From: an uncultured Candidatus Saccharibacteria bacterium | GTDB taxonomy: Bacteria; Patescibacteriota; Andersenbacteria; UBA10190 | Reading direction: 5' to 3' | Assembly: GCA_964610055.1 (NCBI GenBank) | Contig: CAZSUC010000001.1 | Span: 588,977-652,976, forward strand | Length of the DNA: 64,000 nucleotides | Part shown: positions 1 to 64,000 of the stretch, piece by piece | Layout of the letters: each line of letters opens with the position of its first letter | Numbering within the stretch: position 1 is the first letter of the stretch | Translations under genes and position numbers: made by a program | Notes under the pieces: model-generated | Seen by the model: only the letters and a program-made list of their open reading frames with translations | The model's database searches: none | What the model was told of the DNA's origin: nothing

Positions 1-1
1 A

Positions 2-307
2 GAAATAGTCGTTCTTCCTCACCGCTCCGCCACCCAATCAGCCATCGCCGCCTTAGCCATAGCCGCAGCTAAACCGATTATCGCATCCCGTACCGGCGCC
101 ATCCCTGAATTATTAGAAGATAATCGCACTGCCATCCTAACTAAGCCTAATGACCCCGAATCGCTTGCTAGTGCTATCAAGCAGCTCCTTAATAACCCTC
201 TCAAACAAAAAACTCTGCGCCTGAATGCCTTCCAAGACTCTCGCGAACGTTTATCTTGGAATAAAGTCAGCCAAAAATATATTGATCTTTACTCTTCCTT
301 ATTATGA
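2..307 (+). CDS. C-terminal fragment of a GT4 glycosyltransferase (5' end lies outside the window)
   Basis: An open frame from the window edge translates to ...VVLPHRSATQSAIAALAIAAAKPIIASRTGAIPELLEDNRTAIL...PESLASAIKQLL..., a typical GT4 C-terminal Rossmann motif. The TGA stop at 305-307 overlaps the next ATG. Confidence 0.6.
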   Translation, partial: EIVVLPHRSATQSAIAALAIAAAKPIIASRTGAIPELLEDNRTAILTKPNDPESLASAIKQLLNNPLKQKTLRLNAFQDSRERLSWNKVSQKYIDLYSSLL

Positions 308-1221
308 TTCCTGGTCTCTCTATAATCATTCCCACTTACAATCGGTCCCTATATTTAAACCGCCTACTTAACGCACTTACTGCTCAGTCATTGCGCCCAA
401 ATCAAATAATTATCGTGGATGACCACTCGTCCGACGACACGAAGAAAGTTGTAATTAGTCTGCAAGAAAAATTTCCCGAAATACAATATGCCCTTAATCA
501 GGGCCACTACCAACGAGACGGCAAAAAAACTGGCCTTGCGCTAGCCAACCAACCTTACCTTGGATTTTTAGACGACGACATTATTATTGAAGACCAGGAT
601 TTTATAAAAAAATTATTACCTTACCTAAAACCTGACCGCCTTATCCAAGCCAAGGTTATTCTTGAAAACCTTGGTTATCAAAACGTCCTTCAAACAAACT
701 GGCGTGACCATATTGCTCACCGCCCCTATCCAATCCTAGAACTAATTACCGGACGTTTTCACGCCGGCTCTCGCCCTCGATTTACATTTCCAACAATCGA
801 ATTCGGCATCTTCGTTCACAAAAACCATGCCCCTCATTTAATTGACGACAATCTCATTAAGGACGCTTACGGAGAAAGTTACGCTTCTTCAATTAAGCTT
901 TTCCAAAAAGGAATCCCCACCCTCCTCGTACCAGAGCTTGTCATCCGCCACCCCGGTGCCCCCTCTGGAGGGTCAAGTCGGTTTAACCGTATGTCTATGT
1001 TAAAAAACTTTACTGAATTCCATGAAGGTTACTTCTATAACATGATTTACATCCATAGCCGCTACCTACCAGCATGGATATGTCTCTGGCTGCCGTTTTA
1101 CTTGATAAAATCACTGATCGCTCTTGCGGTTAATCACAACTTATCCGGCTGGTACTCTTATGCCATCATACCCATCTCAAAATCCTTATTCCGAAACTTC
1201 TTTCGAAGGCACTATGTCTAA
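304..1221 (+). CDS. Family 2 glycosyltransferase
   Basis: N-terminus LSIIIPTYNRSLYLNRLL...IIIVDDHSSDDT is a GT2 (DXD, GT-A) signature. The 305-aa ORF starts in an ATGA overlap with the upstream gene. Confidence 0.8.
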   Translation: MIPGLSIIIPTYNRSLYLNRLLNALTAQSLRPNQIIIVDDHSSDDTKKVVISLQEKFPEIQYALNQGHYQRDGKKTGLALANQPYLGFLDDDIIIEDQDFIKKLLPYLKPDRLIQAKVILENLGYQNVLQTNWRDHIAHRPYPILELITGRFHAGSRPRFTFPTIEFGIFVHKNHAPHLIDDNLIKDAYGESYASSIKLFQKGIPTLLVPELVIRHPGAPSGGSSRFNRMSMLKNFTEFHEGYFYNMIYIHSRYLPAWICLWLPFYLIKSLIALAVNHNLSGWYSYAIIPISKSLFRNFFRRHYV

Positions 1222-2278
1222 CCAACCCTCTCTTCACTTCTTTGCATGGGTCGGCGAATCATCCGGCGGAGCCGCTAAAATAGTTTACGACCTCGCCCTC
1301 ACCGCTTCTCAAAAAGGCTTTTTAGTCACTCTAGGGGTTTTTAAAAAAAATCCTGAATATTCCCTACCCCAAATCGTTATTCCTATACCCGCCTTTGTAC
1401 CTTCGTCATTTAAGTCTTTACTTGCTTCCTTTGTCTTCCAAATCATCCATGCTCACCGCTTCCACATCGTATATGCCCATACCCTCGGTTTCTGGAAAAA
1501 TAACCACAACAAACTCTTCGTCCATGATGCGGCCGACCTAGACGAAAAATACCGCCAAATTCCCGACCAAGTCCACCGCTTGGCTTACAGTTTTTGGTCA
1601 TGGCTTTACCTAAATACCTGCCTGCGGCAAGCCGACACAGTTTTTGCGGCCACCCAAAAATTTTATGCATATTTGCAAAAACATAACATTGACACTGAAC
1701 GTATTCTTCTTAGCGGATCATACTTTGACCAAAATATTTTTCACTTCTCACCCTGCTCGCACCCCCGGCAGCCTTTTAAAATACTCTTTGTCGGCCGGCC
1801 TGATGATCCTGCCAAAAACTTCGTCTATTTGCGCCAACACCTTTACAAAGTTCCTCATCTCCAACTAACAGTCATCGGAGGAACTAAGTCATATAAAGAC
1901 CATAACTTCCGTTTCCTGGCCGCCTCCTCACCCCAAACCGTAGCCAAACACATGCACGCTTCGCATTTATTTATTCTTCCCTCAATATCTGAGGGTTTTC
2001 CGCTAGTCCTGTTAGAAGCACTTGCTTCTGGACTACCATGCTTAGCCTCTGCCGCTTCAATCCCAGCCGAACTGTCACATATAAACTCGCTCCACGTCTT
2101 TGATATCACTACCACTCCTCTACCTGCAATTCAAAACATCATGGACAACTATCCTTCTATTACCAAGCCCCCGGCCGTTCTCGCTCAGTTCCATAAAGAC
2201 CGAATCCTCAATCTGGAATGCCACGCTATCCTCCACTCTTTTGACACCGACCCACTGCCCAATAATACCAACTTTTAG
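1215..2278 (+). CDS. Family 4 (GT-B) glycosyltransferase
   Basis: C-terminal motif SEGFPLVLLEALASGLPCLAS is a GT4 E-x7-E-like region. The start is taken at the ATG at 1215 (MSNQPSLHFF...) just before the upstream stop. The ORF-track start at 1124 overlaps the preceding gene. Confidence 0.75.
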
Positions 2279-3038
2279 GCATTAACCCAGTTACCAGAAT
2301 TTCTCGAAAATATACCGGTATATTACTCGCCCATCCAGGATAATCTTTACGATATTGGTATGCCGCCGTTAAGAATAACCAGTACTGGCGCATTTTATGC
2401 TTTCCTGAAACTGTCCGAGTACTTACCCGATGCGACATGCCACACATACTTAAATTACATAGCCTATATTCCGTCCCAATCCTTAACCACAGCTCATAAT
2501 CCTGAGCATACTGTCTTTTTTCGTCATACCCTCCTAACCGCTGTAACGCTTCTCGCCTTACACAAACACTTGCGTGACCAAATGGGTTCTCACGTAGCAT
2601 TATTTTGCGAATTTCCGCATCTTGCTCCGGCATTCTTAACTGGTATAAGGCATTTCCCTTATCGTCTATCACCTGATACTGAGTTCCACATACCCCCAGC
2701 TTCGGATCCGCTTCAAATACTCGCACTTGTTCCTCTAACTTAGCCAGACTAATCCAAACATCATCGTCATCAATCCTAGCAATATATTTCCCTTGTGACC
2801 GGCTAATACCTACGTTTAACGATCTAGTTAAACCTAATCTCTTTTGGTTCACGACAATCTTAATTCGATTATCACCGATACTCTTTACCACATCAGCCGT
2901 ACCATCGTCTGAACCATCATCAATCACAATTAGCTCCCAGTCTAACAACGACTGTTCTTGCACGCTCTTAATTGCGTCGCGGATCCGATTCGCCCCATTA
3001 TAGGTCGCTAAAACCACCGAAACGATCGGTTCCCCCAT
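2226..3038 (-). CDS. Family 2 glycosyltransferase
   Basis: VSVVLATYNGANRIRDAIKSVQEQS...LIVIDDGSDDGT and IARIDDDDVW are GT2 motifs. Confidence 0.8.
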   Translation of the reverse strand: MGEPIVSVVLATYNGANRIRDAIKSVQEQSLLDWELIVIDDGSDDGTADVVKSIGDNRIKIVVNQKRLGLTRSLNVGISRSQGKYIARIDDDDVWISLAKLEEQVRVFEADPKLGVCGTQYQVIDDKGNALYQLRMPEQDAEIRKIMLRENPFGHASVCVRREALQRLGGYDEKRQYAQDYELWLRIGTEYRLCNLSMCGMSHRVSTRTVSGKHKMRQYWLFLTAAYQYRKDYPGWASNIPVYFREILVTGLMPKSWYYWAVGRCQKSGG

Positions 3039-3039
3039 A

Positions 3040-3984
3040 TTAAGCGTTTATGTTAGAGCGATACCAATCCAACGATTTCTTCAACCCATGTTCAAAATCT
3101 ATCTTTGGTTCATATCCTAAGTCGCGCTTAGCTTTACGTATGTCGGCTCGCGTACCTAAAATATCTCCGGCCCGCTTCGGAAGCCTCTTAACTTCCGGAT
3201 CAACTTTTAACAACTCTTTAAGATTTTGCAACAATTCATTAATGCTAGTTGTTTGGCCCATACCGATATTATATGCTTCTCCGCTCCGAACTTTTAAACT
3301 AGTTGCCGCTTTTAAGTTAGCCTGTACTACATTTGCCACATATGTAAAATCGCGACTTTGACGCCCGTGCCAATGCACCTCTACCGGTTCACCAGTTAGC
3401 AACGCCTGGGTCATAAGAGGAATTACAGCCGCATACGCCGAATCCGGTCTCTGGCGCGGACCAAATACGTTAAAATAACGTAAGCACACGGTTTCTAATC
3501 CATACAAATCACTAAATAGACGTGCATAATACTCCCCGGTCAGCTTACTAAGTGCATACGGAGACTCCGGATGCGTAGGCATTTTTTCGTTATTTAAATT
3601 GGCCTTAAGAGAACCATACACAGAAGAAGATGAAGCTAATACTACTCTCTTCACCCCCGCTTCTTTTGCACCTAACAAAACTTGCAGTGTGCCACCGATA
3701 TTCACTTCGTTCGTATCCCAAGGATCTTCCACTGACCGCTGCACTGCTCGCAACGCCGCCTGGTGCAACACATAATCCACTCTCTTCATTGCCCGATTAA
3801 CTACTAACGGATCTGTAACCGATCCTTCAAAAACCGTAATTTTATCCCGAACCAAATCTAAATTTTCTTGTCTACCGGTAATAAAATTATCCAAAACTGC
3901 TACTTTGTGACGACGCTTGACCAGCTCCGTCACAATATGTGAACCAATAAATCCCGCCCCACCCGTGACTAGATAATACGCCAT
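3040..3984 (-). CDS. NAD-dependent NDP-sugar epimerase/dehydratase (extended SDR, UDP-hexose/UDP-HexNAc 4-epimerase-like)
   Basis: Rossmann motif TGGAGFIGSH near the N-terminus, plus catalytic YxxxK (YALSK) and the VYGS motif. Confidence 0.8.
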   Translation of the reverse strand: MAYYLVTGGAGFIGSHIVTELVKRRHKVAVLDNFITGRQENLDLVRDKITVFEGSVTDPLVVNRAMKRVDYVLHQAALRAVQRSVEDPWDTNEVNIGGTLQVLLGAKEAGVKRVVLASSSSVYGSLKANLNNEKMPTHPESPYALSKLTGEYYARLFSDLYGLETVCLRYFNVFGPRQRPDSAYAAVIPLMTQALLTGEPVEVHWHGRQSRDFTYVANVVQANLKAATSLKVRSGEAYNIGMGQTTSINELLQNLKELLKVDPEVKRLPKRAGDILGTRADIRKAKRDLGYEPKIDFEHGLKKSLDWYRSNINA

Positions 3985-4028
3985 AATCGTGCTTTAGTGA
4001 TTATACCCACACAATAAGGGCAATTCCT

Positions 4029-5003
4029 ATGAAACGCAAAGTTTGGATTCCATACGACTGGGCCGAAATCGGCGGCCCGTCTTCTTTTTTATCATCCTTT
4101 AAATCAGGACTGGTAAACTTTGGTTTTTCTGTTTCAGCCCGACCTAACATATCTTTTGACACGCTGTTTATTATGTCCGCCTGTCCGTTATCTTATGTTA
4201 TCCTTGCAAAACTGCTAAGACGACGCATTGTTCAACGCCTTGACGGCGTTTATCACCCTGGCCTCCCGGGCCGAAACGGCCGCCTTTATTGGTTTAAAAA
4301 TTTACGCGCCCAAATCATCCATAATTACCTAGCAAATCATATTATTTACCAAAGTCAATTCAGCCAAAAGGCTTGTCATCTTCTTTTAGGAAAACCTAGC
4401 GGCCAAACTTCAATCATCTATAATGCCATCGCCTATAAATTTCCAGCACGCGCCCCAATTAGTCGTAAAAATATCCGCCTCATTACTTTTGCTAATTGGC
4501 GCCGCTTAGACCAAATCGATCCCATTATTAAAGTAATATCATTACTACCAGACAATTTTACCTTGGACATAGCCGGCCCTGCCTCCCCCTCCTTACAATC
4601 AGTTCTAACTCAAGCCAAATCGCACTCCCGCATTACCTACTTAAGCAAGATACCCCATGAAGAACTACTCTTGCGTCTCAATCAATACGACATTTTTCTA
4701 TTCTCCGACCAATCAGCCTGTCCTCACAGCGTCCTAGAAGCTCTTGCTGCCGGCCTCCCTGTCGTCGCTTTTGATCGCGGTGCCTCTGCCGAGCTTGTTC
4801 AAACTGGACAAACCGGCGAAATTATCCCTCTGCCTCCTCATAACCCTTTTAAAGATAGCTACCAATTTTCTGACCAGGATATTAGTGCATTTACTCACGC
4901 TATAACCAAAACTGCCAATAATCTCGTCGAATACCAAAAACACACATCTGAACACCAAACTGGCTACCATGATATGCTTCAAGCATACGCCAATCTACTT
5001 TAA
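4029..5003 (+). CDS. GT4-like glycosyltransferase
   Basis: C-terminal SVLEALAAGLPVVAFDRGASAELVQTGQTGEIIPL is the conserved GT-B nucleotide-sugar-binding region. Confidence 0.65.
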   Translation: MKRKVWIPYDWAEIGGPSSFLSSFKSGLVNFGFSVSARPNISFDTLFIMSACPLSYVILAKLLRRRIVQRLDGVYHPGLPGRNGRLYWFKNLRAQIIHNYLANHIIYQSQFSQKACHLLLGKPSGQTSIIYNAIAYKFPARAPISRKNIRLITFANWRRLDQIDPIIKVISLLPDNFTLDIAGPASPSLQSVLTQAKSHSRITYLSKIPHEELLLRLNQYDIFLFSDQSACPHSVLEALAAGLPVVAFDRGASAELVQTGQTGEIIPLPPHNPFKDSYQFSDQDISAFTHAITKTANNLVEYQKHTSEHQTGYHDMLQAYANLL

Positions 5004-5014
5004 CCCTGCTCTCT

Positions 5015-5674
5015 ATGCCTGTTATCTCACTATTGCTTCTTAAACTTCAAAAATCATCTTGGCGTCTCGTTATATTGCGCCACCTGCTTGACTACGATAA
5101 CCATCTGCGCCGTTGGATTACTTTCTTTGCCATGGAAAAAGGTATCCACCCGAAACACCGCCTAACTCGCTACCACGATTTTTTTCTGGACCACATCTCT
5201 GCTAACCAATCCGTCTTAGACGTTGGCTGTGGCGCAGGCTACCTCGCCTATGATATTGCTTCTAAATCCGTCTCTATTACCGGAATCGATATTAACCCGG
5301 TTTCCATCAAACACGCCCGCCGAAATTCGCTCCCAAATATTAAATTCATTGTCGGCGACGCCACCGTTTATACCTTTCCGAACACATTTGACGTTTTAGT
5401 GTTAAGTAACGTTCTTGAACACATTCAAAACCGTCCTGAATTTCTGAAAAAACTAAAACACTTAGCCCCTAAAATTCTTATCCGCGTACCCATGATTGAC
5501 CGTGATTGGACAGTACCACTAAAAAAAGAAATGAACCTCGAATACTGCTTAGATCCTACTCATGAAATCGAATACACTGAATCCATATTCCGCCAAGAAA
5601 TGGCCGCCGCCAAACTATGTGTACAAGAGCTAAGTATTCGTTGGGGAGAAATATACGCTGTTGTCACTGCCTGA
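5015..5674 (+). CDS. Class I SAM-dependent methyltransferase
   Basis: Motif I VLDVGCGAGYLA, plus the post-I and motif II spacing (ITGIDIN...FDVLVLSNVLEHI). Confidence 0.75.
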   Translation: MPVISLLLLKLQKSSWRLVILRHLLDYDNHLRRWITFFAMEKGIHPKHRLTRYHDFFLDHISANQSVLDVGCGAGYLAYDIASKSVSITGIDINPVSIKHARRNSLPNIKFIVGDATVYTFPNTFDVLVLSNVLEHIQNRPEFLKKLKHLAPKILIRVPMIDRDWTVPLKKEMNLEYCLDPTHEIEYTESIFRQEMAAAKLCVQELSIRWGEIYAVVTA

Positions 5675-6470
5675 CATGAAAAAATATTACGACCGACAAC
5701 ACCACCGACTGGTTTATCTACATACTCAGGCCAACTCTTCATTTTGGGATAACCAGTGGCAATCCCCCCGTCTTAAAGAAAAAATTCTAGCTGACAGTCG
5801 TAATCCTTTCTATGTACACATCACTCGACGTTATCTACCAGTCATAAATCCCGCCCCTAAAATTTTAGAAGGTGGCTGCGGGCAAGGAGCAGTCGTACTC
5901 AGCCTCCTCCAAGCCGGATATAAATCTGAAGGAATAGACTTTGCTCATAAAACTATCACCAAAGTAAACCAAATTTTCCCTAACCTGCCCCTTCAAACCG
6001 GCGACGTCACAAAACTACCTTATTCCTCCAACTACTTTGACGGTTACTGGTCATTAGGAGTAATTGAGCACGATTACAATGGATTTACTGCCCTAATTCA
6101 CGAAGCCCACCGCGTTCTCAAATCAAATGGATACCTTTTTCTCACTTTCCCCTACATGTCATTTACCCGAAAAACTAAAGCCGCTTTAGGCTTGTACCCC
6201 GACTGGCACGCCTCATCAACCAACCTCAGTAATTTTTACCAATTTGCCTTAGACCACCTGCAAACTTTAAACGAAATTACAAAATTTGGTTTTGTAGTTA
6301 AAGCAGGGAATCCAATCGATGGATATAAAGGCTTCCAGGAAGAAATACCCATCTCCCAACCCCTGATCAAATTAATTAAACGGCTCCCGCGTCCGCTGCC
6401 GTACGCCCTCTCTACCCTCCTCACGCCAGTTAGCGGACATATTTACCTTGCCGTCTTTCAAAAACAATAA
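5661..6470 (+). CDS. Class I SAM-dependent methyltransferase (Methyltransf_11-like)
   Basis: ILEGGCGQGAVVLSLLQAGYKSEGIDF...LPYSSNYFDGYWSLGVIEH. The start may instead be the ATG at 5676 (MKKYY...), which would avoid overlap with the upstream gene. Confidence 0.7.
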   Translation: MSLPDMKKYYDRQHHRLVYLHTQANSSFWDNQWQSPRLKEKILADSRNPFYVHITRRYLPVINPAPKILEGGCGQGAVVLSLLQAGYKSEGIDFAHKTITKVNQIFPNLPLQTGDVTKLPYSSNYFDGYWSLGVIEHDYNGFTALIHEAHRVLKSNGYLFLTFPYMSFTRKTKAALGLYPDWHASSTNLSNFYQFALDHLQTLNEITKFGFVVKAGNPIDGYKGFQEEIPISQPLIKLIKRLPRPLPYALSTLLTPVSGHIYLAVFQKQ

Positions 6471-7493
6471 TTACTTCTTAGAAACAATAGTCTTCCCCAT
6501 ACTCTTTTCCGTATCTAATTTGCCATAACGAACATGAAAATTATCTGCAATATAGCCTAAAACGTCTTTGCGTTCTTGTACGCCTTGGATTGTATCGAGC
6601 CCCGCTCCCTCGCCCAAAATGTAATCAAATACCAAAATACCATTATCTTCTAACGCCTCATGCATTCGTTTAACTGTATCCAGCGGCCTATTCAAATGTT
6701 CAAACACAGTCATACAATAAATCACTTCTACTTTTCCTTCTGTTTTTAACTGGAATTCATCCGCCGGATCTAATACCAGCGGAAACACATTCTGATTACA
6801 TCCCAACTTATACGCTCCAAAATGAAATGCTAGCGTCGCAATATCACTAATAAATATTAACCCTTGTCTGCTTTTAGGCCAAAATTCCAACAACGTGGTA
6901 GTAATTGGAGCAGTCCCGCACCCGAATTCTAAACTCTTAGCTGGCCAACGCGGCGCTACTTGTCCCATCAAATTTAATAATGCTAATTCATTAGCACGCG
7001 ACTCCTTGTAAACCAAGTGTAGCAACTGGTACAAAACTTCTGGCTGCTGCCAAGCGCTTAAATGCTGCTCCGCCCCCGCCGCTCCCGGTACGTTGCTTTG
7101 TTGAAACTTCAATCGATACCAACTACGCAAAAAGTATAAATCCTCTGGCCCCCACAACGGTCTTCCTCCCAACACCTGGGACCAGTAGCGCTGAAAGACT
7201 TCAAACCAAGACTGATCCAATCCAGTTCTCCGCCACCAATGCCACGCATAATTCCTAGCTCTTAACGGCAACCAGCTAGTTCTATACACTTTATGAAATG
7301 GGTCTTTCAACCAATCATCAGATACATCTTCTCGATTTTCCGGCGGATATTGCGCGTATAGCTCAGATACATTCACTTGCATATTTCCATACCCATCCTT
7401 ATCTAAATCTATATTCTCATTACTCAACATCTGATATATTGTGCACGAGATGACCATACCTGCCAATAGCAAACCAATTAGATTTTTTCCCAT
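6471..7493 (-). CDS. Membrane-anchored class I SAM-dependent methyltransferase
   Basis: C-terminal LEFGCGTAPITTTLLEF...VIYCMTVFEHL...GILVF is a methyltransferase fold. The chosen start MGKNLIGLLLAGMVISCTIYQ gives an N-terminal transmembrane anchor. The ORF-track start at 7571 would overlap the divergent gene even more. Confidence 0.6.
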   Translation of the reverse strand: MGKNLIGLLLAGMVISCTIYQMLSNENIDLDKDGYGNMQVNVSELYAQYPPENREDVSDDWLKDPFHKVYRTSWLPLRARNYAWHWWRRTGLDQSWFEVFQRYWSQVLGGRPLWGPEDLYFLRSWYRLKFQQSNVPGAAGAEQHLSAWQQPEVLYQLLHLVYKESRANELALLNLMGQVAPRWPAKSLEFGCGTAPITTTLLEFWPKSRQGLIFISDIATLAFHFGAYKLGCNQNVFPLVLDPADEFQLKTEGKVEVIYCMTVFEHLNRPLDTVKRMHEALEDNGILVFDYILGEGAGLDTIQGVQERKDVLGYIADNFHVRYGKLDTEKSMGKTIVSKK

Positions 7494-8460
7494 TGCCGAC
7501 ACCGCTAGTGGCTGGTATCCTGACCGAGCCTTACAAGAATTTAAACAAGCCTCCTCCCTAAAGCTTGTCACTTCCCCTCACCAAGCAGACCTAATTTGGA
7601 TATTCTCTTACTACTTATCTCTTAATCCAATTTTGTCATGGCCACACCTGCGCCATCTTCTAAACCAACCACCCCTACGACATAAATCTTTAACACACAC
7701 GCCCGTCATTACTACTATTCACCACCTCTCCCCGCAGAAAAAAAATATCTGGCATCCAATCATAACTAACCTGGAACACATCACCGACTATTGGCATACA
7801 GCCAACCCAACAGGGCACGCGACTATTTCCAGCATCAGCTCAAAACCCATTATAGATTTACCTTATTGGATTGATACCAATCTTTTTCAGCCTTTCACGT
7901 CCAGCCAAAAACAAGCTAATCGCCAAAAGTTAAACATCCCCAAAGACCATTTAATCATTGGTAGTTTTCAACGTGACACTGAAGCAGACGGACAGACCCC
8001 CAAGCTGGACAAAGGTCCCGACATCTTCTGCGATATTATCGCTAAAATCCCGCAACCAGTCTTCGTAGTACTCACAGGAACTCGTCGCCAATATGTGGAA
8101 AAACGCCTAAAATCGGATAATATTCCGTATCTTAATGTTGGACATGTGCCCTATCATGATCTTCCCCGCTTATATTCCATCCTTGACTATTATTTAGTCA
8201 CCGCTCGCCTGGAAGGCGGCCCCCAGTCTATTCTTGAAACTATGGCAACCAATACCCCTATCCTTAGCACCTCGGTTGGTATATCCGGCCTCCTGCACTC
8301 CTCCGCTATTTTCTCGCCGGAATCCTTTACCCCTGATATTCTTCGCGCTGCCAACTCACCTCAAGTCCTTGCTCAACATCTAACTACTGCCACGCAATAT
8401 AGCATACAAAACATTATTCCTCAATACGATCAGGCTTTGGCACAGATATGCACAAACTAA
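7441..8460 (+). CDS. GT-B (GT4-like) glycosyltransferase
   Basis: C-terminal half DIFCDIIAKIPQPVFVVLTGTRRQY...YYLVTARLEGGPQSILETMATNTPILSTSVGISG fits a GT-B C-domain. The 5' end overlaps the divergent methyltransferase start and may begin at a non-ATG codon further in. Confidence 0.55.
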   Translation: MHEMTIPANSKPIRFFPIADTASGWYPDRALQEFKQASSLKLVTSPHQADLIWIFSYYLSLNPILSWPHLRHLLNQPPLRHKSLTHTPVITTIHHLSPQKKNIWHPIITNLEHITDYWHTANPTGHATISSISSKPIIDLPYWIDTNLFQPFTSSQKQANRQKLNIPKDHLIIGSFQRDTEADGQTPKLDKGPDIFCDIIAKIPQPVFVVLTGTRRQYVEKRLKSDNIPYLNVGHVPYHDLPRLYSILDYYLVTARLEGGPQSILETMATNTPILSTSVGISGLLHSSAIFSPESFTPDILRAANSPQVLAQHLTTATQYSIQNIIPQYDQALAQICTN

Positions 8461-8461
8461 T

Positions 8462-9490
8462 ATGAAAGTCTTCATCTCCTTCCCAATCAAATCAAAGCCT
8501 TACGGCGGCGCTAACCAGTTTCTCAAAGCACTCGCAAAAGAGTTAGAACTCACTGGTCACTTAACTCAAAATCCTGCAACCGCAAGTTTAATTCTCGTGA
8601 ACGCCAACCCCAGTAACTTATTCTTTGGATTTCAACAAGCCTTACGCTTAAAACAAAAGTTCCCTAAAGCCAAAGCCGTTATCCGAATTGATGGTCCCAT
8701 TTCACTTATTCGGAATACCAATAACACTATTGATAAACTAATTTTAAAACTATCTAACCTCTTGGCCGACGGCATCATCTTTCAGTCGCAATGGAGCGCA
8801 AAACATAACAATCTCATCCAGACGGTCACCGCCCCTAACCAAACCGTTATCTACAACTCTCCGGATAATCACATATTTTATCCGCAAACTACCCCAAAGC
8901 CCAGCGTCCCTATCCGCCTAATTGCGACTTCTTGGTCCTCTAATCAAAACAAAGGTTTTAGCTTTTATAGGTACATTGACGAAAACCTTGATTTTAAAAA
9001 ATACCACATGACCTTTGTCGGCAATGCGCCACAAACTTTTAAAAACATCCGCTGTCTTTCCCCCGTCTCATCTCACCAACTCGCCCACTTACTTAGACAA
9101 AGCGACATCTATATTACCGCTTCACGTAACGACCCCTGTTCTAACGCTCTGATTGAAGCCCTGGCGTGTGGACTTCCCGTCGTTGCCATGAATAGCGGCG
9201 GACACCCTGAGCTAGTCCAAAACAACGGGGAACTATTCCAAAACGCAACCGAATTGATCCAGAAGCTAGAAACAATCATATCTAATTATTCTCGTTACAC
9301 AAATCGGCTTCCCCGCTTTTCAATTAGTCAGACTGCCACCGAATACGTCCAATTTTTTAGCCAGGTTTCAGACACCCGCTCCACTCCCATCTCTATCTGG
9401 AAAACTTATCGTTACTGGACAATATGGGGAAAATACTATTTCACTACCATGGTTTCCGGAATCATCTCCCGAATCTTCCCTAAAATATAG
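8462..9490 (+). CDS. GT4 glycosyltransferase
   Basis: SDIYITASRNDPCSNALIEALACGLPVVAMNSGGHPELV is a GT4 motif. Confidence 0.75.
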   Translation: MKVFISFPIKSKPYGGANQFLKALAKELELTGHLTQNPATASLILVNANPSNLFFGFQQALRLKQKFPKAKAVIRIDGPISLIRNTNNTIDKLILKLSNLLADGIIFQSQWSAKHNNLIQTVTAPNQTVIYNSPDNHIFYPQTTPKPSVPIRLIATSWSSNQNKGFSFYRYIDENLDFKKYHMTFVGNAPQTFKNIRCLSPVSSHQLAHLLRQSDIYITASRNDPCSNALIEALACGLPVVAMNSGGHPELVQNNGELFQNATELIQKLETIISNYSRYTNRLPRFSISQTATEYVQFFSQVSDTRSTPISIWKTYRYWTIWGKYYFTTMVSGIISRIFPKI

Positions 9491-10374
9491 GCTGCTGCTG
9501 CTCCGTTCTGTATGTGTTGCGCAAAGTATTTTAGATTGTTTTTCGATATTTCCTTGCGCAGATTCTCATTTTTCAGGACAGGTAAGAGCTGTTTAGCTTT
9601 CTCCTTATACTCACTGCATAATTTTAAAAACTCAGCAGATGACAAATTATTATCCATTGGTCCGCTTAAACCTAAGCTCATATAGTGCACTTTCTCCCGT
9701 ACCGGAACGGGCCAATATGAAGTCGGCGGATAATCAGCTATCACTGCTCCTCCAATACTCATATAGTCAACCATTTTGAAACTTAGACAATCATGCTTCC
9801 CCCTGTTAAGAACATTCCAACGTGCCTGGCGGTTCCATTCTAACCATTTTTGATACGGCACATTATCTTTCCAAACTTCCACCCCGGCTTCTTGTAATAG
9901 CGCCCCCCACCGCTCATGGTCATCTGAACTCACCATCCTAGCCGCCAGTTTCATTTTAAAAGGCAAAGACGCTAACGCCAAAAACATCGCCACCTTATGA
10001 GGACGCCCCCCTGAAATACCAGCCAGCCAAACAATATCATACACCCTACGTTCCTCAGGAAGCGGGAAATTATGCTTTGTTAATGTCGTGCCGTTTAAAG
10101 ACGACACAACATTAACAGGATACAACCTCCCCGGATCATAATTAGCCTTAAAGTAAACCCCGTACTGCGTCGGATCATAGGCTAAGTCCTTACTATCTGT
10201 CACATCAATCAAATACGGTAAACCGTTGACTTCAAAATAAAAACAAGCCGGAGGACTACTTTTACGCAGATGTGGATATAGCTTAATTTTTCCCTGTCGC
10301 GCCAATTGCCAAAACTGCCGCATCCAAAAGCGGCTATACCAATGCGGATTAATTGCTATCGTGACTTTATCCAT
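9436..10374 (-). CDS. Hypothetical protein, distal gene of the nonulosonic-acid operon
   Basis: 312-aa ORF in tight operon spacing after the NeuB/PseI gene. I recognise no motif. It overlaps the convergent GT4 gene by 55 nt. Confidence 0.5.
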   Translation of the reverse strand: MDKVTIAINPHWYSRFWMRQFWQLARQGKIKLYPHLRKSSPPACFYFEVNGLPYLIDVTDSKDLAYDPTQYGVYFKANYDPGRLYPVNVVSSLNGTTLTKHNFPLPEERRVYDIVWLAGISGGRPHKVAMFLALASLPFKMKLAARMVSSDDHERWGALLQEAGVEVWKDNVPYQKWLEWNRQARWNVLNRGKHDCLSFKMVDYMSIGGAVIADYPPTSYWPVPVREKVHYMSLGLSGPMDNNLSSAEFLKLCSEYKEKAKQLLPVLKNENLRKEISKNNLKYFAQHIQNGAAAAYILGKIREMIPETMVVK

Positions 10375-10380
10375 ATAAAG

Positions 10381-11436
10381 CTATTCGTCTTTAATCATGT
10401 CCCAACTTAAAGGCTGTCCTTTTTTTAAAGTATACTTTGCTTTCCTACCTAGAACATCAGACCAATATTTCGGATGCATCCCAAATCCTGGCCGAATTGA
10501 CCGAATATTTGATTCGGTAAGACTCTCTCCTTCATTCACATCCTCTGTCACAAACAAGGAACGAGAGTGTTCCCGACTTTTCTTAGCCCTATTAGTCAAC
10601 ACAAAAGACCTTGTCCCCAAAGATTTTTCAATATTTCGAACTGCTTGCGACATCGCCTTAAATTCTTTCGGATCCAAAGAGAACATAGCATCTGGGCCAC
10701 CCAGATCCTTATCTAAAATAAAATGCTTCTCTATTATTTTTGCTCCCAACGCTGTTGCCGCCACTGGCATCTCAATTCCTAATGTATGATCAGACAAACC
10801 AACCACAGTCTGGTAGATCGCTTCTATTTCTGGCATTCCTCTTAAGTTTACCTCTTCTAAAGGAGTTGGATATGCGGATGTACATTTTAATAAAGCTATT
10901 TCATTATTACCCGCTTCTTTTATGGTTTGTACCGCTAAATCAATATCTTCTTTCATAGCCACGCCAGTTGATAATATTACTGGCTTATTCTTCTGTGCTA
11001 TATATCTAATTAACGGAATATCAGTAATTTCAAAAGAAGCAACTTTATAAGCCGGTACATCCATCTTTTCTAAAAAATCAACTGCCGTTTTATCAAACGG
11101 ACTAGAAAAACATACCAACCCCACGCTCTCTGCTACCTCTTTCAGTTTTGGCTGCCAATCCCACGGCGTATACGCCTTTTCATATAACTTATATAAGGTT
11201 GTACCATCCCATATGGTTCCTTGGTTAATTTGGAAATATTCGTTATCACAGTCTATCGTGATGGTATCAGGTGTATACGTTTGTAACTTGATCGCATCCG
11301 CCCCAGCATCTTTTGCTGCTTTTATAGTTGCTACTGCAACGTCAAAATCCTGATTATGATTTGCTGACAGCTCAGCAATAATAAAAACTGGACATTCTGT
11401 CCCAATCTTACGTTTAGCAATATTCATGACTGCCAT
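10381..11436 (-). CDS. NeuB-family nonulosonic acid synthase (pseudaminic/legionaminic/N-acetylneuraminic acid synthase, PseI-like)
   Basis: CPVFIIAELSANHNQDFDVAVATIKAAKDAGADAIKLQTY...KCTSAYPTP...GLSDHT is the NeuB TIM-barrel signature. A C-terminal SAF domain is present. Confidence 0.85.
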   Translation of the reverse strand: MAVMNIAKRKIGTECPVFIIAELSANHNQDFDVAVATIKAAKDAGADAIKLQTYTPDTITIDCDNEYFQINQGTIWDGTTLYKLYEKAYTPWDWQPKLKEVAESVGLVCFSSPFDKTAVDFLEKMDVPAYKVASFEITDIPLIRYIAQKNKPVILSTGVAMKEDIDLAVQTIKEAGNNEIALLKCTSAYPTPLEEVNLRGMPEIEAIYQTVVGLSDHTLGIEMPVAATALGAKIIEKHFILDKDLGGPDAMFSLDPKEFKAMSQAVRNIEKSLGTRSFVLTNRAKKSREHSRSLFVTEDVNEGESLTESNIRSIRPGFGMHPKYWSDVLGRKAKYTLKKGQPLSWDMIKDE

Positions 11437-12056
11437 ACTTTTATCTTATTAAGAATCTTATACGCGTCATCATTGTCCATCACATTCTTAATGTGCACCG
11501 CCTCTATACTAACATTCATAGCACCTTTAATATCAGCTTCCCAGTCATCCCCTATAACTAAGGCCTCTGATGGATCAACATTAAACCTTTCCAACGCTTC
11601 CAGGAAATACTTCTGATGTGGTTTTGCGTACTGCAACCCATCCAACTGAGAGTATAAAATTAGGTCAAAATAATTCTCCAGACCTAAAGCTTCAACTTTC
11701 CGTGCCTGCACATTCGGCCACCCATTCGTAATCAAACAAAGCTGATGATCCACACCCAACCTGCCTAATAACTCAACTACTTGCTCGGACATTCGTATAT
11801 CTGGCACATGAGAACGATATACATTAATTAATTCCGGCACCACCCCTGCCCCTAAAGCAAACTTCTGTACTAAAGTTTCAATGTTCTTTCCGCGTCCATT
11901 CCTAATAAACGACTCTAATAACAATCTATACGCTTCAAAATAGCTCTTGTTGAATTTATGTTGAACATATTTCGCTACCGTTTTAAATCCACTGATAACA
12001 TAGTCACCTTCAGCATATAGAGTATTATCCAGATCAAAAATTAATAATTTAATCAT
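11424..12056 (-). CDS. HAD-superfamily hydrolase (subfamily IA-like)
   Basis: N-terminal LLIFDLDNTLY (DxD motif I), plus internal T/S and K motifs and ...LVIGDDWEADIKGA (motif IV). Confidence 0.75.
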   Translation of the reverse strand: MIKLLIFDLDNTLYAEGDYVISGFKTVAKYVQHKFNKSYFEAYRLLLESFIRNGRGKNIETLVQKFALGAGVVPELINVYRSHVPDIRMSEQVVELLGRLGVDHQLCLITNGWPNVQARKVEALGLENYFDLILYSQLDGLQYAKPHQKYFLEALERFNVDPSEALVIGDDWEADIKGAMNVSIEAVHIKNVMDNDDAYKILNKIKVWQS

Positions 12057-13027
12057 ACCTTAGACACTTCGGCATCTTCTAAAAATAAATCCTGACTAAA
12101 TCGCATCATTATTAACCCTGGTTTAAAACCCTGATAACTAACAGGTAAGTTACGCAATAAGCGCAGAATAAAAACAGGTGTGTTAGCCCCAGACGCAAAA
12201 GACAGACTGCTTCCGCCTCCGTACCGCGGATTAATCTCTAGAAGTTTCACTGACCCATCGCTCAGCTTAAAACACTGCAGTACGTTATGCCCAATGAGCT
12301 GCAACTTCTCTCCAACTGCTCTCGCCAATTCCAGCACTTCCTTATCATCCACCGTCACCCCAACTTTCGATTCCCCGTCTTCAACCAGCAGTCTCACTCG
12401 CGGCACAATACTAATAACCTTACCTTGCCAATCAGAAAAATAATCGACTGAATACTCGACCCCCACCACTTGTTCCTGAAAAAGGGGATTTGAAACCAGC
12501 TTTAAAGCCATGTCCATTTCTTCTGGATTCGACACCAATTGCACCCCTCTGCTCCCCGCCCCCCAACGCTCTTTGACTATACAAGGAAAATTTGTAACTT
12601 CTGCCTTATCCAACCAAGTTTGGATAAATGGAAAATGGTTCCGCACTAAAAATTTAAAAAAAGCATATTTATCATTGCAGACTGTCGCCGTTTCATATGA
12701 TGGAGCCACAACTTTTACTCCTGCCTGATCGAATGTTTTTTGGTTCTTTGCTAGATACAAGACATCACTATCCCGTGTTGGCACCACTAAACTTATATTA
12801 TTTTTCTTACAAGTTTCGATAATATATTCGTCAAATCTAGGATCATCTAAACGAGGAGAAACATCAAACGCATCGCATGCATACAAGCCCGCGGAATAAG
12901 GGTTAATATCAAGACCAATTACCTTGCCAATCACATTTTCGTGCTTTAGAGCGTCCTTAAACGAGTTCACCAGCGTAACTTTATTACTTACACTCGTAAT
13001 TAGAATATTAATCTGCGCATCCTTCAT
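12053..13027 (-). CDS. ATP-grasp domain protein (probable amide/peptide ligase modifying the nonulosonic acid)
   Basis: PCIVKERWGAGSRGVQLV...KLLEINPRYGGG is an ATP-grasp fold signature. The gene overlaps its neighbours within the operon. Confidence 0.7.
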   Translation of the reverse strand: MKDAQINILITSVSNKVTLVNSFKDALKHENVIGKVIGLDINPYSAGLYACDAFDVSPRLDDPRFDEYIIETCKKNNISLVVPTRDSDVLYLAKNQKTFDQAGVKVVAPSYETATVCNDKYAFFKFLVRNHFPFIQTWLDKAEVTNFPCIVKERWGAGSRGVQLVSNPEEMDMALKLVSNPLFQEQVVGVEYSVDYFSDWQGKVISIVPRVRLLVEDGESKVGVTVDDKEVLELARAVGEKLQLIGHNVLQCFKLSDGSVKLLEINPRYGGGSSLSFASGANTPVFILRLLRNLPVSYQGFKPGLIMMRFSQDLFLEDAEVSKV

Positions 13028-13547
13028 ACTCTCTTCTTAGCATAGCGTGTAAAACACTGTCGTAATAATGCCCTTTTTTGTATACATTCTCCCTGAGAAC
13101 ACCTTCTTTTCTAAAACCGATCTTCTCTAAAGCTAATATTATCCGTTTTCTAAAAACATAAGTCTCAGTAACAACTCGGTTCATATTCATATCGCCAAAC
13201 CCTACATTTAACATGTGTTTTACAAATCCAGTGAATATCCCTAAAAATTCCTCGTCTGACTCCGACAATTTCGGATCCAACAAAAACGAAATCTCTCCTT
13301 TTTGGCTCACATAATCAACATGCACCAACCCTCCGTAACCAATCAGATCTCCAGTTTCATCAACAATCGCCAGCAGCCTTTCTTGATTACCGAAACTGAT
13401 TCTTTCCCAATACCGATCCTGGTCATCATTTGTTAATTTTTGATTTTGCCGCAGAATATCCATCTGCTTGTTCCTCCAATCCTTAATCAGTGACAAATCC
13501 TGCCTTCTCAATTCTCGAATTCCGTAATCTTTATAAATATTTTGCAT
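13008..13547 (-). CDS. GNAT family N-acetyltransferase (PseH-like)
   Basis: 179 aa. The acetyl-CoA-binding region (..IVDETGDLIGYGGLVHVD..GFRKEGVLRENVY) sits between the cytidylyltransferase and ATP-grasp genes. Confidence 0.65.
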   Translation of the reverse strand: MQNIYKDYGIRELRRQDLSLIKDWRNKQMDILRQNQKLTNDDQDRYWERISFGNQERLLAIVDETGDLIGYGGLVHVDYVSQKGEISFLLDPKLSESDEEFLGIFTGFVKHMLNVGFGDMNMNRVVTETYVFRKRIILALEKIGFRKEGVLRENVYKKGHYYDSVLHAMLRREYEGCAD

Positions 13548-13548
13548 A

Positions 13549-14301
13549 CTATATCCTGTAAACCACTGGAGTATAAGCCACTTCTTGAAGAGAGGTTGTT
13601 TTTTGCTTCACTTCACAATTGACTGTTAATAGCCCGTGATTTTCCTTAAGATAATATACAATATTTTCGAACGTTAAAGATTTAACATTTTGCATAACGA
13701 TGCGAACTAGCCGGTAATCATCTTTCGTATCTAAGGTTAATCGCATCTCAGAAAAATCGCGGTTGCACACTAACGCTCCAGCGTTTACTTTATTTCTCCT
13801 GCTTCTCATATACAAAGTCACATGCTCTCGCTCTGCTTGTGTCCTGGCGTTCTGGCATGCCTGCTCTAACAACTCAAAAGAAAAAACCTCTGCGTCAAAC
13901 CCTCTTGGAAACGTCTCCGTATCAATTCTAGCATAAGCAAATTTATTTTTCTGAAACGCTTTATATAGCGCTTGAATCAAAGATGAATCCACCAAAGGAC
14001 AATCAGCAGTTATCCGAATTATGACATCATACCCACCCTCTTTAGAACACTTATAGAACCTCTCCAAAACGTCCGTTTCCGACCCCCTAAAACACTTCAC
14101 TCCATTACCTTTACACAAATCAAATATTACATCGTCCTGTCGCTGGTCAGAAGTTGCTACAATCACTTCTCCTAAATCGGCTATCTGCATCCTTCTAACC
14201 ACATGCATTAATACCGGCACGCCTTCCAGATCCAGCATAACCTTGCCCGGCAAACGAGTTGACCCCATTCTGGCCTGAATAATAATAGCTGGATTATTCA
14301 T
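13549..14301 (-). CDS. Acylneuraminate/pseudaminate cytidylyltransferase-family protein (SpsF/PseF-like)
   Basis: IIQARMGSTRLPGKVM...VIVATSD...DVIIRITADCPL is the CMP-sugar synthetase (CTP_transf_3) signature. Confidence 0.75.
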   Translation of the reverse strand: MNNPAIIIQARMGSTRLPGKVMLDLEGVPVLMHVVRRMQIADLGEVIVATSDQRQDDVIFDLCKGNGVKCFRGSETDVLERFYKCSKEGGYDVIIRITADCPLVDSSLIQALYKAFQKNKFAYARIDTETFPRGFDAEVFSFELLEQACQNARTQAEREHVTLYMRSRRNKVNAGALVCNRDFSEMRLTLDTKDDYRLVRIVMQNVKSLTFENIVYYLKENHGLLTVNCEVKQKTTSLQEVAYTPVVYRI

Positions 14302-15422
14302 TTTTTCTTTAAAAACTGTCGAACTAACCTGATAACTATATCCTGATCCTTTACCGATAAAGATGGGTACATTGGCAGACTCATGATTGTACTATAAAAC
14401 TTTTCTGCCTTAGGACATTGACCCTTCTTATAACCTTTCTTCTGATAGTAAGGATGCCAATATACCGGTATGTAGTGAACTTGGGTCATCACTCCATAAT
14501 CATGCAAAAAATCATATAATTTCCGTCTCACTATGTCATCTTTAAGTCTAATGACGTACAAATGGTAAGCGTGCTCTACGTCCCGGCTTAACGGCAGAAC
14601 CTGTAGACCTTTCAGTCCCAAAAAAGACTTATCATACCGCCGAGCAAGCATTCTTCGTCTTTCAATAAAAAAACTTATTTTATTCAACTGACTAGCACCT
14701 AAAGCAGACTGGATATCAGTCATTCTATAATTAAAACCCAAATCTACCATTTCATAACACCAAGGATCATATAGTCTATCTTCATTCTTCTGAATACCAT
14801 GGCTTCTTAACCGCAACAATTTTTGATACAAATCATCGGAATTAGTTGTTATCATACCGCCCTCACCAGTTGTAATATGCTTAACCGGATGGAAGCTAAA
14901 AACTGACATGTCAGAATACTTACAACTTCCCACTCGGCTTCCTTTATACTCTGCCCCCAATGCATGACACGCATCCTCAATTACGATTAGTCCTTGCTTT
15001 TTCGCAACCCTACTAATTTTTTCCATATTACATACCGAACCAGCGTAATGCACCGGTATAATTACTTGAGTTTTTTTAGTCACCTGGCCCAATACCAGGT
15101 TTTCATCAAGTAACCCATTAGCCTTAATATCAACAAAAACAGGCTTAGCCCCGCAATACCACGCACAATTTGCAGAAGCGACAAACGTCATCGGTGATGT
15201 TATTAATTCTTCTCCCCTTTTTAATCCGGAAGCCAGGCAAGCTAAATGCAAAGCCGCGGTCCCCGAAGATACAGCAACGGCATATTTTGCGCCAACATAC
15301 TGACTAAAGAGATTTTCAAATTCTACTACTTGCGGACCACTTGTAAGCCAATCTGACTTTAAAACATTAGCCACAGCTTCTACGTCCTTATTATCCACAA
15401 ACTGATGTCCGTACGATATCAT
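14298..15422 (-). CDS. DegT/DnrJ/EryC1-family PLP-dependent sugar aminotransferase (PseC-like)
   Basis: AVAVSSGTAALHLA... and the FSFHPVKHITTGEGG lysine motif. Overlaps by 4 nt with both neighbours. Confidence 0.85.
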   Translation of the reverse strand: MISYGHQFVDNKDVEAVANVLKSDWLTSGPQVVEFENLFSQYVGAKYAVAVSSGTAALHLACLASGLKRGEELITSPMTFVASANCAWYCGAKPVFVDIKANGLLDENLVLGQVTKKTQVIIPVHYAGSVCNMEKISRVAKKQGLIVIEDACHALGAEYKGSRVGSCKYSDMSVFSFHPVKHITTGEGGMITTNSDDLYQKLLRLRSHGIQKNEDRLYDPWCYEMVDLGFNYRMTDIQSALGASQLNKISFFIERRRMLARRYDKSFLGLKGLQVLPLSRDVEHAYHLYVIRLKDDIVRRKLYDFLHDYGVMTQVHYIPVYWHPYYQKKGYKKGQCPKAEKFYSTIMSLPMYPSLSVKDQDIVIRLVRQFLKKK

Positions 15423-16444
15423 CTTAACAACCCCAAAGAGTTAAATAGCTTTATAACCTCTTTTTTTGAAATTACCGCATCCCGCGAACTGTATTGTTCC
15501 ATTACTTTTTCGTCTAACAATTTTCCTTGCCTCATATAAGCCGGACGCGTCTTCCCGGATTGAGCTTGTATACAAGAACTAATCACATACAAATTCTTAA
15601 AATCATAAGTCCTTGGAACTTCGGCAGAATTAATCATCAGCTCATGAATCTTTTCACCAGGTCTTAACCCGATTTTTTTAATCTTACTGTTAGCCTGATA
15701 TCGCTCTGTCAGTATTTCAATTAAATCCGTAACTTTAAAAGACGGCAATTTTGGAATAAACACTTCTCCGCCCACCCCATACCTCAGAGCATCAAATATT
15801 AAATTGACAGCTTGCTTAGGGCTAATAATAAAGCGTGTCATTCGCGAATCCGTCAAAGGAATGCTTTCACCTTGCATAATCTTCTCTGTAAAAAACGGAA
15901 TTACAGATCCTGTGCTTTCTAAAACATTACCATATCTAACCGTAGTAAACACGGTTTTAATGTCCCCCTTACTATAATTACTCTCACTAAAGATCCTCTC
16001 ACTCACAAATTTGCACGCCCCATAAGTATTAACCGGAGCACACGCCTTATCGCTAGAAATAAATACAGCCTTTTGAACACGATTATGCAAACAAGCGTCA
16101 ACTACATTTAACGTTCCAATAATATTAGTCTTAATTGACTCTTCCACGTTATATTCCAGTAAATCAAGTCGTTTGAGAGCAGCTGCATGTATCACGATAT
16201 CAGCCTGCCTCGTTGCTCTTATCAGCCTCTCTCGATCGCGAATATCTCCTAGTAAATGACGAATCTTATTATTATGCTTAAACAATTCTTGAAGATGGTG
16301 GTGCTTTACTTCGTCACGGCTAAACACACGAACGCTATGCGGCCCCTTTTTTAATATCTCTGTCACTAACGAGCGCCCTAAATATCCAGTACCCCCAGTA
16401 ATTAATATTGTTTTACCCTGAAACATATTGGTTTTCTTTGCCAT
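15419..16444 (-). CDS. UDP-GlcNAc 4,6-dehydratase (5-inverting), PseB/FlaA1/CapD-short family
   Basis: KTILITGGTGYLGRSL...VRVFSRDE...GDIRD...YGACK is closely PseB/FlaA1-like. An AGGTGA SD precedes the ATG. Confidence 0.85.
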   Translation of the reverse strand: MAKKTNMFQGKTILITGGTGYLGRSLVTEILKKGPHSVRVFSRDEVKHHHLQELFKHNNKIRHLLGDIRDRERLIRATRQADIVIHAAALKRLDLLEYNVEESIKTNIIGTLNVVDACLHNRVQKAVFISSDKACAPVNTYGACKFVSERIFSESNYSKGDIKTVFTTVRYGNVLESTGSVIPFFTEKIMQGESIPLTDSRMTRFIISPKQAVNLIFDALRYGVGGEVFIPKLPSFKVTDLIEILTERYQANSKIKKIGLRPGEKIHELMINSAEVPRTYDFKNLYVISSCIQAQSGKTRPAYMRQGKLLDEKVMEQYSSRDAVISKKEVIKLFNSLGLLR

Positions 16445-16550
16445 ATATCACCTAAACTTACTATGCTTATACTGCCCTAAAAAGTAAATTTTGCAGCTAC
16501 TTAATATAAACCCATCCTGAATTTATTGACAACAAAATGTATACCACTAT

Positions 16551-17762
16551 ATGTCAAATAATATAGGTTTTGTCATATCCCGTTCTGCCGAATTAAAAGT
16601 ATATGCCCCCCTTGCCAGCGCTGCTTTAGCCAAAGGATATAAAGTTTTTTTAATATGCGGCCCAAACCCTGAACAATCATGGCCCAATACACCTACATAC
16701 AAACCCATTAAAGCCAACTTAAGGTTTCAGGATGACCAGCACATTCAATATATTCCGTATTCTGACTACAAAGATGCACACCACCAAATTATAACGCACC
16801 GGATTAAAAATATTTTTACCCTTGGCTTCCGTCCCGGTTCTTTGACTTATTATCTTGGCCACCAAATCTCACAAAAATTCCGTCTCTACGGGCTCCAGTC
16901 TTATGCCGATTACTTGGCTACTCCTCCGGAATTAATGCAAAAGTTTGACGCTTTTTTCACTTTCAGCCCAATCATGAAAGACATATATCAAAAAGTTTAT
17001 CCCAAAGCGTCTATGGCAAGTCTAAACAGCGTCTTTCAAGCTGTCGGCAATCCCATGACTGAAAACATTAACACACTTCAACAACACTCTGCCGATATCC
17101 GCTCAAAATACAGCCTGCCTAGCAACAAAAAGATTGTATTATTGTTATCCTTTAACATCGGTAACGAATTATGGAGAAAATATGTTTTTGGTTCACCCAA
17201 CTGGCTATATTCTCTTGCTGCCCTAATCTACTTTCACGAATACTCTAAGATACCTTTAATCTGGTCTCAACCCAAGCTCAAGCGTATCCTAGCCGAACTT
17301 AAGCAATGGACCCGACAAAACAACGCGATTCTTGTCACCAAAACCCGGTCCAAACAAAACGAGCCCTCTTACCTCAAACGCACAACTGATTATCTTATTA
17401 CAGACACCGGATCTTGGCTGCCCTATCCTGCCCTGGAACTCATGTCTATTTCTGATTTGGTGGTCAGCTTTAACAGCACCGGAATCATTGAATCATCCGC
17501 ACTAGGCAAATTCATGCTTTCTATAAAATTAACTGACGATAAAACCACGTCAATTGGAGACACGTTTACTCGTACAATTTATCGCCCCTCAAACGTTAGT
17601 CAAACTGTGGACTACTATGACTTTCAAAAATTTCTATCATCACACGCCTTATCAGACTTTACCAAACAATCATCTGAATTTGCGCTCTATAACAACACCT
17701 TTATTAGCAAAAATACCACCCCCGCATCGCATCAAATTCTTGATTACTTAAATCAACATTAA
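16551..17762 (+). CDS. Hypothetical protein (candidate glycosyl/nonulosonate transferase), divergent from the pse operon
   Basis: 403-aa ORF. No motif is confidently recognised. Its position suggests a role in using the activated sugar. Confidence 0.5.
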   Translation: MSNNIGFVISRSAELKVYAPLASAALAKGYKVFLICGPNPEQSWPNTPTYKPIKANLRFQDDQHIQYIPYSDYKDAHHQIITHRIKNIFTLGFRPGSLTYYLGHQISQKFRLYGLQSYADYLATPPELMQKFDAFFTFSPIMKDIYQKVYPKASMASLNSVFQAVGNPMTENINTLQQHSADIRSKYSLPSNKKIVLLLSFNIGNELWRKYVFGSPNWLYSLAALIYFHEYSKIPLIWSQPKLKRILAELKQWTRQNNAILVTKTRSKQNEPSYLKRTTDYLITDTGSWLPYPALELMSISDLVVSFNSTGIIESSALGKFMLSIKLTDDKTTSIGDTFTRTIYRPSNVSQTVDYYDFQKFLSSHALSDFTKQSSEFALYNNTFISKNTTPASHQILDYLNQH

Positions 17763-17765
17763 GAC

Positions 17766-19655
17766 TTATTCACCGAATGACATCTGCTGTGTTAACAACA
17801 TCTGATAGTACTGCCCTCTTTTTCGTAGTAGCTCTTCCGACGAACCAAACTCAATTATTCTACCCTTACTTATAACTGCTATAATATCAGCCTGAGTTAC
17901 CGTCGACAGCCGATGAGCGATTATAATTGTAGTTTTTTTATGGCTCAAAGCGTTGATTGCCTGCTGCACCTCGTGCTCTGACTTACTGTCCAGAGCACTT
18001 GTTGCTTCATCAAAGACCATTACCTGTGGATCACGTACCAGAGCCCGTGCAATTGCTATCCTCTGTCTCTGCCCTCCAGACAACCGCACTCCTCTATCAC
18101 CAATCACCGTGTCATATCCATCCGCTAAATGACTGATAAACCCATGCGCGTTAGCCGCAACCGCCGCCTTCCGAATCTTGTCTATAGGACATTCTCGTGA
18201 TGCACCATAAGCAATGTTCTGCCCGACGGTATCATGAAACAAAAACACGTCCTGACTCACCACTCCAAACAGATTACGATAACTCGCCTTTTCAAAATCT
18301 TTCACATCCACCCCATCAACCAAAATCCGGCCTTTTGTTGGATAATATAATCCTAAAATTATATCTACCAAAGTACTTTTCCCTGAACCACTTTCTCCTA
18401 CTAAAGCCAAAGTCTTTCCAGTCGGCAAGAACAGATCTATATCTCTCAGTACTAAGCCATCTCCATAGCTAAAACTCACCTTCTCAAACTTTATCCCATG
18501 CTTCACCACACTAACCCGCTTTACGCCTTTATCAGTTTCTTGAGGCTCATTCAAAAATGAATATACTCTCTCAGTTGAGGCCATGCCTTCTTTTATGCTA
18601 AACCAAACGCCTACTAAGATATTCACGGGCTGCTGGAACCTGGTTAGCACGACAAAAAACAGAATCAGCTCCGGTACCGACAACTCATTCCTTATAATCA
18701 AAACTCCCCCTAAAAACACCACGGCCCCCGATAACAACGCGCTTGTAATTTCTTTAAAACGGTTTGGCAATGCTTTGCTTGCTGCATTCAGAGCCTCTAA
18801 TCGACGCCATTCTTGTAAATACTGCCTCCAACGCGTATTTTCGTCTTGTGCACGGTTAAATATTTTCACCACCTTAATGCCACTTAACGTCTCCTGTATT
18901 ACAGATGTAACTGCCGCCTGCACAACCAATATTTTTCGTTTATTGCTTTTCATCCACTCGCCTATTCCAATGGAAAATACACTGATCAAAATCCCGACTG
19001 GAATCATAATTAAAACTAGCTTTGCATTAATGACTAATAAAACGACAAGTAAGCTCGCCGAAACAAAAAAATTAATCACTATGTTGGCCACACTTCCGGA
19101 AACCATCTGAATCACCCCTTCGATATCATTAGTCATGCGAGACAAAATCGTTCCACTCCGCTCCTTTACAAAATACTGGTATGGCAGCTTAACTAGATGC
19201 TCATAACACGTTGCTCTTAGTAAAGCGTTTCCGCCCGTTTGCACACGAATGAACAAGAAATCCACTCCAAAGCCAATTATTGCCGACAAAACAACCAGAC
19301 TAATTATAAACCCCACTAGCCGTATCAACTGAAACGACTTCGTCCCTTCCCCAGCAACCACCACATAAAAGTTATTAACAACACTTTTCACCCGACTCTC
19401 CCATTCGGACACTTTTTTAAAAGCCAAGGGCTCACCATACATTTCCGGATCACTACTACTACCAAGCCCGCTCACTTCTTCAGGAAACAAAGTTTGCACT
19501 ACAGGCAAAAAAGAGTAAGTGGCTACACTGCTAACTAAACTCAACATGATCGCCAAAACACTCGCCACCACTAACACCCGCCACTCCGGCAGAATATACC
19601 GTAATGCCCAGCCATATAAACAGATTTGTTTACGCTTGTCCATCCACTGCCACAC
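17766..19655 (-). CDS. ABC transporter, fused permease/ATPase (type I exporter, MsbA-like)
   Basis: N-terminal 6-TM domain. Walker A GESGSGKST, ABC signature LSGGQRQRIAIARAL and Walker B VMVFDEATSALD. Confidence 0.9.
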   Translation of the reverse strand: MWQWMDKRKQICLYGWALRYILPEWRVLVVASVLAIMLSLVSSVATYSFLPVVQTLFPEEVSGLGSSSDPEMYGEPLAFKKVSEWESRVKSVVNNFYVVVAGEGTKSFQLIRLVGFIISLVVLSAIIGFGVDFLFIRVQTGGNALLRATCYEHLVKLPYQYFVKERSGTILSRMTNDIEGVIQMVSGSVANIVINFFVSASLLVVLLVINAKLVLIMIPVGILISVFSIGIGEWMKSNKRKILVVQAAVTSVIQETLSGIKVVKIFNRAQDENTRWRQYLQEWRRLEALNAASKALPNRFKEITSALLSGAVVFLGGVLIIRNELSVPELILFFVVLTRFQQPVNILVGVWFSIKEGMASTERVYSFLNEPQETDKGVKRVSVVKHGIKFEKVSFSYGDGLVLRDIDLFLPTGKTLALVGESGSGKSTLVDIILGLYYPTKGRILVDGVDVKDFEKASYRNLFGVVSQDVFLFHDTVGQNIAYGASRECPIDKIRKAAVAANAHGFISHLADGYDTVIGDRGVRLSGGQRQRIAIARALVRDPQVMVFDEATSALDSKSEHEVQQAINALSHKKTTIIIAHRLSTVTQADIIAVISKGRIIEFGSSEELLRKRGQYYQMLLTQQMSFGE

Positions 19656-19688
19656 TTAAAAACACATGATATTATTACAGTAGACGTT

Positions 19689-21095
19689 ATGCCTATACAT
19701 TACAAAGCCAACTGGCAATCTATTATTGCACTGATAGGAGCTACAGTAATTCTCCTTACCCTCACCCTCCAATATCCCTTCTCTGTTACTTTCCCTATAG
19801 GCGGAGATGCACCCTCATACATCACTTATACTAAAATGCTCCTTGGCGTTTTCCATAACCCCAACGATGCCTGGTACGCCCTTACTCACACCTGGTACCC
19901 ACTTGCATACTTTTACTTCGCCCCCTTCGCTTTAATTCCAATTAGCTGGCCCATGCGCTTCGTCTGGTGGGCCGCTACAGGATACGTCATTTCTGGAGCC
20001 GCTCTCGGCTGGCTAATTTACCGGATCGGGGGTTGGAAATATGCTGCCGCCAGTATCGCTCTCTGGGCACTCGTCCCGATTGCTGGCATGCGCCACTTTG
20101 AAGATGCCACCATCGCTCAACTCTGGAGCTATACCCCCTTCTTTTTATTTATTGAACGCTTTTACTCTAAAAAAACCATTGTCACCCTGATCCTACTGGT
20201 TATTACCTGCCTGAGCCACCCCATCACCGCCATCGTACTTCTCACCGGCATGTTTGCTTTTATTCCTGCTGGCATATATTCACATAAAGGATTCCAGCCC
20301 GCCGACAAACGCTTCACTATTATTATGGTTACAGCGGCATCGATCATGGCTCTCGCTGCATTGGCGGTTGTTATTAGTCGCGCTTCCGTATTTAACGTCG
20401 TTGTCGCTCTTCCTCAACCATCCGGAATATTTGATTACATGCGACCTAACTTCATTCCAATCGCTATGCTTGCTCCAATCGGGCTAATCTTCCTCCTAGA
20501 ACACTTGCGCAACAAACCTCACGCCTTACTTATGATGACCTGTATTATATTATCCAGTACATATTTTGGCCTTAACGGAATTTTCGGACACCACGTTTGG
20601 GAAGTTAGGTTCTACGCCTTCTTCGTCATGAGCCTCATTATATTAGCTTCCTTTTCCCTGCCTCATTTAGTCCACCATATATTTCCCTCTCACATTCTCG
20701 CTAGCGCATTTTTAGTTTGTTTTTTTAGCGTTATGGCCATCACTAATTGGTCCCAGGCTGCCTATGTTTATAACTTTTACGAATCGTCTAGTCGGTACGG
20801 ACGTCTGCACTCTGATGAAATTTCCGGTATCGAGTGGATGATTAACAACCTACCAAGCCACTCCAAAGTATATGTCACCAATACTACTCGACACTCGGAA
20901 TGGATCCAGGCGCTGACTGACTTCCAGGTTCAGTTCGTTGATGAGAATTCACTGACTAACGGTCTAATCCCTATCACAGAAGGCGCACAATATCATGCCT
21001 TCTTTACACATACTGAAAGTTTTCCAAAGGATCTTATCCAATACCCTATGATCTACCAGAACCAGGGGTTTAAAGTAATCCAACTCAATTCATGA
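19689..21095 (+). CDS. Polytopic membrane protein (possible GT-C glycosyltransferase or polymerase-like)
   Basis: About 10 hydrophobic helices followed by a soluble C-terminal domain. The start is taken at MPIHYK (19689) to avoid overlapping the ABC gene start. Confidence 0.5.
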   Translation: MPIHYKANWQSIIALIGATVILLTLTLQYPFSVTFPIGGDAPSYITYTKMLLGVFHNPNDAWYALTHTWYPLAYFYFAPFALIPISWPMRFVWWAATGYVISGAALGWLIYRIGGWKYAAASIALWALVPIAGMRHFEDATIAQLWSYTPFFLFIERFYSKKTIVTLILLVITCLSHPITAIVLLTGMFAFIPAGIYSHKGFQPADKRFTIIMVTAASIMALAALAVVISRASVFNVVVALPQPSGIFDYMRPNFIPIAMLAPIGLIFLLEHLRNKPHALLMMTCIILSSTYFGLNGIFGHHVWEVRFYAFFVMSLIILASFSLPHLVHHIFPSHILASAFLVCFFSVMAITNWSQAAYVYNFYESSSRYGRLHSDEISGIEWMINNLPSHSKVYVTNTTRHSEWIQALTDFQVQFVDENSLTNGLIPITEGAQYHAFFTHTESFPKDLIQYPMIYQNQGFKVIQLNS

Positions 21096-21406
21096 TTATC
21101 AGTCACAAAACATCCAGCTGGATTATTATGGTTAGCTTGCTTATCTACTTTTTTGCAGACCACCACATCGTTTTTTACATTTGGCTCACCGGAACAACAA
21201 TCCTTTTATTAACCTCTATCCCTGTCCGTACTTTTCTGCTGTTTACTGTCCTCGCATTTTTTGCTATTGCCGCCTTAAACATCTCCATCCCATGGCCAAA
21301 CGCCTGGCCGGATCTCATTAAATTATCTGCTTCAGCTCTTACTTGGGTAGCTATTACTACTACCACTTCCGCCTGTATCCTTTCATACCACCGAAGTGCG
21401 CCTTAA
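21092..21406 (+). CDS. Small hydrophobic membrane protein (hypothetical)
   Basis: 104-aa ORF with 3 predicted transmembrane helices. ATGA start overlap with the upstream gene. The 3' end overlaps a convergent ORF. Confidence 0.35.
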   Translation: MIISHKTSSWIIMVSLLIYFFADHHIVFYIWLTGTTILLLTSIPVRTFLLFTVLAFFAIAALNISIPWPNAWPDLIKLSASALTWVAITTTTSACILSYHRSAP

Positions 21407-22093
21407 AATTTTCCGAAAGAAATAAATCAAGTCATCTAACACAACACCGGGAAAAGCAATTATAAACCAAACCCCCAACAATCCCATCAAGGCATCCCTT
21501 ATTCCTAATAGTGGTGCTTCTTTATATCCTGACCACATTTTTTCCCATAACATACTCCTACCTACCAACTTCATCTCCACATCACCCTCCTTGTTATTCT
21601 CCGCAATCCAATAATGTCCGTCAGGATAATTGGGGTCAGCTTTTTCCACAAACACCCGCGGCGCCCGCGCCTGGTTTTCATGTGCAATCTTAGAACCGTT
21701 AAATACCACTTCTAAATCCCCGTCCAGCCAAACCGCAGGATTAATCTCAAATACTTCCTCCCAAGTCCGCCCCGCTTCACCTTGCCGCCGCCAACGCTGT
21801 ACTAATTTCCCGTTCCGACGCAAATCAATCTGCAACTCTTCAGTTTCTTCCGGCCAATAGATTGGCACAACTATTTTTGTCGCTTCAAACGGCTCTTCCA
21901 CCCTTAAAGTCTGAGTAACTATAAATTGCGCAAAAACAGGCATACCATTTTCTGGCACATCATGAGCAGCTAAAATCCGAATAGCTGCAAACTCTTGATA
22001 TTGACCCAACCAATTCCATCCCCACCACCCAAACACCAACAATAATATTCCGCTCGCACTCATTCGAACTATTTTGATCCAGCTTTGCGACAT
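21383..22093 (-). CDS. Membrane-anchored hypothetical protein
   Basis: N-terminal TM (ASGILLLVFGWWGW) and C-terminal TM. It is in the same reading frame as the upstream ORF, separated only by TGA plus 3 codons. Confidence 0.45.
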   Translation of the reverse strand: MSQSWIKIVRMSASGILLLVFGWWGWNWLGQYQEFAAIRILAAHDVPENGMPVFAQFIVTQTLRVEEPFEATKIVVPIYWPEETEELQIDLRRNGKLVQRWRRQGEAGRTWEEVFEINPAVWLDGDLEVVFNGSKIAHENQARAPRVFVEKADPNYPDGHYWIAENNKEGDVEMKLVGRSMLWEKMWSGYKEAPLLGIRDALMGLLGVWFIIAFPGVVLDDLIYFFRKILRRTSVV

Positions 22094-22102
22094 AAAACTG
22101 AC

Positions 22103-23503
22103 TCAAACGTTCTTCCGCCGCCGCAAACCGATCGCCAACCACGCCCACGGCATCAACCAAACAAAATACTGATGCAATAAAGTAGGGAAAAACCCGATCA
22201 ATATCGTAAAGATTGCCAGCCCGGCTTCATATATATTTATCTTCCGCCACCAAAGCGCTGCGTACACGAGCGCCATCATTCCTCCCACCACCACCATCTT
22301 CCCCACGCTCCCGAAGTCCAACACAACCGGTAATGCCGGCAAATCATAATCCATCCGCGCCTCCCGCGTCACTGAATATGTCAGCCCCTTCACTACCGCC
22401 GCCGGATTATCCCAGACAAACGGCAAAATACTTACAACCGGTATAGCACTAACCAGCACCGCTGCTAACAACGTGATTTTCACTTTTTTCCCCGGCCGTG
22501 TCCGCTGCCAAACACTAATCAAAAATACCGGCACAAACACCACTGCCACCTGCTTCACCGAAAGCGATACTCCTAAAATCAACGCTGCCCATAACGCATG
22601 CTGCTCGACCAACGTCACTGCCCCTATCAAAGACACAACACCTAAGAAATCCGTATGCGCTATTCGTGCCACATACAAAGACCAGCGGTTAAACAGCCAA
22701 AATAAAGCGGCCAGAACGCCCAAAACCGGCTGCTTCCGCCGCCAAAGCCAAGCCCCTAATAATCCGGCTCCCCCAAACCAAACTATCGTCACAATTACCC
22801 GCCAGACTTCAATCCAGTCTTCATATTCAGTTAAGCCTAGCTGCTGCATTCCGGCCGACATCCAATACACCAAAGGAAAATGAGCCGGATAACCAATACA
22901 AGTATTGTCTAAAGCACATTTATACGGATTTTCTCCTGATTTAATTTGCCCACCCCGTTGCCAATAATATCCAATATCATCTCCCGCCGTATCATGACTC
23001 CAAAAAGAATTTAGAACTGCTGCCAACGCTCCCATTCTCGTCTGAAACACTATGGCTATATTAACGTCCTCATTATCTTCAGCCATATCTTGATTTCCAG
23101 GCTTCCATTTCACCTCATTCCCGTAATTTACAAACCTCAACCTCGCGATTGATGTAGTTTTTGCCTTAATTTTTGCAAATTCAAACACCCATTTCACCTC
23201 TGCCTTTTTACCAATATCTCTTTTTCCACTTACCTCTCGAATCACATTTCCTTGTTCGTCCTGAACTTGCATTATTATTTCACCCGGATTAAGCGCTTTT
23301 TGTTCCTGTGTAATAATTTCCGAAAGTCCGCTCATTGGTACCTGAATTACTTGCTCTAGCTGTTCGTTCGTCTCTAGCACCACAGGATCGATTTCGCCTT
23401 CCTGAGGCTCAATCACACGCACCGGAACTGTAACTGGCCATATTGCCAATATAGTTAGCAACAATACCACTATTCCTAATTGTATATATAAAAACTTTTT
23501 CAT
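22103..23503 (-). CDS. Polytopic membrane protein with an N-terminal extracytoplasmic domain (GT-C/DUF2029-like?)
   Basis: Signal-anchor, a soluble domain of about 200 aa, then about 9 TM helices. Ends ...GLRRRKNV* with TGA. Confidence 0.5.
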   Translation of the reverse strand: MKKFLYIQLGIVVLLLTILAIWPVTVPVRVIEPQEGEIDPVVLETNEQLEQVIQVPMSGLSEIITQEQKALNPGEIIMQVQDEQGNVIREVSGKRDIGKKAEVKWVFEFAKIKAKTTSIARLRFVNYGNEVKWKPGNQDMAEDNEDVNIAIVFQTRMGALAAVLNSFWSHDTAGDDIGYYWQRGGQIKSGENPYKCALDNTCIGYPAHFPLVYWMSAGMQQLGLTEYEDWIEVWRVIVTIVWFGGAGLLGAWLWRRKQPVLGVLAALFWLFNRWSLYVARIAHTDFLGVVSLIGAVTLVEQHALWAALILGVSLSVKQVAVVFVPVFLISVWQRTRPGKKVKITLLAAVLVSAIPVVSILPFVWDNPAAVVKGLTYSVTREARMDYDLPALPVVLDFGSVGKMVVVGGMMALVYAALWWRKINIYEAGLAIFTILIGFFPTLLHQYFVWLMPWAWLAIGLRRRKNV

Positions 23504-23568
23504 TATCTCACGTATTTATAGCATACCGCATTGCCAGGCTCCCCCTCCAGCGATTACCCTTATACTTA

Positions 23569-26346
23569 ATGTTACAACGACTCTGGCAAACAGAACGCTC
23601 CGGAATTATATGGATCGGACTTACTTGGTTTTTTTTCTTCGTCCGTATTCTCAGTGGTACTCATGTTTATTTTCTCGATGACCTCAAATTATTTTATTAC
23701 CCCATTGAAACCATCTACGCTGAGTTTCAACATTCTGGCCACCTACCTCTTTGGAGTAACGTTTTTGGTTTCGGACACCCCTTACTTGCCTGGGGACAAC
23801 TTGGCTTCTTCACTCCCTTACATTTTCTGCTTCGCGCACTTTATATCCCCGCCCTGAATCTTCTTCAAATTTCACTGGTCACTTATTTTGCCATTGGTCT
23901 CTCGGGACTATACACCTTTCTCCGCCAGTGTCGCCTCTCACCGCTTGCCTCAGCTTTTGGTAGTATCGTCTTTATCTTTGCCGGATTCAATATTGGTCAC
24001 TTAAATCATGTGAATTTTTACGTTGGCACCATGGTTCTACCATGGCTCTTAGTTGCCATTCTACGTTTCACTAAACAACCCTCTTTGCGTTTATCAAGCA
24101 TTGTTGCTTTACTTGGCGCCACTATCGCTGTCAGTGCTCAGCCCCAAATCGTGGCTTATTGTTTTGTTATCGCTGGCATTACAGCCATCATTTTTTTCGT
24201 TCATCATTTTTTTTCTCTGACACGCTCACATCGTCTCCATTATCTTATTCATTTTCTCGTTTTGGGCATTATTGCCACTATCCTAGCCTTGGGTATTTCT
24301 TCAATTACCCTGCTTCCTCTTTTTGAGTTCTTACCATATACAGAACGTAGCGCCGGACTCAGCACCACTGAGCTTCTCGACTTCAGCTTTCCTCCCTACC
24401 ATTTTATTACTTTCCTTGCTCCTTATTTCTTCGGAGACCATGCCAATTATTGGGGCCCTAAAGGCTTTCAAGAACTTGCTGCCTATACTGGCATGATTCC
24501 GCTTTTACTTGCTGCTAGTTCGCTTTTCTCTTGGCGCACGCATCGCCCTCTTCGTATCCTTGGTCTCGCTTTAATCTGCTTTAGTCTCCCGTTACTCCTC
24601 GGTTCATATTCCCCGTTATATCGTTACCTTGTCTCACATGAGATTATTTCTGCCCTTTCTATTCCTGGACGATTCGTTTTACTTCTTGATTTTGGTCTCG
24701 CTCTTCTGGCTGCCATCGGTTTATCTGATTTCTTAAACCAAAAACTAAAACTATCACGTTATTTTGGGGCCATTCTCATTACCATTGCCATTTTTCTGCC
24801 TTTTGCCTATACCGCCACACTTACCCCTCAAATTCGCCTCCGTCTTTATCAGCTAATCAGTCAACTCAACTGGTCTTTTCTCCTAGCTGGTCTCGGATTT
24901 ATTGCCACTCTCTGGGCTTGGCTCTGGCCATTTCGACTCCAACGTCGTCATTATGCTAGCATCCTTCTAGGTATCACAGCTTTTACTCTTATTGCTTACG
25001 GCTGGAGTTATAATCCCATTACTTCACGCGCTCAAGTTCAATCTACCTCTCCTTTACTAACTAACACTACTCTCATTACTCCCGCTCGAATTTTCAGTCA
25101 GCACCAGCTTCTCATTTCTCAAGCTGCCACTAAATTGCATACTACTGAGGATCTTTCACCTTCTTTCTCAATCAAACAACCAATCTTCACCTGGCCAGAG
25201 TCTGGTTGTTTTTCCATTGCCATGCACGCGAAACCAGAAATTAACTCTCACATTACCGTCACTATATCCAGTGATCTTGATAGTCGTGAAATCCTCGCCT
25301 CTCAATCAATTGCCAGTAGTCTTATCACTTCAAACGACAATCAAATTATCTGTTTTCCTTCTTTTACTCCGACAGCCGATCAAAACCTCATCTTGTCTTT
25401 CACGAGCTTAACTGATTCTGGCGTTAATCTATATTACCAATCCGAACCAGCCACCAGCTCAACATATCTAATCAGAGTTGCGAACCCAACTCTCAGTCAG
25501 CTTCAAGCATCAGCAAAACCAGGTCAAATTATGTATCAAACATACGATTTTGACGACACCGAATCGATCACTTTAAATCGTCATCTTAACGCCGCTGCTG
25601 GTTTAAGTAGTGCAAATTGGATTGGATCGCTCTCAATTCTATCGTATCGAGAATTTGTTGATACTTTCTTCGGTAATGATCAGGAAAACGTCGATGGTGA
25701 CGGTCATCATGTTTTAGCAAAAAATCGTCATATTTTTAACATGGCTAGCGTCAATTATTTTGCTCAAATCTTGAATCCCAACACTCAGGATATTATGCCA
25801 TCAGCTGATTTCTCAGAAGAATCTGTGTATCAATTCGGCGACAAAACCGCTAAGCTTTACTTTAACCCCGAAGCTTTTCCTAAAGCCTATTTAGTACGCA
25901 ATGCCGAATATGTACCCCCTGCCGACGAAGCTCGCACAATTATGCTTGATCCCGAATTCAACCCTTCTCAACTTGTTCTTATTAGCGGAACAAGCGAACC
26001 TAAACATTTACCTGCGTATAGCTCCGACCCAATCAATGGCACAGTTAATACAACCGTTTACGAGCCAACTCGTATTGACATTGACGTCACTACTGATACC
26101 GAAGCTTGGCTTGTAGTCACTGATGCTAGTATCCCTTTATGGCAAACTTATATTGATGGCGAACTTGCCCCATACTATGTTGCTAACACCGTGTTCAAAA
26201 CTGCTCGTGTTCCTGCCGGAAATCACACCGTCAGCTTTCGCTATATATCGCCAGCTACTCAATTAGCTTCCAAACTATGTCTTTCTGCTTTAGCTATTAG
26301 TATATTGATATTAATTATTCCTTTTAAGCGCCTTTCTCATAAATGA
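23569..26346 (+). CDS. YfhO-family membrane glycosyltransferase-like protein
   Basis: 925 aa, multi-TM N-terminal half with YfhO-type loop motifs (PLWSNVFGFGHPLLA) and a large extracytoplasmic C-terminal region. Confidence 0.7.
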   Translation: MLQRLWQTERSGIIWIGLTWFFFFVRILSGTHVYFLDDLKLFYYPIETIYAEFQHSGHLPLWSNVFGFGHPLLAWGQLGFFTPLHFLLRALYIPALNLLQISLVTYFAIGLSGLYTFLRQCRLSPLASAFGSIVFIFAGFNIGHLNHVNFYVGTMVLPWLLVAILRFTKQPSLRLSSIVALLGATIAVSAQPQIVAYCFVIAGITAIIFFVHHFFSLTRSHRLHYLIHFLVLGIIATILALGISSITLLPLFEFLPYTERSAGLSTTELLDFSFPPYHFITFLAPYFFGDHANYWGPKGFQELAAYTGMIPLLLAASSLFSWRTHRPLRILGLALICFSLPLLLGSYSPLYRYLVSHEIISALSIPGRFVLLLDFGLALLAAIGLSDFLNQKLKLSRYFGAILITIAIFLPFAYTATLTPQIRLRLYQLISQLNWSFLLAGLGFIATLWAWLWPFRLQRRHYASILLGITAFTLIAYGWSYNPITSRAQVQSTSPLLTNTTLITPARIFSQHQLLISQAATKLHTTEDLSPSFSIKQPIFTWPESGCFSIAMHAKPEINSHITVTISSDLDSREILASQSIASSLITSNDNQIICFPSFTPTADQNLILSFTSLTDSGVNLYYQSEPATSSTYLIRVANPTLSQLQASAKPGQIMYQTYDFDDTESITLNRHLNAAAGLSSANWIGSLSILSYREFVDTFFGNDQENVDGDGHHVLAKNRHIFNMASVNYFAQILNPNTQDIMPSADFSEESVYQFGDKTAKLYFNPEAFPKAYLVRNAEYVPPADEARTIMLDPEFNPSQLVLISGTSEPKHLPAYSSDPINGTVNTTVYEPTRIDIDVTTDTEAWLVVTDASIPLWQTYIDGELAPYYVANTVFKTARVPAGNHTVSFRYISPATQLASKLCLSALAISILILIIPFKRLSHK

Positions 26347-28313
26347 AAATTTCACTCGTCTTTGTTTCTCTTTGGGGGCTTATTTCACTTTGTCTTTCAC
26401 TTGGCTTATTTTATCTCGCTAATCAAGCTCCTAATACTCTTAAGGCCTTACCTGTAATTGACGCACCTACCTGGCTAACTTATGGTCTCTGGCAAGGACT
26501 TCTGGTCGGATCCGCTTTCTTATGTACCGTTTTGCTGATTAATCGTTTACCCCGCCATCGTTGGTTAGCTGCCAGTATCGCACTCGTCATTTTTACTCCT
26601 CTAGCCATTGGTGGTTTTTGGTTTTCTACCTCCAATCTTGGCATTTCTGACTGGGATTATTATTTTTCTTATCACGAAGTTTTACGTCAAGGTATTCTCG
26701 TTCATCACACTTTTCCTTTTTGGAATCCATATATTTGCGGCGGTACCGCCGGCTTAGGCGATCCCGAATTTCCTGTCTTTACTCCTACATTCTTGTTAGA
26801 GCTCATCTTTGGTATTCCAATCGGATTTCGTCTCGCTATTATGTTTTCAACTGCCATGACCGCTCTTGGCATGCTTATGCTAGGTAAGCGCTTAAAACTT
26901 TCAGTTAATGCTTCTCTACTTGCTGCTTTAGTTGTTGCTTTTGGCAGCGTTAACTTACTAGAAATTGTTGAAGGCCATCCTAACATTTTTTCGGCCATGT
27001 GGGTACCATGGATATTTTGGGCCTGGCTTGCGGAGTATAAATCTTTTCGTCTTAAACACTCCATCCTAACCGGCACCTTCTTAGCTCTCACTTTCTTCCA
27101 GGGCGGAATTTATATGCTGATGTACGTCACAATTACTCTGGGTCTCTTAATTATCTTCCTTCCAAAACATAAACGCTCATTTCTTATTACCGCTACTGCT
27201 GGTTTATGGGCTCTGGGCTTCGCTGCCATTAAACTTATCCCTGTCTTATTTTGGTTAAACCAATTTCAAGACCAAGTATATGCCAGCTCAGCTAACACAT
27301 TATTATCTTTACATAAAATTCTTCTCGGCCGTTTTCTTCATGGAGAAACTAATGCCAATCTCATTTCAAGCCAAGGTAGTGGATGGCATGAATATGGCGC
27401 TTATATTGGCCCGATCGCCTTCGCCCTCGCCTTTGTTCGTCTCTCTCGTCTAAAAACACACCGTCTCACTCAACTTTTAATTGCTTTTGCTTTAATTTTC
27501 CTTCTCTTCTCAGCTTTAGGACCAACTCTAAAGCCCTTCTTCAATCAAGTCTCTTATTTCCCTCGCTCTAATATCTCCCGCATTATCCTATTTGCAGTTT
27601 TACCTTTAGCCTTATTAGCCGGACAAGGTCTAGATCAATTTTCCAAACGCTTTAAATATCTTGGCGCCGCTATCGTCGGGTTAGCCGCTATTGATCTCTT
27701 TTCTCTGGCTTACCCGTTATCATTACAAGCTTTTACTCTCGTGCCTGCTGTACCCACTCCAGAAACCGCTGCTTATCCCTTAGAACGCACTGTCGGCACT
27801 TTCATGGTTCGTTCTAACGGAGTTGACTACACTCGTGCTTACACTGCTATCAAATCTGGCTATGGCACCGAAACCTATTGCTCAGTTCTTACTCCAACTA
27901 ATTCTACTACCGCTATAGAAGAAGGCGAATCAGATCAAGACCGCGCCTACGTCACCTTATCAAATTCAAATGACGGTACAACCCAGCTACTTGATTGGAA
28001 CTATAACCGAGTAGCAGTCAGTGTTAATTCCTCACAACCGACTCAAGTGATCCTTAACAGTAATTATGCCTCTGGTTGGCTCACTAACGGTAAACCAGCC
28101 AAAGAAATTAACAATCGCCTAGGCGCATCTATTCCCAAAGGACACAGTGAAATCATTTTTACTTACCGTTCACCTGGGTTTATAGCCGGCTTAGTTGTTA
28201 CTTTACTTTCGTTAATAGCAGCCCTTACAAGCTATATCTTCTCCACCACAAAATATTTCAACTCTGGACACGCTTCTATCCCTGATAAAGACTCCGTTTT
28301 ACCATCACGATAA
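26343..28313 (+). CDS. YfhO-like polytopic membrane protein
   Basis: FPFWNPYICGGTAGLGDPEFP matches the YfhO-type W-N-P-Y-I-x-GG loop. 656 aa. ATGA start overlap with the upstream gene. Confidence 0.6.
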   Translation: MKISLVFVSLWGLISLCLSLGLFYLANQAPNTLKALPVIDAPTWLTYGLWQGLLVGSAFLCTVLLINRLPRHRWLAASIALVIFTPLAIGGFWFSTSNLGISDWDYYFSYHEVLRQGILVHHTFPFWNPYICGGTAGLGDPEFPVFTPTFLLELIFGIPIGFRLAIMFSTAMTALGMLMLGKRLKLSVNASLLAALVVAFGSVNLLEIVEGHPNIFSAMWVPWIFWAWLAEYKSFRLKHSILTGTFLALTFFQGGIYMLMYVTITLGLLIIFLPKHKRSFLITATAGLWALGFAAIKLIPVLFWLNQFQDQVYASSANTLLSLHKILLGRFLHGETNANLISSQGSGWHEYGAYIGPIAFALAFVRLSRLKTHRLTQLLIAFALIFLLFSALGPTLKPFFNQVSYFPRSNISRIILFAVLPLALLAGQGLDQFSKRFKYLGAAIVGLAAIDLFSLAYPLSLQAFTLVPAVPTPETAAYPLERTVGTFMVRSNGVDYTRAYTAIKSGYGTETYCSVLTPTNSTTAIEEGESDQDRAYVTLSNSNDGTTQLLDWNYNRVAVSVNSSQPTQVILNSNYASGWLTNGKPAKEINNRLGASIPKGHSEIIFTYRSPGFIAGLVVTLLSLIAALTSYIFSTTKYFNSGHASIPDKDSVLPSR

Positions 28314-29662
28314 TAAATTCTATATTCTGCTTCGCTTAAATCTTCTTCGCCTACTATCTTAATCGCGCTATTTCCATGGCTTAAATACAAAAGCCGATCA
28401 TAAATATGCACATTTTCCGTACCGATCGCACCCAGCCCCGACACACATTGAATTAAAGGTTGTACATCAACTAAATCAGCCGCACTATTTGTCCTATTTC
28501 CTAATGAAAAATCATTTAAACTCCCTCCTGTTTTCAGGAATGGCCATATCACTAAACCTAAAAACACCACCGCTCCCGCACCACTGACAGTTATTGTTCC
28601 TAATTGAATCCAACGCACACTATATCTCTTTAAAAACTTTCCGTACCCAATGCCGGACAATACCCATATTCCCAAACTTACTAAAACAAAATAACGCAAT
28701 GTAAACCGATCAATCATATACAGTAAAGCGCTTAAATGTATCACTAACCCAATCAGCCACGCCCCAGCCTGCACTCGTTTTCGCGGCAATACAATAGCTA
28801 AAATTACTCCCACACATAATAATCCTAAAATAGTTATTTGCACTCCGCCCGGAAATTCCTGCCCCGTATAACGCGCTATAAACGATGACCCGCTCACAGC
28901 CACGCGCAAAATACCGGGTAAATCATGCCAACGCTGACCCATTAAATCGGCCACAGCCGTCGGATCACCTTGGTCATCCGTAAACAACTGCAACATAATC
29001 ATCTGTGTCCCAAAGGCAGCCCAAAAACCCACCGCTGCCGGCCACCATTCCCACCATGTCCGTAAAATTCGCCGAATCATATGTTTATTACCTTTTCTCT
29101 GTACTGCCTCAACCGTTTCTTTGATTAACCACACTAGTGCAATCGCTAATACCGTCGGCGCAAATAAAATATGCGTATGCATCCCTAAACCAGCCACCAC
29201 CCCCGCTAACAAATGCTTATAACGCCATTTCTTTTCTAACACCCACAATAACAAAAATGACCAGAAGGGAATTAAAGTAATCCCCCAACCAATTCGTTGA
29301 TAAGTTAAATAAATAGGCGAAAATCCCATCATCACTGCTCCTATTAAACCAACTGATCGCCCGAATGTTTTTTCCAACACAGCAATCGCCAATAAATAGG
29401 TTATTATCGACACTATCAGCATCGGCACCCGTAACGCCAAGGCTGTATATCCAAACACTTTAATAAAAGGCACACGCACGTAATCCATTAAAGGCCCAAT
29501 ATATGACCTTTCTCCTTTGAAGACCAACTCTTCTGCTTGAGTCAGCTCCCATGCATTTTCTCCCTCCGACCCCTCATCTCCCATTAACCCCGGCACACTT
29601 CCCAGCCAGGCCATATTAATCACTATAAACAGTCCTAATAAACCTAATTTCACTTTATCCAT
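28232..29662 (-). CDS. GT-C glycosyltransferase, ArnT/PMT (GT39/GT83)-like
   Basis: N-terminal TM followed by a DE-containing first loop (LMGDEGSEGENAW) and about 11 TM helices typical of polyprenyl-P-sugar dependent transferases. Confidence 0.6.
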   Translation of the reverse strand: MDKVKLGLLGLFIVINMAWLGSVPGLMGDEGSEGENAWELTQAEELVFKGERSYIGPLMDYVRVPFIKVFGYTALALRVPMLIVSIITYLLAIAVLEKTFGRSVGLIGAVMMGFSPIYLTYQRIGWGITLIPFWSFLLLWVLEKKWRYKHLLAGVVAGLGMHTHILFAPTVLAIALVWLIKETVEAVQRKGNKHMIRRILRTWWEWWPAAVGFWAAFGTQMIMLQLFTDDQGDPTAVADLMGQRWHDLPGILRVAVSGSSFIARYTGQEFPGGVQITILGLLCVGVILAIVLPRKRVQAGAWLIGLVIHLSALLYMIDRFTLRYFVLVSLGIWVLSGIGYGKFLKRYSVRWIQLGTITVSGAGAVVFLGLVIWPFLKTGGSLNDFSLGNRTNSAADLVDVQPLIQCVSGLGAIGTENVHIYDRLLYLSHGNSAIKIVGEEDLSEAEYRIYYRDGKTESLSGIEACPELKYFVVEKI

Positions 29663-29664
29663 AG

Positions 29665-31620
29665 CTAAAGTTGGTATGCAATATCACCTGACTTAGCGAC
29701 CGGCTCTGTCTCTCCTTTGCGTTGCAAAAACATATTACCGGGACGTAGATCTTCATCAATGTACCGGACAGTTACTGCGTTTCCGGCTGTCCCGTCAGGA
29801 CTGGTAATAGCCACGTAAAATTCATGTCCCGCCGCTTCTGTAATCGGATCAAACTCAAAGCGCTTCCATTCGTTGTCTATAATTTCACTGGCATTCACTG
29901 TCACTCGTCGCAACGCGGTTGCCGAATCTGGCCGCTCCTTAATTTCCAACACGACTTCCGCTGTATTATTTCGACTCGAAAAAGTCGCAAACCCAATTTC
30001 GACCGCATTCCAATTATCCTGCTCGGGCTGCACAGTTTGCCCCACTTCCATTCCGCTCGTTAACTCGCCTACATGCTTCGTGAAATATCCAACTGTCATT
30101 GTCTCGTAAATCCAGGCATAAGGCACACCATGTATTGAAACAGTATGTACTGGCGTCTTGTCTTTCACTTCATCTAAAACGTTACTCGCTTGATCATCCA
30201 GAGCTCTTCCCCCCATATTACGATAAGTAATAATGTAACCTACTCGATAATCGTCTCTCGCACTTAAGCTAAATACTTTTCCCTGAAAATACGGCCGCAT
30301 CACGTTCGGATACCAAGAAGCAACTGTTAATTTGTCTCCCAACGGATTTTCATTCAACCAATCAGCCGCTAAATCTAACCCTTCCCCCCACCCCTGCTGA
30401 CTCAAAGAACGCACATTAGGAAATATCGGATTATTATACGCAATCGCATACGGCGCCCACCGCCACCATGTCACTCCCGCTAATATAACTACCAACCCAA
30501 TCAGAATTAATTTATCTCGCTTCTTACTGTGCCACCACGTCATCCCTTGCGCTAACATCCAACCTGATAGAATAGGCCCTATAACCAATGCCGGCATTGC
30601 GTAACGATCCCCTTTCTTAGCCGCCAACGAAATCAATACTAGAAAACCAACAGCATACACAATCATCCAAACCATTGTCTGCGCTCCTTTATCTCGTCGT
30701 TTAACCGCCGCATATAACACATAAACCACAGCCGCTATACTCAAAATTTGTACCCACGGAGTTACTCTCCCTAAAACTGTTCGCACATAAAACGAGGCTG
30801 GCGAAATAGGCTCATCTGATATTTCTAACGCCACATGCTCATCCTCTAAAACCGTCTGCGTATCTTTAGCAATATATCCTAATTGAAAATCCTTCCGAGT
30901 TAACATTGTCGGCCATAAAATTACCAAGACCACCACCGCTATTACGCCCCACATTGCCATTTCACCTAAAACTCGCTTCCAATTCTTCCCTCGCTCCCAA
31001 TACAAATCAATCATCCACATTAAACCAGCAACTGGCCCCAACCAAAATGCTAATACCATTTTTACTCCTAACGCCGCCCCCGCAAAAACTGCGCTAGTAA
31101 TCAAATAACCAGTCTTACGCCGTCGTCGAAACTGAATAAACCACAACAAAGACGTTAACATCAGCATCGCTTGTAACATATCCAAATGCGCCACCATACT
31201 CATCCCTACTACATACGGCTCCAACGCCAACATTATTCCTGCCAACCACGCCATCTCTTTTCCCCAGATCTGACTTAATAGATACGCCACTAATCCAATC
31301 AGACCTGACACAACTATCGCAACTGGCACAGTCGCTGCTTTTCTAAAGCCAATCACATTATTGTCATCTAATTCCACTCCGCTTATTTTTTCTTTTACCA
31401 CAATTCCCGCTCCCATGATCCACATTCCCGTTGCACCCGGATGACTCGTTAAGAATGTCCCGCTAATATCACCAGCGGCTAACTTAGCGTAAAACTCATT
31501 ACTTCGCATCATCCAGTTTTCTTCATCGGCCGTCATAAACGATCCAATCCCAACCAATCGCACACTTATCGCTAGCATCCCGATTACAATCCCAATTATA
31601 ATGTCTTTTACTTTTATCAT
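29665..31620 (-). CDS. GT-C glycosyltransferase, PMT_2/GT39-like, with a C-terminal extracytoplasmic beta-domain
   Basis: MTADEENWMMRS...TSHPGATGMWIMG first-loop motif. Paralogous to 40168-41676 at both ends (LTVASWYP...ITYRNMGGR). The C-terminal domain RFEFDPI..AITSP..GNAVTV recurs in 41673-44324. Confidence 0.65.
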   Translation of the reverse strand: MIKVKDIIIGIVIGMLAISVRLVGIGSFMTADEENWMMRSNEFYAKLAAGDISGTFLTSHPGATGMWIMGAGIVVKEKISGVELDDNNVIGFRKAATVPVAIVVSGLIGLVAYLLSQIWGKEMAWLAGIMLALEPYVVGMSMVAHLDMLQAMLMLTSLLWFIQFRRRRKTGYLITSAVFAGAALGVKMVLAFWLGPVAGLMWMIDLYWERGKNWKRVLGEMAMWGVIAVVVLVILWPTMLTRKDFQLGYIAKDTQTVLEDEHVALEISDEPISPASFYVRTVLGRVTPWVQILSIAAVVYVLYAAVKRRDKGAQTMVWMIVYAVGFLVLISLAAKKGDRYAMPALVIGPILSGWMLAQGMTWWHSKKRDKLILIGLVVILAGVTWWRWAPYAIAYNNPIFPNVRSLSQQGWGEGLDLAADWLNENPLGDKLTVASWYPNVMRPYFQGKVFSLSARDDYRVGYIITYRNMGGRALDDQASNVLDEVKDKTPVHTVSIHGVPYAWIYETMTVGYFTKHVGELTSGMEVGQTVQPEQDNWNAVEIGFATFSSRNNTAEVVLEIKERPDSATALRRVTVNASEIIDNEWKRFEFDPITEAAGHEFYVAITSPDGTAGNAVTVRYIDEDLRPGNMFLQRKGETEPVAKSGDIAYQL

Positions 31621-31659
31621 GCATTACTTATAGTACAATAATTCTAATTAATAAACCGA

Positions 31660-33930
31660 ATGTCGCCTTTTTCTCGTCCTTACTTTGCCTTATTAATTGT
31701 TAGCGCTTTAGCGCTCTGGCCGCTTTTTTTCGGCCGTTTTTACGGTATTGGCGATACACGCTCCGTTTATATTCCCATCGAGCATTTTTTTGCTGAGCAA
31801 CAACGGCACTTTAATTTACCGGCCTGGATGCCAGACACTGCTTGGGGTTTTCCGGTAATTGCTTCTGCTCAAATCGGTTTCTTTTATCCGCCTCTTTTAC
31901 TGACACGCTTCTTACCTATCTTTATTTACCTGCCGTTATTACTCTGGCTCCACATCTTTTTTCTCGGTATCGGCGCCTATCGTTTGGCCCGAACCCTAAA
32001 TATTAGTCAAAACGGCGCCCTGATTACCGCCCTATCCATTGCTCTTAACGCCTTTCTTTGGCAGCACTTAACCCACCTAAACATTATTTTTGCTTTGGCT
32101 TGGTTTCCTTGGCAATTACTCGCCGCTCATTACTTAGCCAGATCACATCGACCTAATTTCAAACAATTTGCCGGCTTAGTTTTCACTTTAGGCCTCCCGT
32201 TTTTAGCTGGCCAACTTCAAGTTCCTTTTCTCACCGCTCTTTTCTCTACCATTTATTATTTCGTTTCTTTACCCAAAAAGCCTTTCCCCTCTCGACATCT
32301 CCTCATTTTCCTCGGCGCAACTCTTTTGACTATTACTCTCACCGCCGTCCAAACATTTCCCACCCTAGAGCTCACATTCCTTTCCAGCCGTGGATCAACT
32401 AATGAATTTTCTTTGGAACGAGCTAATCAACATAGTTTTCCTATTTATCATCTACCCACCTTACTTTTTCCACGCTTTTTCGGCTCAGATAATACTTATT
32501 GGGGGAAACGTATTGAAATAGAATACGGCTTTTTCTTCGGCGTCATTCCGCTATGCCTCAGCTTTATTGCTATATTCAACAAATCACGTCGTTACCGTTT
32601 CTGGATTATCAGCGGCTTCATAGCTTTTCTGTTAAGCCTGGGCGAATTTTCTCCTTTTCGCTTAGTTGGCTTAGAGCCATCGCTCTGGTACTTTTCTGCT
32701 CCCGCCCGTTGGCTATTCTTCACCGTTTTTTCTGGATCAATCCTTGCTGGTTTTGGTTATGATCTTTTGCCTAATATCTCACCTCGTTACCTGCGCATCC
32801 TTAAATCAACTATTGTAACCATATTAAGCTGCGTCATTTTATATAATCTCGTCCTTTGGCTCTTGCCGGAAAATTTTGCTTCTTATGTTCTAACCTGGTT
32901 GCAATCACAAAATCTCACCGGCGCTCGCGATTCAGCCTATTATTTAGATAAGATTAATTCCTTACTCTCCTCTGCAAAACACACGGGCTTATCACTTGCT
33001 TCGCCATATACTTACATCACTCTCATTCCTTTGCTCGCCATTCCATGGCTCTTCCAAAAACATCACTCGTGGCTTATTCCTCTCACAGCTATTGAACTCA
33101 TCTTAATTGCCAGTACGGCCAATCCAAGTGTTACTTGGTCCAATATTCTAACTCCTCCTGCCAGCATCTCTGCCCTTCCTCAAAGTGTTACCAGCGATCA
33201 CGCTCGCATCATTTCAATCTCAGCTCCCGGCGATACAGGGCTTTGGCTAACTAACCCTGAAACCCGTGCCGATACCGCTCGTCGCGAACAATATCGTCAA
33301 CAACTCGAACCACTCACTCACTCACTTTTTAATCTTGCCGGTTCTCAATGGCCCGCCTCGCTGGATCTACAATCTCAGGCACATACTTTAGAAAATTTAC
33401 TCGAATCACGCCAAGATCAACTATACATTGATTCTGACAAAGCCGCTGCTCTCAATATCGGTGCTGCCTTAATTGCCAACGAAGCTCCCCACACTGTTTC
33501 AGAAGTACTACCCCAAAATATTGCACCGAATATCTTCTTGTATTCCTTCTCTCCTCAACCTCGCGCTTCTCTTTTAACTGAAGACCAAACCGAATTAGCG
33601 CTTCCATACGACAACACTAATCCTAATCACCAAACTTATACCCTCTCATCATCTACTCCCGCGACCCTTATTATTCGCGACACCTGGTACCCTGGTTGGC
33701 AAGCCACACTTGACGACCAACCCGTTAACATTGATACCTATAACAATATTTTCCGTTCTGTTTCGGTTCCCTCCGGATCACATACCGTTTCTTTCACCTA
33801 TCATCCTACTTGGCTTTATTACGGTCTAGCTATTTCGCTTACCACTCTTGGTTTTCTAATATTTGTGCTGATGTACAATAATCATATCTACACTGTTCCC
33901 TTTATTTTAAGGAGGAAGACCATTGGCTGA
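31660..33930 (+). CDS. YfhO-family membrane protein
   Basis: 756 aa. The N-terminal region is paralogous to 23569-26346 (GIGDTRSVYIPIEHFFAEQQ...NLPAWMPDTAWGFPVIA versus LDDLKLFYYPIETIYAEFQ...HLPLWSNVFGFGHPLLA). Confidence 0.7.
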   Translation: MSPFSRPYFALLIVSALALWPLFFGRFYGIGDTRSVYIPIEHFFAEQQRHFNLPAWMPDTAWGFPVIASAQIGFFYPPLLLTRFLPIFIYLPLLLWLHIFFLGIGAYRLARTLNISQNGALITALSIALNAFLWQHLTHLNIIFALAWFPWQLLAAHYLARSHRPNFKQFAGLVFTLGLPFLAGQLQVPFLTALFSTIYYFVSLPKKPFPSRHLLIFLGATLLTITLTAVQTFPTLELTFLSSRGSTNEFSLERANQHSFPIYHLPTLLFPRFFGSDNTYWGKRIEIEYGFFFGVIPLCLSFIAIFNKSRRYRFWIISGFIAFLLSLGEFSPFRLVGLEPSLWYFSAPARWLFFTVFSGSILAGFGYDLLPNISPRYLRILKSTIVTILSCVILYNLVLWLLPENFASYVLTWLQSQNLTGARDSAYYLDKINSLLSSAKHTGLSLASPYTYITLIPLLAIPWLFQKHHSWLIPLTAIELILIASTANPSVTWSNILTPPASISALPQSVTSDHARIISISAPGDTGLWLTNPETRADTARREQYRQQLEPLTHSLFNLAGSQWPASLDLQSQAHTLENLLESRQDQLYIDSDKAAALNIGAALIANEAPHTVSEVLPQNIAPNIFLYSFSPQPRASLLTEDQTELALPYDNTNPNHQTYTLSSSTPATLIIRDTWYPGWQATLDDQPVNIDTYNNIFRSVSVPSGSHTVSFTYHPTWLYYGLAISLTTLGFLIFVLMYNNHIYTVPFILRRKTIG

Positions 33931-34126
33931 TGACAAAGACCAAGACGAACGAAACCGACGACTTACAGAAGCCCTTGCGCCGTTAGGGCGAGGCGAGCTT
34001 CCTGACGGTACACCCATTGACCTAGCCGCCATCTCTGAACGTGCAAATCGGAAAGCCTGGATTTTTGCGCGCCGGCTTAGAGATAGCGCAGTACGTGACA
34101 ACCGCCGATACAAGGGTCAACACTAG
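33923..34126 (+). CDS. Small basic hypothetical protein, TTG start (paralog 1)
   Basis: TTG at 33923 lies 8 nt after AGGAGG. The 67-aa product shares ERNR(R/Q)LT.AL.PL...DL.AI... and a C-terminal YKG with the ORF at 34285. A strong intrinsic terminator follows. Confidence 0.55.
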   Translation: MADDKDQDERNRRLTEALAPLGRGELPDGTPIDLAAISERANRKAWIFARRLRDSAVRDNRRYKGQH

Positions 34127-34141
34127 CCCACCTCCTTACGT

Positions 34142-34169
34142 CCCGTGCCACATCGGCACGGGCTTTTTT
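34142..34169 (+). terminator. Rho-independent terminator after small paralog 1
   Basis: CCCGTGCC-ACATC-GGCACGGG 8-bp GC-rich stem followed by C+TTTTTT. Confidence 0.75.
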
Positions 34170-34284
34170 ACAATTTATTCCGTCCCAGTCTCTCATACCG
34201 GTATAAAATTTCTACTTTTGTAGATCGATATAGTATATTAACTTTATCTTTTGTTCCCTTCACTTTTAGTAGGAGGATAAACCG

Positions 34285-34476
34285 TTGGATAATGAAAACG
34301 AACGAAACCGACAACTTACCGTGGCTCTCAATCCATTAAGGACAGGTCTATCATTATCTGACCTCTCCGCAATCGCTGACCATGCCACAGACGACGCCAT
34401 GTCGCATGCCAAAGCAGTTCGTTCAGGAACAGCAAGGACCAGAGCTAAACACAGGTTAGGCCCATACAAAGGCTGA
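34285..34476 (+). CDS. Small basic hypothetical protein, TTG start (paralog 2)
   Basis: Same SD and TTG context as 33923 (AGGAGGATAAACCGTTGGAT). 63 aa, with protein-level similarity to paralog 1. Confidence 0.55.
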   Translation: MDNENERNRQLTVALNPLRTGLSLSDLSAIADHATDDAMSHAKAVRSGTARTRAKHRLGPYKG

Positions 34477-34509
34477 CCTTTGCGCACCATCACAGTCAGG
34501 AGAATTTTC

Positions 34510-34788
34510 ATGGCAGCAGAAACTTATCATTTCATCCTTTTAGGAAGCCCTCTCTCACGAACAGACTTCCTTAATCCGCTTAAAAGGCGGATACAATTCG
34601 ACATGGGCAAGACAGCTCTCGCTCAAGTCCCAGGCATACGTTTCGGTACCGAATTTCCTATTGCTTGCGCCGTAACCATCACCTGCCCGCGAGAATCACT
34701 GCCAGAACTCCACCGGATCATGACTGAACACAGTTTTCAAGAAGGTAGCCAGGAGATTTCAATCAAAACAGCCAGAGAAATCGCCTAA
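34510..34788 (+). CDS. Hypothetical protein
   Basis: 92-aa ORF from an ATG with an AGGAGA SD 7 nt upstream. Followed by a hairpin plus T-run. Confidence 0.45.
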   Translation: MAAETYHFILLGSPLSRTDFLNPLKRRIQFDMGKTALAQVPGIRFGTEFPIACAVTITCPRESLPELHRIMTEHSFQEGSQEISIKTAREIA

Positions 34789-34814
34789 CACACCTCCTCC
34801 TTCATCATCCTACT

Positions 34815-34841
34815 CCACCAAGCCAGTCTTGGTGGATTTTT
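34815..34841 (+). terminator. Rho-independent terminator between the convergent 34510 (+) and 34840 (-) genes
   Basis: CCACCAAG-CCAGT-CTTGGTGG 8-bp stem followed by ATTTTT. Confidence 0.65.
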
Positions 34842-36135
34842 ATATCCACATCCTATCAATCAATTCTCGCGGTTGTCCGTACCGTAATCGATTTACCGCC
34901 TGCACCTCTACCTTCCCTATAGCCGTTTCTAAACTTAACGGCGGCAAACTCTGCCCCCGAAATGCTCGGTACGTAATTCCGGCCTGAGTCAGACGGATAA
35001 AAAAGTGATATGGCGGCAAGTCCTGAAAATCCTCCACTTGAATCGCCTGCCCCTTATCCCACGATGTTTGCTGAAAGGCCGGCAGTAACGCTTCCGCATC
35101 ATTTGCCCCTATTTGAAAAGCCACCAACGTTCCTACATTACCCAACACCGCCTCTCGCACCTCGTCAGTTAATTGCGCCACATACTGATTAGTTAAATGC
35201 ACAGCTAATCCGTACTTGCGCGCTTCCGACAACATAGAAATGAATGTTTCCGTCATCACATTCTGAAATTCATCGACGTATAAATAAAAGGGAACCCTGT
35301 CTTCGACCGGCATATCGGCACGACGCATTATCGCCGCCTGTAACTTTGCCATCAAAATCAATCCCAACATATATGAATTTAATTCTCCCAGTCTTCCTTT
35401 AGACAAATTCACAATCAAAATTTTGCCATGATTCACAATCTCATCAAACGCCAAAGCATTGCGCTTCTGACCGATGATATTGCGCATCGTCGTATTTGTC
35501 ATAAAGCGACCAAACTTGGAAGTAAAATAATTCAACATTTCCGAGCGATGAAACTGCGCGGTTTTTGCCATCTGCTCTTCCCAAAATGACAATACGACCC
35601 GATCTCGCACATGGCGACGTTTTTCTTGCTCAAATTTTTCATCCGTAAATAAGCGCGGAATCTCAATCAAAGTTCCGCCCGCCGGATCGGCCATAACTGT
35701 TAAAGCCGCATTTCGCATCCAGTGTTCAAACTGCGGCCCAATAATTCCCTGCTGATCCGGATCAAATAGTTTATAAAATATCTGAATCGCCTCGGCCACC
35801 AAAAAATCTTTCTCACTTTCAGTTTTACCATCCAATAAGTTCAAGCCTAATGGCCATTCCGTATCAGCCGGATCAAACAACACTACATCATCCAACCGCT
35901 CCGCCGGAATATTATTTAACAGCCAATCGCACACTTCTCCATGCGGATCAACAAAACAACACCCCGCCCCAGCCTGAATATCCTGCAAAATCATATTTTG
36001 ATACAAAGTCGATTTACCCGTCCCAGTTTTTCCAATGCAATACATATGTCGCATCCGATCTTGCGGTGCTGTTTGAATACTGCGCATTTGATTGCGAAAT
36101 TCAGCGTGTCCAATTACATTCATTCTTTCTGTCAT
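34840..36135 (-). CDS. Soluble VirD4/TraD/TraG-like P-loop ATPase (FtsK-HerA superfamily, type IV coupling-protein-like)
   Basis: Walker A CIGKTGTGKST, downstream FVDPHGE (DPxGE motif) and Walker B FYLYVDEFQNV. No N-terminal TM segment. Terminal gene of a 4-gene minus-strand operon. Confidence 0.65.
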   Translation of the reverse strand: MTERMNVIGHAEFRNQMRSIQTAPQDRMRHMYCIGKTGTGKSTLYQNMILQDIQAGAGCCFVDPHGEVCDWLLNNIPAERLDDVVLFDPADTEWPLGLNLLDGKTESEKDFLVAEAIQIFYKLFDPDQQGIIGPQFEHWMRNAALTVMADPAGGTLIEIPRLFTDEKFEQEKRRHVRDRVVLSFWEEQMAKTAQFHRSEMLNYFTSKFGRFMTNTTMRNIIGQKRNALAFDEIVNHGKILIVNLSKGRLGELNSYMLGLILMAKLQAAIMRRADMPVEDRVPFYLYVDEFQNVMTETFISMLSEARKYGLAVHLTNQYVAQLTDEVREAVLGNVGTLVAFQIGANDAEALLPAFQQTSWDKGQAIQVEDFQDLPPYHFFIRLTQAGITYRAFRGQSLPPLSLETAIGKVEVQAVNRLRYGQPRELIDRMWI

Positions 36136-36136
36136 T

Positions 36137-36361
36137 TCAGCTCCTTTCTACCATTGTAAAATAATTAGCCGGAATAGGACGTGGCGGCAATCCCGGTCGC
36201 ATCACCATAACTACTTTTGTTTCCACCTTAGCTTCAGACGTAATCTTCACTGTCCGCCGCCATGCTTCCAAACGGTTTTTAATTACTCTCTGCGTTTCTA
36301 TTGGCAGCCAATGCTTAATTCGCTCATACTCCTCTTCTACTTTGTGTAATTTTGCTATCAT
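36137..36361 (-). CDS. Small hypothetical protein, translationally coupled
   Basis: Start taken at the ATG in an ATGA overlap with the Clp-like gene stop (MIAKLHKVEEEYERIK...). 74 aa. Its stop is 1 nt before the downstream ATG. Confidence 0.45.
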   Translation of the reverse strand: MIAKLHKVEEEYERIKHWLPIETQRVIKNRLEAWRRTVKITSEAKVETKVVMVMRPGLPPRPIPANYFTMVERS

Positions 36362-38043
36362 ATTGTTTCTTTCATCATCCATTGCCCGATCGCTGATTCC
36401 GCCGTTTGTTCTAGCCATCTTTTCAACGGCCTAACCCCGAACCGCGGATCATATTTCTGCTCAATGTGTTGTCTAATCATATTATCCGACATCGACAAAT
36501 TAACTCCCAAATGACTGAATCGTCTTTCAATCTTCTGTAGTTCCAACCGTCCGATCATCACTAAAGTTTCCGGCGCAAACGGAGCAAAAACAGCAATTCC
36601 CTCAAACCGATTCAAAAACTCCCACCGAAAATATTTAGTCAGCAATGGCAACATCCGCCGACTTAACCATTCCGCACTTGTTACATCCTCTCCTGCCTGC
36701 CAATCAGTCACAATTTCACTTATCCCTATATTCGAAGTCGCCACAATCACGGTTTTCCGGAAATCGATTGTTCGTCCTTGCCCATCAGTTAAACGCCCAT
36801 CTTCTAACACTTGTAAAAAAATATCAAACACCGCTTTATCGGCTTTTTCAATTTCATCCAATAAAACTAACGAATATGGCCTTTGTTGTACTGGATTAGT
36901 TAATTGACCACCACTCTCATACCCAACATAACCAGGTGGCGCACCAATTAAACGCTGTACATTATGTGCTTCCTGGTATTCCGACATATCAACCCTTACC
37001 ATCGCCTTATCTCCGCCGTACAATTCTCGCGCCAACACACGCGCCACCTCTGTTTTACCGACTCCGGATGGACCTAAAAACAAAAATGAACCCAATGGTC
37101 GATCCGGATTCTTCAATCCTAACCATGACCTTTCGATTACTTTTGTTACCATATTTACTGCTTGATCCTGACCAATGACCTGCGCTGCTAATCTACCCCC
37201 CAACCCAGCAATGGCCTTCCTATCTCGCGTTTGAACTTTTATTGTCGACATCCCCAACTTATCACTCAAAACCCGCTGCGCATCTTCATATGCCACAATC
37301 CTCCGCCCCTGCACCACCGCCTCCGCTCCAATGTCATCTAAAAACCTAATTGCCCGTTCGGGCATCGCTAAGCTCGCTGGTAACTGACTCGCTAAATCAT
37401 AGATTGCTTCCGGCATATTAGCAGCCATCTTAATATTATGTTTGAATCCAAAATAAGCGGCGCGATCTCTTAAAATTTCCACCACATCTGCTTTTCCTAA
37501 TTCATCTAATCGAATCCATTCGAACTCACGTACATACTTCGGATAATTTTCCTTAAATTTTATTTCTCCTTCTAACGACAACGCTAACACTAATCTATGC
37601 CTCTGTTTCTGCCAAAACTTACTCCACACATCCGCCATCTGCGCTGTATTCATCACATACTCCAACAGCACCTCTGCCTTATCAATCACCAAAATACAGG
37701 CTGGTAGCGCTCCTAGTGCTTCTCCGTAAAGCCGTAATTTCGCGGCCGGATCATGCGCTCGATTCATTTTTTCCTGCCACCATTTCAAATCTAACTCCAG
37801 AATTGGTGTTTGAATTATCCCCTGCAAACTGCCTTTGACCGCCGCCTGCGCCAACCCTCTCAACAACGCTGTTTTGCCTACTCCTTCTCCTCCTGTCACC
37901 ACCACGTTATTCATTTGATCACGCTCAAATACTCGCGCCATCAAACTCAACTCTCGCTCCCGACCTCTCACTGGCCACTGACGAACTTGAGTAGCCTCTC
38001 GCACTAAATCAATTATATGTATTGTTTCTAATCGCTCAGGCAT
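36358..38043 (-). CDS. Clp/Hsp100-family double AAA+ ATPase (ClpB/ClpA-like, lacking N- and M-domains)
   Basis: D1 Walker A VVVTGGEGVGKTAL with a degenerate D1 Walker B (ILVIDKAE). D2 Walker A FLFLGPSGVGKTEVAR, Walker B LVLLDEIEKA, and sensor FLQVLEDGRLTDGQGRTIDFRKTVIVATSNIG, all characteristic of ClpB D2. Confidence 0.75.
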   Translation of the reverse strand: MPERLETIHIIDLVREATQVRQWPVRGRERELSLMARVFERDQMNNVVVTGGEGVGKTALLRGLAQAAVKGSLQGIIQTPILELDLKWWQEKMNRAHDPAAKLRLYGEALGALPACILVIDKAEVLLEYVMNTAQMADVWSKFWQKQRHRLVLALSLEGEIKFKENYPKYVREFEWIRLDELGKADVVEILRDRAAYFGFKHNIKMAANMPEAIYDLASQLPASLAMPERAIRFLDDIGAEAVVQGRRIVAYEDAQRVLSDKLGMSTIKVQTRDRKAIAGLGGRLAAQVIGQDQAVNMVTKVIERSWLGLKNPDRPLGSFLFLGPSGVGKTEVARVLARELYGGDKAMVRVDMSEYQEAHNVQRLIGAPPGYVGYESGGQLTNPVQQRPYSLVLLDEIEKADKAVFDIFLQVLEDGRLTDGQGRTIDFRKTVIVATSNIGISEIVTDWQAGEDVTSAEWLSRRMLPLLTKYFRWEFLNRFEGIAVFAPFAPETLVMIGRLELQKIERRFSHLGVNLSMSDNMIRQHIEQKYDPRFGVRPLKRWLEQTAESAIGQWMMKETI

Positions 38044-38044
38044 A

Positions 38045-39895
38045 TTAGACCATCATTGTCCGATTAACAGTTGTGCCACCCGTAATCTGACTGGATCTTA
38101 TCGTTCCTTCCTCTTCATCTTCTGTTCCTATAATTATCCCGCCACGATGACGCGCTTCTGCCGCTAACTCAATCTCTGTCCCTCTTTGCTTAATCTGACC
38201 AACATAATTATCTAAATCTACTCGCCAACCCGGCTTCTCTCTTTCATTTCTCCAATTTTCTCTTTCCGCCTCTGCTCTCCATTCATATCCAACCGGACCA
38301 TCTGTCACTTGCTCTAAACTATCCGGCTTCGTTTTCGCCTCATAAAAACGATACCTAACTGCATCCCCATCTCGCTCCACTACCGTTACATCCAACACTT
38401 CGCCTTTTACCGTACGCTCTCCCGAAAAATACTGCTGTTCTCTGTTTACTGCGCCTCTAATCACTTTTTCTAGCTCTCCTCGCTCTTCCACCGGCCACAA
38501 ATCCATCACACTCTTTTCTATTTGCTCCGGCATCAACGTTAAAGCGACTTTCTCTTCCATATCTAACTCAACATCAATACCCTGAATTTCCTCTCTTCTT
38601 ACCTCCGCCTTATAAACCGTTTCTACCTTCGGGTACTCTTTCTTTTCCCCAACCTTCACATCTACATTCACATCTACATCTATATTCTCTACATTATTTT
38701 CTCTTCCCTTTTCTAAAATCACTGGTCTTTCAGCTATTTTTTTCTCCTCCGTAATCGCAACTTCAACTCTTTCCTTAACTCTCGTAACGCTTTGCTCCGA
38801 TAAAACCTGGTCGGCTTTCACATCCACCGCTTTCGGCACTAGTCCCGGAAACATCTCCTGTAAACTCACTTCTACTTTCCTAGATTCATTTTTCTGTCCT
38901 AAATCAGTTTGCACTACTTCTGGCATTGAAGCAGCTTCTCTTTCCCCCGCATTTACATACTTTATCTCTATGGCTTCACTCGGCGTATTTTCTATCACCC
39001 GTACCTCTCCTGTCTTCGTCTCACCAGGTTCCTCTTGCTTTAACAACTCCTTACGCAACTCCTCATGATTCCAAACTTCTTCTAGCTGCGGCTCTTCAAC
39101 CTGCCTCTGCTCCACAAACACATCAGAATTAATCGTATTTTCAGATGCTTGTTCTTCTAGTTCTTCTCTTTGATCATCTACTTCCACTCTTTCACCAACC
39201 ATATCCATCGCATTTATATAATTTATCTCAATGCCTTCACTCGACGTATTTTCTATCACTTGCACCTCTTCTTCTCTCACCTCATTGCTTTGCTGTTCTT
39301 GTACCACTACCACTTCTTCTCTAACAAGCTCTTCACTTATCTCATCAACCATACTTTCTGCTTGCGCTTCAATCTCTACTTGTTCTACTTGCGCTTCATC
39401 TTCACTGCCTATCCACTCGTCGCTTTCTTCATTCAAATTAACCGGTACTTCACGAAATTGCACTAACATATATTCTGTTTCTCGTTCTCCCCACTCATTC
39501 ACTTCGTCTTTGACCACCACTGCACAACTTTTAAACTCATGATAAGCCACATATCCACTTTTCGCGCCACATAATGTTTCAAATTGCCCTTCTTCATCCA
39601 TTCCTTCACTACTAATCTCCTGATCATTCCAAAATACCCGTCTCTTACCAGTCGCGTCTTCCCTCACCACGCATTTATATGTCTGCGCCATTTCTAGTCT
39701 TTGCCCTGTCCCTTGCTCTAAATCAACTCGAGCTGATTCTAATCTCATTGTCATTCGCTCATGTTCTTCTGTCTGGCGTTCCTTTTCCGATGCTAATTCT
39801 TCTGCTTGAACCTGTACCTCAGATTCAATCTCTTCAACATCCAACATTTCCTCTAGGCTTTCTTCGGTTTCCGCTATGTTTATACTTTCAGGCAT
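38045..39895 (-). CDS. Highly acidic glutamate-rich protein with an internal sequence repeat (no recognisable domain)
   Basis: 616 aa from the ATG at 39895, which lies 9 nt after AGGAG. Low-complexity E/V/Q-rich sequence with duplicated segment QVIENTSSEGIEINYINA / RVIENTPSEAIEIKYVNA. Less acidic C-terminal 150 aa. The ORF-track start at 39925 would include the SD. Confidence 0.6.
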   Translation of the reverse strand: MPESINIAETEESLEEMLDVEEIESEVQVQAEELASEKERQTEEHERMTMRLESARVDLEQGTGQRLEMAQTYKCVVREDATGKRRVFWNDQEISSEGMDEEGQFETLCGAKSGYVAYHEFKSCAVVVKDEVNEWGERETEYMLVQFREVPVNLNEESDEWIGSEDEAQVEQVEIEAQAESMVDEISEELVREEVVVVQEQQSNEVREEEVQVIENTSSEGIEINYINAMDMVGERVEVDDQREELEEQASENTINSDVFVEQRQVEEPQLEEVWNHEELRKELLKQEEPGETKTGEVRVIENTPSEAIEIKYVNAGEREAASMPEVVQTDLGQKNESRKVEVSLQEMFPGLVPKAVDVKADQVLSEQSVTRVKERVEVAITEEKKIAERPVILEKGRENNVENIDVDVNVDVKVGEKKEYPKVETVYKAEVRREEIQGIDVELDMEEKVALTLMPEQIEKSVMDLWPVEERGELEKVIRGAVNREQQYFSGERTVKGEVLDVTVVERDGDAVRYRFYEAKTKPDSLEQVTDGPVGYEWRAEAERENWRNEREKPGWRVDLDNYVGQIKQRGTEIELAAEARHRGGIIIGTEDEEEGTIRSSQITGGTTVNRTMMV

Positions 39896-40167
39896 ACAAA
39901 AAACTCCTACATGCACAACACGCATGAGGAGAAATCACTAAAAATCCTTATGCGCGTAGGCTCAACAAAGGATTCAGGCACTCTGACTTATGGCTTTTAG
40001 CCCATCACAGTTGCGGCATACCAGCGCCGGATTCTCACCGGCTTTCCCTGATCACACTTTTCAGTGCGCGTGGTGCGAACCACGCCAATCCTCTTTAAAA
40101 ATTAATGTGCACTCTTAGCTTACCGCCGTTCCCTTGGCCCCACAATCAGTTTTTTGCACAGGCTCGT

Positions 40168-41676
40168 TTATTTAGCGTATATCCAAACATAAGGCACGTC
40201 GTGCACCTTTATAACCTCCACCGGCACGACATCTTTCATTGCCGCTAACGCCTGACTCGCCAAAGTGTCTTCTCCGCGACCACCCATGTTTCTATAGGTC
40301 ACAATATAATCAACATGTTCATTCTCCCGAGCCGCTAAACTAACTACCTCGCCCCTAAAATATGTTTGCAACACTTGCGGATACCAAGATGCAACCGTTA
40401 ATTGTTCCGCCTCTGTCTGCGCGTTTAACCAAGCTGCCGCCGCTTCTAACCCCTCACCCCATCCTTGCTGACTTAGTGGCCGTATCTCCGGTAATAAAGA
40501 ATTATTATACGCAATCAAATAACTATCTCGCCAATTAGCCCATGTCCAAACGGATAGAAATACCACCACGCCTATCGCAAACCCTTGCCATGTTTTTTTT
40601 CGTCTCGCCAAAGTTATCTTTGCCGTTACCCATCCCGTCAACACCGGCCCCACAACCAACGCTGGCAATGCATACCGATCCGCTTTTTTCGCCGCCCAAG
40701 TCATAATAACCAAAAAGCCAATCGCATAAACATACATCCAAACCATTTCTTGGCTGTGCTTTTGTTTCCGCACTATTACTATTAATGCTGCTACCCAGCC
40801 AAATAACACCAGCGGCGTACTCCGACCCAATGCGGTTCGCATATAAAAAGTCGCGGGCTGAATCGCATCCGTCCCAGCATCTAACTCAACATGCTCCCAA
40901 GTAACTGCTGTCCCAATATCACGCGTAAATGAACGACTCATATCTGCTTTCACCCACGCCGCTGGCCATGCCACCCAAAACACCAGTCCTGCTACTCCAA
41001 TCACCGTGCCCAAAGTTCGCAACATTATATTTATTTTTCCTGACTTGCCCCATAACTTCCACACCACCCACCCCATCATCATTGGCACTAGCCATAACGC
41101 TAAAATTAATTTCGTTGCCGCTGCTAGCCCAAACCAAATACCTGCTCCAACTAGCCAACGCCATTTTTGCTTTTGCCACCAGACCATCCACGCCAACCAA
41201 CTATTCAACATGAACAATGCCAATAATCCATCCAAATGCACAATCTGCGTCGCTCCTGCTAAATACGGATCTAACGCCAAAAATATTCCAGCTAACCAAC
41301 CGACTGGCGCCCCTCCTAAGATCGTCAACATAAATGCCGCTATCCCAATCATCCCAGCCGCCGCTAAACTCACGGGCAGAACAGCTGCCTTACGAAAATG
41401 TTGTAAATTACCTGGCTGAACTGTTACTCCTAAACGTGTTTCTTGCACCACTTCCCCTGCCCCTGCTAGCCACATTAAAGGCGCCCCCGGATGAGTTGTC
41501 ACAAATGTCGACGCTGGATCCATGGCTCGAATTGCCTGCCAATATTGAGCGCTGCGTAACATCCACGCCTCTTCATCCACTGTCATATATTGCCCTAACC
41601 CCGGCCACCGCGCCAATAACGCTAAAACTCCGATACTAACTGGTATTATTCCTGCTTTCGCTTTAATCCAATTCAC
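40168..41676 (-). CDS. GT-C glycosyltransferase, PMT_2/GT39-like (paralog of 29665-31620)
   Basis: MTVDEEAWMLRS...TTHPGAPLMWLAG and C-terminal LTVASWYPQVLQTYFRGEVVSLAARE...VTYRNMGGRGED align to the 29665 ORF. Confidence 0.65.
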   Translation of the reverse strand: MNWIKAKAGIIPVSIGVLALLARWPGLGQYMTVDEEAWMLRSAQYWQAIRAMDPASTFVTTHPGAPLMWLAGAGEVVQETRLGVTVQPGNLQHFRKAAVLPVSLAAAGMIGIAAFMLTILGGAPVGWLAGIFLALDPYLAGATQIVHLDGLLALFMLNSWLAWMVWWQKQKWRWLVGAGIWFGLAAATKLILALWLVPMMMGWVVWKLWGKSGKINIMLRTLGTVIGVAGLVFWVAWPAAWVKADMSRSFTRDIGTAVTWEHVELDAGTDAIQPATFYMRTALGRSTPLVLFGWVAALIVIVRKQKHSQEMVWMYVYAIGFLVIMTWAAKKADRYALPALVVGPVLTGWVTAKITLARRKKTWQGFAIGVVVFLSVWTWANWRDSYLIAYNNSLLPEIRPLSQQGWGEGLEAAAAWLNAQTEAEQLTVASWYPQVLQTYFRGEVVSLAARENEHVDYIVTYRNMGGRGEDTLASQALAAMKDVVPVEVIKVHDVPYVWIYAK

Positions 41677-44324
41677 ACTGCACTCGCTTTAATTCGATGC
41701 ATGAACACCAGCGTGTTTGATCCATTCTCTACTTCATGAACTGTTTCAAAATCAGTTTCCATCCCTGCCTCAATCTCGGAATACTCCATCAAAAATGAAA
41801 ACCCAGTTTGTTTTTCTAGTAACACCCATTCCGCCTCACGCCAAGCCTGAACCATCTCTTCGGCGGAAGGCAAAAACACATTCAGTCTTTCTGGGTTCTT
41901 TCGTGTAAATTCATAGGCATACCAACGCGGATGAGCAATATCTAACGACACATGATGACCAGATAAATATGGTACTGCCGCTGCTCCCGTAAAAATCGGT
42001 TTATCTGATGGAATATTTTCCTGCGCCCATTCTGCCGCCTCACGCAAAGAATCTTGCTGAAAAGTTCCAGTGTGCTCAAACGTTGCCGTAATATAATTTG
42101 ATAAATAAACTGCCCACATAATCACTAGTATACTTATCACCGCCAATGGGCGGCGTACCATTTCTCCTTTACCTACCACAAACAAACGTCTCCACAACCA
42201 ATAAGCTCCTACCGCCGCCAATATCGTCAGAGGTGGCAAAAATTCAATAATGTAATTCGCATGAAACTTAATCCAATTCCAGTAAAAGAAGGCTAAGCCT
42301 AAAAACCACGCCAACAAGACCAATGCACTCGCTAGCATCTGTCCCGCCGATTGTTCTCCCGGTGCCACTTTAATTGACTGTTTAATTTCAAATTGAGCTT
42401 GTGCTCCTGAAACTACATTCATCGGTATATTCACCCCTGCATCCGGCTGCGTACTAGCTTTAACTTGAGATGACGCCACCCATCCTTCTTCATTACTACG
42501 CGGCCATACAGTTGCAATCAGTAAAACACTCATCATACCCCACCATAACCCTCGCATTCCACCCATTGATAAAAACGGTTCTCCTTCATATTCAAAGAAA
42601 AATCCATGCGCCCACCACCACCCTAACCATGCCAATAACCAGCCTATTTTTGGCAGCACATGATCGACAATTACAATAGTGATCTTGTCCGACTTATCAC
42701 TGACCCACTTTCGCGCTATCACCCGTAACCATCTTTCCCACATCATTCCAACTCCCACCAGCGCCAAAATTATTAGCGGCAATGATTCTCGGAAAAACGG
42801 CGTCATGCCTCGAATTGAATATTCGCGCACTTGTTCCGCCTCTGCCGGATCAATTGCGGTTTGCCCATCTTCCGCTGAATTAAAACCACTCACTTCCCAC
42901 AAGCCTTGTGTACCATACTGACCATATGCCCACCCTAACAACGCCGAAATTACTAACAAAAATCCCGCCCCAATCAAAACTAAACGCTGGAATTTATTGC
43001 GCCATCCTCGCGACTCAATCCAGACTAATAATAACGGCACAATCCCTAACGCTAGAATACTCTTACGCGAAGCAACACCTAACCCCAATAAAAGACCACC
43101 TATTAACAAGCGATATCCTAATTTCCGGCCTCCCAGATGACCCCGCAACGCCGTCCATATCACCGCGATTCCACTAATCCCAAATAACATCGCCACTGGC
43201 TGAGTGTGCACATACACTGTACTCACTGCTGCCGATCCCAACATCCCCCACATTACCGCTGCCAATAATCCTGTTCGTTTGTTATGTGCTTCTCGTCCAA
43301 TAAAATACATCGGAATGATTGTCAGCACTCCAGCCATAATTGATCCCATGCGTCCCGCTAAAATTGTCGGTCCCATTATTAACTGCCATAATGCCACCCA
43401 TAACAACATAATCGGCGCCTTCACATAACCATCCCCTCCGGCTAAGTGTCCGCGCAATAATGTTTGCGCATCATACAAATAATTACCCTCATCATTAGTC
43501 ACCGGCATTTCTACGGCATATCTGATACGCCATAAAGTCGCCAATATCATGACTAAAGCAATAATCGTTCCCACTACTACTCGATTTAATTCTTTTTCCT
43601 GAGCTTGCCCGCTCAAAACTACTATTGCTCCTACAACCACCGCAGCCGCCAACGCTAAAATCATCCAGTTATAATACGTTCCTTCCCGTGTATCCCAAGT
43701 TCCCACTACCCACCGCGCCTGATTCCCAACAGTGGTAATAATAGCTTCTCGCAACGTCACATCATGATGAGCTATAAACGCCACATCCACCGTTGGCTTT
43801 CCTGACCGCGCAATTACCTCCGCCCCTATCTGCCCTTCGCTGTTCCGCACTAAAAATGCTGACCCTAAGTGATAAGGATCTTGCGTGTTCAAATCAACAG
43901 TCACTGCATTTCCCACCACTGACGCCGGCGAAGTAATCGCGAAGAAATAAGTTTTTCCTTTGCTATTCGCAATCGGATCAAACTCAAACCGATAAAATTG
44001 ATTATCTCCTAGCTCCTGCGGCTCAGCTATGACAGTCCGCAAATTTTCATCACTTGTATAGGACTCTCGTAAATAGAAATAAACCGGCGCCGTGTTGTCC
44101 CTCCCCGAATACGTTGCAAACATTACGCTTACTGCCGACAAGTCATCTGCATCCGCCACAAAAGTCTGTCCTACTAACGCATCGCCCGTTAATTCACCTG
44201 CGTTAGTTGTATATTCCTTAATTTCCGTGTCATTTTGCTTAACCTTAATAAAATTCGCTGACACTGCTGCAGCCGCTAAAACAACTACCACAATTAAAAA
44301 CCAAATTTTTGTTGATGATCGCAT
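41673..44324 (-). CDS. Large GT-C (ArnT/PMT-like) membrane glycosyltransferase with an N-terminal extracytoplasmic beta-domain
   Basis: Signal-anchor, then a domain RFEFDPIANSKGKTYFFAITSPASVVGNAVTV homologous to the C-terminus of 29665-31620. Then about 13 TM helices with a PMT/ArnT-like first loop (NDEGNYLYDAQ) and a long C-terminal region. 883 aa. Confidence 0.6.
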   Translation of the reverse strand: MRSSTKIWFLIVVVVLAAAAVSANFIKVKQNDTEIKEYTTNAGELTGDALVGQTFVADADDLSAVSVMFATYSGRDNTAPVYFYLRESYTSDENLRTVIAEPQELGDNQFYRFEFDPIANSKGKTYFFAITSPASVVGNAVTVDLNTQDPYHLGSAFLVRNSEGQIGAEVIARSGKPTVDVAFIAHHDVTLREAIITTVGNQARWVVGTWDTREGTYYNWMILALAAAVVVGAIVVLSGQAQEKELNRVVVGTIIALVMILATLWRIRYAVEMPVTNDEGNYLYDAQTLLRGHLAGGDGYVKAPIMLLWVALWQLIMGPTILAGRMGSIMAGVLTIIPMYFIGREAHNKRTGLLAAVMWGMLGSAAVSTVYVHTQPVAMLFGISGIAVIWTALRGHLGGRKLGYRLLIGGLLLGLGVASRKSILALGIVPLLLVWIESRGWRNKFQRLVLIGAGFLLVISALLGWAYGQYGTQGLWEVSGFNSAEDGQTAIDPAEAEQVREYSIRGMTPFFRESLPLIILALVGVGMMWERWLRVIARKWVSDKSDKITIVIVDHVLPKIGWLLAWLGWWWAHGFFFEYEGEPFLSMGGMRGLWWGMMSVLLIATVWPRSNEEGWVASSQVKASTQPDAGVNIPMNVVSGAQAQFEIKQSIKVAPGEQSAGQMLASALVLLAWFLGLAFFYWNWIKFHANYIIEFLPPLTILAAVGAYWLWRRLFVVGKGEMVRRPLAVISILVIMWAVYLSNYITATFEHTGTFQQDSLREAAEWAQENIPSDKPIFTGAAAVPYLSGHHVSLDIAHPRWYAYEFTRKNPERLNVFLPSAEEMVQAWREAEWVLLEKQTGFSFLMEYSEIEAGMETDFETVHEVENGSNTLVFMHRIKASAV

Positions 44325-44333
44325 TAACGCCTC

Positions 44334-45353
44334 TTACCAATAATACTCTTTATTCTTGCGATAAAACTCGACCATTTCACGAATACCGTCCTTAAAATCT
44401 ATCTGTGGTTTCCAGGCACATGCCATTTCCAATTTATGCGTATCAGCAATATAATCCCCTGTCTCATTTTTTTCATAATCTTCCGGCCAGGGTACGTATT
44501 TCTTCGTCCCCGCCCCCGCCGCTGCGATAATCATATCTACCATCTCTCCAAATTTAATCCGCTCATGACTCCCCACATTATACGCTTCTCCCGCCTGTCC
44601 TTTGACGATTAAGCGCATCATCCCATTTACAATATCATCAATATAAATATAATCTCGCTCCTGTTCTCCATCTCCAAAAATCTGAATTTCTTGCCCCTCT
44701 AAAGCCTGCCTCACAAACCAACCAACTATTGAATACTTACCATGTTTCATCTGCTGTCGTGGACCATATGGATTTGGGATCCGCATAGACACGCCTTGCA
44801 CTCCAAAAGTATGCGCATAATATCGATAATACTTTTCTCCTAATAGCTTATGAATTCCATACAAAGACAAAGGATCAGTCGGATGCGTCTCTTTAACCGG
44901 TAATTCTAAAATTTTTCCATACACTAATCGAGATGACGAAAAAAGAATCCGCGCTTCTGGTGCAAAATTTTTGACTGCTTCCAAAATCACTAAATTGCCT
45001 CGGCCGTTAAAATCCAAATCCATAAACGGCTTATCCTTTGATTCCAAATAACTCACTTGTCCCGCTAAATGAAACACAAACTGTTTGCCTTGCACTAATT
45101 TATTCATTAGTTCCTCATCCCGAATATCACCATCTACCAGCTCTAACTTCTCTTCTATATCCGCTACGTTAAACCGATTACCTCCATACGGCGGCAATAA
45201 CGCATCCAAAATTGTTACTTTTGCTCCAGCTGCTGTTAGCGCTCTTGCCAAATTACTGCCAATAAATCCTAGGCCACCAGTAATCAACACCTGTGCTCCA
45301 GTTAGGGCTGTTTTTATATCTTCCGGCAAATCGCTTGTTAATTGCTTATCCAT
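44334..45353 (-). CDS. NAD-dependent NDP-sugar epimerase/dehydratase family protein
   Basis: VLITGGLGFIGSNLAR Rossmann motif, YGIHK catalytic dyad. 339 aa. Confidence 0.75.
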   Translation of the reverse strand: MDKQLTSDLPEDIKTALTGAQVLITGGLGFIGSNLARALTAAGAKVTILDALLPPYGGNRFNVADIEEKLELVDGDIRDEELMNKLVQGKQFVFHLAGQVSYLESKDKPFMDLDFNGRGNLVILEAVKNFAPEARILFSSSRLVYGKILELPVKETHPTDPLSLYGIHKLLGEKYYRYYAHTFGVQGVSMRIPNPYGPRQQMKHGKYSIVGWFVRQALEGQEIQIFGDGEQERDYIYIDDIVNGMMRLIVKGQAGEAYNVGSHERIKFGEMVDMIIAAAGAGTKKYVPWPEDYEKNETGDYIADTHKLEMACAWKPQIDFKDGIREMVEFYRKNKEYYW

Positions 45354-45405
45354 TGCCTATCACGGTAGCAGAAAAATTCTGTGTCTGCATCTCTAATTCT
45401 TTAAC

Positions 45406-45439
45406 AAAACCCCTTAAAGAAAGACGCATTTCCTTAAGG
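45406..45439 (-). terminator. Probable intrinsic terminator downstream of the 45453-45902 gene
   Basis: Interrupted hairpin (CCCTTAA/TTAAGGG outer stem, GAAA/TTTC inner stem) followed on the minus strand by TTTTGTT. Confidence 0.5.
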
Positions 45440-45452
45440 GGCGAATAAACAC

Positions 45453-45902
45453 TCAGGATTGCAAGCGAATCAAGAGAGCGTAAGATTCCCTCAGCCGCGG
45501 AACACAGTGATTCATTGCCAAACCACGTGTCGTGCAAGACTTATACAGCCACGATCCGCGGGTAAGACCAAACTTATCGCGAGTATCCAGTTGCACAATC
45601 TTGGCATATGGCAACAACAAACCACGCAGAAAAAAATGAGCGCCCACAGCCAAAAGATCGCACTGATCCGCTAACCAAACACGCTTCTTCTCAACCCAAT
45701 CCATCGCTTGCATATCAGTCGTTTCAACTCCAAAGCAAACGAGTTCCAAAGGCGCTAAACCAGCCGCATGGGGCGCACACCAATCTTGAGGTATAGTCAC
45801 CCCGGTCACCATGTCATACTTAGCACTATCAACGCGTTCCTGTAAAGATACACTCCGGGGCGGCAACCAGACATCACGCAGTTTCGTTATAACCACTGTC
45901 AT
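45453..45902 (-). CDS. Hypothetical protein
   Basis: 149-aa ORF from MTVVITKLRDVWLPP. Its composition is more CG-rich and Trp/Cys-containing than its neighbours. Followed by a minus-strand hairpin plus U-run. Confidence 0.4.
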   Translation of the reverse strand: MTVVITKLRDVWLPPRSVSLQERVDSAKYDMVTGVTIPQDWCAPHAAGLAPLELVCFGVETTDMQAMDWVEKKRVWLADQCDLLAVGAHFFLRGLLLPYAKIVQLDTRDKFGLTRGSWLYKSCTTRGLAMNHCVPRLRESYALLIRLQS

Positions 45903-45969
45903 CTCTCTTCTCCTGTATGAGTGAAACTTTGTCTCAGTGAAAGGTACGATCAATTACACTCTCACGATT

Positions 45970-47109
45970 TTACCCCTGTTTATATTCCCGATACAACCGG
46001 TCGTATTCACTCATGATTGCACTCCAATCGTATTGCAAAGCCATCTCTCGACTTGCTTTCCCCATTCGTTCTCGTAAATCTTGATCATCAATCAATCGTA
46101 CCAATCTCTCGGCAATCTGTTCTTCATTTTCTCCCACTAAAAATCCATTTTCGCCCTCTTTAACGATTTCGTTATTTCCTCCCACATCACTCGCCACCAC
46201 CGGCAATCCGCACCCCATTGCTTCTAAAATTACTGATGGCATACCTTCTGATAATGACGTCAACACAAACACGTCAGCATACTGATAAGATTTTTCTAAT
46301 TTGTCGTAAGGCACAGTCCCCACATACTTAATCACATCTGACACGCCTAATGAAGTCGCCAACTGGTCCAGTTCACTACGATAAGTTCCTGTCCCCACTA
46401 CTTCAACTTCAAACGGATACTGCGCTCGCTCCCTCACTAACGGCAATGCCTTCACTACCCGCTGAAACCCTTTCCGCGGAATCAAACGACCAATAAACAA
46501 TAGTCTGACTTTGGGGTTAGCTGACCGTTCAATCGGAGAAAACCTTTTCGTATCCACCCCATTTGGAATCAACTTAAACTCCGCTTTCGGATCAACTTGT
46601 TGACCTAAGCGAACCAATTCTTCTGAACAAACAGTTCTAAACTCCGCTCGTTGCCAAATTAATTTTAATAGGGGAGTAATCACCGGATACACCCGTTTGT
46701 ATCGCGATGGATTCGCCCCCGGAATATCCGATCCGCCAAAATAAACAGCGTAGGGGAGACCTCGCACTAATGAAATCACCCACGCCACCCATCCCGCCGG
46801 CACCGCAAAATACGCCTGAATAAAGTCCACTTTATGCCTTAAGGTGTACCACCACACGTATCCCAATGCTGATATTCCAAATATGACTAACTCCCACATC
46901 GCCGCATAGTCAGCAAATCGCCGCACTGCCGGAATCCTAATCACTTCAGCTCCATCAATCACTTCCCTGCGCGGCAATCCCTTATATCCCGATGTCACTA
47001 AAGTCACTTCATGCCCAGCCGCCACTAAATATTTAATCGCATATTTTGTAACCGTTGATCCTCCCCCGCCAATCGGCGGAAATTCATTGTTAATTAGCAG
47101 CAGCTTCAT
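45970..47109 (-). CDS. GT4 glycosyltransferase
   Basis: LLLINNEFPPIGGGGSTV N-terminal domain and SEGMPSVILEAMGCGLPVVASDVGGNNEIV C-terminal motif. Confidence 0.85.
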   Translation of the reverse strand: MKLLLINNEFPPIGGGGSTVTKYAIKYLVAAGHEVTLVTSGYKGLPRREVIDGAEVIRIPAVRRFADYAAMWELVIFGISALGYVWWYTLRHKVDFIQAYFAVPAGWVAWVISLVRGLPYAVYFGGSDIPGANPSRYKRVYPVITPLLKLIWQRAEFRTVCSEELVRLGQQVDPKAEFKLIPNGVDTKRFSPIERSANPKVRLLFIGRLIPRKGFQRVVKALPLVRERAQYPFEVEVVGTGTYRSELDQLATSLGVSDVIKYVGTVPYDKLEKSYQYADVFVLTSLSEGMPSVILEAMGCGLPVVASDVGGNNEIVKEGENGFLVGENEEQIAERLVRLIDDQDLRERMGKASREMALQYDWSAIMSEYDRLYREYKQG

Positions 47110-47114
47110 TGCAA

Positions 47115-48053
47115 TTATTCAAATCCAACTGTTCTCCGGATTGTATAGGGCTTTTTTTCCGTGTAATAAGTTTTTGCCACCTGATCAGCCAATACTCCGG
47201 ACAATAAAAATTGAAAACCTAATAAAACTAATAAAACAGCCAGCAGGGGAGAAGTTCGATTCGCCAACCCAATAATCCGAAATAACCACAGTGCGCCTAG
47301 CGTACCACCCAAGACAAATCCAGTTCCGATAAATCCCGCCCCGATCGCTCCAAAAAAGTGCATCGGCCTAGCTGAATATTGAATCCAAAATTTCACCACA
47401 AATAAATCCAAAAACCCTTTTAATTTCTTTTTGATTGAATATTTCGTCTTACCGTATTTACGAGGATGATGCCTTACCACCATCTCTCCCACTCGAAATC
47501 CTTTCCATGACAACAACGCTGTAATATACCGATGCATTTCTCCGTATAATTCCAGTCCTTCCAAAGCTTCTTTGCGGTACACTTTCAAACTGCACCCTTG
47601 ATCGTGAATTTTTTCGCCTGTTACTCTCCGTCGCACCCAATTCCCAATCTTACTCCCCAGCATCAATAGTTGCTTATCATGCCGCTCTTTTCGCCATCCG
47701 GATACGACATCTAATTTATCCTCCTCTAACTTCTTAATCATCGCCGGAATATCTTCCGGATCATTCTGTAAATCAGCATCTAACACAATCACGTATTTCC
47801 CTTGCGCTTTATCAAACCCAGCCGACCAAGCCGCTGTCTGTCCAAACTGTCGTCGGAATTCAATTAGCTTCACGCGCTTATCTTGTTCAGTCAGGCGCAC
47901 AACTCGTTTCAATGTCTCATCCGTGCTACCGTCATCAATAATAATCAATTCCCACTCTCCTGCCATTTCACCCACTACCCGCTTAACCGACTCATACAAA
48001 GGCAGGATTGAATCTTCTTCGTTATGTGCTGGGACAACAATTGAATATTGCAT
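47115..48053 (-). CDS. Polyprenyl-phosphate glycosyltransferase (GT2; Dpm1/ArnC/GtrB-like)
   Basis: SIVVPAHNEEDSI...LIIIDDGSTDET...VIVLDADLQNDPEDI plus two C-terminal TM helices. This architecture is typical of undecaprenyl/dolichyl-phosphate sugar synthases. Confidence 0.85.
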   Translation of the reverse strand: MQYSIVVPAHNEEDSILPLYESVKRVVGEMAGEWELIIIDDGSTDETLKRVVRLTEQDKRVKLIEFRRQFGQTAAWSAGFDKAQGKYVIVLDADLQNDPEDIPAMIKKLEEDKLDVVSGWRKERHDKQLLMLGSKIGNWVRRRVTGEKIHDQGCSLKVYRKEALEGLELYGEMHRYITALLSWKGFRVGEMVVRHHPRKYGKTKYSIKKKLKGFLDLFVVKFWIQYSARPMHFFGAIGAGFIGTGFVLGGTLGALWLFRIIGLANRTSPLLAVLLVLLGFQFLLSGVLADQVAKTYYTEKKPYTIRRTVGFE

Positions 48054-48068
48054 ATCTTTGTCTTTCTA

Positions 48069-48953
48069 TTATGAAACAGTCTGGTCAGCTACCTCAAGCA
48101 GATAATCTCCATACCCACTTTTTTTCAATGGCTCCGCTAAAGCAATGAGTTGTTCTCGAGTGATATACCCCATCCGATAAGCCGTTTCTTCAATACAGCC
48201 CACTTTCAAACCCTGTCTCTTTTCAATCACTTGGACAAAATTCGCCGCCTGCAACAAAGAATCATGGGTTCCCGAGTCTAACCACGCCGTCCCACGATTT
48301 AATTTCGCTACCCGCAAATTCCCCGCTTGCAAATACAGCTTATTAATATCTGTAATCTCTAATTCGCCTCGCGCTGACGGCTTTAAGTTTCGCGCCATCT
48401 CCACCACTGCGTTGTCGTAAAAATATATTCCTGGCACCGCATATGACGATTTCGGTTGCAATGGCTTTTCTTCAATACTCAACACCTTACCTACCTCATC
48501 AAAATCAACTACTCCATACCTTTCCGGATCAGACACGTGATAGGCAAACACTAACCCTCCGCCTTGGTTCTCTACTTCTTGCTTCGCTTCTTGTAACACT
48601 TCTTGAATTCCGCCGCCGTAAAAAATATTATCGCCTAGAATCAATGCCACGCTTTCTTGACTAACAAAATCCGCACCAATCACAAAAGCCTGCGCTAAAC
48701 CTTCTGGCCGCGGTTGTTCGGCATATGTAAAATGCATGCCTAATTGCTGACCATCGCCCAGCAGCTTCTTGAACAACGGCAAATCATACGGTGTTGAAAT
48801 AATTAAAACTTCCTGAATCCCAGCCAAAATCATCATTGATAAGGGATAATAAATCATTGGTTTGTCGTAGACTGGAACCAATTGTTTACTTACTGCAATT
48901 GTTGCCGGATTTAATCTTGTCCCTGCCCCACCTGCTAAAATAATCCCTTTCAT
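48069..48953 (-). CDS. rfbA: Glucose-1-phosphate thymidylyltransferase
   Basis: [36 protein letters not shown] is the canonical RmlA N-terminus. 294 aa. Confidence 0.9.
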
Positions 48954-49077
48954 AAGTCTTCTGCTTAATTAAGACTAACCTATAATTATAACACTTTTAC
49001 CCTAATATTGTCAATAGGAATAGGGGAGTCCCCTCCGCCATTTATCATATACTTATCGCCTGCCGGCTACCACTCCT

Positions 49078-50055
49078 TTATTCACCTAGATGCTTGTGCG
49101 GCTCCAAATAATCTTGTACATACTCACGTACTGCATCCTCTAATAAAGTACTATCCTTCGCAAACCCTGTCCCCCATAATTTCTTCATTATCGCTTCAGT
49201 GTGATTTTGATACTGGTTTTTTATATTATCCGGCAAGTCAATGTATTGAATTCGAGTTTCTTTTCCTAACGCATCAAACAACGCCTTCATCGTATCATTC
49301 CACGTCCGCGCCTTGCCTGTGCCAACATTAAATACCCCATTAGCCTCCGGATGATCCATTAAAAACAGTGTCGCCCGCACCGCGTCTTTAACATAAATAA
49401 AATCTCGATCTTGTTCCCCGTCAGCATAATCCGAATGATTTGACTTAAATAACTGCACCACTCCCTGCTCTTTTGCTTCGGGATACTTTTTCAAAATAAC
49501 ACTACGCATCCCTTCCTTGTGCCATTCATTCGGTCCAAACACATTAAAATACCTTACCCCCGCCACGTTATTTAAATAACCACCATCTCGTGCCCAAATA
49601 TCAACCTTTAGTTTTGATTTGCCATACAAATTCAAAGGCCGCAATTCATCAAATAAATCATGATCATCATCAAACCCATTGGAACCGTCACCGTACGTCG
49701 CTGCACTCGATGCATATACGCAGCGCACTCCTCGATCAGCACTCCACCGAATTATATCCTGTGAATATTCCACGTTATTATCCTGCAAATAATTCCAATT
49801 TTGTTCTGTCGTGCTCGAACATGCACCCATATGTAAAATTGCTGTCACTTCTCGCTCATTCCAAACTCCTTCCAATAATTGTTGTCTAAAATCTTGCGGA
49901 GTCACTAACTCCTCATACTGCAAACTGCCAACATTATGTTCTTTTTCATCGTGATCCAACTCATCTACGATCACAATTCCTCGCTCCCCTTTTTCATTCA
50001 AAGCCCATACCAAAGCACTCCCAATCAACCCTGCTCCCCCTGTTACAATAATCAT
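49078..50055 (-). CDS. hldD: ADP-L-glycero-D-manno-heptose 6-epimerase
   Basis: MIIVTGGAGLIGSALVWALNEKG...ILHMGACSSTTE...YGKSK matches the RfaD/HldD family. Confidence 0.8.
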   Translation of the reverse strand: MIIVTGGAGLIGSALVWALNEKGERGIVIVDELDHDEKEHNVGSLQYEELVTPQDFRQQLLEGVWNEREVTAILHMGACSSTTEQNWNYLQDNNVEYSQDIIRWSADRGVRCVYASSAATYGDGSNGFDDDHDLFDELRPLNLYGKSKLKVDIWARDGGYLNNVAGVRYFNVFGPNEWHKEGMRSVILKKYPEAKEQGVVQLFKSNHSDYADGEQDRDFIYVKDAVRATLFLMDHPEANGVFNVGTGKARTWNDTMKALFDALGKETRIQYIDLPDNIKNQYQNHTEAIMKKLWGTGFAKDSTLLEDAVREYVQDYLEPHKHLGE

Positions 50056-50097
50056 TTCCTTATTATTCCTAATTATCTTTAAAAAAGGAACTGCAGT

Positions 50098-50601
50098 TTA
50101 CTTACTTCTCCGTATTTTCGCTACAATATCTGATGTCGCCAGCCCAGGACGTCGTTCTACCGTATAAGGCTTAACTCCATATCGCTGCATTACCGGCCAT
50201 TCAATCCAAGTTTCAGGCGCACCGTACTCGCTCCCATTAACATGCACATCTGGTTGCACCGTCTCAATCAAAACATCCTGCACCTTATTATATGGCGCAT
50301 CTATCACCACTACATAATCTACACAACTCAAAGCCGCCAACATGGCCGCTCTTTCTGCTTCCGGAATAAACGGACGCATTGATCCTTTGCCATCTTTTAC
50401 GGAAGCATCGGAATTCATCCCTATAATCAACAAATCACCCTGCTGCTTAGCCTCTTCTAACATATCTAAATGTCCAGCATGCAAAATATCAAAAGCACCA
50501 TTTAAGGTCACCAGCTTCTTTCTAGCCTGCTTCCATTCTCCTGTCCGCGCCGCCGCTTCAGCAATTGTTAAGATTTTTTCTGTTCGCCAATGATGTTTCA
50601 T
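50098..50601 (-). CDS. hldC: D-glycero-beta-D-manno-heptose 1-phosphate adenylyltransferase (RfaE domain II-like, cytidylyltransferase fold)
   Basis: LNGAFDILHAGHLDMLEEAK (HxGH nucleotidyltransferase motif). 167 aa. A stand-alone gene. Confidence 0.75.
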   Translation of the reverse strand: MKHHWRTEKILTIAEAAARTGEWKQARKKLVTLNGAFDILHAGHLDMLEEAKQQGDLLIIGMNSDASVKDGKGSMRPFIPEAERAAMLAALSCVDYVVVIDAPYNKVQDVLIETVQPDVHVNGSEYGAPETWIEWPVMQRYGVKPYTVERRPGLATSDIVAKIRRSK

Positions 50602-50606
50602 AGTTA

Positions 50607-51149
50607 TTAAGATAACATAATCTTATTCGCCGCTTCATCTAACGACTCCACTATCATATCCGGCTGAACTGATAATTCTTCCGCTTGCCAGTACTGGCTT
50701 TTTATCAACGCTGTTTTTGTTCCTAGCTTTTTACCGAACAATAAATCCGCCTCTTTATCCCCAATTGTCCAACTCGCCGCATAATCAATCTTCCCGATTT
50801 TTTCTTCAATCTGTCGCGCCATTCCAATTTCCGGCTTCCGACACTCACACCCCGCTTCTCGATGATGAGGGCAATACGCAATCACATCTAATTCTGCTCC
50901 TGATTTTTTCAATTCGGCCTGCATATATATATGCAAAGCTTCTACATCCGCTTCCGTGTACAACCCATGCCCAATACCAGACTGATTCGTAATCAACGCT
51001 AATTTAAACCCGGCTGCTTTCAAGTTATGCAACGCCTCTTTGGCTCGTGGCTTAAACTGCCAATCTTCCTTCCGATATACATATCCACAATCATGATTAA
51101 TCGTCCCGTCACGATCCAAAAAAACTACCTTATTCTCCTCGCTCGGCAT
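50607..51149 (-). CDS. gmhB: D,D-heptose 1,7-bisphosphate phosphatase
   Basis: VFLDRDGTIN (HAD DxDGT) and CxHx..C.CRKP (the zinc-binding CxH...CxC of GmhB). Confidence 0.8.
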   Translation of the reverse strand: MPSEENKVVFLDRDGTINHDCGYVYRKEDWQFKPRAKEALHNLKAAGFKLALITNQSGIGHGLYTEADVEALHIYMQAELKKSGAELDVIAYCPHHREAGCECRKPEIGMARQIEEKIGKIDYAASWTIGDKEADLLFGKKLGTKTALIKSQYWQAEELSVQPDMIVESLDEAANKIMLS

Positions 51150-52131
51150 AATGCGCTAATAAATCTATAATTTCATCAGCCGTTACTCCGGTTGCTCCAA
51201 TTTTATGAGCATTGATTGTTCCCGCCGCGTGACCTAAAATCGCTGCCTCTTCATCACTTGCTCCAACTAACTTGGCTAACAAGATTGCCGCCGAAGCCGA
51301 ATCACCGCAGCCGGACGTATCCAAAACTTCATCATCACCCGTAAATTCTTGTTGCGCATGATATGACTTCCCGTCTCGATTCAAAACATAAATTCCATTC
51401 TCAGACAAAGTTAAAAATACATTCGTGTTAAATGTATCTCGCAACAACCCCGCTAATTCACTCGGCTCCTTCTGATTATCAAACTGGTTAAGGCCCAAAA
51501 ACTCATAGGCTTCCTTCCGATTAGGAGATATATAATCTGCTCCGGTAAAGAAGTTTATCCGCGACGGTTTTACATCCGCCATCACTGGCACCCCGGCTGA
51601 ACGCGCCGCCTCCATTACTGCTAACGCTGTCTTTTGCGTCACACAACCTTTGGCATAATCTGACACTAAAACCCCGTCTACTTCTGAAATAATATCTTGA
51701 ATTGCTTGCACCGCCTCTGCTTCCGCCGCTCCTTTAACTTCCCGCTTGTCTTCATAATCAACTCTCAACATCTGCTGTGTGCGCACGACATATCTAATTT
51801 TTTCTGTCGTTGGCCGCGTTGCATCACTAATCAGTCTAATCTTATACCCTTCCTGTTCTGCTGCCTGCTCCAACTCACGCGCCACCGCATCGCCACCACC
51901 AACTGCCACTAATTCCGCTTGGCCGCCAATCGTCACTATATTCTTAGCCACGTTCCCCGCACCACCCGTAACTTTTCTCTCATCTGTTACTTCCAGAATA
52001 GGTACCGGCGCCTCTGGATTTAATCGTTCCACTTTACCGGTAATATACCGATCCAACATTACATCGCCAAATACTAATACTTTTTTGGATTTAAACTCAC
52101 TTAAAATTTGTCGTGCTTTGTCTGCTTTCAT
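51130..52131 (-). CDS. hldA: D-glycero-beta-D-manno-heptose 7-phosphate kinase (RfaE domain I-like, pfkB/ribokinase family)
   Basis: KVLVFGDVMLDRY..GKVERLNPEAPVPI and C-terminal DTSGCGDSASAA (ribokinase anion-hole). 333 aa. Confidence 0.8.
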   Translation of the reverse strand: MKADKARQILSEFKSKKVLVFGDVMLDRYITGKVERLNPEAPVPILEVTDERKVTGGAGNVAKNIVTIGGQAELVAVGGGDAVARELEQAAEQEGYKIRLISDATRPTTEKIRYVVRTQQMLRVDYEDKREVKGAAEAEAVQAIQDIISEVDGVLVSDYAKGCVTQKTALAVMEAARSAGVPVMADVKPSRINFFTGADYISPNRKEAYEFLGLNQFDNQKEPSELAGLLRDTFNTNVFLTLSENGIYVLNRDGKSYHAQQEFTGDDEVLDTSGCGDSASAAILLAKLVGASDEEAAILGHAAGTINAHKIGATGVTADEIIDLLAHYAERGE

Positions 52132-52136
52132 ATGTT

Positions 52137-52742
52137 TTAAACTTCTAAATTCATATCTTCACCTGGTCCGGGTGCCTCAATTACCGGTACCTCGTTTTCA
52201 AATAATTCACACAGCAAATGAATCGCGTGTAAATGCATTTCCTGAATCCTAGCATTCGTATGTGAAGGCGAGATGATGGCATAATCAGCCGTATCTTTCA
52301 ACGTCCCCTTTGGCCCTGTCATTGCGATAATCGTCATTCCTTGTGCCCGTGCCTGTTCAGCCGCTGCAAGAATATTTTTGCTATTCCCTGAAGTTGTTAA
52401 CCCCACCAAAATATCACCTTCTCGGCCTAAAGCTTCCACCTGGCGCTTAAACACATCTTCATATCCATAATCATTTCCAATACAAGTTATCACCGCTCCG
52501 TCCGCCGTTAAAGCAATTACAGGATACGCCTCTCTATTCTCTTTATACCTTCCCACCATCTCATCAGATAAATGTTGGGCTTCGGCCGCCGAACCACCGT
52601 TTCCTGCTACCAACACCTTATTGCCTCGCGCAAACGCTGCTTTCATTTGCTCCGCCACCAGCCTAATCTGTTCGTGAAATTCTTGTGTATTTTCTAAAAC
52701 TGTTTTTAGCTCCTCGGAATGTTGTTTAAATAAGTCGTTCAT
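52137..52742 (-). CDS. gmhA: Phosphoheptose (sedoheptulose-7-phosphate) isomerase
   Basis: SIS-domain motifs VLVAGNGGSAAEAQH and LTTSGNS. 201 aa. Confidence 0.85.
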   Translation of the reverse strand: MNDLFKQHSEELKTVLENTQEFHEQIRLVAEQMKAAFARGNKVLVAGNGGSAAEAQHLSDEMVGRYKENREAYPVIALTADGAVITCIGNDYGYEDVFKRQVEALGREGDILVGLTTSGNSKNILAAAEQARAQGMTIIAMTGPKGTLKDTADYAIISPSHTNARIQEMHLHAIHLLCELFENEVPVIEAPGPGEDMNLEV

Positions 52743-52751
52743 ATTTTTATC

Positions 52752-53591
52752 CTACGTCTCCGCCTTACGATTTCGCAAATAATCACTTAAGGCCTCTTCC
52801 CAGGTTCTCATATTCGGACCTCGATCATTAATCAGCACACTCCATTCTGGTCGTTGAGCCGGCCGCGGATATTCGACTGCTTTGATCGGCACCACCTTAA
52901 CTTGTTTATTCGCCAACTCAAAAATCTTCTGTGCAAAACCATACCAAGTTGTCATGCCTTGATTAACTCCATGATAAATTCCCGGCTTATAGCCAGCTTG
53001 CACTAATTCTTTAGTATACCTGGCTAAATCAACCGTATAAGTGGGTGAGCCATGCTGGTCATTTACTACTTTGATTTCATTTTGCGAATCAGCCAACTTC
53101 AGCATCGTTTCCACAAAATTACGCCCACCCGCTCCATACAACCAAGCTGTACGCACTAAAAAATACTCACCACCCACAGTGGCTAAGGCCTTCTCACCGG
53201 CTAATTTTGACTCGCCATACGCATTCACTGCCGGACCAGGCATATCATTTTCTTGATACCCCTCCGCTTTATCCCCTGGAAAAACATAGTCAGTACTGTA
53301 ATGCACTAAACTAATCTCCAACTCACGGGCTACCTGAGCAATATTTCTAACCCCTATCTCATTAACTGCCAAAGCTGCTTCTTGATCAGTTTCCGCTCCA
53401 TCAACATTCGTATACGCCGCTGCATTCAAAATCCAAGCTGGTTTTTCTGCTGTAATTTTTTCTCTCACTGCCTGGACGTCAGTAACATCCAACTGCTCCC
53501 GATCCCACGCCACCACTTCTTGGTCACTCCAAACTTCCGTTAAAGCCTGGCCTAACATTCCTCCCGCACCCAAAATCACAACTTTGCTCAT
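52752..53591 (-). CDS. rfbD: dTDP-4-dehydrorhamnose reductase
   Basis: MSKVVILGAGGMLGQAL...YTNVD...YGESK. Start chosen at the ATG in an ATGA overlap with the upstream stop. Confidence 0.8.
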   Translation of the reverse strand: MSKVVILGAGGMLGQALTEVWSDQEVVAWDREQLDVTDVQAVREKITAEKPAWILNAAAYTNVDGAETDQEAALAVNEIGVRNIAQVARELEISLVHYSTDYVFPGDKAEGYQENDMPGPAVNAYGESKLAGEKALATVGGEYFLVRTAWLYGAGGRNFVETMLKLADSQNEIKVVNDQHGSPTYTVDLARYTKELVQAGYKPGIYHGVNQGMTTWYGFAQKIFELANKQVKVVPIKAVEYPRPAQRPEWSVLINDRGPNMRTWEEALSDYLRNRKAET

Positions 53592-54544
53592 CGCTTCTGA
53601 GGCAAATACCAATTTTTCATCCATTCCACTAAATCACGCACACCATCTTGAACCGATATCTCTGGAATCCAACCTAATAGTTTTTGCGCTTTCGTTGTAT
53701 CAGCATACGTTACTCGCATTTCTCCCGCCGGTGATTCCATCGGCACAATTATTGGCGATTTTCCAGCCGCCTCGGCAATTGCATCCACTAACTTACGTAA
53801 AGGCACTGGTTCACCTCGGCCAGCATTAATAATCTCAAATCCCAAATCTTTATCGACCGCCGCCCCAATTGCTCGCACTAAATCATTGATATGCGTTACA
53901 TCTCTTTGTCGATCATCCTTATTTAACGGCACCTCTGCCTCCGTTAGAATTTTTTCCGCAAAAATCATTGGTGCCATATCTGGCCGACCCCATGGCCCAT
54001 ACACACTGAAAAAACGTAGTACAGTAATCGGTAAACCGTGCAAATCATGCCACATCGAACAATAATCTTCTGCTGCTGCTTTACTGGCTCCATATGGAGA
54101 TTTCGGCCGTAACGGATAAGTAGTTTCTTCAAACGGAGTCTGTTCATCGTTATACACCGACGAGCTCCCCGCAAAAACCAAGCGCTTCACATCGTATTTA
54201 GTCGCCGCCTCTAATACTGCCAAAGTACCATTTACATTCGTATACGTATATTCTTGCGCTCGTATTACACTCTCTTTCGGATTTGCATGTGCCGCCAAAT
54301 GAAGTACTACTTCAAACTTCCCCTCTCTAAAAGTTTTTTCTAACAACTCAGCGTCAGTAATATCACCCTCAATCACCGGTACTTCATTCTTCAGAAAGTC
54401 TGTTACCCGTGCTCGTTTTAACCACGATGGATACAAAAAATCACTAAAATTATCCCATAACACCACTTCATCCCCGCGCTCTTGCAACATTTTTGCCGCG
54501 TGACTCCCTACAAATCCCGCTCCACCAGTAATTAATACTTTCAT
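53588..54544 (-). CDS. NAD-dependent epimerase, UDP-glucuronate 4-epimerase-like
   Basis: MKVLITGGAGFVGSH..., YGASK, and the diagnostic RFFSVYGPWGRPDMAPMIF motif. It occupies the slot where rmlB would be expected. Confidence 0.7.
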   Translation of the reverse strand: MKVLITGGAGFVGSHAAKMLQERGDEVVLWDNFSDFLYPSWLKRARVTDFLKNEVPVIEGDITDAELLEKTFREGKFEVVLHLAAHANPKESVIRAQEYTYTNVNGTLAVLEAATKYDVKRLVFAGSSSVYNDEQTPFEETTYPLRPKSPYGASKAAAEDYCSMWHDLHGLPITVLRFFSVYGPWGRPDMAPMIFAEKILTEAEVPLNKDDRQRDVTHINDLVRAIGAAVDKDLGFEIINAGRGEPVPLRKLVDAIAEAAGKSPIIVPMESPAGEMRVTYADTTKAQKLLGWIPEISVQDGVRDLVEWMKNWYLPQKR

Positions 54545-54545
54545 A

Positions 54546-55091
54546 TTAAAAACCTTCCGCTTGTTCTAATTTCGGCAAAGCCGCGTCTCGTTTTGATAAA
54601 ATAGGTTCTTTGACCGGCCAATCCACGCCAATCTTAGCATCATTCCAAACAATTCCTCCTTCTGTTTCCGGCGCATAATAGTCAGAACATAAATACAAAA
54701 CATCAGCTGTCTCCGAAGTTACGCAAAAACCATGCGCAAATCCTGTCGGAATGTATAGCATCTCAGCTTTTTCTGCCTTCAGCATTGCTCCGGCCCACAT
54801 GCCATAAGTCGGCTTATCTCTGCGCAAATCAACTGCTACATCAAAAATCTCTCCACTTAAAGGCATAATTAATTTTGCCTGCGCTTGTGGAAATTTCTGA
54901 TAATGTAATCCTCGCAAGACATTTTTCTTGCTACGCGATCGATTAAACTGCACCCATGGCCCCCGCACCCCGTAATCATTAAAAATATTCTCCCGCACCA
55001 TTTCACTAAAAAAACCTCTCTCATCCGGATAAACATCCGACGTAATATGTAAAACTTCCGGCAATGATAGTTTTTCAATCACAAAAGCCAT
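54546..55091 (-). CDS. rfbC: dTDP-4-dehydrorhamnose 3,5-epimerase
   Basis: RGFFSEMVR...RGLHYQ...HGFCV cupin motifs. Start taken at MAFVIEKL. Confidence 0.85.
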   Translation of the reverse strand: MAFVIEKLSLPEVLHITSDVYPDERGFFSEMVRENIFNDYGVRGPWVQFNRSRSKKNVLRGLHYQKFPQAQAKLIMPLSGEIFDVAVDLRRDKPTYGMWAGAMLKAEKAEMLYIPTGFAHGFCVTSETADVLYLCSDYYAPETEGGIVWNDAKIGVDWPVKEPILSKRDAALPKLEQAEGF

Positions 55092-55150
55092 AAAGGAAAA
55101 AGTTAACAATCTTTGACCTGACAATACCGGTTTTGTCCCGGTTGGTCAAT

Positions 55151-55495
55151 TCACTTCTCCTGTTGCTTAACTAAAAACGCATCTAACCATTCACGCGCTT
55201 CTTCCGACTGCATTTTTATATCCGGACTCTTAGCTATACTTTCCATAACATCGATCTCTTGAGTAGCGGTATCTTGCCAATCAGTCCGAGCAGTTAAACG
55301 TAATGTTTCTTTCTCAGCCGATATTTTCTGGCGCGGAACATTCAACCATGCAATTCCGATTACCCCCATTCCGAGCACAGCTAAAAAGAATAGTTTCTTT
55401 GGTTCCGCTTCAAAATATATACCTACCGCCAATCCCCACGTTGCCCCTACTAAGATCCAAGTTCCCAGCGCTAACTTTTCCCATTGATTCATCAT
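55151..55495 (-). CDS. Small two-TM membrane protein (hypothetical)
   Basis: 114-aa ORF immediately downstream of lepA with two hydrophobic helices. Confidence 0.45.
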   Translation of the reverse strand: MMNQWEKLALGTWILVGATWGLAVGIYFEAEPKKLFFLAVLGMGVIGIAWLNVPRQKISAEKETLRLTARTDWQDTATQEIDVMESIAKSPDIKMQSEEAREWLDAFLVKQQEK

Positions 55496-55500
55496 ATTTC

Positions 55501-57273
55501 TTACCTTTTTAAAACTGCTAAATACGCTTCCGGCGGAATATCCACTGAACCATGTTCGCTCATACGCTTCTTCCCTTTTTTCTGCTTTTCTAATAATTTG
55601 CGCTTACGTGAATAATCACCACCGTACAAATGTCCCGTGACATCTTTCCGCATTGCCGGCAAAGTTTCCCGCGCGACAATACTTCCTCCAATCGCTGCTT
55701 GCAAAGGTACTGCAAATAATTGCCGCGGTAATACTTCCTTTAATTTCGCTACCAGGCGCCTGCCTGTTGCCTCTGCCTTACTACGCGCCACAATTACCGC
55801 CAGTGCTTCTACCTCCACTTTATTCACTAACAAAGACAGCTTCACCACCTCGGCCGGTCGCCACTCTTTCATCTCATAGCTCATTGAGCCATACCCCGCT
55901 GTCACTGACTTTAATTTGTCATAAAAATCAACCACTAATTCACGCATCGGTATTAAATAGGTTAACTGCACCCGCTCCCCCTCTAAATGCTGTTGATTTA
56001 CAATTTCCGCTTCTCGATCCTGCATTACTTCAAAGACGGCTCCCATGTACCCAACTGGCGTTAAAATATCAACCTGAGCATACCGCTCTTCAATCGCTTC
56101 AATCTGAGATGGGTCCGGAAATTCTACCGGCGTCGCCGCTTCCATATCCTCACCGTTTCGCAACTTAATTCGATACGCCACACTCGGAGTCGTAATCACT
56201 AAATCTAAATTATATTCTCGACGTAAACGCTCTTGAATAATTTCCATATGCAGCATCCCTAAAAATCCACATCGAAACCCTTGTCCTAAAGCTTCGCTTC
56301 TCTCTTGTAATGCCGTTAGGCTCGCATCGTTTAACATCAATTCACTAATCGCATCTTTTAATAAGGGAAAATCATCACCCCGAGCAGGAAAAATTCCGGC
56401 AAACACTTTGGGCTGCGGAATTCTAAAACCCGGCAAAGCTTGTAAACCTGACCGCCGACTTGCCAAAGCAATCGTATCGCCCACCCGCGCTTGTCGCACG
56501 TCTTTTAACCCCGTTGCTATATATCCAATTTCTCCCGCATCAATCATTTGATCAGGATGCCATTCGGGTGCAAATGAACCAACTTCCACTGCCCGATCAG
56601 TCGCCCCTGTCCCTAGAAAAATCACTTCATCTCGTGCTGATACTTTACCTTCTATGACCCGCACGTAAGTTACAACTCCTTTATAATCATCGTACACAGA
56701 ATCAAAAATAAGGGCTCGCAAAGGCTTAGTATTGTCCTGCTGTGCCGCCGGTATTCGCTGCACCACTGCATCCAAAACTTCTTTGACTCCTTCTCCTGTC
56801 TTAGCTGAAATCTTGAGAATATCAGTCGCCTTGCCACCCAATAAAGCGAGTATCTCTTGAGTGACTCGCGGTACATCTGCTGCCGGTAAATCCACTTTAT
56901 TAATCACTGGAATAATCTCCAAATTATTCTCAATCGCAAAATACAAATTAGAAATAGTTTGCGCTTGCACACCCTGGGTTGCATCCACCAGTAATACGGC
57001 TCCCTCCACCGCCTGCAAACTCCGACTCACCTCATATTGAAAATCAACATGACCCGGCGTATCAATCAAATTCAGCATGACCCCATTCCACTGCATGCGC
57101 ACTGGCTGTAACTTAATTGTAATTCCCTTTTCCCTCTCTAATTCCATTGAATCTAATAGCTGTGCTCGCATCTTCCGACTCTCCACTGTTCCGGTCAGCT
57201 CTAACATCCGGTCGGCTAAAGTCGACTTCCCGTGATCCACATGCGCAATAATGCAAAAATTACGTATCTCCAT
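55501..57273 (-). CDS. lepA: Translation elongation factor 4
   Basis: MEIRNFCIIAHVDHGKSTLADR (G1), DTPGHVDF (G3), NKVD (G4) and the LepA-specific C-terminal domain. The ORF-track N-terminal extension is not supported. Confidence 0.95.
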   Translation of the reverse strand: MEIRNFCIIAHVDHGKSTLADRMLELTGTVESRKMRAQLLDSMELEREKGITIKLQPVRMQWNGVMLNLIDTPGHVDFQYEVSRSLQAVEGAVLLVDATQGVQAQTISNLYFAIENNLEIIPVINKVDLPAADVPRVTQEILALLGGKATDILKISAKTGEGVKEVLDAVVQRIPAAQQDNTKPLRALIFDSVYDDYKGVVTYVRVIEGKVSARDEVIFLGTGATDRAVEVGSFAPEWHPDQMIDAGEIGYIATGLKDVRQARVGDTIALASRRSGLQALPGFRIPQPKVFAGIFPARGDDFPLLKDAISELMLNDASLTALQERSEALGQGFRCGFLGMLHMEIIQERLRREYNLDLVITTPSVAYRIKLRNGEDMEAATPVEFPDPSQIEAIEERYAQVDILTPVGYMGAVFEVMQDREAEIVNQQHLEGERVQLTYLIPMRELVVDFYDKLKSVTAGYGSMSYEMKEWRPAEVVKLSLLVNKVEVEALAVIVARSKAEATGRRLVAKLKEVLPRQLFAVPLQAAIGGSIVARETLPAMRKDVTGHLYGGDYSRKRKLLEKQKKGKKRMSEHGSVDIPPEAYLAVLKR

Positions 57274-57333
57274 AGAATACCGCCCAGCATACCAATTCAC
57301 GCCCTTTTCGCCAATATCTCTCTTGTTCATCAT

Positions 57334-57385
57334 AAAAAAACGCCCCAAGGACAATCCGACCGGGCCATCGGGAAAGCCTTGGGGC
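57334..57385 (-). terminator. Rho-independent terminator (T2), 60 nt upstream of the lepA start
   Basis: On the minus strand: GCCCCAAGG...CCTTGGGGC 9-bp stem with a nested CCGA/TCGG stem, followed by GTTTTTTT. Confidence 0.7.
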
Positions 57386-57485
57386 ACACATGAAGGAACA
57401 ACGCAACAGGGTAAAGAGAGCTATGCGCATGGCACCAGCCGCTCGGTCTCAACTTAAACCACACGCATAGCCCACACGTAGTTTT

Positions 57486-57513
57486 ATCATATCCCGCCTA
57501 CTCCAGATGTCAA
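57486..57513 (-). promoter_or_regulatory. Sigma70-like promoter (P2) immediately after T1
   Basis: TTGACA, 16-nt spacer, TATGAT on the minus strand. Confidence 0.5.
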
Positions 57514-57519
57514 CCAAAG

Positions 57520-57589
57520 AAAAAAACCGCCGAAAAGCGATTGTGTGGCACGGCGGGAGAATATCGCCACACAAAGAGCTTTTCGACGG
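57520..57589 (-). terminator. Strong rho-independent terminator (T1) in the lepA upstream region
   Basis: On the minus strand: CCGTCGAAAAGC...(inner 8-bp stem TGTGTGGC/GCCACACA)...GCTTTTCGGCGG, a 12-bp outer stem with one mismatch, followed by TTTTTTT. Confidence 0.7.
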
Positions 57590-57846
57590 CAACCGGGAAA
57601 GGGTAATCTCGCATCTCTTGCAAATTTGAGTCACCATTCTCAAGCTAGCCCGGCGGAGTCATGTACGACCTCCTTTCTAAAATGAGATCAGCCGACAGAC
57701 AACGCAAGGGGCCCTACCAACTTCAAAAAAAGAAAGAAAAAGAGAACAATATAACCGCCCGGAGGGGTTCATGAGAACCTACTTGGGGCACTAGCAGTCC
57801 CCTACAACACCCTCCAGACGGCTCGCACGACAGGTGCTGTTAAGTT

Positions 57847-57875
57847 CTTATACTCTTACCCGCTTTTTTTGTCAA
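57847..57875 (-). promoter_or_regulatory. Sigma70-like promoter (P1) downstream of murJ
   Basis: TTGACA, 17-nt spacer, TATAAG, read on the minus strand. It transcribes into a structured non-coding region. Confidence 0.5.
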
Positions 57876-57896
57876 CGGTCAAATTATCGTCTACCC

Positions 57897-59519
57897 TTAT
57901 TCCAACATTCCACCAAACCTTGGCGTCTCGGTCCCTGCATCTAATTTAACTTTCCATTTCCGCGGCAAATATTTTCGCAACACTTCTAACTCCTCACATC
58001 GGAATAACATACATAACCCTAAATAGGCCATTGCCCCGCCTACAAAGGCTCCAACCATCTGTACGCTCACACCCCAAAACCGCGTCATATTCACCCAAGG
58101 CTCAATTGCATACTTTAATCCTTGTACCACCATACCAGCCAATCCGCTCGCCACCGCGATCCTGATCATACTTGCCACCACCGCTTTATCATCAAACCCA
58201 TTCAGTTCTATATGCAGTTTTCCTAGCAATAACACCAAAGTTATAATCGCTGATGCCGAAAAAGCCAAGGCCAATCCTTCCACCCCCATACGCGGCGACA
58301 ACCAAATTGCCAATCCAATATTCGCCGCCATACTAATCAAAGAAATAACAACTGGTGTTGCTGTATTTTGTCTGACATAAAAAGCCCTAATCAACAACGG
58401 AGCGGCTGCTTGAGCAAATAAACTAACCAACAATAGACCTAAAATTGAATACGTCATAATAGTATCATTCCAATCAAACGCCCCATCACCAAACAAAACT
58501 CGCACAATTTGAGCGCGTAATAAATAAGCAAAAGCCGCGGTTGGTACTGTTAAAAAGATAATATAACGAAATGTTCGCGTTAGCGTCATCCGAAAATCTT
58601 TCGCCTGCTTCCGCGCCCATTGTTCGGCTAATGTTGGAAAAGCCGCTTGCGCAAATGCCAATCCAAAAATACCCACCGGTACGCTTTGAATGTTATTCGC
58701 CAAATGAAATGTCGCAATACTGCCAGCCGAAAGAGTCGAGCCAATAATGGTTACTAAAAACAAATTCATTTGTTGGCCTGCCATACCAAACATTCTCGGT
58801 ATAATCATCCGCCGTAAAGTTTTTACGTCTTTTGATTTCCATTTCATAACCGGACGCCACCGCCATCCCAACCGCCAAACACTCGGCAATTGAACTAAAG
58901 CATGCAAAGCTGCTCCTAACACCACCCCCCATCCTAACCCCGCCACTCCTAACCATGGCACCAGCCACACCACACCAACAATAATACCGATGTTGTAAAC
59001 AATCGGAGCCAACGCATACGCCACAAATCGCTTAAATGAATTCAGCACCCCTGAAAACATAAAGCTAATACTCAATAAAATTGGCTGTAATGCCATTATG
59101 CGAGATAAAGTGATCGTCATTTCTAACTTATCTCCCATAAAACCAGGTGTAATTAAAGGCACAATCCAACGCGCCCCTAATGCATATCCTGCGCTCAACA
59201 CTATCACTGTTAACAACACAATATTTAAGACCGACAAAGAGAAGTCAAAGGCCTCCTCATGATTACCTTTTTTACCTTTAACTAATTTCTCCGTAAACAA
59301 CGGAATGAAGGCTGCCGATAAAGCGCCCATCACTACTAAATTAAAAATCAAATCCGGCAAACGGAAAGCTGCAACAAACGCATCAAAAATATCGCCGGCC
59401 CCAAAAGTCGTAGTCATCACCCGTTCCCGTAACAACCCCACGACACGCGACCCTAACGACGCTACCGAGAGCCACAAAGCTGCTGAAATTAATTTTTGTG
59501 TATTGCCGTTCTTAATCAC
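57897..59519 (-). CDS. murJ: Lipid II flippase MurJ/MviN
   Basis: 540 aa, 14 predicted TM helices, N-terminus LGSRVVGLLRERVMTTTFGAGDIFDAFVAAFRLPD typical of MurJ. Confidence 0.85.
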   Translation of the reverse strand: MIKNGNTQKLISAALWLSVASLGSRVVGLLRERVMTTTFGAGDIFDAFVAAFRLPDLIFNLVVMGALSAAFIPLFTEKLVKGKKGNHEEAFDFSLSVLNIVLLTVIVLSAGYALGARWIVPLITPGFMGDKLEMTITLSRIMALQPILLSISFMFSGVLNSFKRFVAYALAPIVYNIGIIVGVVWLVPWLGVAGLGWGVVLGAALHALVQLPSVWRLGWRWRPVMKWKSKDVKTLRRMIIPRMFGMAGQQMNLFLVTIIGSTLSAGSIATFHLANNIQSVPVGIFGLAFAQAAFPTLAEQWARKQAKDFRMTLTRTFRYIIFLTVPTAAFAYLLRAQIVRVLFGDGAFDWNDTIMTYSILGLLLVSLFAQAAAPLLIRAFYVRQNTATPVVISLISMAANIGLAIWLSPRMGVEGLALAFSASAIITLVLLLGKLHIELNGFDDKAVVASMIRIAVASGLAGMVVQGLKYAIEPWVNMTRFWGVSVQMVGAFVGGAMAYLGLCMLFRCEELEVLRKYLPRKWKVKLDAGTETPRFGGMLE

Positions 59520-59522
59520 ACC

Positions 59523-61466
59523 TTATTGCCTTTCTAAAACCGCCCCTACCAACACGTCTTGGTTAAGCTCTCCTCGATAAACCAACTCTTGGCTGCTTGT
59601 TGTTGTAATTCCGTCATGAGGGATAGTATGCACAATCCCTATGTTTTCGGGAAGCCGTATTTCTACTCGCACTTCTGTTCGATTATCACCTGGTTGTTTT
59701 ACTACATAAGTTTCGTATCTCTCTGCTGGATCTAACAAATCCGGTAAGTCCGCTGCGCCCGGTAATCGATAGCGGTAAATTCCCACTGTCGTTGCTCCCG
59801 GTTTAGTTATCATCCAATTAGCAAAAAACTTATATCCACTTTCTTGACCAATCACCGTGCCGCTAACATCCGCCACTTGCGCTCGTTGCCATTCCGCTAA
59901 ATCAGGATCAGCCGTTAATTCCTCTGGCAATTCTGGAAAATCATATCGCGGCACATCTGCAGCTTCTGTAAAACCTCGTGCCTCTATTAACTCTGCCTCA
60001 TCCGGTACTAATACTCGCTGCCAAACTACATTATCTTTATACGCTGGGTTTTCGCCATCAGGATATTCACGATCCAATATCTCTTCCGGACCCCGATGCG
60101 TTCGCCTAATCGTAACTGTCACTTCCACATCGCCATTGCTTTGCACATCGCTGCGATAATCAATCTCTTGATCCATAAACTGATCACTCTTATGCCCTCC
60201 AATATTTGTATTATTTACATAAAGCAAGCCTAACTGTTCCTCAGGCAACTCTCCACTCCAATTTAACTCATGTACTCGCGCCTGTTCCTCTGTTCTTGTT
60301 AAATTAACTAATAAACTTTTTTTCTGAATTGCATTATTCATGACATTTAACACATCTAATACTGCTTTCGAATCTTGTGCGAACACTCGATTCAACAAAA
60401 CCGGCGTTAAGTCAGCCAAAAATTGTTTCGGCCGATTAACTTCTTTATCGTAATCATATGTCACCTCGTCTTGAGTTAGCGCAATGAAGTTATCCTCATC
60501 CACCGTCACGTTATAAGTTGGCATTTCAATTGGACCAGTAATCGCTAACAAATCTTGAATAATCTCTGGAGTAATTGCAATGACTCCATCCACCTTTGAT
60601 CCACCCTCCTTTTCCCAAAACGACTGAATTTTCTCTGCACTTAAGTCAAAATCAACAAACCAATTAGCATCTCGTAAGTACCATCTATCCGTAATTCCTC
60701 GCATCGGATCAGGTGGTGCAATATATTCTTTTAATTGTCCGTCCGGATCATATACTGTTTGCACATCTACTTCTTCCACCTGACCTCGACTAACATTTAC
60801 CACTCCTAGACTTCCAATAAATCCACCTGTTGGCCGCAATTCATGATTGTTTTGAAACACTAACAAATAACGTCGATCTTCTTGCGCTCCTAAAACTGAT
60901 AACAATAAATCACTTTGTTCATTGAAAGATTGAATTGATGCTAATAATTCTGGCACTACTTCTTTCAACATTTGCGCAGGCTCTTTTACGGATGCTGGCA
61001 ACAACAAAGTATTAACGCCATTTAAGTTTTCGACTGCGTCTTCCAACGCCGCTTGTGCCACTCCCATATTCTCTTGTGTAATCTCCAGCGCGCCAACCAA
61101 AGTCCTTTCCGACTTTTGATTACTACCGATTACCGACCCACTTGAAGCCATTAAAACAGACAACGCTTCCGTAACTCTCTGCCCTGCCTCAGTTACACTT
61201 TCCGCTGCCGCTAACATATTATCGCCTGAACGGACTGTGCCTGTAACATCTAAAGTTTCTAGAACTAATCGCGATGCTGATAAAGCATCCCGCAGTTGCT
61301 CTCGCGCTTCCATCAATTGCTCCTTGGCGTTAGCAAAATTTTCACTCCCAGTTTCAAAATCGCTTTGCGATACCGCCGCCTGCGCAGCTGCCACTTCATT
61401 CAAAGCCTCTTTCGTGCGTCTAATAATTGGGCCAATTGCAACATACCCTCGACCCAAAGCTTGCAA
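59523..61466 (-). CDS. DUF4012-domain protein, membrane-anchored extracytoplasmic part (apparently frameshifted from its N-terminal region)
   Basis: YLLVFQNNHELRPTGGFIGSLG is the DUF4012 signature. The frame stays open upstream through a TM helix (LVSNALILIIGCGIGWLAL) to a stop inside the A9 tract with no canonical start. The ORF-track start is TTG. Confidence 0.6.
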   Translation of the reverse strand: MQALGRGYVAIGPIIRRTKEALNEVAAAQAAVSQSDFETGSENFANAKEQLMEAREQLRDALSASRLVLETLDVTGTVRSGDNMLAAAESVTEAGQRVTEALSVLMASSGSVIGSNQKSERTLVGALEITQENMGVAQAALEDAVENLNGVNTLLLPASVKEPAQMLKEVVPELLASIQSFNEQSDLLLSVLGAQEDRRYLLVFQNNHELRPTGGFIGSLGVVNVSRGQVEEVDVQTVYDPDGQLKEYIAPPDPMRGITDRWYLRDANWFVDFDLSAEKIQSFWEKEGGSKVDGVIAITPEIIQDLLAITGPIEMPTYNVTVDEDNFIALTQDEVTYDYDKEVNRPKQFLADLTPVLLNRVFAQDSKAVLDVLNVMNNAIQKKSLLVNLTRTEEQARVHELNWSGELPEEQLGLLYVNNTNIGGHKSDQFMDQEIDYRSDVQSNGDVEVTVTIRRTHRGPEEILDREYPDGENPAYKDNVVWQRVLVPDEAELIEARGFTEAADVPRYDFPELPEELTADPDLAEWQRAQVADVSGTVIGQESGYKFFANWMITKPGATTVGIYRYRLPGAADLPDLLDPAERYETYVVKQPGDNRTEVRVEIRLPENIGIVHTIPHDGITTTSSQELVYRGELNQDVLVGAVLERQ

Positions 61467-61525
61467 ATTTTGTAACGCTAACCAACCAATCCCACATCCA
61501 ATAATTAGGATCAGGGCATTAGAAA

Positions 61526-62218
61526 CTAATCGACGTACAGTTTTTTTTTACGCCAAGCCTCCTTTAACGCTTCTGTTAACTCTATGTCTTGTCCGGCTTT
61601 TGCCGGAACAATATTTTTCGGAAAAATACTAAAGTGCAGAGGTAAGGCAAACCGACGCTTAGGCGGTTGGATTGCATTTTGCTCATTTACTTTAATCTCT
61701 GCTCCGTCAGGTTTTTGCTTTTTGTCTTCCCATTCATACGGCATATCTCGCTCTTTTGTAATCAGTACCTTAACCGGCTTTGGTTGCATCATTTTTGTTT
61801 TATTGGTTCCTCGGGCTGGAGGAGTCATTCTTTTCGATTGCGCCAACATGTTTCCATACGGCGGCAACATTACACTCGCCCCCGGCTTATTCTCTCGCCA
61901 TACATCGCCAGTATGTTGTTCTACTCCTCGTTTCGGTTTCGGCGTTCGCCGCATAGAATATAGAGGATACTTTGAAGGTAATTCAGAATATAAAGGTCTC
62001 CGCTCAAATTGAATAATTGCTTGCTGTTGTCGCCTCTTGCGTCTTTGTCTTTCTAATTCATATCGTACTGGGCGGCGCAAACGTGCTGGCAATTTCCAAT
62101 CAAACTGCACAACTGGCGGCTGCGGTTTAGCCGCTTTCTTCGGTACTCGCCGTGTCTTTCCGTGCGCAATTTTTCGCTCCGGTCTTAACGGTTTTTTTGG
62201 AGGAACTACATCGTACAC
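61526..62218 (-). CDS. Basic proline/lysine-rich ORF, probable N-terminal cytoplasmic region of the DUF4012 protein
   Basis: 230-aa K/R/P-rich low-complexity ORF ending ...WRKKKLYVD* in the A9 tract at 61541-61549. A +1 A would fuse it in frame to the TM helix and DUF4012 domain. Confidence 0.45.
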   Translation of the reverse strand: MYDVVPPKKPLRPERKIAHGKTRRVPKKAAKPQPPVVQFDWKLPARLRRPVRYELERQRRKRRQQQAIIQFERRPLYSELPSKYPLYSMRRTPKPKRGVEQHTGDVWRENKPGASVMLPPYGNMLAQSKRMTPPARGTNKTKMMQPKPVKVLITKERDMPYEWEDKKQKPDGAEIKVNEQNAIQPPKRRFALPLHFSIFPKNIVPAKAGQDIELTEALKEAWRKKKLYVD

Positions 62219-62252
62219 ACGCTTATTATATCATCATGCTACACTATAACCA

Positions 62253-63644
62253 ATGTCACAGTTTCTCCCTCTTGGTCAGCATGATCTACCACCCGCCCTA
62301 TCTTTCCGCCGCTTGATTGGCCCCAGCTTTATTATCTTAGGTCTCGGCTTAGGTAGCGGCGAGGTCATTCTTTGGCCTTATCTTTCTAGTAACTATGGTC
62401 TCGGTATTGTTTGGGCTATTGTCGTCGGTATTACCATGCAGTTTTTCATCAACTTAGAAGTCGAACGATACGCTTTAATTTATGGTGAAAGCATTTTTGT
62501 CGGTTTCGCACGCATGCTGCGTTATCTTCCCGCCTGGTTTATTCTCACCACCTTCTTTGGTTTCGGCTGGCCCGGTATCGGTTTAGCCGGCGCAACTTTA
62601 CTTGCTCATGCTTTCGGTATTTCTAATGTAAACATCGCGGCCATCGCCATCTTTCTCCTTATCGGACTTATCTTGTCTTTTGGACGCGTTCTTTACCAAA
62701 CCGTTGAAAATATTCAAAAATGGCTGATCGGCTTAGGTGTCCCGGCAATTATTCTGCTCACTCTTTACCTATCTTCTCGAGCTGACTTTGTTGTTCTCGC
62801 CCAAGGTTTAATTGGCCACGGTCACAATTTTTGGTTCTTACCCGACGGCTTAGCAATTGCTGCTTTTTTAGGCGCTCTGGCTTTCTCTGGGGCAGGCGGA
62901 AATCTTAATCTGGCTCAATCTTTTTACGTGCGCGACAAAGGTTACGGCATGGGAAAATATTCTGCACGAATTACTAATCTGCTCCACGAAAATCAAGATG
63001 ACGCTCACTTTCACCTCACCGGCTCCACTTTCCCTCTGTCTTCTTCTAACCTCAGTCGCTTTCATCGTTGGTGGCGCATCATGAATCTCGAACACTTTTT
63101 AATTTTTTGGGTTCTCGGTTTGATTACAATGTTAACCCTAGCTTTATTAGCTTACGTCACCGCTTACGGCACACCTGGCAATGAGCAAAATATTACTTTC
63201 GTTCTCAATGAAGCCACTGCCATCAGCCAACTCACTCTTCCTGTTATCAGCCTGTTATTCCTGATCATAACTGGCATCATGCTTTCCGCCACCCAGATGA
63301 CTGTGCTTGATTCCACTAGTCGTATCATCGCCGAAAATTGGCTGCTCTTTACGCGCAAAGCTAAAGGCAAAATGGCACACCTGTATTATTTTATTCTTTG
63401 GGCTCAAATCGCTTTTGGAATCCTGGTTTTCCTGGCTGGATTTAACGAACCGAAACAATTAATTATTACTTCCGCTGTCATTAATGCTTTCACCATGTTT
63501 ATTTACACCGGACTTTTACTTTGGTTAAATAATAGTCGCTTGCCTCAACCTCTTAAACCTCGTGCCTGGCGCAATGTCGCTCTCGCTATTACTTTTCTCT
63601 TTTTCGGTGTTTTCTGCGTTTTGTATCTCATTGATAAATTTTAA
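62253..63644 (+). CDS. NRAMP-family-like divalent metal transporter
   Basis: 463 aa, 11-12 TM helices. N-terminal GPSFIILGLGLGSGEVILWP and a MQFF...E-containing TM3 resemble Nramp/MntH-like proteins. Confidence 0.5.
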   Translation: MSQFLPLGQHDLPPALSFRRLIGPSFIILGLGLGSGEVILWPYLSSNYGLGIVWAIVVGITMQFFINLEVERYALIYGESIFVGFARMLRYLPAWFILTTFFGFGWPGIGLAGATLLAHAFGISNVNIAAIAIFLLIGLILSFGRVLYQTVENIQKWLIGLGVPAIILLTLYLSSRADFVVLAQGLIGHGHNFWFLPDGLAIAAFLGALAFSGAGGNLNLAQSFYVRDKGYGMGKYSARITNLLHENQDDAHFHLTGSTFPLSSSNLSRFHRWWRIMNLEHFLIFWVLGLITMLTLALLAYVTAYGTPGNEQNITFVLNEATAISQLTLPVISLLFLIITGIMLSATQMTVLDSTSRIIAENWLLFTRKAKGKMAHLYYFILWAQIAFGILVFLAGFNEPKQLIITSAVINAFTMFIYTGLLLWLNNSRLPQPLKPRAWRNVALAITFLFFGVFCVLYLIDKF

Positions 63645-64000
63645 TTGAAATATAAAAGCCGGTGCGCTATGCACCAGCATTGCCGTTACGGCGGCATTTA
63701 ATCAAGGGAACCAAAGAGAGGCTGACAACCAGGCGGAACGATACTATTTAGCGAGTAGCACCCCGCTTCAATGTATGGCAATTGCCCGCACTTCTGTATC
63801 AGACTCACATACAGAATCATTGAAGTCCCCCGTGGAGACCTCAACACAGTGCCCAAAAAATCACGATGCAAGACCGTCTCCTCTGGAAATACCTTAGCCA
63901 GCAAAGAATCCCGCTCTTGCTCTGTCGGCTTCTCTGTCCTTTGAAAATCATCAAGCAAATCAAGAAATTGGGACAATCCCAACGGACACAGCAAAGTATG

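What the first reader, a model, noticed from the sequence alone, without database searches (positions are those of the whole stretch)
9436..17762. Non-canonical nonulosonic-acid (pseudaminic-like) operon with ATP-grasp and HAD extras, no PseG, and two unknown candidate transferases
PseB-like dehydratase, PseC-like aminotransferase, a CMP-sugar synthetase-family cytidylyltransferase, a GNAT, and a NeuB/PseI synthase are co-linear with overlapping ends. No GT-B UDP-sugar hydrolase (PseG) is present. An ATP-grasp ligase and a HAD phosphatase sit inside the operon instead. This suggests a derivatised nonulosonate, for example an amino-acid- or glycerate-modified one, or a variant pathway. The 312-aa ORF (9436-10374) at the operon end and the divergent 403-aa ORF (16551-17762) have no recognisable motifs. 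They are the best candidates for the missing hydrolase or the nonulosonate transferase.
Basis: partly seen in the sequence, partly recalled or inferred. Interest (0 to 1): 0.5.

Follow-up and report, generated by a model that had tools for sequence, protein, structure and literature searches.

The report
Pseudaminic-acid operon lacking PseG, with acylation module
This is a real gene cassette for making and attaching a pseudaminic-acid-type surface sugar in an uncultured, probably candidate-phyla-radiation bacterium; it lacks the usual UDP-sugar hydrolase gene and carries a portable two-gene module that probably changes one acyl group, so it is a variant of a well-known pathway, not a new kind of system.

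Summary
Eight tightly packed minus-strand genes (16444→9436) encode a PseB-like dehydratase, PseC, an SpsF-type cytidylyltransferase, a GNAT, an ATP-grasp ligase, a HAD phosphatase, PseI and a 312-aa protein. A 403-aa gene is transcribed divergently.

No PseG was detected in the operon or in the 64-kb window by the HMM, fold and six-frame searches run; the rest of the genome is unseen.

Both "unknowns" are GT-B enzymes.
- **403-aa protein:** it is TagF/2-epimerase-like. It belongs to a family of about 474 cluster representatives, and 33 of 62 sampled members match the Tannerella Pse/Leg-transferase family (BFO_1060). The family lies near a CTP_transf_3 gene in all six loci examined, counting this window. 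It is the best nonulosonate-transferase candidate.
- **312-aa protein:** it is GT4-like. Its relatives also occur in glycan loci where no NulO gene is visible, so it is probably a general glycan-assembly transferase.

ATP-grasp+HAD is a portable pair. It sits in polysaccharide loci of several phyla near 4-aminosugar genes, and in an Acetoanaerobium Pse island that has PseG but no PseH. It therefore does not replace PseG. It most likely N-acylates the 4-amino intermediate.

This is a variant of a known pathway, of moderate interest.

The parts
15419..16444 (-). PseB-like UDP-GlcNAc 4,6-dehydratase (inverting type), first gene of the operon
   Evidence: Pfam Polysacc_synt_2 at 1.4e-88. TIGR03589 PseB scores 345.6 bits. 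That is the best family but lies below the 407.75 cut-off; the next family, FnlA, scores 209.7.
14298..15422 (-). PseC aminotransferase (makes the UDP-4-amino-4,6-dideoxy-L-AltNAc intermediate)
   Evidence: TIGR03588 PseC scores 484.5 bits, above the 423.5 cut-off. Pfam DegT_DnrJ_EryC1 at 3.4e-120.
13549..14301 (-). SpsF-type CTP_transf_3 cytidylyltransferase, inferred CMP-nonulosonate synthetase (not a PseF-model member)
   Evidence: CTP_transf_3 at 2.5e-31. The PseF model TIGR03584 gives only 20.9 bits against a 205.7 cut-off. The closest solved structure is 6oew, 'Cytidylyltransferase', at 1.2e-38. It is 41% identical to the cytidylyltransferase of the Acetoanaerobium Pse island.
13008..13547 (-). 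GNAT N-acetyltransferase, only weakly PseH-like
   Evidence: Acetyltransf_4 at 6.9e-15. TIGR03585 PseH gives 28.1 bits against a 93.1 cut-off. The nearest solved structures are YdaF, AAC(6') and SpeG-type amine acetyltransferases; no chain named PseH appears among the 26 matches at E<=0.01.
12053..13027 (-). ATP-grasp carboxylate-amine ligase (PylC-like N domain; PRK12767 'CPSase-like' family)
   Evidence: PylC-like_N at 2.5e-20, ATPgrasp_Ter at 1.4e-18, ATP-grasp_3 at 1.4e-13. NF009405 scores 228 bits against a 390 cut-off. PDB 2pn1 matches at 4e-29. Homologs sit next to a homologous HAD in 8 of 9 plasmid or replicon loci examined.
11424..12056 (-). HAD-IA phosphatase (DxDxT motif: FDLDNT at residues 7-12), partner of the ATP-grasp ligase
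   Evidence: HAD_2 at 4e-21. TIGR02253 scores 109 bits against a 169.75 cut-off. The nearest solved structures are PH1655 (6e-16) and N-acylneuraminate-9-phosphatase (about 1e-11). Homologs at 26-32% identity lie beside ATP-grasp homologs in L017, L018, L020-L025.
10381..11436 (-). PseI pseudaminic acid synthase (NeuB family with SAF domain)
   Evidence: TIGR03586 PseI scores 500.2 bits, above the 340.25 cut-off; the NeuB model scores 317 bits, below its own cut-off. Pfam NeuB at 4.3e-93 plus SAF.
9436..10374 (-). 312-aa GT-B glycosyltransferase, GT4-like, last gene of the operon; probably a general glycan-assembly transferase
16551..17762 (+). 403-aa GT-B enzyme of a TagF/BFO_1060-related family; best candidate for the CMP-pseudaminate transferase
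16445..16550 (.). 106-bp divergent intergenic region between the pse operon and the 403-aa gene
   Evidence: Read from the sequence. It holds one sigma-70-like match on each strand (16532->16503 on the minus strand, 16438-16467 on the plus strand). Such matches are no more frequent in this region than in shuffled sequence (25 against 23.7), so this is anatomy only.
17766..19655 (-). MsbA/PglK-like ABC exporter, inferred flippase of the same glycan locus (context)
   Evidence: ABC_membrane plus ABC_tran. MsbA model TIGR02203 scores 435 bits, below its cut-off. A homolog directly follows the 312-aa homolog in L006, L007, L008 and L010, and follows the 403-aa homolog in L015 and L016.

Best explanation
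The region is a cassette that makes, activates and transfers a pseudaminic-acid-type nonulosonate. It sits inside a large surface-glycan locus of an uncultured bacterium that is probably a Patescibacteria/CPR member.

**Inferred pathway**
1. The PseB-like dehydratase and PseC convert UDP-GlcNAc to UDP-4-amino-4,6-dideoxy-L-AltNAc.
2. The 4-amino group is acylated. Acylation is by the GNAT (acetyl), by the ATP-grasp ligase, or by both. The ligase would activate a carboxylic acid as an acyl phosphate and form an amide. The HAD phosphatase would remove a phosphate from the acid, before or after ligation. Candidate acids are phosphoglycerate (giving N-glyceroyl) or a phospho-amino acid whose amine the GNAT then caps.
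3. UDP is removed by an enzyme that was not identified. No PseG is present in the 64 kb.
4. PseI condenses the free hexose with PEP.
5. The SpsF-type cytidylyltransferase makes the CMP-sugar.
6. The 403-aa TagF/BFO_1060-like GT-B enzyme transfers it to the growing glycan.
7. The 312-aa GT4-like enzyme and the neighbouring GT4 enzymes build the glycan. The MsbA-like ABC protein exports it.

**What is shown and what is inferred**
Gene identities, folds and gene neighbourhoods are shown. The order of steps, the identity of the acid and every enzymatic activity are inferred.
For: - **Core enzymes.** PseC and PseI score above their curated cut-offs, and PseB is the best hit for its gene.
- **Cytidylyltransferase.** It is of the SpsF/CTP_transf_3 type. 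In B. subtilis a spsF mutant still makes Leg but does not transfer it (PMC7439481).
- **403-aa ORF.**
  - Its fold is TagF-like GT-B.
  - 33 of 62 relatives hit the BFO_1060 model. Members of that family, Tanf_01245 and TFUB4_00887, are genetically required for Pse/Leg transfer in Tannerella (PMC5420450).
  - Relatives lie next to a CTP_transf_3 gene in the window and in L003, L011, L014, L015 and L016.
  - In L011 a relative heads an operon that already contains Epimerase_2, NeuB and a cytidylyltransferase.
- **ATP-grasp and HAD.**
  - Homologous pairs are adjacent in 7 of 9 plasmid or replicon loci and close in an eighth.
  - A DegT/PseC-like aminotransferase lies within 9 kb in 8 of 9, and a NeuB homolog in only 1 of 9.
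  - That one locus, an Acetoanaerobium flagellin island, has PseB, the cytidylyltransferase, ATP-grasp, HAD, two methyltransferases, PseI, PseG and PseC but no PseH-like GNAT. There the pair occupies the N-acylation slot.
- **Precedents.**
  - Neisseria PglB2 carries an ATP-grasp domain in place of the acetyltransferase domain and gives a 4-glyceramido sugar (PMC11130364).
  - C. jejuni Cj1438C (an ATP-dependent amidoligase) and the Cj1435 HAD phosphatase ligate a phosphorylated partner and then dephosphorylate the product (PMC11800397).
- **Related CPR loci.** L008 and L010 carry FkbH, ACP and (in L008) an AAC(3)-type acyltransferase; in L008 these lie next to a PseI-type synthase that is 53% identical to the window's. 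L010 ends before a synthase could appear. This suggests the N-acyl group varies in this lineage.
Against: - No enzyme for UDP removal was found, so the pathway as written has a gap.
- The PseB score is below the curated cut-off, so the sugar's stereochemistry is not certain.
- The GNAT is only weakly PseH-like. The presence of both a GNAT and an ATP-grasp ligase leaves the N-acylation logic ambiguous.
- The 403-aa ORF itself scores only 18.6 bits on BFO_1060, against a cut-off of 200.
- Its closest relatives in L014 and L016 have no NeuB homolog in the sequence held.
- Direct homology of this ATP-grasp ligase to PglB2 could not be tested.
- No activity was measured for any protein.
Confidence: 0.55

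Rival explanations
1. The 403-aa GT-B protein is the missing UDP-sugar hydrolase. It would be a non-orthologous replacement of PseG, working like the hydrolysing NDP-sugar 2-epimerases NeuC and LegG that perform this step in the Neu and Leg pathways. The transferase would then be a different protein, for example the 312-aa GT.
For: - 3 of 62 relatives hit the NeuC_NnaA model and 1 of 62 hits Epimerase_2.
- The C-terminal stretch NSTGIIES resembles the DSGGIQEE motif of 2-epimerases. This comparison rests on reading the sequence and on recall of the motif.
- No PseG is detectable.
- The gene is divergent from pseB here and lies directly downstream of a PseB-like gene in L015 and L016.
Against: - Sequence profiles favour Glyphos_transf (10 of 62) and BFO_1060 (33 of 62) over the epimerase families.
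- Foldseek ranks TagF first.
- In L011 a relative co-exists with a genuine Epimerase_2 gene, NeuB and a cytidylyltransferase, so no hydrolase is needed there.
- L014 and L016 hold relatives with no NeuB homolog in the sequence held.
- A 2-epimerising hydrolase would give a C5 epimer of Pse, which fits poorly with a PseI-type synthase.
Confidence: 0.15
2. The pathway is the canonical one, and PseG is simply encoded elsewhere in the genome. The ATP-grasp and HAD pair decorates something other than the Pse precursor. It might act on another amino sugar of the same glycan. Alternatively it might amidate a sugar carboxylate, such as Pse C1 or a uronic acid, with a phospho-amine in the manner of Cj1438 and Cj1435.
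For: - Only 64 kb of a 698,565-bp contig is visible.
- A GNAT that could serve as PseH is present.
- The ATP-grasp and HAD pair occurs in seven further loci with no NeuB homolog found.
- The biochemical precedent amidates a sugar carboxylate on the polymer and then removes phosphate (PMC11800397).
Against: - The pair is embedded between the GNAT and PseI with overlapping reading frames.
- In Acetoanaerobium the pair is translationally coupled to the cytidylyltransferase inside a Pse island that lacks PseH.
- The consistent neighbour of the pair across loci is a 4-aminosugar aminotransferase, not a uronate-forming dehydrogenase.
Confidence: 0.2
3. The 403-aa protein is a TagB/TagF-type phosphotransferase that adds an alditol- or glycerol-phosphate from a CDP-activated donor. 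The 312-aa GT at the operon end is the pseudaminate transferase.
For: - TagF and TarL are top structural matches.
- 10 of 62 relatives hit Glyphos_transf.
- In L003 the relative lies in a locus with faint GDPD, Inositol_P and weak NTP_transferase hits and no NeuB homolog in the sequence held.
- The 312-aa gene follows pseI after 6 bp. Its relatives lie near a NeuB homolog in L008, L011 and L026, and near a homologous cytidylyltransferase in L010.
Against: - The window contains no recognisable CDP-glycerol or CDP-ribitol synthesis genes. The only cytidylyltransferase near the gene is the one inside the pse operon.
- The 312-aa protein is GT4-like with a DX7D motif, a class that uses NDP-sugars. 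From recall, no GT4-type nonulosonate transferase is known.
- Its relatives also occur where no NulO gene is visible.
Confidence: 0.1

Closest known systems
Canonical CMP-Pse5Ac7Ac pathway of Campylobacter jejuni / Helicobacter pylori (PseB, PseC, PseH, PseG, PseI, PseF)
   Same: PseB-like, PseC and PseI homologs are present. PseC and PseI score above their curated cut-offs. A GNAT and a cytidylyltransferase occupy the expected roles. From recall, the gene order B-C-cytidylyltransferase-...-I resembles many pse clusters.
   Different: No PseG was found. The cytidylyltransferase is of the SpsF type and not a PseF-model member (20.9 bits against 205.7). The GNAT scores 28 bits against a PseH cut-off of 93. 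Two extra genes, ATP-grasp and HAD, lie between the GNAT and PseI.
Acetoanaerobium noterae flagellin glycosylation island (NZ_CP154629.1, locus L024)
   Same: It has the same combination of PseB (44% identity), an SpsF-type cytidylyltransferase (41%), ATP-grasp (29%), HAD (32%), PseI (56%) and PseC (49%).
   Different: It has a PseG (TIGR03590, 117 bits), a Maf protein, flagellins and two methyltransferases, and it lacks a PseH-like GNAT. It has no 403-aa or 312-aa homolog. As far as the papers searched show, it is uncharacterised.
Tannerella forsythia Pse5Am7Gra / Leg-derivative transferases Tanf_01245 and TFUB4_00887 (NCBIfam NF046086, BFO_1060 family)
   Same: These are soluble GT-B/TagB-like enzymes of about 440 aa, encoded beside the nonulosonate biosynthesis locus. 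Knock-outs lose the terminal nonulosonate (PMC5420450). 33 of 62 relatives of the 403-aa ORF match the family model.
   Different: The 403-aa ORF itself scores 18.6 bits against a cut-off of 200, and only over residues 178-333. The HP motif position reads K-Q-N-E-P in this protein. The relationship is remote, at superfamily level.
Neisseria PglB2 (ATP-grasp domain fused to a phosphoglycosyltransferase), which makes 4-glyceramido-2-acetamido-2,4,6-trideoxyhexose
   Same: An ATP-grasp enzyme takes the place of the acetyltransferase that normally N-acylates a UDP-4-amino-4,6-dideoxy-HexNAc (PMC11130364). In L017 the ATP-grasp homolog overlaps the end of a PglC-like sugar-transferase gene, and in L022 it lies about 340 bp downstream of one. 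This mirrors the PglB2 fusion.
   Different: Sequence homology to PglB2 could not be tested here. The substrate would be an L-altro sugar and not a bacillosamine-type sugar. This operon keeps a GNAT and adds a HAD phosphatase.
C. jejuni capsule amidoligase Cj1438C with HAD phosphatase Cj1435
   Same: ATP-dependent amide formation uses a phosphorylated partner and is followed by HAD-catalysed dephosphorylation (PMC11800397). This is the same two-enzyme logic.
   Different: There the carboxylate is on the sugar (GlcA C6) and the amine is serinol- or ethanolamine-phosphate, and the reaction takes place on the polymer. Here the gene neighbourhoods point to a sugar amine. Homology was not tested.

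Membership tests
Canonical pseudaminic acid pathway (PseBCHGIF) | PseB: inverting UDP-GlcNAc 4,6-dehydratase (TIGR03589) | tested here: inconclusive
   345.6 bits. This is the best family but lies below the 407.75 cut-off; the next best, FnlA, scores 209.7.
Canonical pseudaminic acid pathway (PseBCHGIF) | PseC aminotransferase (TIGR03588) and PseI synthase (TIGR03586) | tested here: met
   PseC scores 484.5 bits against 423.5. PseI scores 500.2 bits against 340.25.
Canonical pseudaminic acid pathway (PseBCHGIF) | PseH N-acetyltransferase (TIGR03585) | tested here: inconclusive
   The GNAT scores 28.1 bits against a cut-off of 93.1. No chain named PseH is among the PDB sequence matches at E<=0.01.
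Canonical pseudaminic acid pathway (PseBCHGIF) | PseG UDP-sugar hydrolase (TIGR03590; GT28-like GT-B) | tested here: not met
   No hit in the 50 window ORFs put through Pfam, 20 of them also through NCBIfam. The Acetoanaerobium PseG finds nothing in the six-frame window (best E 0.33 and 2). hhalign against both unknown families gives a probability below 1%. The rest of the genome was not visible.
Canonical pseudaminic acid pathway (PseBCHGIF) | PseF CMP-Pse synthetase (TIGR03584) | tested here: not met
   20.9 bits against a cut-off of 205.7. A CTP_transf_3 enzyme of another subtype is present. It is functionally analogous by inference from SpsF.
BFO_1060 family nonulosonate transferases (NF046086) | Match to the family model above its cut-off | tested here: not met
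   The 403-aa ORF scores 18.6 bits (E 8e-4) against a cut-off of 200. 33 of 62 relatives match, with a best E of 3.4e-15. The relationship is remote and does not amount to membership.
TagF/TagB CDP-glycerol glycerophosphotransferases (Pfam Glyphos_transf) | GT-B fold similar to TagF | tested here: met
TagF/TagB CDP-glycerol glycerophosphotransferases (Pfam Glyphos_transf) | Sequence match to Glyphos_transf and a conserved active-site histidine | tested here: inconclusive
   There is no Pfam hit for the ORF itself. 10 of 62 relatives hit the model, best 1.1e-6. No histidine is invariant in the family. The K-H-x-E-P position reads K-Q-N-E-P in this protein.
Hydrolysing NDP-sugar 2-epimerases (NeuC/LegG; Pfam Epimerase_2) | Fold and sequence match to Epimerase_2 or NeuC | tested here: inconclusive
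GT4-type retaining glycosyltransferases (for the 312-aa ORF) | GT-B fold with a GRxxxK phosphate loop and an EX7E motif | tested here: inconclusive
ATP-grasp + HAD aminosugar-acylation module (PglB2-like logic) | ATP-grasp ligase adjacent to a homologous HAD and near a DegT-type sugar aminotransferase | tested here: met
   A HAD homolog is adjacent in 7 of 9 loci and close in an eighth. A DegT/PseC-like gene lies within 9 kb in 8 of 9.
ATP-grasp + HAD aminosugar-acylation module (PglB2-like logic) | Sequence homology to the PglB2 ATP-grasp domain, and demonstrated N-acylation activity | not testable with these tools
   No Neisseria sequence was available in the collections. The primary paper (PMC1976187) is not held.

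The most novel reading that the evidence does not exclude
Some CPR bacteria make a pseudaminic-acid derivative without PseG. A previously undescribed GT-B family (the 403-aa family, about 474 cluster representatives, TagF/NeuC-like) would supply either the UDP-sugar hydrolase step or a new class of nonulosonate transferase. An uncharacterised, widely mobile ATP-grasp + HAD module would install a phospho-acid-derived N-acyl group, for example N7-glyceroyl. The enzymes for that group are still unassigned in Tannerella and Vibrio, according to PMC5378307.
Probability: 0.2. Interest if true: 0.6.

Novelty: new variant of a known kind. Interest (0 to 1): 0.4.

Why it matters
Nonulosonic acids decorate bacterial surfaces and flagella, and their N-acyl variants determine antigenicity.

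[quoted passage not shown] The ATP-grasp + HAD pair is a concrete, cloneable candidate. It recurs in Bacillota, Bacteroidota, Alphaproteobacteria and this CPR-like genome.
- **The 403-aa family.** Few nonulosonate transferase families are known, and this family would add to them.
- **The missing PseG.** If PseG is truly absent from the genome, the pathway would need a non-orthologous UDP-sugar hydrolase.

None of this changes the general picture of the pathway. The value lies in assigning functions to uncharacterised families.

Tried and rejected
**Searches that gave nothing or could not be run**
- Direct Pfam, NCBIfam and PDB sequence searches of the two unknown ORFs gave nothing usable, apart from one weak BFO_1060 hit.
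- The word-seeded homolog search found only 3-4 relatives of the 403-aa ORF. The exhaustive search was needed to show that the family is large.
- A genome-contig scan with the ATP-grasp protein found no relative. A scan with the 312-aa alignment found one Andersenbacteria contig. The source genome is apparently not in that collection.
- Alignments A4 and A5 were too diverse for the search for related loci. A3 returned only three metagenome loci.
- The afdb50 fold library was unavailable.
- The primary PglB2 papers (PMC1976187, PMC3719539) are not held, so neither the nature of 'ORF8' nor PglB2 homology could be checked.
- Literature searches for ATP-grasp together with pseudaminic or nonulosonic acid returned nothing relevant.

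**Ideas considered and rejected**
- *HAD as an NANP-like nonulosonate-9-phosphate phosphatase.* A 9-deoxy sugar has no 9-OH to phosphorylate, and the same HAD travels with the ATP-grasp ligase in loci with no NeuB homolog found.
- *ATP-grasp + HAD as a PseG substitute.* All three co-exist in L024.
- *The 312-aa ORF as PseG.* Its fold is GT4-like, its relatives occur in loci where no pse gene is visible, and hhalign probability is 0.1%.

Promoter-like matches in the divergent spacer are no more frequent than chance.

Full report
**Observation**

All nine ORFs are present at the stated coordinates. Eight lie on the minus strand, with overlapping or nearly abutting ends. Junctions overlap by 4, 4, 20, 4 and 13 bp, or are separated by 1 and 6 bp.
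- PseB-like, 15419-16444
- PseC, 14298-15422
- cytidylyltransferase, 13549-14301
- GNAT, 13008-13547
- ATP-grasp, 12053-13027
- HAD, 11424-12056
- PseI, 10381-11436
- 312-aa ORF, 9436-10374

The 403-aa ORF (16551-17762) is divergent across a 106-bp spacer. Curated models support the calls.
- PseC scores 484.5 bits and PseI 500.2 bits, both above their cut-offs.
- PseB scores 345.6 bits. It is the best family for that gene but lies below its cut-off.
- The cytidylyltransferase is CTP_transf_3 (2.5e-31) but not a PseF-model member (20.9 bits against 205.7).
- The GNAT is only weakly PseH-like (28 bits against 93).

**Context**

The same gene set occurs on Logan contigs from SRR8925805 and SRR8925775 and on an NCBI contig of 698,565 bp. 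Named relatives of the 312-aa protein are from Candidatus Andersenbacteria. The source is therefore probably a Patescibacteria/CPR genome; this was not verified.

Much of the window, roughly 0.3-34 kb and 40-54 kb, is a glycan locus. It holds:
- GT2 and GT4 enzymes and methyltransferases;
- an MsbA-like ABC exporter;
- several YfhO-, PMT_2- and ALG3-like membrane proteins;
- NDP-sugar genes: an NTP_transferase, an RmlD-type reductase, several epimerase/dehydratase genes and a PfkB kinase.

Related CPR loci share a core made up of the 312-aa GT, the ABC exporter and the membrane proteins. The pse operon region has a slightly lower G+C content, 0.40 against 0.44. This fits a variable cassette inside a conserved locus.

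**Is PseG present?**

No PseG was found.
- No TIGR03590 or Glyco_tran_28_C match appears in the 50 window ORFs put through Pfam, 20 of them also through NCBIfam.
- A genuine PseG was recovered from the closest comparator cluster (L024; TIGR03590, 117 bits). It finds nothing in the six-frame translation of the whole window. The best tblastn E-value is 0.33 and the best phmmer E-value is 2.
- hhalign of that PseG against the two unknown families gives probabilities of 0.9% and 0.1%.

The remaining ~635 kb of the contig could not be seen.

**The 403-aa ORF**

- *Family size.* Word-seeded searches found only four relatives. The exhaustive search found 474 cluster representatives at E<=1e-3.
- *Sequence relationships.* Of 62 sampled members, 33 match NCBIfam NF046086, the BFO_1060 family (best 3.4e-15). 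Ten match Pfam Glyphos_transf, one Epimerase_2 and three NeuC. BFO_1060, Tanf_01245 and TFUB4_00887 are the Tannerella proteins whose deletion removes the terminal Pse or Leg derivative (PMC5420450).
- *Gene neighbourhood.* A relative lies near a CTP_transf_3 gene in every locus examined: the window, L003 (at the contig edge), L011, L014, L015 and L016. In L011 it heads an operon that already holds Epimerase_2, NeuB and a cytidylyltransferase. There its most economical role is the transferase.
- *Caveat.* L014 and L016 have no NeuB homolog in the sequence held, so donor specificity may differ within the family.
- *Compositional bias.* The gene is on the C-rich coding strand. Plus-strand proteins here are compositionally shifted and score poorly against HMMs. 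This probably explains the apparent lack of motifs.

**The 312-aa ORF**

- *Motifs.* The invariant GGRxHK and D195-x7-D203 motifs look like variants of the GT4 phosphate loop and EX7E motif.
- *Gene neighbourhood.* Relatives lie in CPR glycan loci with a NeuB homolog (L008, L011, L026) or with a homologous cytidylyltransferase (L010). They also lie in loci where no NulO gene is visible (L012, L013, L027).

It is best read as a glycan-assembly transferase, and not as PseG or a dedicated nonulosonate transferase.

**ATP-grasp and HAD**

A tblastn search of plasmid records found 60 records with ATP-grasp homologs. Nine loci were examined.
- A homolog of the window's HAD (26-32% identity) is adjacent in seven: Priestia, Leisingera, Sinorhizobium, Roseibium, Phocaeicola, Acetoanaerobium and Palleronia.
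- It lies about 1.1 kb away in Segatella and is absent from one E. coli plasmid.
- A DegT/PseC-like aminotransferase lies within 9 kb in eight of the nine.
- A NeuB homolog is present in only one.
- In Priestia the ATP-grasp gene overlaps the end of a PglC-like sugar-transferase gene. In Segatella it lies about 340 bp downstream of one. This recalls Neisseria PglB2, where an ATP-grasp domain replaces the acetyltransferase domain and a 4-glyceramido sugar results (PMC11130364).

The single NeuB-containing locus is an Acetoanaerobium noterae flagellin island. It holds flagellins, a Maf protein, PseB, the cytidylyltransferase, ATP-grasp, HAD, two methyltransferases, PseI, PseG, PseC and a GT1-domain protein. 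It has no PseH-like GNAT. From this, two conclusions follow.
- The pair does not replace PseG.
- In that island it occupies the N-acylation slot.

The HAD has the DxDxT phosphatase motif. Its nearest solved structures are PH1655 and N-acylneuraminate-9-phosphatase. There is a biochemical precedent for an ATP-dependent amidoligase paired with a HAD phosphatase. In C. jejuni, Cj1438C ligates a phosphorylated partner and Cj1435 then removes the phosphate (PMC11800397).

Related CPR loci L008 and L010 carry FkbH and ACP; L008 also has an AAC(3)-type acyltransferase and a DUF4910 protein. In L008 these lie beside a PseI-type synthase that is 53% identical to the window's. L010 ends before a synthase could appear. 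The N-acyl group therefore seems to be a variable feature in this lineage.

**Model**

1. UDP-GlcNAc is converted by the PseB-like enzyme and PseC to the UDP-4-amino sugar.
2. The amine is acylated by the ATP-grasp ligase. HAD removes a phosphate from the acid moiety.
3. The GNAT either supplies the ordinary acetyl alternative or caps an amino group on the acyl chain.
4. UDP is removed by an unidentified enzyme.
5. PseI and the SpsF-type cytidylyltransferase give the CMP-sugar. In B. subtilis a spsF mutant makes Leg but does not transfer it (PMC7439481).
6. The 403-aa enzyme transfers the sugar.

All enzymatic steps are inferred. Glyceroyl is a favoured guess for the acyl group, but it is only a guess.

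**Rivals**

- The 403-aa protein is a NeuC-like replacement of PseG (about 0.15).
- PseG lies elsewhere in the genome, and the pair acts on another sugar or on a carboxylate (about 0.2).
- The 403-aa protein is a teichoic-type phosphotransferase, and the 312-aa GT transfers Pse (about 0.1).

**Novelty**

The pathway is known, and the ATP-grasp/HAD combination already exists in a cultured Clostridia genome. What is unusual here is the following.
- PseG is absent from the locus.
- A GNAT and the ATP-grasp/HAD pair co-exist.
- An undescribed GT-B family is placed as the likely transferase.

I rate this a new variant of a known kind, of moderate interest.

Noticed in passing
window 1-64000: The strand asymmetry is extreme. 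GC skew is about -0.3 in nearly every 2-kb bin (range -0.14 to -0.49). At third codon positions the skew is +0.60 in 31 minus-strand genes and -0.52 in 13 plus-strand genes. Amino-acid usage differs strongly by coding strand (plus against minus: E 2.7 vs 6.9%, V 4.5 vs 9.3%, H 3.3 vs 1.5%, P 6.0 vs 3.7%). Plus-strand glycosyltransferases score only 30-45 bits on GT4 models, against 139 bits for a minus-strand one.
   Followed up: partly
window 19626-33930 and 40168-44324: A run of large membrane proteins shows weak YfhO, PMT_2 or ALG3 (GT-C-like) matches or no match at all. Several are conserved next to the 312-aa GT and the ABC exporter in Andersenbacteria-type loci (L006, L010, L012). They look like the conserved core of a CPR surface-glycosylation locus.
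   Followed up: partly
L024 (NZ_CP154629.1, 2381177-2400112): The Acetoanaerobium noterae flagellin glycosylation island holds a Maf protein, PseB, an SpsF-type cytidylyltransferase, ATP-grasp, HAD, two methyltransferases, PseI, PseG and PseC, and has no PseH. It is a culturable system in which the function of the ATP-grasp/HAD module could be determined. The record is labelled a plasmid but is 2.63 Mb long.
   Followed up: partly
L008 2765-10940 and L010 12707-17904: Related CPR loci place FkbH, an ACP, a MaoC dehydratase, an SDR and a phosphopantetheinyl transferase next to a cytidylyltransferase; L008 also has an AAC(3)-type acyltransferase and a DUF4910/DUF2172 protein. In L008 these lie beside a PseI-type synthase that is 53% identical to the window's. 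L010 ends before a synthase could appear. This looks like an ACP-dependent route to a non-acetyl N-acyl nonulosonate.
   Followed up: no
L014 639-6481, L016 6202-9983: Relatives of the 403-aa ORF lie beside a CTP_transf_3 gene and GFO/IDH/MocA oxidoreductases. L014 also has a DegT aminotransferase and an acetyl-CoA-synthetase-like enzyme, and L016 a PseB-like dehydratase. There is no NeuB homolog in the sequence held. This may be a different CMP/CDP-activated donor.
   Followed up: no
window 10001-18000: G+C content is about 0.40 over the pse operon and the 403-aa gene, against about 0.44 on both sides. This fits a variable cassette within the glycan locus.
   Followed up: no
window 34840-36135: An ORF has TraG/TrwB-type coupling-protein and HerA-like ATPase domain matches. 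It lies between two blocks of glycan genes.
   Followed up: no
window 6471-7571 (-) and 7441-8460 (+): The annotated GTG start of the plus-strand GT overlaps the 5' end of the divergent methyltransferase gene by 131 bp. The true start of one of the two is probably further in. Homologs of this methyltransferase lie convergent with, and overlapping, 403-aa homologs in L003 and L014.
   Followed up: no
window 62253-63644: An Nramp family divalent-metal transporter (NF037982, 322 bits) lies at the edge of the window. It is unrelated to the glycan locus.
   Followed up: no

What the first reader, a model, noticed from the sequence alone, without database searches (positions are those of the whole stretch)
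17766..48053. Unusual concentration of GT-C membrane glycosyltransferases (4 PMT/ArnT-like plus 3 YfhO-like) with a polyprenyl-P sugar synthase and an MsbA-like exporter
Seven large polytopic GT-C-type proteins occur within about 25 kb. Two of them form a clear paralog pair (29665 and 40168). A Dpm1/ArnC-like GT2 (47115) would make the lipid-linked monosaccharide donor. An ABC exporter (17766) and MurJ are nearby. This resembles a protein O-glycosylation or cell-wall-polymer glycosylation factory built by gene duplication. Lineage-specific expansion of YfhO and PMT paralogs in one locus is notable.
Basis: partly seen in the sequence, partly recalled or inferred. Interest (0 to 1): 0.5.

Follow-up and report, generated by a model that had tools for sequence, protein, structure and literature searches.

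The report
Conserved nine-enzyme membrane glycosylation gene array
A small-genome, uncultured bacterium of the Andersenbacteria group (Candidate Phyla Radiation, CPR) carries nine membrane sugar-transferases next to the enzyme that makes their lipid-linked sugar donor; related genomes carry arrays built from the same gene families, several in the same order, so this is probably an old surface-glycan assembly line rather than a recent duplication burst.

Summary
All seven proposed GT-C proteins hold up: four PMT_2/ArnT-like (E476, F651, H502, I883) and three YfhO-like (C925, D656, G756). Two more lie in the same stretch. B466 is GT87/ALG3-like. A489 belongs to no known family, but its model matches only GT-C folds, oligosaccharyltransferases first. 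That makes nine GT-C genes between 19626 and 44324.

The GT2 at 47115 matches ArnC, GtrB and PgfS over its full length and has two C-terminal membrane helices, so it is a polyprenyl-phosphate sugar synthase. F651 and H502 are 44% identical.

"Lineage-specific expansion" needs qualifying. The paralogues are old (25-44% identity), and H502 is not sister to F651 in a tree. The module RmlA-GT2-GT4-epimerase-I883-F recurs in 14 of 43 related loci. The 25 loci of at least 15 kb carry a median of 5 GT-C genes (range 2-8). Only the TraD/ClpB/acidic-protein block (34840-39925) is found solely in this genome.

F651, I883 and C925 share a CBM-like jelly-roll domain, which points to a glycan acceptor. My best reading is stepwise glycan building outside the membrane from a lipid-linked monosaccharide, as in mycobacterial LM/LAM/arabinogalactan or Gram-positive multi-component systems. 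The sugar, flippase and acceptor are unknown. It is a new variant of a known kind, of moderate interest.

The parts
17766..19655 (-). ABCB-type half-transporter (629 aa), a candidate flippase or exporter for a lipid-linked glycan. Its membership of the system is inferred from position only.
   Evidence: Pfam ABC_membrane 4e-39 and ABC_tran 2e-32. NCBIfam MsbA 2.9e-130 at 435 bits, below the 602 cut-off; HepA family 1.8e-117; PglK 4.9e-72. MsbA structures match at 4e-88.
19626..21095 (+). A489: a GT-C-fold membrane protein of an unclassified family. The probable true start is 19689, giving 468 aa. Its closest solved folds are the STT3/AglB/PglB oligosaccharyltransferases.
21383..22093 (-). J236: a 236-aa protein with a hydrophobic C-terminal segment and no known family. 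It recurs near the C925-like and A489-like genes in relatives and is a possible accessory subunit.
   Evidence: No Pfam hit. One strong TM segment near residue 195. Homologues lie next to C925-like or A489-like genes in L021, L025, L030 and L054.
22103..23503 (-). B466: a GT87/ALG3-like GT-C (PimE-type class) with an N-terminal extracytoplasmic region before the membrane core.
   Evidence: Pfam ALG3 6e-6, 26.4 bits, above the 23.6 cut-off. Homologue P0275 is annotated as glycosyltransferase family 87 and hits Pfam GT87 (PF09594), ALG3 and PIG-M. Profile match to the F651 family at 82.7% probability. GDD motif at residues 174-176.
23569..26346 (+). C925: a YfhO-like GT-C with an internal CBM-like jelly-roll domain at about residues 525-657 (nt 25141-25539).
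   Evidence: BLASTP to G756 5e-24. hhalign to G756 100% probability, 2.3e-45, and to D656 99.4%. The CBM-like domain is found by jackhmmer at 5.5e-20 and by hhalign to I883 at 94.8%. LDD motif after TM1.
26343..28313 (+). D656: a YfhO-like GT-C, translationally coupled to C925 by a 4-bp overlap.
   Evidence: Pfam YfhO 5e-4, C-terminus only and below the cut-off. hhalign to C925 and to G756 both 99.4% probability, about 1e-21. About 11 TM segments.
28232..29662 (-). E476: a PMT_2-type GT-C, directly downstream of F651 on the same strand.
   Evidence: Pfam PMT_2 1.8e-9. hhalign to the F651 family 96.1% probability. GDE motif after TM1.
29665..31620 (-). F651: a PMT/ArnT-like GT-C made of a membrane core, a periplasmic alpha/beta domain and a C-terminal CBM-like jelly-roll (residues 510-651, nt 29668-30093).
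31660..33930 (+). G756: a YfhO-family GT-C, transcribed divergently from F651 across a 39-bp spacer. The pairing is conserved in relatives.
   Evidence: Pfam YfhO 1e-16, 61 bits, above the 28.5 cut-off. A G756-like gene lies next to an F651-like gene in L001, L003, L006 and L007.
34840..39925 (-). An interruption, not part of the system: a TraD/TrwB-like ATPase, a truncated ClpB/ClpA-like AAA+ protein and a 626-aa Glu-rich protein.
   Evidence: Pfam and NCBIfam hits. No homologue in any of the 76 related loci.
40168..41676 (-). H502: a PMT_2-type GT-C and an old paralogue of F651 that lacks the CBM-like domain. It overlaps I883 by 4 bp.
   Evidence: Pfam PMT_2 7.7e-7. 44% identity to F651 over 505 aa. 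In the NJ tree it clusters with other ~500-aa forms such as P0102, not with F651. VDEE motif.
41673..44324 (-). I883: a PMT_2-type GT-C with an N-terminal TM helix followed by the same CBM-like domain (residues 38-172, nt 43809-44213).
   Evidence: Pfam PMT_2 2.9e-7. The N-terminal domain is 41% identical to the F651 C-terminal domain, with hmmsearch 1.9e-34 and hhalign 99.9%. NDE motif at 277 after a TM.
44334..45353 (-). An extended-SDR NDP-sugar epimerase/dehydratase of unresolved specificity, conserved between the GT4 and I883 in relatives.
   Evidence: Pfam Epimerase 1.9e-53. All NCBIfam equivalogs score below their cut-offs. The gene order is conserved.
45970..47109 (-). A GT4 (GT-B fold) cytoplasmic glycosyltransferase, conserved next to the GT2.
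   Evidence: Pfam Glycos_transf_1 1e-44. The best solved relatives are PimB' (1e-22), BshA, MshA, PglA and PimA. The position is conserved.
47115..48053 (-). A polyprenyl-phosphate sugar synthase (GT2, ArnC/GtrB/PgfS/DPM1 type), the maker of the lipid-linked monosaccharide donor.
   Evidence: NCBIfam ArnC 4e-46 and PgfS 3.2e-41, both full length. PDB ArnC 5.4e-40, GtrB (sll0501) 7.5e-30, DPMS 8.5e-16. Two C-terminal TM segments.
48069..48953 (-). RmlA-type glucose-1-phosphate nucleotidyltransferase, found directly upstream of the GT2 in about ten relatives.
   Evidence: Pfam NTP_transferase 2.7e-71. The order RmlA-GT2-GT4-Epi-I883 is seen in L002, L005, L011, L013, L014, L015, L017, L028 and L041.

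Best explanation
The locus is an old surface-glycan factory found throughout Candidatus Andersenbacteria (Patescibacteria/CPR).

Proposed mechanism:
1. At the cytoplasmic face, the GT2 (47115) loads one monosaccharide from a nucleotide sugar onto polyprenyl phosphate. The sugar may be shaped by the adjacent SDR epimerase/dehydratase.
2. The adjacent GT4 probably makes or extends a lipid-anchored acceptor or primer.
3. The lipid-linked sugar is flipped by an unidentified flippase. The ABC half-transporter at 17766 is only a positional candidate.
4. Outside the membrane, nine GT-C enzymes of four remote groups transfer it stepwise onto a growing glycan. The groups are three YfhO-like, four PMT_2-like, one GT87-like and one unclassified OST-like.
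5. A jelly-roll CBM-like domain on three of the enzymes holds the glycan acceptor.

In logic it resembles mycobacterial PIM/LM/LAM and arabinogalactan assembly, where one GT2 donor synthase serves many GT-C enzymes. It also resembles an enlarged Gram-positive multi-component transmembrane glycosylation system.

Shown: the folds and families, the loop-1 acidic motifs, the operon structure, the conservation of the array and the shared domain. Inferred: the donor sugar, the flipping step, the glycan acceptor and the stepwise order.
For: GT-C identity of all nine:
- Pfam hits.
- Profile-profile links.
- Homologue annotation for B466.
- Each has an Asp/Glu motif just after a TM helix. It is invariant D32-E33 in the F651 family and nearly invariant D40 in the A489 family.

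Donor synthase: full-length ArnC/PgfS/GtrB matches and two C-terminal TM segments.

Operon coupling: 4-bp overlaps join I883 to H502 and C925 to D656, and genes abut from GT2 to H502.

Conservation: GT2, GT4, Epi and I883 homologues occur together in 14 of 43 Andersenbacteria-type loci. Loci of at least 15 kb hold a median of 5 GT-C ORFs, range 2-8.

Glycan acceptor: the same domain occurs in F651, I883 and C925, and in the F651 model it resembles CBM35/36/32-type modules. The review PMC8035078 notes that large GT-Cs such as AftD carry carbohydrate-binding domains thought to bind the acceptor polymer.

One synthase to nine GT-Cs in the window argues for a shared donor rather than nine separate GT-A/GT-C pairs. 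The GT4's best solved relative is PimB'. A PIM-like pathway with a GT87 enzyme has already been proposed for a Saccharibacteria genome (PMC6031116).
Against: - No acceptor, sugar or product is identified, and nothing here is experimental.
- No GtrA-type flippase, priming phosphoglycosyltransferase or LCP ligase is present in the 64-kb window.
- Only 64 kb of a contig of at least 698 kb was seen, so other polyprenyl-P-sugar synthases may exist elsewhere. Relative L019 has a second GT2 inside its array.
- PMT-family enzymes in Actinobacteria and eukaryotes glycosylate proteins.
- The GT4 match to PimB' covers only the C-terminal half and is not specific.
Confidence: 0.5

Rival explanations
1. 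Protein O-glycosylation machinery. The PMT_2/PMT-like and YfhO-like enzymes glycosylate Ser/Thr-rich regions of secreted or surface proteins (pili, S-layer, adhesins) from the polyprenyl-P-sugar. The models are actinobacterial Pmt, streptococcal PgfS-PgfM1-PgfE-PgfM2 and GtrB/PgtC2.
For: - The F651-family profile matches solved PMTs by sequence.
- The GT2 matches PgfS over its full length, and G756 weakly matches PgfM1.
- The gene set GT2 + SDR epimerase + two GT-Cs mirrors PgfS/PgfE/PgfM1/PgfM2.
- Streptococcal glycosylation of Ser/Thr-rich disordered regions by GT-C enzymes is documented (PMC12041528, listed).
Against: - No MIR domain, which is the acceptor-side domain of true PMTs. Instead there is a CBM-like jelly-roll on three enzymes.
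- All NCBIfam PgfS/PgfM1 scores are far below the cut-offs.
- No obvious Ser/Thr-rich secreted substrate gene lies in the array.
- Nine transferases are many for one protein-glycosylation step.
Confidence: 0.2
2. Several independent decoration systems. Each GT-C adds a side-chain sugar to a different pre-formed polymer (a teichoic-acid-like, rhamnan-like or nonulosonic-acid-containing glycan made by the flanking GT2/GT4/Rml/Pse-like genes), as YfhO/CsbB, GtlB/GtlA and GacL/GacI do. There is no sequential assembly line.
For: - The whole 64-kb window is glycan biosynthesis: GT2/GT4/methyltransferases, NeuB/CMP-transferase, the ADP-heptose pathway and RmlABCD.
- YfhO and PMT_2 enzymes are the typical decorating GT-Cs in Firmicutes (PMC8035078).
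- One GT-A can serve two GT-Cs, as Listeria GttA does.
Against: - Known decoration systems usually pair one GT-A synthase with one or two GT-Cs (table in PMC8035078). Here the ratio in the window is 1:9.
- No teichoic-acid synthesis genes, GtrA flippase or LCP ligase are in the window.
- The conserved gene order across distant relatives suggests one co-functioning unit.
Confidence: 0.2
3. En bloc transfer module. A489 is a miniature, divergent oligosaccharyltransferase (STT3/AglB/PglB type). It transfers a pre-assembled polyprenyl-PP-oligosaccharide, flipped by the divergently transcribed ABC exporter as PglK does, onto protein or another acceptor. The other GT-Cs then trim or decorate the product.
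For: - The sequence after the last TM, '...W..NN..S.S.IY.S..NRHSEWIP.LT', lies where, from my recollection of OST sequences (not an alignment made here), OSTs have '...W...NTP..S.V.SWWDYG'.
- The starts of the ABC exporter and A489 overlap divergently.
- The exporter matches the PglK model at 4.9e-72.
Against: - The WWDYG motif is absent, and only W405 is invariant.
- Loop 1 has a single conserved Asp in GGD, not a DXD.
- TM-scores are only about 0.5-0.55, and ALG12, Pmt4 and AftA are not far behind.
- The model rests on a 5-sequence alignment, pLDDT 74.9.
- The exporter matches MsbA and HepA models better than PglK.
- The ABC-A489 adjacency is absent in relative L054.
- No priming phosphoglycosyltransferase is in the window.
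Confidence: 0.1
4. The large polytopic proteins are transporters or other non-glycosyltransferase membrane proteins, and the apparent cluster is an annotation artefact.
For: Three of the nine have no Pfam hit, or only one below the cut-off, when scanned singly. One neighbouring polytopic protein, 62253-63644, is indeed a transporter of the Nramp family.
Against: No transporter family matched any of the nine in Pfam or NCBIfam. Profile-profile links, homologue annotation and structure searches place every one in GT-C.
Confidence: 0.01

Closest known systems
Multi-component (three-component) transmembrane glycosylation systems of Gram-positive bacteria: CsbB/GtrB-type GT-A + flippase + YfhO/PMT_2-type GT-C (review PMC8035078)
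   Same: - A membrane-anchored GT2 of the ArnC/GtrB/CsbB type is encoded with YfhO-family and PMT_2-family GT-C enzymes.
- The predicted topology and loop-1 acidic motifs agree.
- An extracytoplasmic carbohydrate-binding-like domain sits on the larger GT-Cs.
   Different: - Nine GT-Cs of four remote groups accompany a single visible GT-A, instead of 1:1 or 1:2 pairs.
- No GtrA- or obvious Wzx-type flippase is in the window.
- No teichoic-acid or LCP genes are present.
- The host is a reduced-genome CPR bacterium.
- One member (A489) belongs to no described family.
Mycobacterial/corynebacterial PIM-LM-LAM and arabinogalactan assembly: Ppm1 GT2 donor synthase, PimA/PimB' GT4, and the GT-C enzymes PimE (GT87), MptA/B, EmbA-C and AftA-D
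   Same: - One lipid-linked monosaccharide donor serves many different GT-C enzymes, which build a glycan outside the membrane.
- The enzyme classes match: a GT2 synthase, a GT4 whose best solved relative is PimB', and a GT87-like GT-C (B466).
- CBM-type domains occur on GT-Cs, as in AftD.
   Different: - The genes are contiguous here but dispersed in mycobacteria.
- No evidence for phosphatidylinositol or decaprenyl-P-arabinose chemistry.
- YfhO-type enzymes are not part of the mycobacterial pathway.
Streptococcus mutans Pgf protein O-glycosylation cluster (PgfS, PgfM1, PgfE, PgfM2)
   Same: GT2 synthase + SDR epimerase + two polytopic GT-Cs in one operon. The GT2 matches the PgfS model over its full length (3.2e-41), and G756 weakly matches PgfM1.
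   Different: - All scores are far below the equivalog cut-offs (141 vs 500 bits; 20.7 vs 1400 bits).
- An extra GT4 and seven further GT-Cs are present.
- The CBM-like domains suggest glycan rather than protein acceptors.
ArnC/ArnT lipid A modification pathway
   Different: - No ArnA, ArnB or ArnD in the window.
- No lipid A pathway genes are present in the window, and CPR bacteria are generally regarded as monoderm (my knowledge, not tested here).
- The ArnC score of 157 bits is far below the 529 cut-off.
Oligosaccharyltransferases STT3/AglB/PglB (relevant to A489 only)
   Same: They are the closest solved folds by two methods. A489 has a membrane core plus a small C-terminal alpha/beta domain and a conserved Asp after TM1.
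   Different: - No WWDYG.
- No DXD.
- About 470 aa against 600-870 aa.
- No detectable sequence similarity.

Membership tests
GT-C superfamily (polyprenyl-phosphate-sugar-dependent membrane glycosyltransferases) | Polytopic membrane core with the GT-C fold | tested here: met
   [not shown]
GT-C superfamily (polyprenyl-phosphate-sugar-dependent membrane glycosylttransferases) | Conserved acidic residue(s) in the first extracytoplasmic loop after TM1 | tested here: met
   D32-E33 is invariant in 19 F651-family sequences. D40 is nearly invariant in 40 A489-family sequences. Matching DE/DD/GD motifs follow a TM helix in all nine proteins. Conservation in the other families was judged on the window sequence only.
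GT-C superfamily (polyprenyl-phosphate-sugar-dependent membrane glycosyltransferases) | Use of a polyprenyl-phosphate-linked sugar donor | not testable with these tools
   Only circumstantial: an ArnC/GtrB-type synthase lies in the same operon as I883 and H502.
YfhO family (PF09586) | Match to the family profile above the curated cut-off | tested here: inconclusive
   G756 meets it (61 bits against 28.5). D656 scores 19 bits, below the cut-off, and C925 has no hit. Both are tied to G756 by hhalign at 99.4-100% probability.
PMT_2 / GT39-GT83-like (PF13231, PF02366) | Match to the family profile above the curated cut-off | tested here: met
   E476 38.5 bits, H502 29.9 and I883 31.3 against PMT_2 (cut-off 26.1). 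F651 scores 32.9 bits against PMT (cut-off 22.7).
Protein O-mannosyltransferase proper (GT39 PMT/POMT) | Luminal/periplasmic MIR domain between TM helices, plus the C-terminal PMT_4TMC module | tested here: not met
   No MIR or PMT_4TMC hit in any of the four PMT_2-like proteins. The F651 model instead has an alpha/beta domain and a jelly-roll after the last TM.
GT87 / ALG3-type GT-C (B466) | Match to the family profile above the curated cut-off | tested here: met
   ALG3 26.4 bits against 23.6 for B466. Homologue P0275 hits GT87 at 26.6 bits against 25 and is named glycosyltransferase family 87 by NCBI. The margins are small.
Polyprenyl-phosphate sugar synthases (ArnC/GtrB/CsbB/DPM1-type GT2) | GT-A catalytic domain followed by an interface region and two C-terminal TM helices, with full-length similarity to characterised members | tested here: met
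   ArnC residues 8-299 of 316 are aligned at 4e-46, and PgfS 1-298 of 308. Solved ArnC and GtrB match residues 3-299. TM segments at 246 and 270. The equivalog cut-offs are not reached, so the sugar specificity is unknown.
Oligosaccharyltransferase STT3/AglB/PglB (considered for A489) | WWDYG motif in the C-terminal domain | tested here: not met
   No WWDYG is present. NRHSEW lies at the position I judged equivalent from memory of OST sequences (no alignment to an OST was made), and only W405 is invariant.
Oligosaccharyltransferase STT3/AglB/PglB (considered for A489) | DXD/EXD motifs in external loops 1 and 2 | tested here: not met
   Loop 1 carries a single conserved Asp (FPIGGD). The 'HFED' stretch in loop 2 varies among the five closest homologues.
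MsbA lipid A flippase (considered for 17766) | Score above the equivalog cut-off, and the presence of lipid A as substrate | tested here: not met
   TIGR02203 scores 435 bits against a 602 cut-off. HepA-type, TAP-type and PglK models also match. No lipid A genes are in the window.

The most novel reading that the evidence does not exclude
A489 founds an undescribed GT-C family: about 150 sequence clusters, with no Pfam or NCBIfam model. It would be a miniaturised oligosaccharyltransferase-type enzyme of CPR bacteria. With the divergently transcribed ABC exporter acting as a PglK-like flippase, it would transfer a pre-assembled lipid-linked glycan en bloc onto a surface acceptor by a recognition motif (NRHSEW) different from WWDYG. 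The other eight GT-Cs would then elaborate that glycan outside the cell. Together this would be a complete extracytoplasmic glycan-building pathway that defines the cell surface an episymbiont presents to its host.
Probability: 0.1. Interest if true: 0.7.

Novelty: new variant of a known kind. Interest (0 to 1): 0.45.

Why it matters
CPR/Patescibacteria have tiny genomes and are thought to live attached to host cells, yet almost nothing is known about their surface chemistry.

In this genome the whole 64-kb window, roughly 9% of a 698-kb contig, is devoted to glycan synthesis. Its core is a GT-C array of gene families that recur clustered across the phylum, so the product is probably central to the biology of these cells (envelope integrity, host attachment or phage evasion).

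The array is a compact, conserved set for heterologous reconstitution. It holds one donor synthase, one GT4, one epimerase and nine transferases.

It also yields two concrete objects not in current family databases. One is the A489 GT-C family with an OST-like fold. The other is a CBM-like module shuffled between the N-terminus, middle and C-terminus of three different GT-Cs.

It does not overturn any concept. The mechanism class is known from Firmicutes and Actinobacteria.

Tried and rejected
- **Source contig.** Exact look-up of the window's F651 (and of P0001) returned nothing. The organism was therefore inferred from homologues and synteny.
- **A tenth GT-C.** The 10-TM protein at 62253-63644 is an Nramp metal transporter and was rejected.
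- **A489 by sequence.** Pfam, NCBIfam, PDB profile searches with 5- and 40-sequence alignments, and Pfam scans of 40 family members gave only stray hits: DUF6798 in 3 of 40, EpsG in 1 of 40, and a VKOR hit at 0.017. Only the fold search resolved it.
- **YfhO structure.** No solved structure is detectable by sequence with G756.
- **GtrA-type flippase.** A scan for small multi-TM ORFs found none in the window.
- **Insertion boundaries.** No direct or inverted repeats flank the TraD/Clp/acidic block, only internal repeats.
- **CBM-like domain in B466 or J236.** Not detected by hmmsearch or jackhmmer.
- **Profile links from A489 to the other eight.** All were weak, the best being 31% probability to the I883 C-terminus.
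- **The afdb50 fold library.** It was unavailable.
- **Literature.** No paper linked Andersenbacteria, Patescibacteria or CPR to YfhO or GT-C arrays. This is absence from the searchable library only.
- **Recent duplication of F651/H502.** Rejected by the NJ tree and by the identity levels.

Full report
**What is in the sequence**

Between 17766 and 48953 the long ORFs run as follows.

| Name | Coordinates | Strand | Size | First assignment |
|---|---|---|---|---|
| ABC | 17766-19655 | - | 629 aa | ABC half-transporter |
| A489 | 19626-21095 | + | 489 aa | none |
| J236 | 21383-22093 | - | 236 aa | none |
| B466 | 22103-23503 | - | 466 aa | ALG3 (weak) |
| C925 | 23569-26346 | + | 925 aa | none |
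| D656 | 26343-28313 | + | 656 aa | YfhO (weak) |
| E476 | 28232-29662 | - | 476 aa | PMT_2 |
| F651 | 29665-31620 | - | 651 aa | PMT / PMT_2 |
| G756 | 31660-33930 | + | 756 aa | YfhO |
| unrelated block | 34840-39925 | - | three genes | TraD-like, ClpB-like, Glu-rich |
| H502 | 40168-41676 | - | 502 aa | PMT_2 |
| I883 | 41673-44324 | - | 883 aa | PMT_2 |
| Epi | 44334-45353 | - | 339 aa | SDR epimerase/dehydratase |
| GT4 | 45970-47109 | - | 379 aa | GT4 |
| GT2 | 47115-48053 | - | 312 aa | GT2 |
| RmlA | 48069-48953 | - | 294 aa | nucleotidyltransferase |

Four-base overlaps couple C925 to D656 and I883 to H502. F651 abuts E476, and B466 abuts J236. Three very short divergent junctions separate the oppositely oriented units: ABC/A489, B466/C925 and F651/G756.

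**Checking the seven claimed GT-C proteins**

- Pfam places E476, F651, H502 and I883 in PMT_2/PMT, each above the curated cut-off.
- G756 is a YfhO-family member (1e-16). D656 hits YfhO only weakly, and C925 has no hit.
- C925 and D656 are nonetheless clear relatives of G756. BLASTP gives 5e-24 and 2e-7. Profile-profile comparison, using alignments built from related loci, gives 100% and 99.4% probability.
- F651 and H502 are 44% identical over 505 residues.
- Nineteen aligned family members keep an invariant Asp-Glu pair just after TM1, in the sequence 'TVDEENW'. This is the position of the catalytic acidic residues in GT-C enzymes.

**Two more GT-C proteins**

B466 passes the Pfam ALG3 cut-off. 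One of its homologues is annotated as glycosyltransferase family 87 and hits Pfam GT87, ALG3 and PIG-M.

A489 has no hit in Pfam, NCBIfam or PDB sequences, even with family profiles. Its family is small, with 148 cluster representatives among 1.84 billion proteins.

The family conserves 'FPIGGD' after TM1, an Arg (R307) and a Trp in 'NRHSEW'.

All nine proteins carry an acidic motif directly after a TM helix. The neighbouring 10-TM protein at 62253-63644 is an Nramp transporter and is not a tenth member.

Profile comparisons sort the nine into four mutually remote groups:
- YfhO-like: C925, D656, G756
- PMT_2-like: E476, F651, H502, I883
- GT87-like: B466
- A489 alone

**The donor synthase and its neighbours**

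The GT2 at 47115 aligns end to end with ArnC (4e-46) and PgfS (3e-41). It also aligns with the solved ArnC and GtrB structures and has two C-terminal TM segments. That is the architecture of polyprenyl-phosphate sugar synthases. All scores are below the equivalog cut-offs, so the sugar is unknown.

The SDR enzyme is not assignable to a specific reaction. The GT4's best solved relative is PimB', followed by BshA, MshA, PglA and PimA.

The ABC protein is a generic ABCB-type half-transporter. The MsbA model scores 435 bits against a cut-off of 602, and HepA-type and PglK models also match.

No GtrA-like small membrane protein is present anywhere in the window. MurJ exists but lies at 57897-59519.

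**A shared accessory domain**

The C-terminal 140 residues of F651 are 41% identical to residues 38-183 of I883. The same domain sits inside C925 at about residues 525-657 (jackhmmer 5.5e-20; hhalign 94.8-99.9%).

One module has thus been shuffled to the N-terminus, the middle and the C-terminus of three different GT-Cs. That suggests a common acceptor, probably a glycan. The review of Gram-positive systems makes the same argument for AftD and possibly for S. aureus YfhO (PMC8035078).

**Where it comes from, and whether it is lineage-specific**

F651 is identical to a protein on a 698,565-bp NCBI contig. Its nearest relatives (47-54% identity) are from Candidatus Andersenbacteria, in the Parcubacteria group of the Patescibacteria.

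A scan of species-representative genomes returned 75 loci. I mapped all of the window's proteins onto their ORFs.

- The module RmlA-GT2-GT4-Epi-I883-F651-like recurs. GT2, GT4, Epi and I883 homologues occur together in 14 of 43 Andersenbacteria-type loci.
- That module is followed by D656-, E476-, F651- and C925-like genes.
- L007 is nearly collinear with the window. J236-like genes lie next to C925-like genes in L021, L025 and L030, and next to A489-like genes in L030 and L054.
- Loci of at least 15 kb carry a median of 5 GT-C ORFs, range 2-8. Chloroflexota loci carry a median of 1, although some Chloroflexota have three or four tandem F651-like genes.
- In a neighbour-joining tree H502 groups with other ~500-aa forms, not with F651.

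The array is therefore old and characteristic of the phylum, not a recent expansion in this genome.

The only element found solely in this genome is the TraD-like / ClpB-like / Glu-rich block at 34840-39925. It has no counterpart in any related locus and splits the array.

**How it most likely works**

*Shown:* nine GT-C enzymes; one ArnC/GtrB-type synthase in an operon with two of them; a phylum-wide recurrence of the gene set with partly conserved order; and a shared CBM-like module.

*Inferred:*
1. The GT2 charges polyprenyl phosphate with one sugar in the cytoplasm.
2. The lipid-linked sugar is flipped by an unidentified flippase.
3. The GT-Cs add it stepwise to a glycan outside the membrane.
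4. The GT4 makes or extends a lipid-anchored primer.

The 1:9 ratio of synthase to GT-C is unlike the 1:1 or 1:2 pairs of Firmicute decoration systems (table in PMC8035078). It recalls the mycobacterial logic, in which polyprenyl-P-mannose or decaprenyl-P-arabinose feeds many GT-Cs. This comparison rests on my own knowledge of those pathways. A PIM-like pathway with a GT87 enzyme has been suggested for a Saccharibacteria genome (PMC6031116).

I give this reading about 0.5. The rivals are:
- protein O-glycosylation of the PMT or Pgf type, 0.2;
- several independent polymer-decoration systems, 0.2;
- an OST-like en bloc module formed by A489 and the ABC exporter, 0.1.

**Caveats**

- Only 64 kb of the genome was seen.
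- No flippase, priming transferase or ligase was found.
- The A489 model rests on five sequences.

**Comparison with known systems, and novelty**

[quoted passage not shown] Each enzyme is a remote member of a known superfamily. None reaches an equivalog threshold, and the true-PMT hallmark, the MIR domain, is absent.

Three things are new:
- the scale and conservation of the array in a reduced CPR genome;
- the A489 family, which is not in Pfam or NCBIfam;
- the shuffled CBM-like module.

I found no paper describing GT-C arrays in CPR bacteria. That shows only absence from the searchable library.

Verdict: a real, conserved and under-described locus. It is a new variant of a known kind, with interest about 0.45.

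Noticed in passing
window 1-64000: Extreme strand asymmetry. GC skew is -0.315 over the whole window, and every 2-kb bin lies between -0.14 and -0.49. Third codon positions show +0.61 in the 37 minus-strand genes and -0.52 in the 13 plus-strand genes; intergenic DNA shows -0.23. Some Andersenbacteria relatives match it (L001 0.28, L002 0.30, L027 0.31), while others sit near 0.05. Amino-acid make-up follows the strand: plus-strand GT-Cs are 21-27% V/A/D/E/G, minus-strand ones 35-38%. This may be why Pfam misses C925 and D656.
   Followed up: partly
window 34840-39925 (-): A three-gene block splits the GT-C array: a TraD/TrwB-like coupling ATPase (431 aa), a truncated ClpB/ClpA-like AAA+ protein (561 aa) and a 626-aa Glu-rich protein with an internal 261-bp repeat (38943-39272). 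None of the 76 related loci has a homologue, and no flanking repeats were found. It may be an inserted mobile or defence module.
   Followed up: partly
window 33894-34476 (+): A tandem duplication of about 355 bp carries two small paralogous ORFs (33923-34126, 67 aa; 34285-34476, 63 aa). Each follows an AGGAGGA-like site, and neither has a family match.
   Followed up: partly
window 10381-17762: A nonulosonic-acid (pseudaminic/legionaminic-like) gene set: NeuB, a HAD phosphatase, an ATP-grasp enzyme, a GNAT, a CMP-sugar cytidylyltransferase, a DegT aminotransferase and a PseB-like dehydratase. It is followed by a 403-aa protein (16551-17762) with no family hit, possibly the transferase.
   Followed up: no
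window 49078-55124: A complete ADP-L-glycero-D-manno-heptose pathway, next to RmlD, RmlB and RmlC. The pathway comprises HldD (356 bits, above the cut-off), a split HldE (a kinase and an adenylyltransferase), GmhB and GmhA. The host lineage is presumed monoderm and to lack LPS, which suggests heptose in the surface glycan.
   Followed up: no
window 1-9490: A further block of two GT2, four GT4-like glycosyltransferases, three SAM methyltransferases and a TviC/GalE-like epimerase. The entire 64-kb window is essentially glycan biosynthesis.
   Followed up: no
window 28232-28313: The convergent genes D656 (+) and E476 (-) overlap by 82 bp at their 3' ends.
   Followed up: no
window 45354-45969: A 616-bp gap lies between the GT4 and the epimerase. 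It holds only a 166-aa TTG-start ORF (45453-45953) with no family hit. In most relatives the two genes abut, so this is a possible small insertion or a spurious ORF.
   Followed up: no
L045, L047, L058 (Chloroflexota loci): F651-family GT-Cs (27-30% identical, lacking the CBM-like domain) occur as three or four tandem copies in Chloroflexia and Anaerolineae genomes. The family is shared between Chloroflexota and Andersenbacteria.
   Followed up: partly
window 59523-61466 and 62253-63644: A DUF4012 protein (647 aa) lies next to MurJ. A 463-aa polytopic protein is an Nramp divalent-metal transporter (321 bits against a cut-off of 50).
   Followed up: yes

What the first reader, a model, noticed from the sequence alone, without database searches (positions are those of the whole stretch)
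29665..44324. Shared extracytoplasmic beta-domain shuffled between GT-C proteins (C-terminal in one, N-terminal in another)
The last 110 aa or so of the 651-aa GT39-like protein (..NNTAEVVLEIKERPDSATALRRVTVNASEIIDNEWKRFEFDPITEAAGHEFYVAITSPDGTAGNAVTVRYIDED) align to the first 150 aa of the 883-aa GT-C protein (..SAVSVMFATYSGRDNTAPVYFYLRESYTSDENLRTVIAEPQELGDNQFYRFEFDPIANSKGKTYFFAITSPASVVGNAVTVDLNTQD). A weaker echo, WVFEFAKIKAK...RLRFVNYGNEV, sits in the N-terminal domain of 22103-23503. This suggests a mobile accessory domain, perhaps carbohydrate-binding, recombined onto different membrane transferases.
Basis: seen in the sequence. Interest (0 to 1): 0.5.

Follow-up and report, generated by a model that had tools for sequence, protein, structure and literature searches.

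The report
Mobile sugar-binding-like domain on membrane glycosyltransferases
Two membrane sugar-transferases in this bacterial gene cluster carry the same ~140-residue beta-sandwich module, one at its end and one at its start; the module belongs to a large, unnamed family that is fused to, or encoded beside, many cell-surface glycan enzymes and most likely holds the glycan being modified.

Summary
The main observation is real. Residues 513-649 of the 651-aa protein (A) align to residues 38-183 of the 883-aa protein (B): 41% identity, E 2e-26, z = 43 against shuffles. The claimed third echo in 22103-23503 is not supported.

The module has sharp edges. A residues 2-505 are 44% identical to the neighbouring 502-aa GT-C protein, which lacks the module. 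B residues 1-245 (helix, domain, helix) match free-standing ~225-aa proteins. One of these is encoded directly upstream of a homologue of B's transferase core.

A full HMM search found 2,196 cluster representatives. The module sits at the N-terminus, at the C-terminus or inside PMT_2, DUF2142 and YfhO enzymes. It also occurs on WsaF-like GT4, PA14 and other partners. No Pfam, NCBIfam or PDB sequence match covers it.

AlphaFold2 (pLDDT 97) gives a jelly-roll. Its closest solved relatives are a phage baseplate protein and carbohydrate-binding modules.

The best reading is an acceptor-glycan-binding accessory domain, working like the CBMs of EmbC, AftD and GT136. Binding itself is inferred, not shown. 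It is a new family of a known kind and of moderate interest.

The parts
29668..30105 (-). Shared beta-jelly-roll domain, C-terminal copy (protein A residues ~506-651).
   Evidence: BLASTP against B, E 2e-26. HMM envelope 512-650. AF2 model pLDDT 96.9, pTM 0.90, about 9 strands. It begins exactly where similarity to the domain-less 502-aa paralogue ends.
30106..31620 (-). GT-C core of protein A (residues 1-505): polytopic membrane part plus a proximal extracytoplasmic part. An acidic motif, TADEENW, follows the first helix.
   Evidence: Pfam PMT 32.9 bits and PMT_2 25.6 bits. Hydropathy peaks. 44% identical to the 502-aa protein. Sequence.
43755..44234 (-). Shared beta-jelly-roll domain, N-terminal copy (protein B residues ~31-190).
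   Evidence: BLASTP against A. HMM envelope 36-191. hhalign positive control at probability 100%.
44250..44306 (-). B helix 1 (residues 7-25). This signal-anchor places the domain outside the cell.
   Evidence: Hydropathy 2.47. It is preceded by the positively charged MRSSTK. Topology is inferred.
43608..43664 (-). B helix 2 (residues 221-239). It returns the chain to the cytoplasm ahead of the GT-C core.
   Evidence: Hydropathy 2.67. The same helix-domain-helix layout is seen in stand-alone homologues P0062, P0065 and P0066.
41676..43589 (-). GT-C core of protein B (residues ~246-883). The acidic motif TNDEGNY lies in the loop after its first core helix.
   Evidence: Pfam PMT_2 at residues 303-465, 31.3 bits. 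It aligns from residue 254 to the 565-aa GT-C encoded downstream of stand-alone P0065.
40168..41676 (-). 502-aa GT-C, a paralogue of A without the domain. Its GTG start overlaps the B stop codon (GTGA).
   Evidence: BLASTP: A 2-505 against 502-aa 4-500, 44% identity, E 1.6e-135. PMT_2 29.9 bits. Junction sequence read.
28232..29662 (-). 476-aa PMT_2 GT-C. Its start codon lies 2 nt downstream of the A stop codon. It has no copy of the domain.
   Evidence: Pfam PMT_2 38.5 bits. An orthologue is present in L003.
25156..25557 (+). Possible degenerate third copy in the 925-aa YfhO-like protein (residues ~530-663). This is unconfirmed.
   Evidence: hmmsearch E 0.084. hhalign gives 122 in-register columns but P = 0.03 and probability 1.6%. 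No homologues were found to build a profile.

Best explanation
The shared segment is an independently folding beta-jelly-roll module of about 130-145 residues, displayed on the outer face of the membrane.

In A it is simply appended after the C-terminal extracytoplasmic part of a PMT_2/GT39-like GT-C enzyme. In B it is held between two extra helices in front of the GT-C core. This is the only way to put an outside domain ahead of a core whose first helix starts in the cytoplasm. The B arrangement is a fusion of a free-standing helix-domain-helix protein with a GT-C enzyme.

The module belongs to a large, so far unnamed family. Its members have been repeatedly fused to, or encoded next to, enzymes that build or decorate cell-surface glycans.

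The most likely role (inferred) is to bind the acceptor glycan, or the glycosylated acceptor. That would hold the acceptor at the periplasmic active site while the GT-C core transfers a sugar from a polyprenyl-phosphate donor. A and B share the module and travel together in related genomes, so they probably act in succession on the same surface polymer.

Shown here: homology, sharp modular boundaries, the split and fused forms, the fold, and the genomic context. Inferred: the topology and glycan binding.
For: Homology and boundaries.

Conservation of both architectures. Orthologous A-type and B-type genes sit side by side in a Candidatus Andersenbacteria MAG (L002: 5673-8366 and 8372-10453). 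They also occur in a Saccharibacteria MAG (L003) and on a metagenome contig (L001). In a tree, the domains group by architecture. Synonymous sites between the A and B copies are saturated (50% nucleotide identity), so the copies are old and maintained by selection.

Family size and architectures. 2,196 representatives score E <= 1e-3 and 727 score <= 1e-10. Among the top 150 there are 35 C-terminal, 28 N-terminal, 27 stand-alone helix-domain-helix and 8 internal YfhO-type arrangements, plus tandem copies. Partner families are listed.

Split form. P0065 is followed by a PMT_2 gene overlapping it by 11 nt in three assemblies, and that GT-C aligns to B from residue 254.

Conserved polar residues (E8, Q17, R39, N41, N103, T106, D135 in domain numbering) suit a ligand site.

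Context. The window encodes dTDP-rhamnose, heptose and nonulosonic-acid pathways, GT2, GT4, MurJ and eight GT-C-type proteins. Other domain carriers lie in clusters with GT2/DUF2304, Wzx, Wzy_C and GT-C genes.

Precedent. CBMs on the GT-C enzymes EmbC, AftD and GT136 ORF12 bind the acceptor polysaccharide (PMC11127046). EmbB has one jelly-roll between TM1 and TM2 and another at the C-terminus (PMC7305291).
Against: No binding experiment exists, and no sequence match to any CAZy/Pfam CBM family or to a solved structure was found.

The jelly-roll fold is generic. It also serves protein-protein contacts, for example in viral capsids, TNF-like ligands and PHR domains, all of which appear in the hit lists.

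Four GT4/WsaF-type partners have no predicted membrane helices. The module is therefore not exclusively extracytoplasmic.

Topology rests on a crude hydropathy count and on analogy with other GT-C enzymes.

The acceptor in this organism is unknown and could be a protein rather than a glycan.
Confidence: 0.6

Rival explanations
1. The module is a protein-protein docking or oligomerisation domain. It would assemble several GT-C enzymes (A, B and their domain-less partners) or a separate subunit into one complex, without touching the glycan.
For: Stand-alone helix-domain-helix forms encoded next to GT-C genes behave like subunits. A and B co-occur and are adjacent in L002. The top structural hits are assembly components of phage baseplates and capsids. 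In EmbB the N-terminal jelly-roll contacts the C-terminal domain (PMC7305291).
Against: The domain also occurs on soluble GT4/WsaF, PA14, GDSL and Acyl_transf_3 partners, and in tandem arrays. Such varied partners are more typical of a substrate-binding module than of a specific docking surface. The invariant residues are polar or charged, not a hydrophobic patch.
Confidence: 0.2
2. The module recognises a protein acceptor such as a pilin, an S-layer protein or another surface protein. It would then play the role that the MIR domain plays in eukaryotic protein O-mannosyltransferases, and A and B would be protein glycosyltransferases.
For: A and B hit the PMT/PMT_2 families.
Against: Hits to PMT_2 are generic for ArnT/GT83-like lipid and glycan transferases. 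The fold is a jelly-roll, whereas MIR is a beta-trefoil (from general knowledge). Partner enzymes such as YfhO, DUF2142, WsaF and Acyl_transf_3 are mostly annotated as glycan-modifying. No candidate acceptor protein was identified in the window.
Confidence: 0.12
3. The resemblance is due to chance or composition. Alternatively, A and B are ordinary whole-length paralogues or circular permutants rather than products of domain shuffling.
For: Both proteins belong to the same broad GT-C class.
Against: E 2e-26 with compositional correction, and z = 42.8 against shuffles. Outside the domain the best A-B alignment has E 0.022. A's core is 44% identical to a different protein, the 502-aa one. B's core matches a separate 565-aa enzyme elsewhere.
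Confidence: 0.01

Closest known systems
Periplasmic jelly-roll / CBM domains of the mycobacterial GT-C arabinosyltransferases EmbA/B/C, and AftD
   Same: These are GT-C membrane enzymes with extracytoplasmic beta-sandwich accessory domains. EmbB has one jelly-roll between TM1 and TM2 and another at the C-terminus (PMC7305291). Those are the two positions seen here in B and in A. The EmbC and AftD CBMs bind the acceptor polysaccharide (PMC11127046).
C-terminal CBM of the GT136 founding enzyme ORF12 (Citrobacter youngae O-antigen ribofuranosyltransferase)
   Same: It is a GT-C enzyme in a three-component extracytoplasmic glycosylation system. Its C-terminal beta-rich CBM binds the unmodified polymer backbone (PMC11127046). 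The layout resembles protein A.
   Different: The paper describes that CBM as immunoglobulin-like. No sequence similarity to it was detected. No comparison between the two was run here.
A domain of the staphylococcal phage phi812 baseplate protein (PDB 9euf chain 0, deposited as 'DUF4815 domain-containing protein'; probably the tripod protein) and the Bxb1 tail spike gp29
   Different: Sequence identity is only 11-17%, and no Pfam DUF4815 hit appears even at E <= 10. Those are soluble virion proteins, not enzyme accessories. Identifying chain 0 as the tripod protein is my inference from chain length.
CAZy carbohydrate-binding modules with beta-jelly-roll folds (CBM35/6/36/4/15/61 and the N-terminal CBM of CE2/AcXE esterases)
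   Different: There is no detectable sequence similarity. The known families sit mainly on secreted glycoside hydrolases and esterases, not on membrane glycosyltransferases. Binding is untested here.

Membership tests
GT-C fold glycosyltransferases (PMT / PMT_2, GT39/GT83-like) | Sequence match to the family model above its curated threshold | tested here: met
   A: PF02366 PMT 32.9 bits (cut-off 22.7). B: PF13231 PMT_2 31.3 bits (cut-off 26.1). The 502-aa paralogue scores 29.9 bits and the 476-aa neighbour 38.5 bits.
GT-C fold glycosyltransferases (PMT / PMT_2, GT39/GT83-like) | Polytopic membrane core of about 7-13 helices | tested here: met
   Kyte-Doolittle scan: at least 8 peaks in A before residue 390, and at least 10 in B after residue 245. 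This is a crude method; no dedicated topology predictor was available.
GT-C fold glycosyltransferases (PMT / PMT_2, GT39/GT83-like) | Acidic residue(s) in the first extracytoplasmic loop after core helix 1 | tested here: met
   A has ...FMTADEENW after helix 7-25. B has ...VTNDEGNYLYD after helix 249-267. A catalytic role was not tested.
GT-C fold glycosyltransferases (PMT / PMT_2, GT39/GT83-like) | Use of a polyprenyl-phosphate-linked sugar donor on the outer face of the membrane | not testable with these tools
   Context only: a GT2 gene (47115-48053) and nucleotide-sugar pathways are nearby.
Carbohydrate-binding module (CBM) | Discrete, independently folding beta-sandwich / jelly-roll module | tested here: met
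Carbohydrate-binding module (CBM) | Contiguous with, or encoded beside, carbohydrate-active enzymes | tested here: met
   Partners are PMT_2, YfhO, DUF2142, GT4/WsaF, Acyl_transf_3 and GDSL.
Carbohydrate-binding module (CBM) | Sequence membership in an established CBM family | tested here: not met
   No Pfam hit at E <= 10 for eight domain sequences. No family covers the domain in 60 full-length carriers. NCBIfam was scanned on the full-length window proteins and no hit lies in the domain. The PDB profile search gave a best E of 0.19.
Carbohydrate-binding module (CBM) | Demonstrated carbohydrate binding | not testable with these tools
   Requires biochemistry.
Emb/AftD-type arabinosyltransferases (GT53 and relatives) | Sequence homology to the Emb/Aft transferase core or to the EmbC C-terminal CBM | tested here: not met
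   No arabinosyltransferase family appears among the Pfam hits of A or B. No Emb chain appears among the listed structural matches. The resemblance is architectural only.
   E > 4, hhalign probability 0.2%, shuffle z 1.1-2.5.

The most novel reading that the evidence does not exclude
The family could be a new carbohydrate-binding module class dedicated to glycan synthesis rather than degradation. Its free-standing helix-domain-helix members would then be detachable acceptor-binding subunits of GT-C enzymes. That would be a two-component organisation, an acceptor-recognition subunit plus a catalytic subunit, which evolution repeatedly fuses and splits. Acceptor specificity of surface-glycan transferases could then be read from, and swapped through, this module.
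Probability: 0.3. Interest if true: 0.6.

Novelty: new member of a known kind. Interest (0 to 1): 0.45.

Why it matters
GT-C enzymes build bacterial cell-surface glycans, and how they choose their acceptors is poorly understood. A large, unnamed, easily recognised domain family (more than 2,000 clusters at 50% identity) marks the extracytoplasmic side of several GT-C families. It also occurs as a separate subunit. That gives a concrete handle for predicting which enzymes share an acceptor, for annotating thousands of 'hypothetical' membrane proteins, and for experiments on acceptor recognition. This includes the largely uncultured CPR (candidate phyla radiation) bacteria, whose envelopes are almost unknown. 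It would also justify a new Pfam entry and possibly a new CAZy CBM family.

Tried and rejected
(1) Third copy in the 466-aa protein. It was rejected by BLASTP, three HMMs, hhalign and a shuffle test. A homologue search of its N-terminal region found nothing, so no profile-profile test was possible.

(2) Possible degenerate copy in the 925-aa YfhO-like protein. There is a weak in-register match. The homologue search found nothing, so it stays unconfirmed.

(3) The word-indexed protein search with the two-copy profile gave only four hits. All four are N- or C-terminal pieces of A/B-type proteins; three lie on contigs of 1.5-2.4 kb. The exhaustive HMM search was needed to see the family.

(4) Recent gene conversion between the A and B copies was rejected. 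Nucleotide identity is 50%, third positions are saturated, and the longest exact run is 18 nt.

(5) A known Pfam DUF covering the domain was rejected. DUF7657, DUF2142 and DUF6541 map to the membrane parts. The whole-protein YfhO model bridges the domain region in P0061 and partly in P0092, but it does not hit the isolated domain.

(6) Searches that could not run: afdb50 fold search (library unavailable); genome and viral locus scans with the diverse alignments (no sufficiently conserved stretch); exact look-up of protein A in the contig index (not on record).

(7) The neighbour-joining tree of 136 domains shows A-like and B-like architectures in several separate clades. It has no support values, so it was used only as a hint of repeated fusion.


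Full report
**1. Observation**

- Protein A (29665-31620, minus strand, 651 aa) and protein B (41673-44324, minus strand, 883 aa) share one segment: A 513-649 aligns with B 38-183.
- BLASTP with composition-based statistics gives 41% identity over 146 columns, E 2e-26. phmmer agrees.
- A local-alignment shuffle test gives z = 42.8, with 0 of 1000 shuffles reaching the score.
- Outside this segment the two proteins are essentially unalignable (best E 0.022).

The 'weaker echo' in the 466-aa protein (22103-23503) is not supported.
- Pairwise E-values are 0.032 (in a different register) and 1.1.
- HMMs built from 2, 6 and 136 domain sequences give E > 4.
- hhalign probability is 0.2%, and shuffle z-scores are 1.1 and 2.5.
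- No homologues of that region could be retrieved for a profile-profile test.

**2. Anatomy: the module has sharp edges**

A residues 2-505 are 44% identical (E 1.6e-135) to residues 4-500 of the 502-aa protein encoded at 40168-41676.
- That paralogue ends where the shared domain begins in A, so A is this GT-C plus the domain.
- The 502-aa gene starts with a GTG that overlaps the stop codon of B (GTGA).
- A is followed, 2 nt downstream, by a further 476-aa PMT_2 gene.

In B, hydropathy gives this order:
- helix 7-25;
- the domain (31-190);
- helix 221-239, then a short basic/acidic linker;
- helix 249-267, followed by a loop with the acidic motif TNDEGNY.

A has the equivalent motif (TADEENW) right after its first helix. 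The first loop of GT-C enzymes faces outward (general knowledge; also PMC11127046). B therefore needs exactly two extra helices to display an N-terminal domain outside, and it has them. The topology itself is inferred, not measured.

**3. Relatives**

*Close relatives.*
- The word-indexed search found only four N- or C-terminal pieces of A/B-type proteins. One comes from a 2x-coverage contig whose genes are broken into short ORFs.
- The species-genome scan found both gene types in CPR (candidate phyla radiation) bacteria. In a Candidatus Andersenbacteria MAG (L002) the B-type gene (897 aa) is immediately followed by the A-type gene (693 aa). A Candidatus Saccharibacteria MAG (L003) has both, and L004 has the B-type.
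- Synteny with the window extends over the flanking epimerase, GT4, GT2 and nucleotidyltransferase genes at 42-73% protein identity.
- In a tree the domains group by architecture, not by genome. Synonymous sites between the window's two copies are saturated. Both placements are therefore old and conserved.

*The wider family.* The exhaustive HMM search of 1.84 billion representatives found 2,196 proteins at E <= 1e-3, 727 at <= 1e-10 and 44 at <= 1e-30. Among the top 150 hits (crude helix counting):

| Architecture | Count |
|---|---|
| Polytopic protein with C-terminal domain (A-like) | 35 |
| Helix-domain-polytopic protein (B-like) | 28 |
| Complete helix-domain-helix protein of ~220-250 aa | 27 |
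| YfhO-like protein with the domain inside its distal ectodomain | 8 |

There are also proteins with two or three tandem copies.

- Pfam partners in 60 carriers are PMT_2 (10), YfhO (8), DUF2142 (6), GT4/WsaF (4), DUF7657, DUF1616, DUF6541, Acyl_transf_3, PA14 and GDSL.
- Within DUF2142 alone, both an N-terminal placement (P0085) and a C-terminal placement (P0146) exist.

*The split form of B.*
- Stand-alone P0065 (225 aa) is encoded with an 11-nt overlap upstream of a 565-aa PMT_2 gene, in three independent assemblies.
- That enzyme aligns to B residues 254-376 and 681-867, starting at B's third helix.
- B is thus the fused form of a two-gene arrangement that exists elsewhere.

*Context of other carriers.* They lie in clusters with GT2/DUF2304, GT-C, Wzx-type flippase, Wzy_C and GT4 genes.

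**4. Is the domain already named?**

- No Pfam family hits the isolated domain even at E <= 10, for eight sequences.
- No family is shared across carriers. Where DUF models hit, they cover the membrane parts.
- NCBIfam hits on the full-length window proteins all lie outside the domain.
- A 31-sequence profile finds no solved structure by sequence. The best match is E 0.19, a short strand motif of legume lectins.
- One caveat: the whole-protein YfhO model spans the region in P0061 and part of it in P0092. It does not detect the isolated domain.

**5. Fold**

- With 6 sequences AlphaFold2 gave pLDDT 74. With 31 diverse sequences it gave pLDDT 96.9 and pTM 0.90, an all-beta sandwich of about nine strands.
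- The phi812 paper describes CBM16/CBM61-like and Cwp84-like beta-sandwich domains in the tripod protein and proposes glycan binding (PMC13433997).
- Nearly invariant residues are mostly polar: the GE and GQ(T/S)F motifs, R-x-N, F-x-F-x-P, SP, GNAxT and GD(L)xF.

**6. Context in the window**

The 64 kb is a surface-glycan island. It encodes:
- rmlABCD;
- a heptose-nucleotide pathway;
- a pseudaminic/legionaminic-type nonulosonic acid pathway;
- GT2 and GT4 enzymes, MurJ and an ABC exporter;
- eight GT-C-type membrane proteins between 22103 and 44324.

**7. Mechanism**

The best-supported reading is an accessory acceptor-binding module of CBM type. It would position the growing or finished surface glycan for transfer by the GT-C core.
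- This is what was shown for EmbC and AftD, and for the C-terminal CBM of GT136 ORF12 (PMC11127046).
- EmbB even has jelly-rolls at the same two positions, between TM1 and TM2 and at the C-terminus (PMC7305291).
- A and B share the module and are neighbours in relatives, so they probably act on the same polymer.

Shown: homology, modularity, the split and fused forms, the fold and the context. Inferred: outside topology and glycan binding.

Rivals:
- a protein-protein docking role (about 0.2);
- recognition of a protein acceptor (about 0.12);
- chance similarity or whole-protein paralogy, which is excluded.

**8. Novelty and verdict**

CBM-like accessory domains on GT-C enzymes are known. This particular family appears undescribed in Pfam, NCBIfam and the PDB, and it is large and unusually promiscuous. 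Its detachable helix-domain-helix form is not described in the Emb, AftD or GT136 papers consulted here. I rate it a new member of a known kind, with interest 0.45.

The third copy does not.

Noticed in passing
window 34840-39925 (minus strand): Three genes sit between the B/502 pair and the A/476 pair; the A-type and B-type genes are adjacent in the Andersenbacteria relative L002. They encode a 431-aa HerA/TraG-like ATPase (PADLOC mad8, 4e-16), a 561-aa ClpB-D2-like AAA+ protein (PADLOC PDC-M37B 8e-40, DolB 2e-20) and a 626-aa protein with no helices and no family hit. This looks like an inserted defence-type island inside the glycan cluster.
   Followed up: partly
window 25156-25557 (+), residues ~530-663 of the 925-aa YfhO-like protein 23569-26346: There is a weak but full-length, in-register match to the domain profile (hmmsearch E 0.084; hhalign 122 columns, P 0.03). 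Most conserved polar residues are lost. It may be a degenerate copy in the position where YfhO-type carriers have the domain. No homologues were found to test this.
   Followed up: partly
whole window 1-64000: GC skew is very strong and uniform, about -0.3 in nearly every 2-kb bin, falling to -0.14 at 62001-64000. It holds whichever strand the genes are on, at about 44% GC. The window's A and B proteins are on record from a 698,565-bp contig, consistent with a small CPR genome.
   Followed up: no
window 22103-44324: Eight GT-C-type membrane proteins lie within 22 kb. Four hit PMT/PMT_2 (28232-29662, 29665-31620, 40168-41676, 41673-44324). Three are mutually related YfhO-like proteins (23569-26346, 26343-28313, 31660-33930). 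One is ALG3-like (22103-23503) and has its own ~200-aa N-terminal ectodomain of unknown fold.
   Followed up: partly
window 9436-16444 and 48069-55124: Complete-looking sugar-nucleotide pathways flank the GT-C block: a nonulosonic acid route (PseB-like, aminotransferase, CMP-transferase, NeuB, ATP-grasp), rmlA/B/C/D, and a heptose route (SIS isomerase, PfkB kinase, HAD phosphatase, cytidylyltransferase-like).
   Followed up: no
L002 14636-16819 (-) and L003 10441-12840 (-): Related CPR genomes carry a further, more divergent copy of the domain near the N-terminus of 727-aa and 799-aa proteins (hmmsearch E 8.8e-8 and 4.7e-4; hhalign probability 96% and 83%). These proteins have no BLAST counterpart in the window.
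   Followed up: partly
P0144, P0150, P0147, P0096 (database proteins): The domain also sits C-terminal to WsaF-like GT4 (GT-B fold) rhamnosyltransferase-type enzymes that have no predicted membrane helices. It is therefore not restricted to the outer face of the membrane or to GT-C enzymes.
   Followed up: partly
window domains A and B compared with other genomes: The two copies within the window are more alike (42%) than the A-type/B-type pairs within L001, L002 or L003 (29-36%). Nucleotide comparison shows no recent gene conversion, so the reason is open. It could be co-adaptation to one ligand, or noise.
   Followed up: partly
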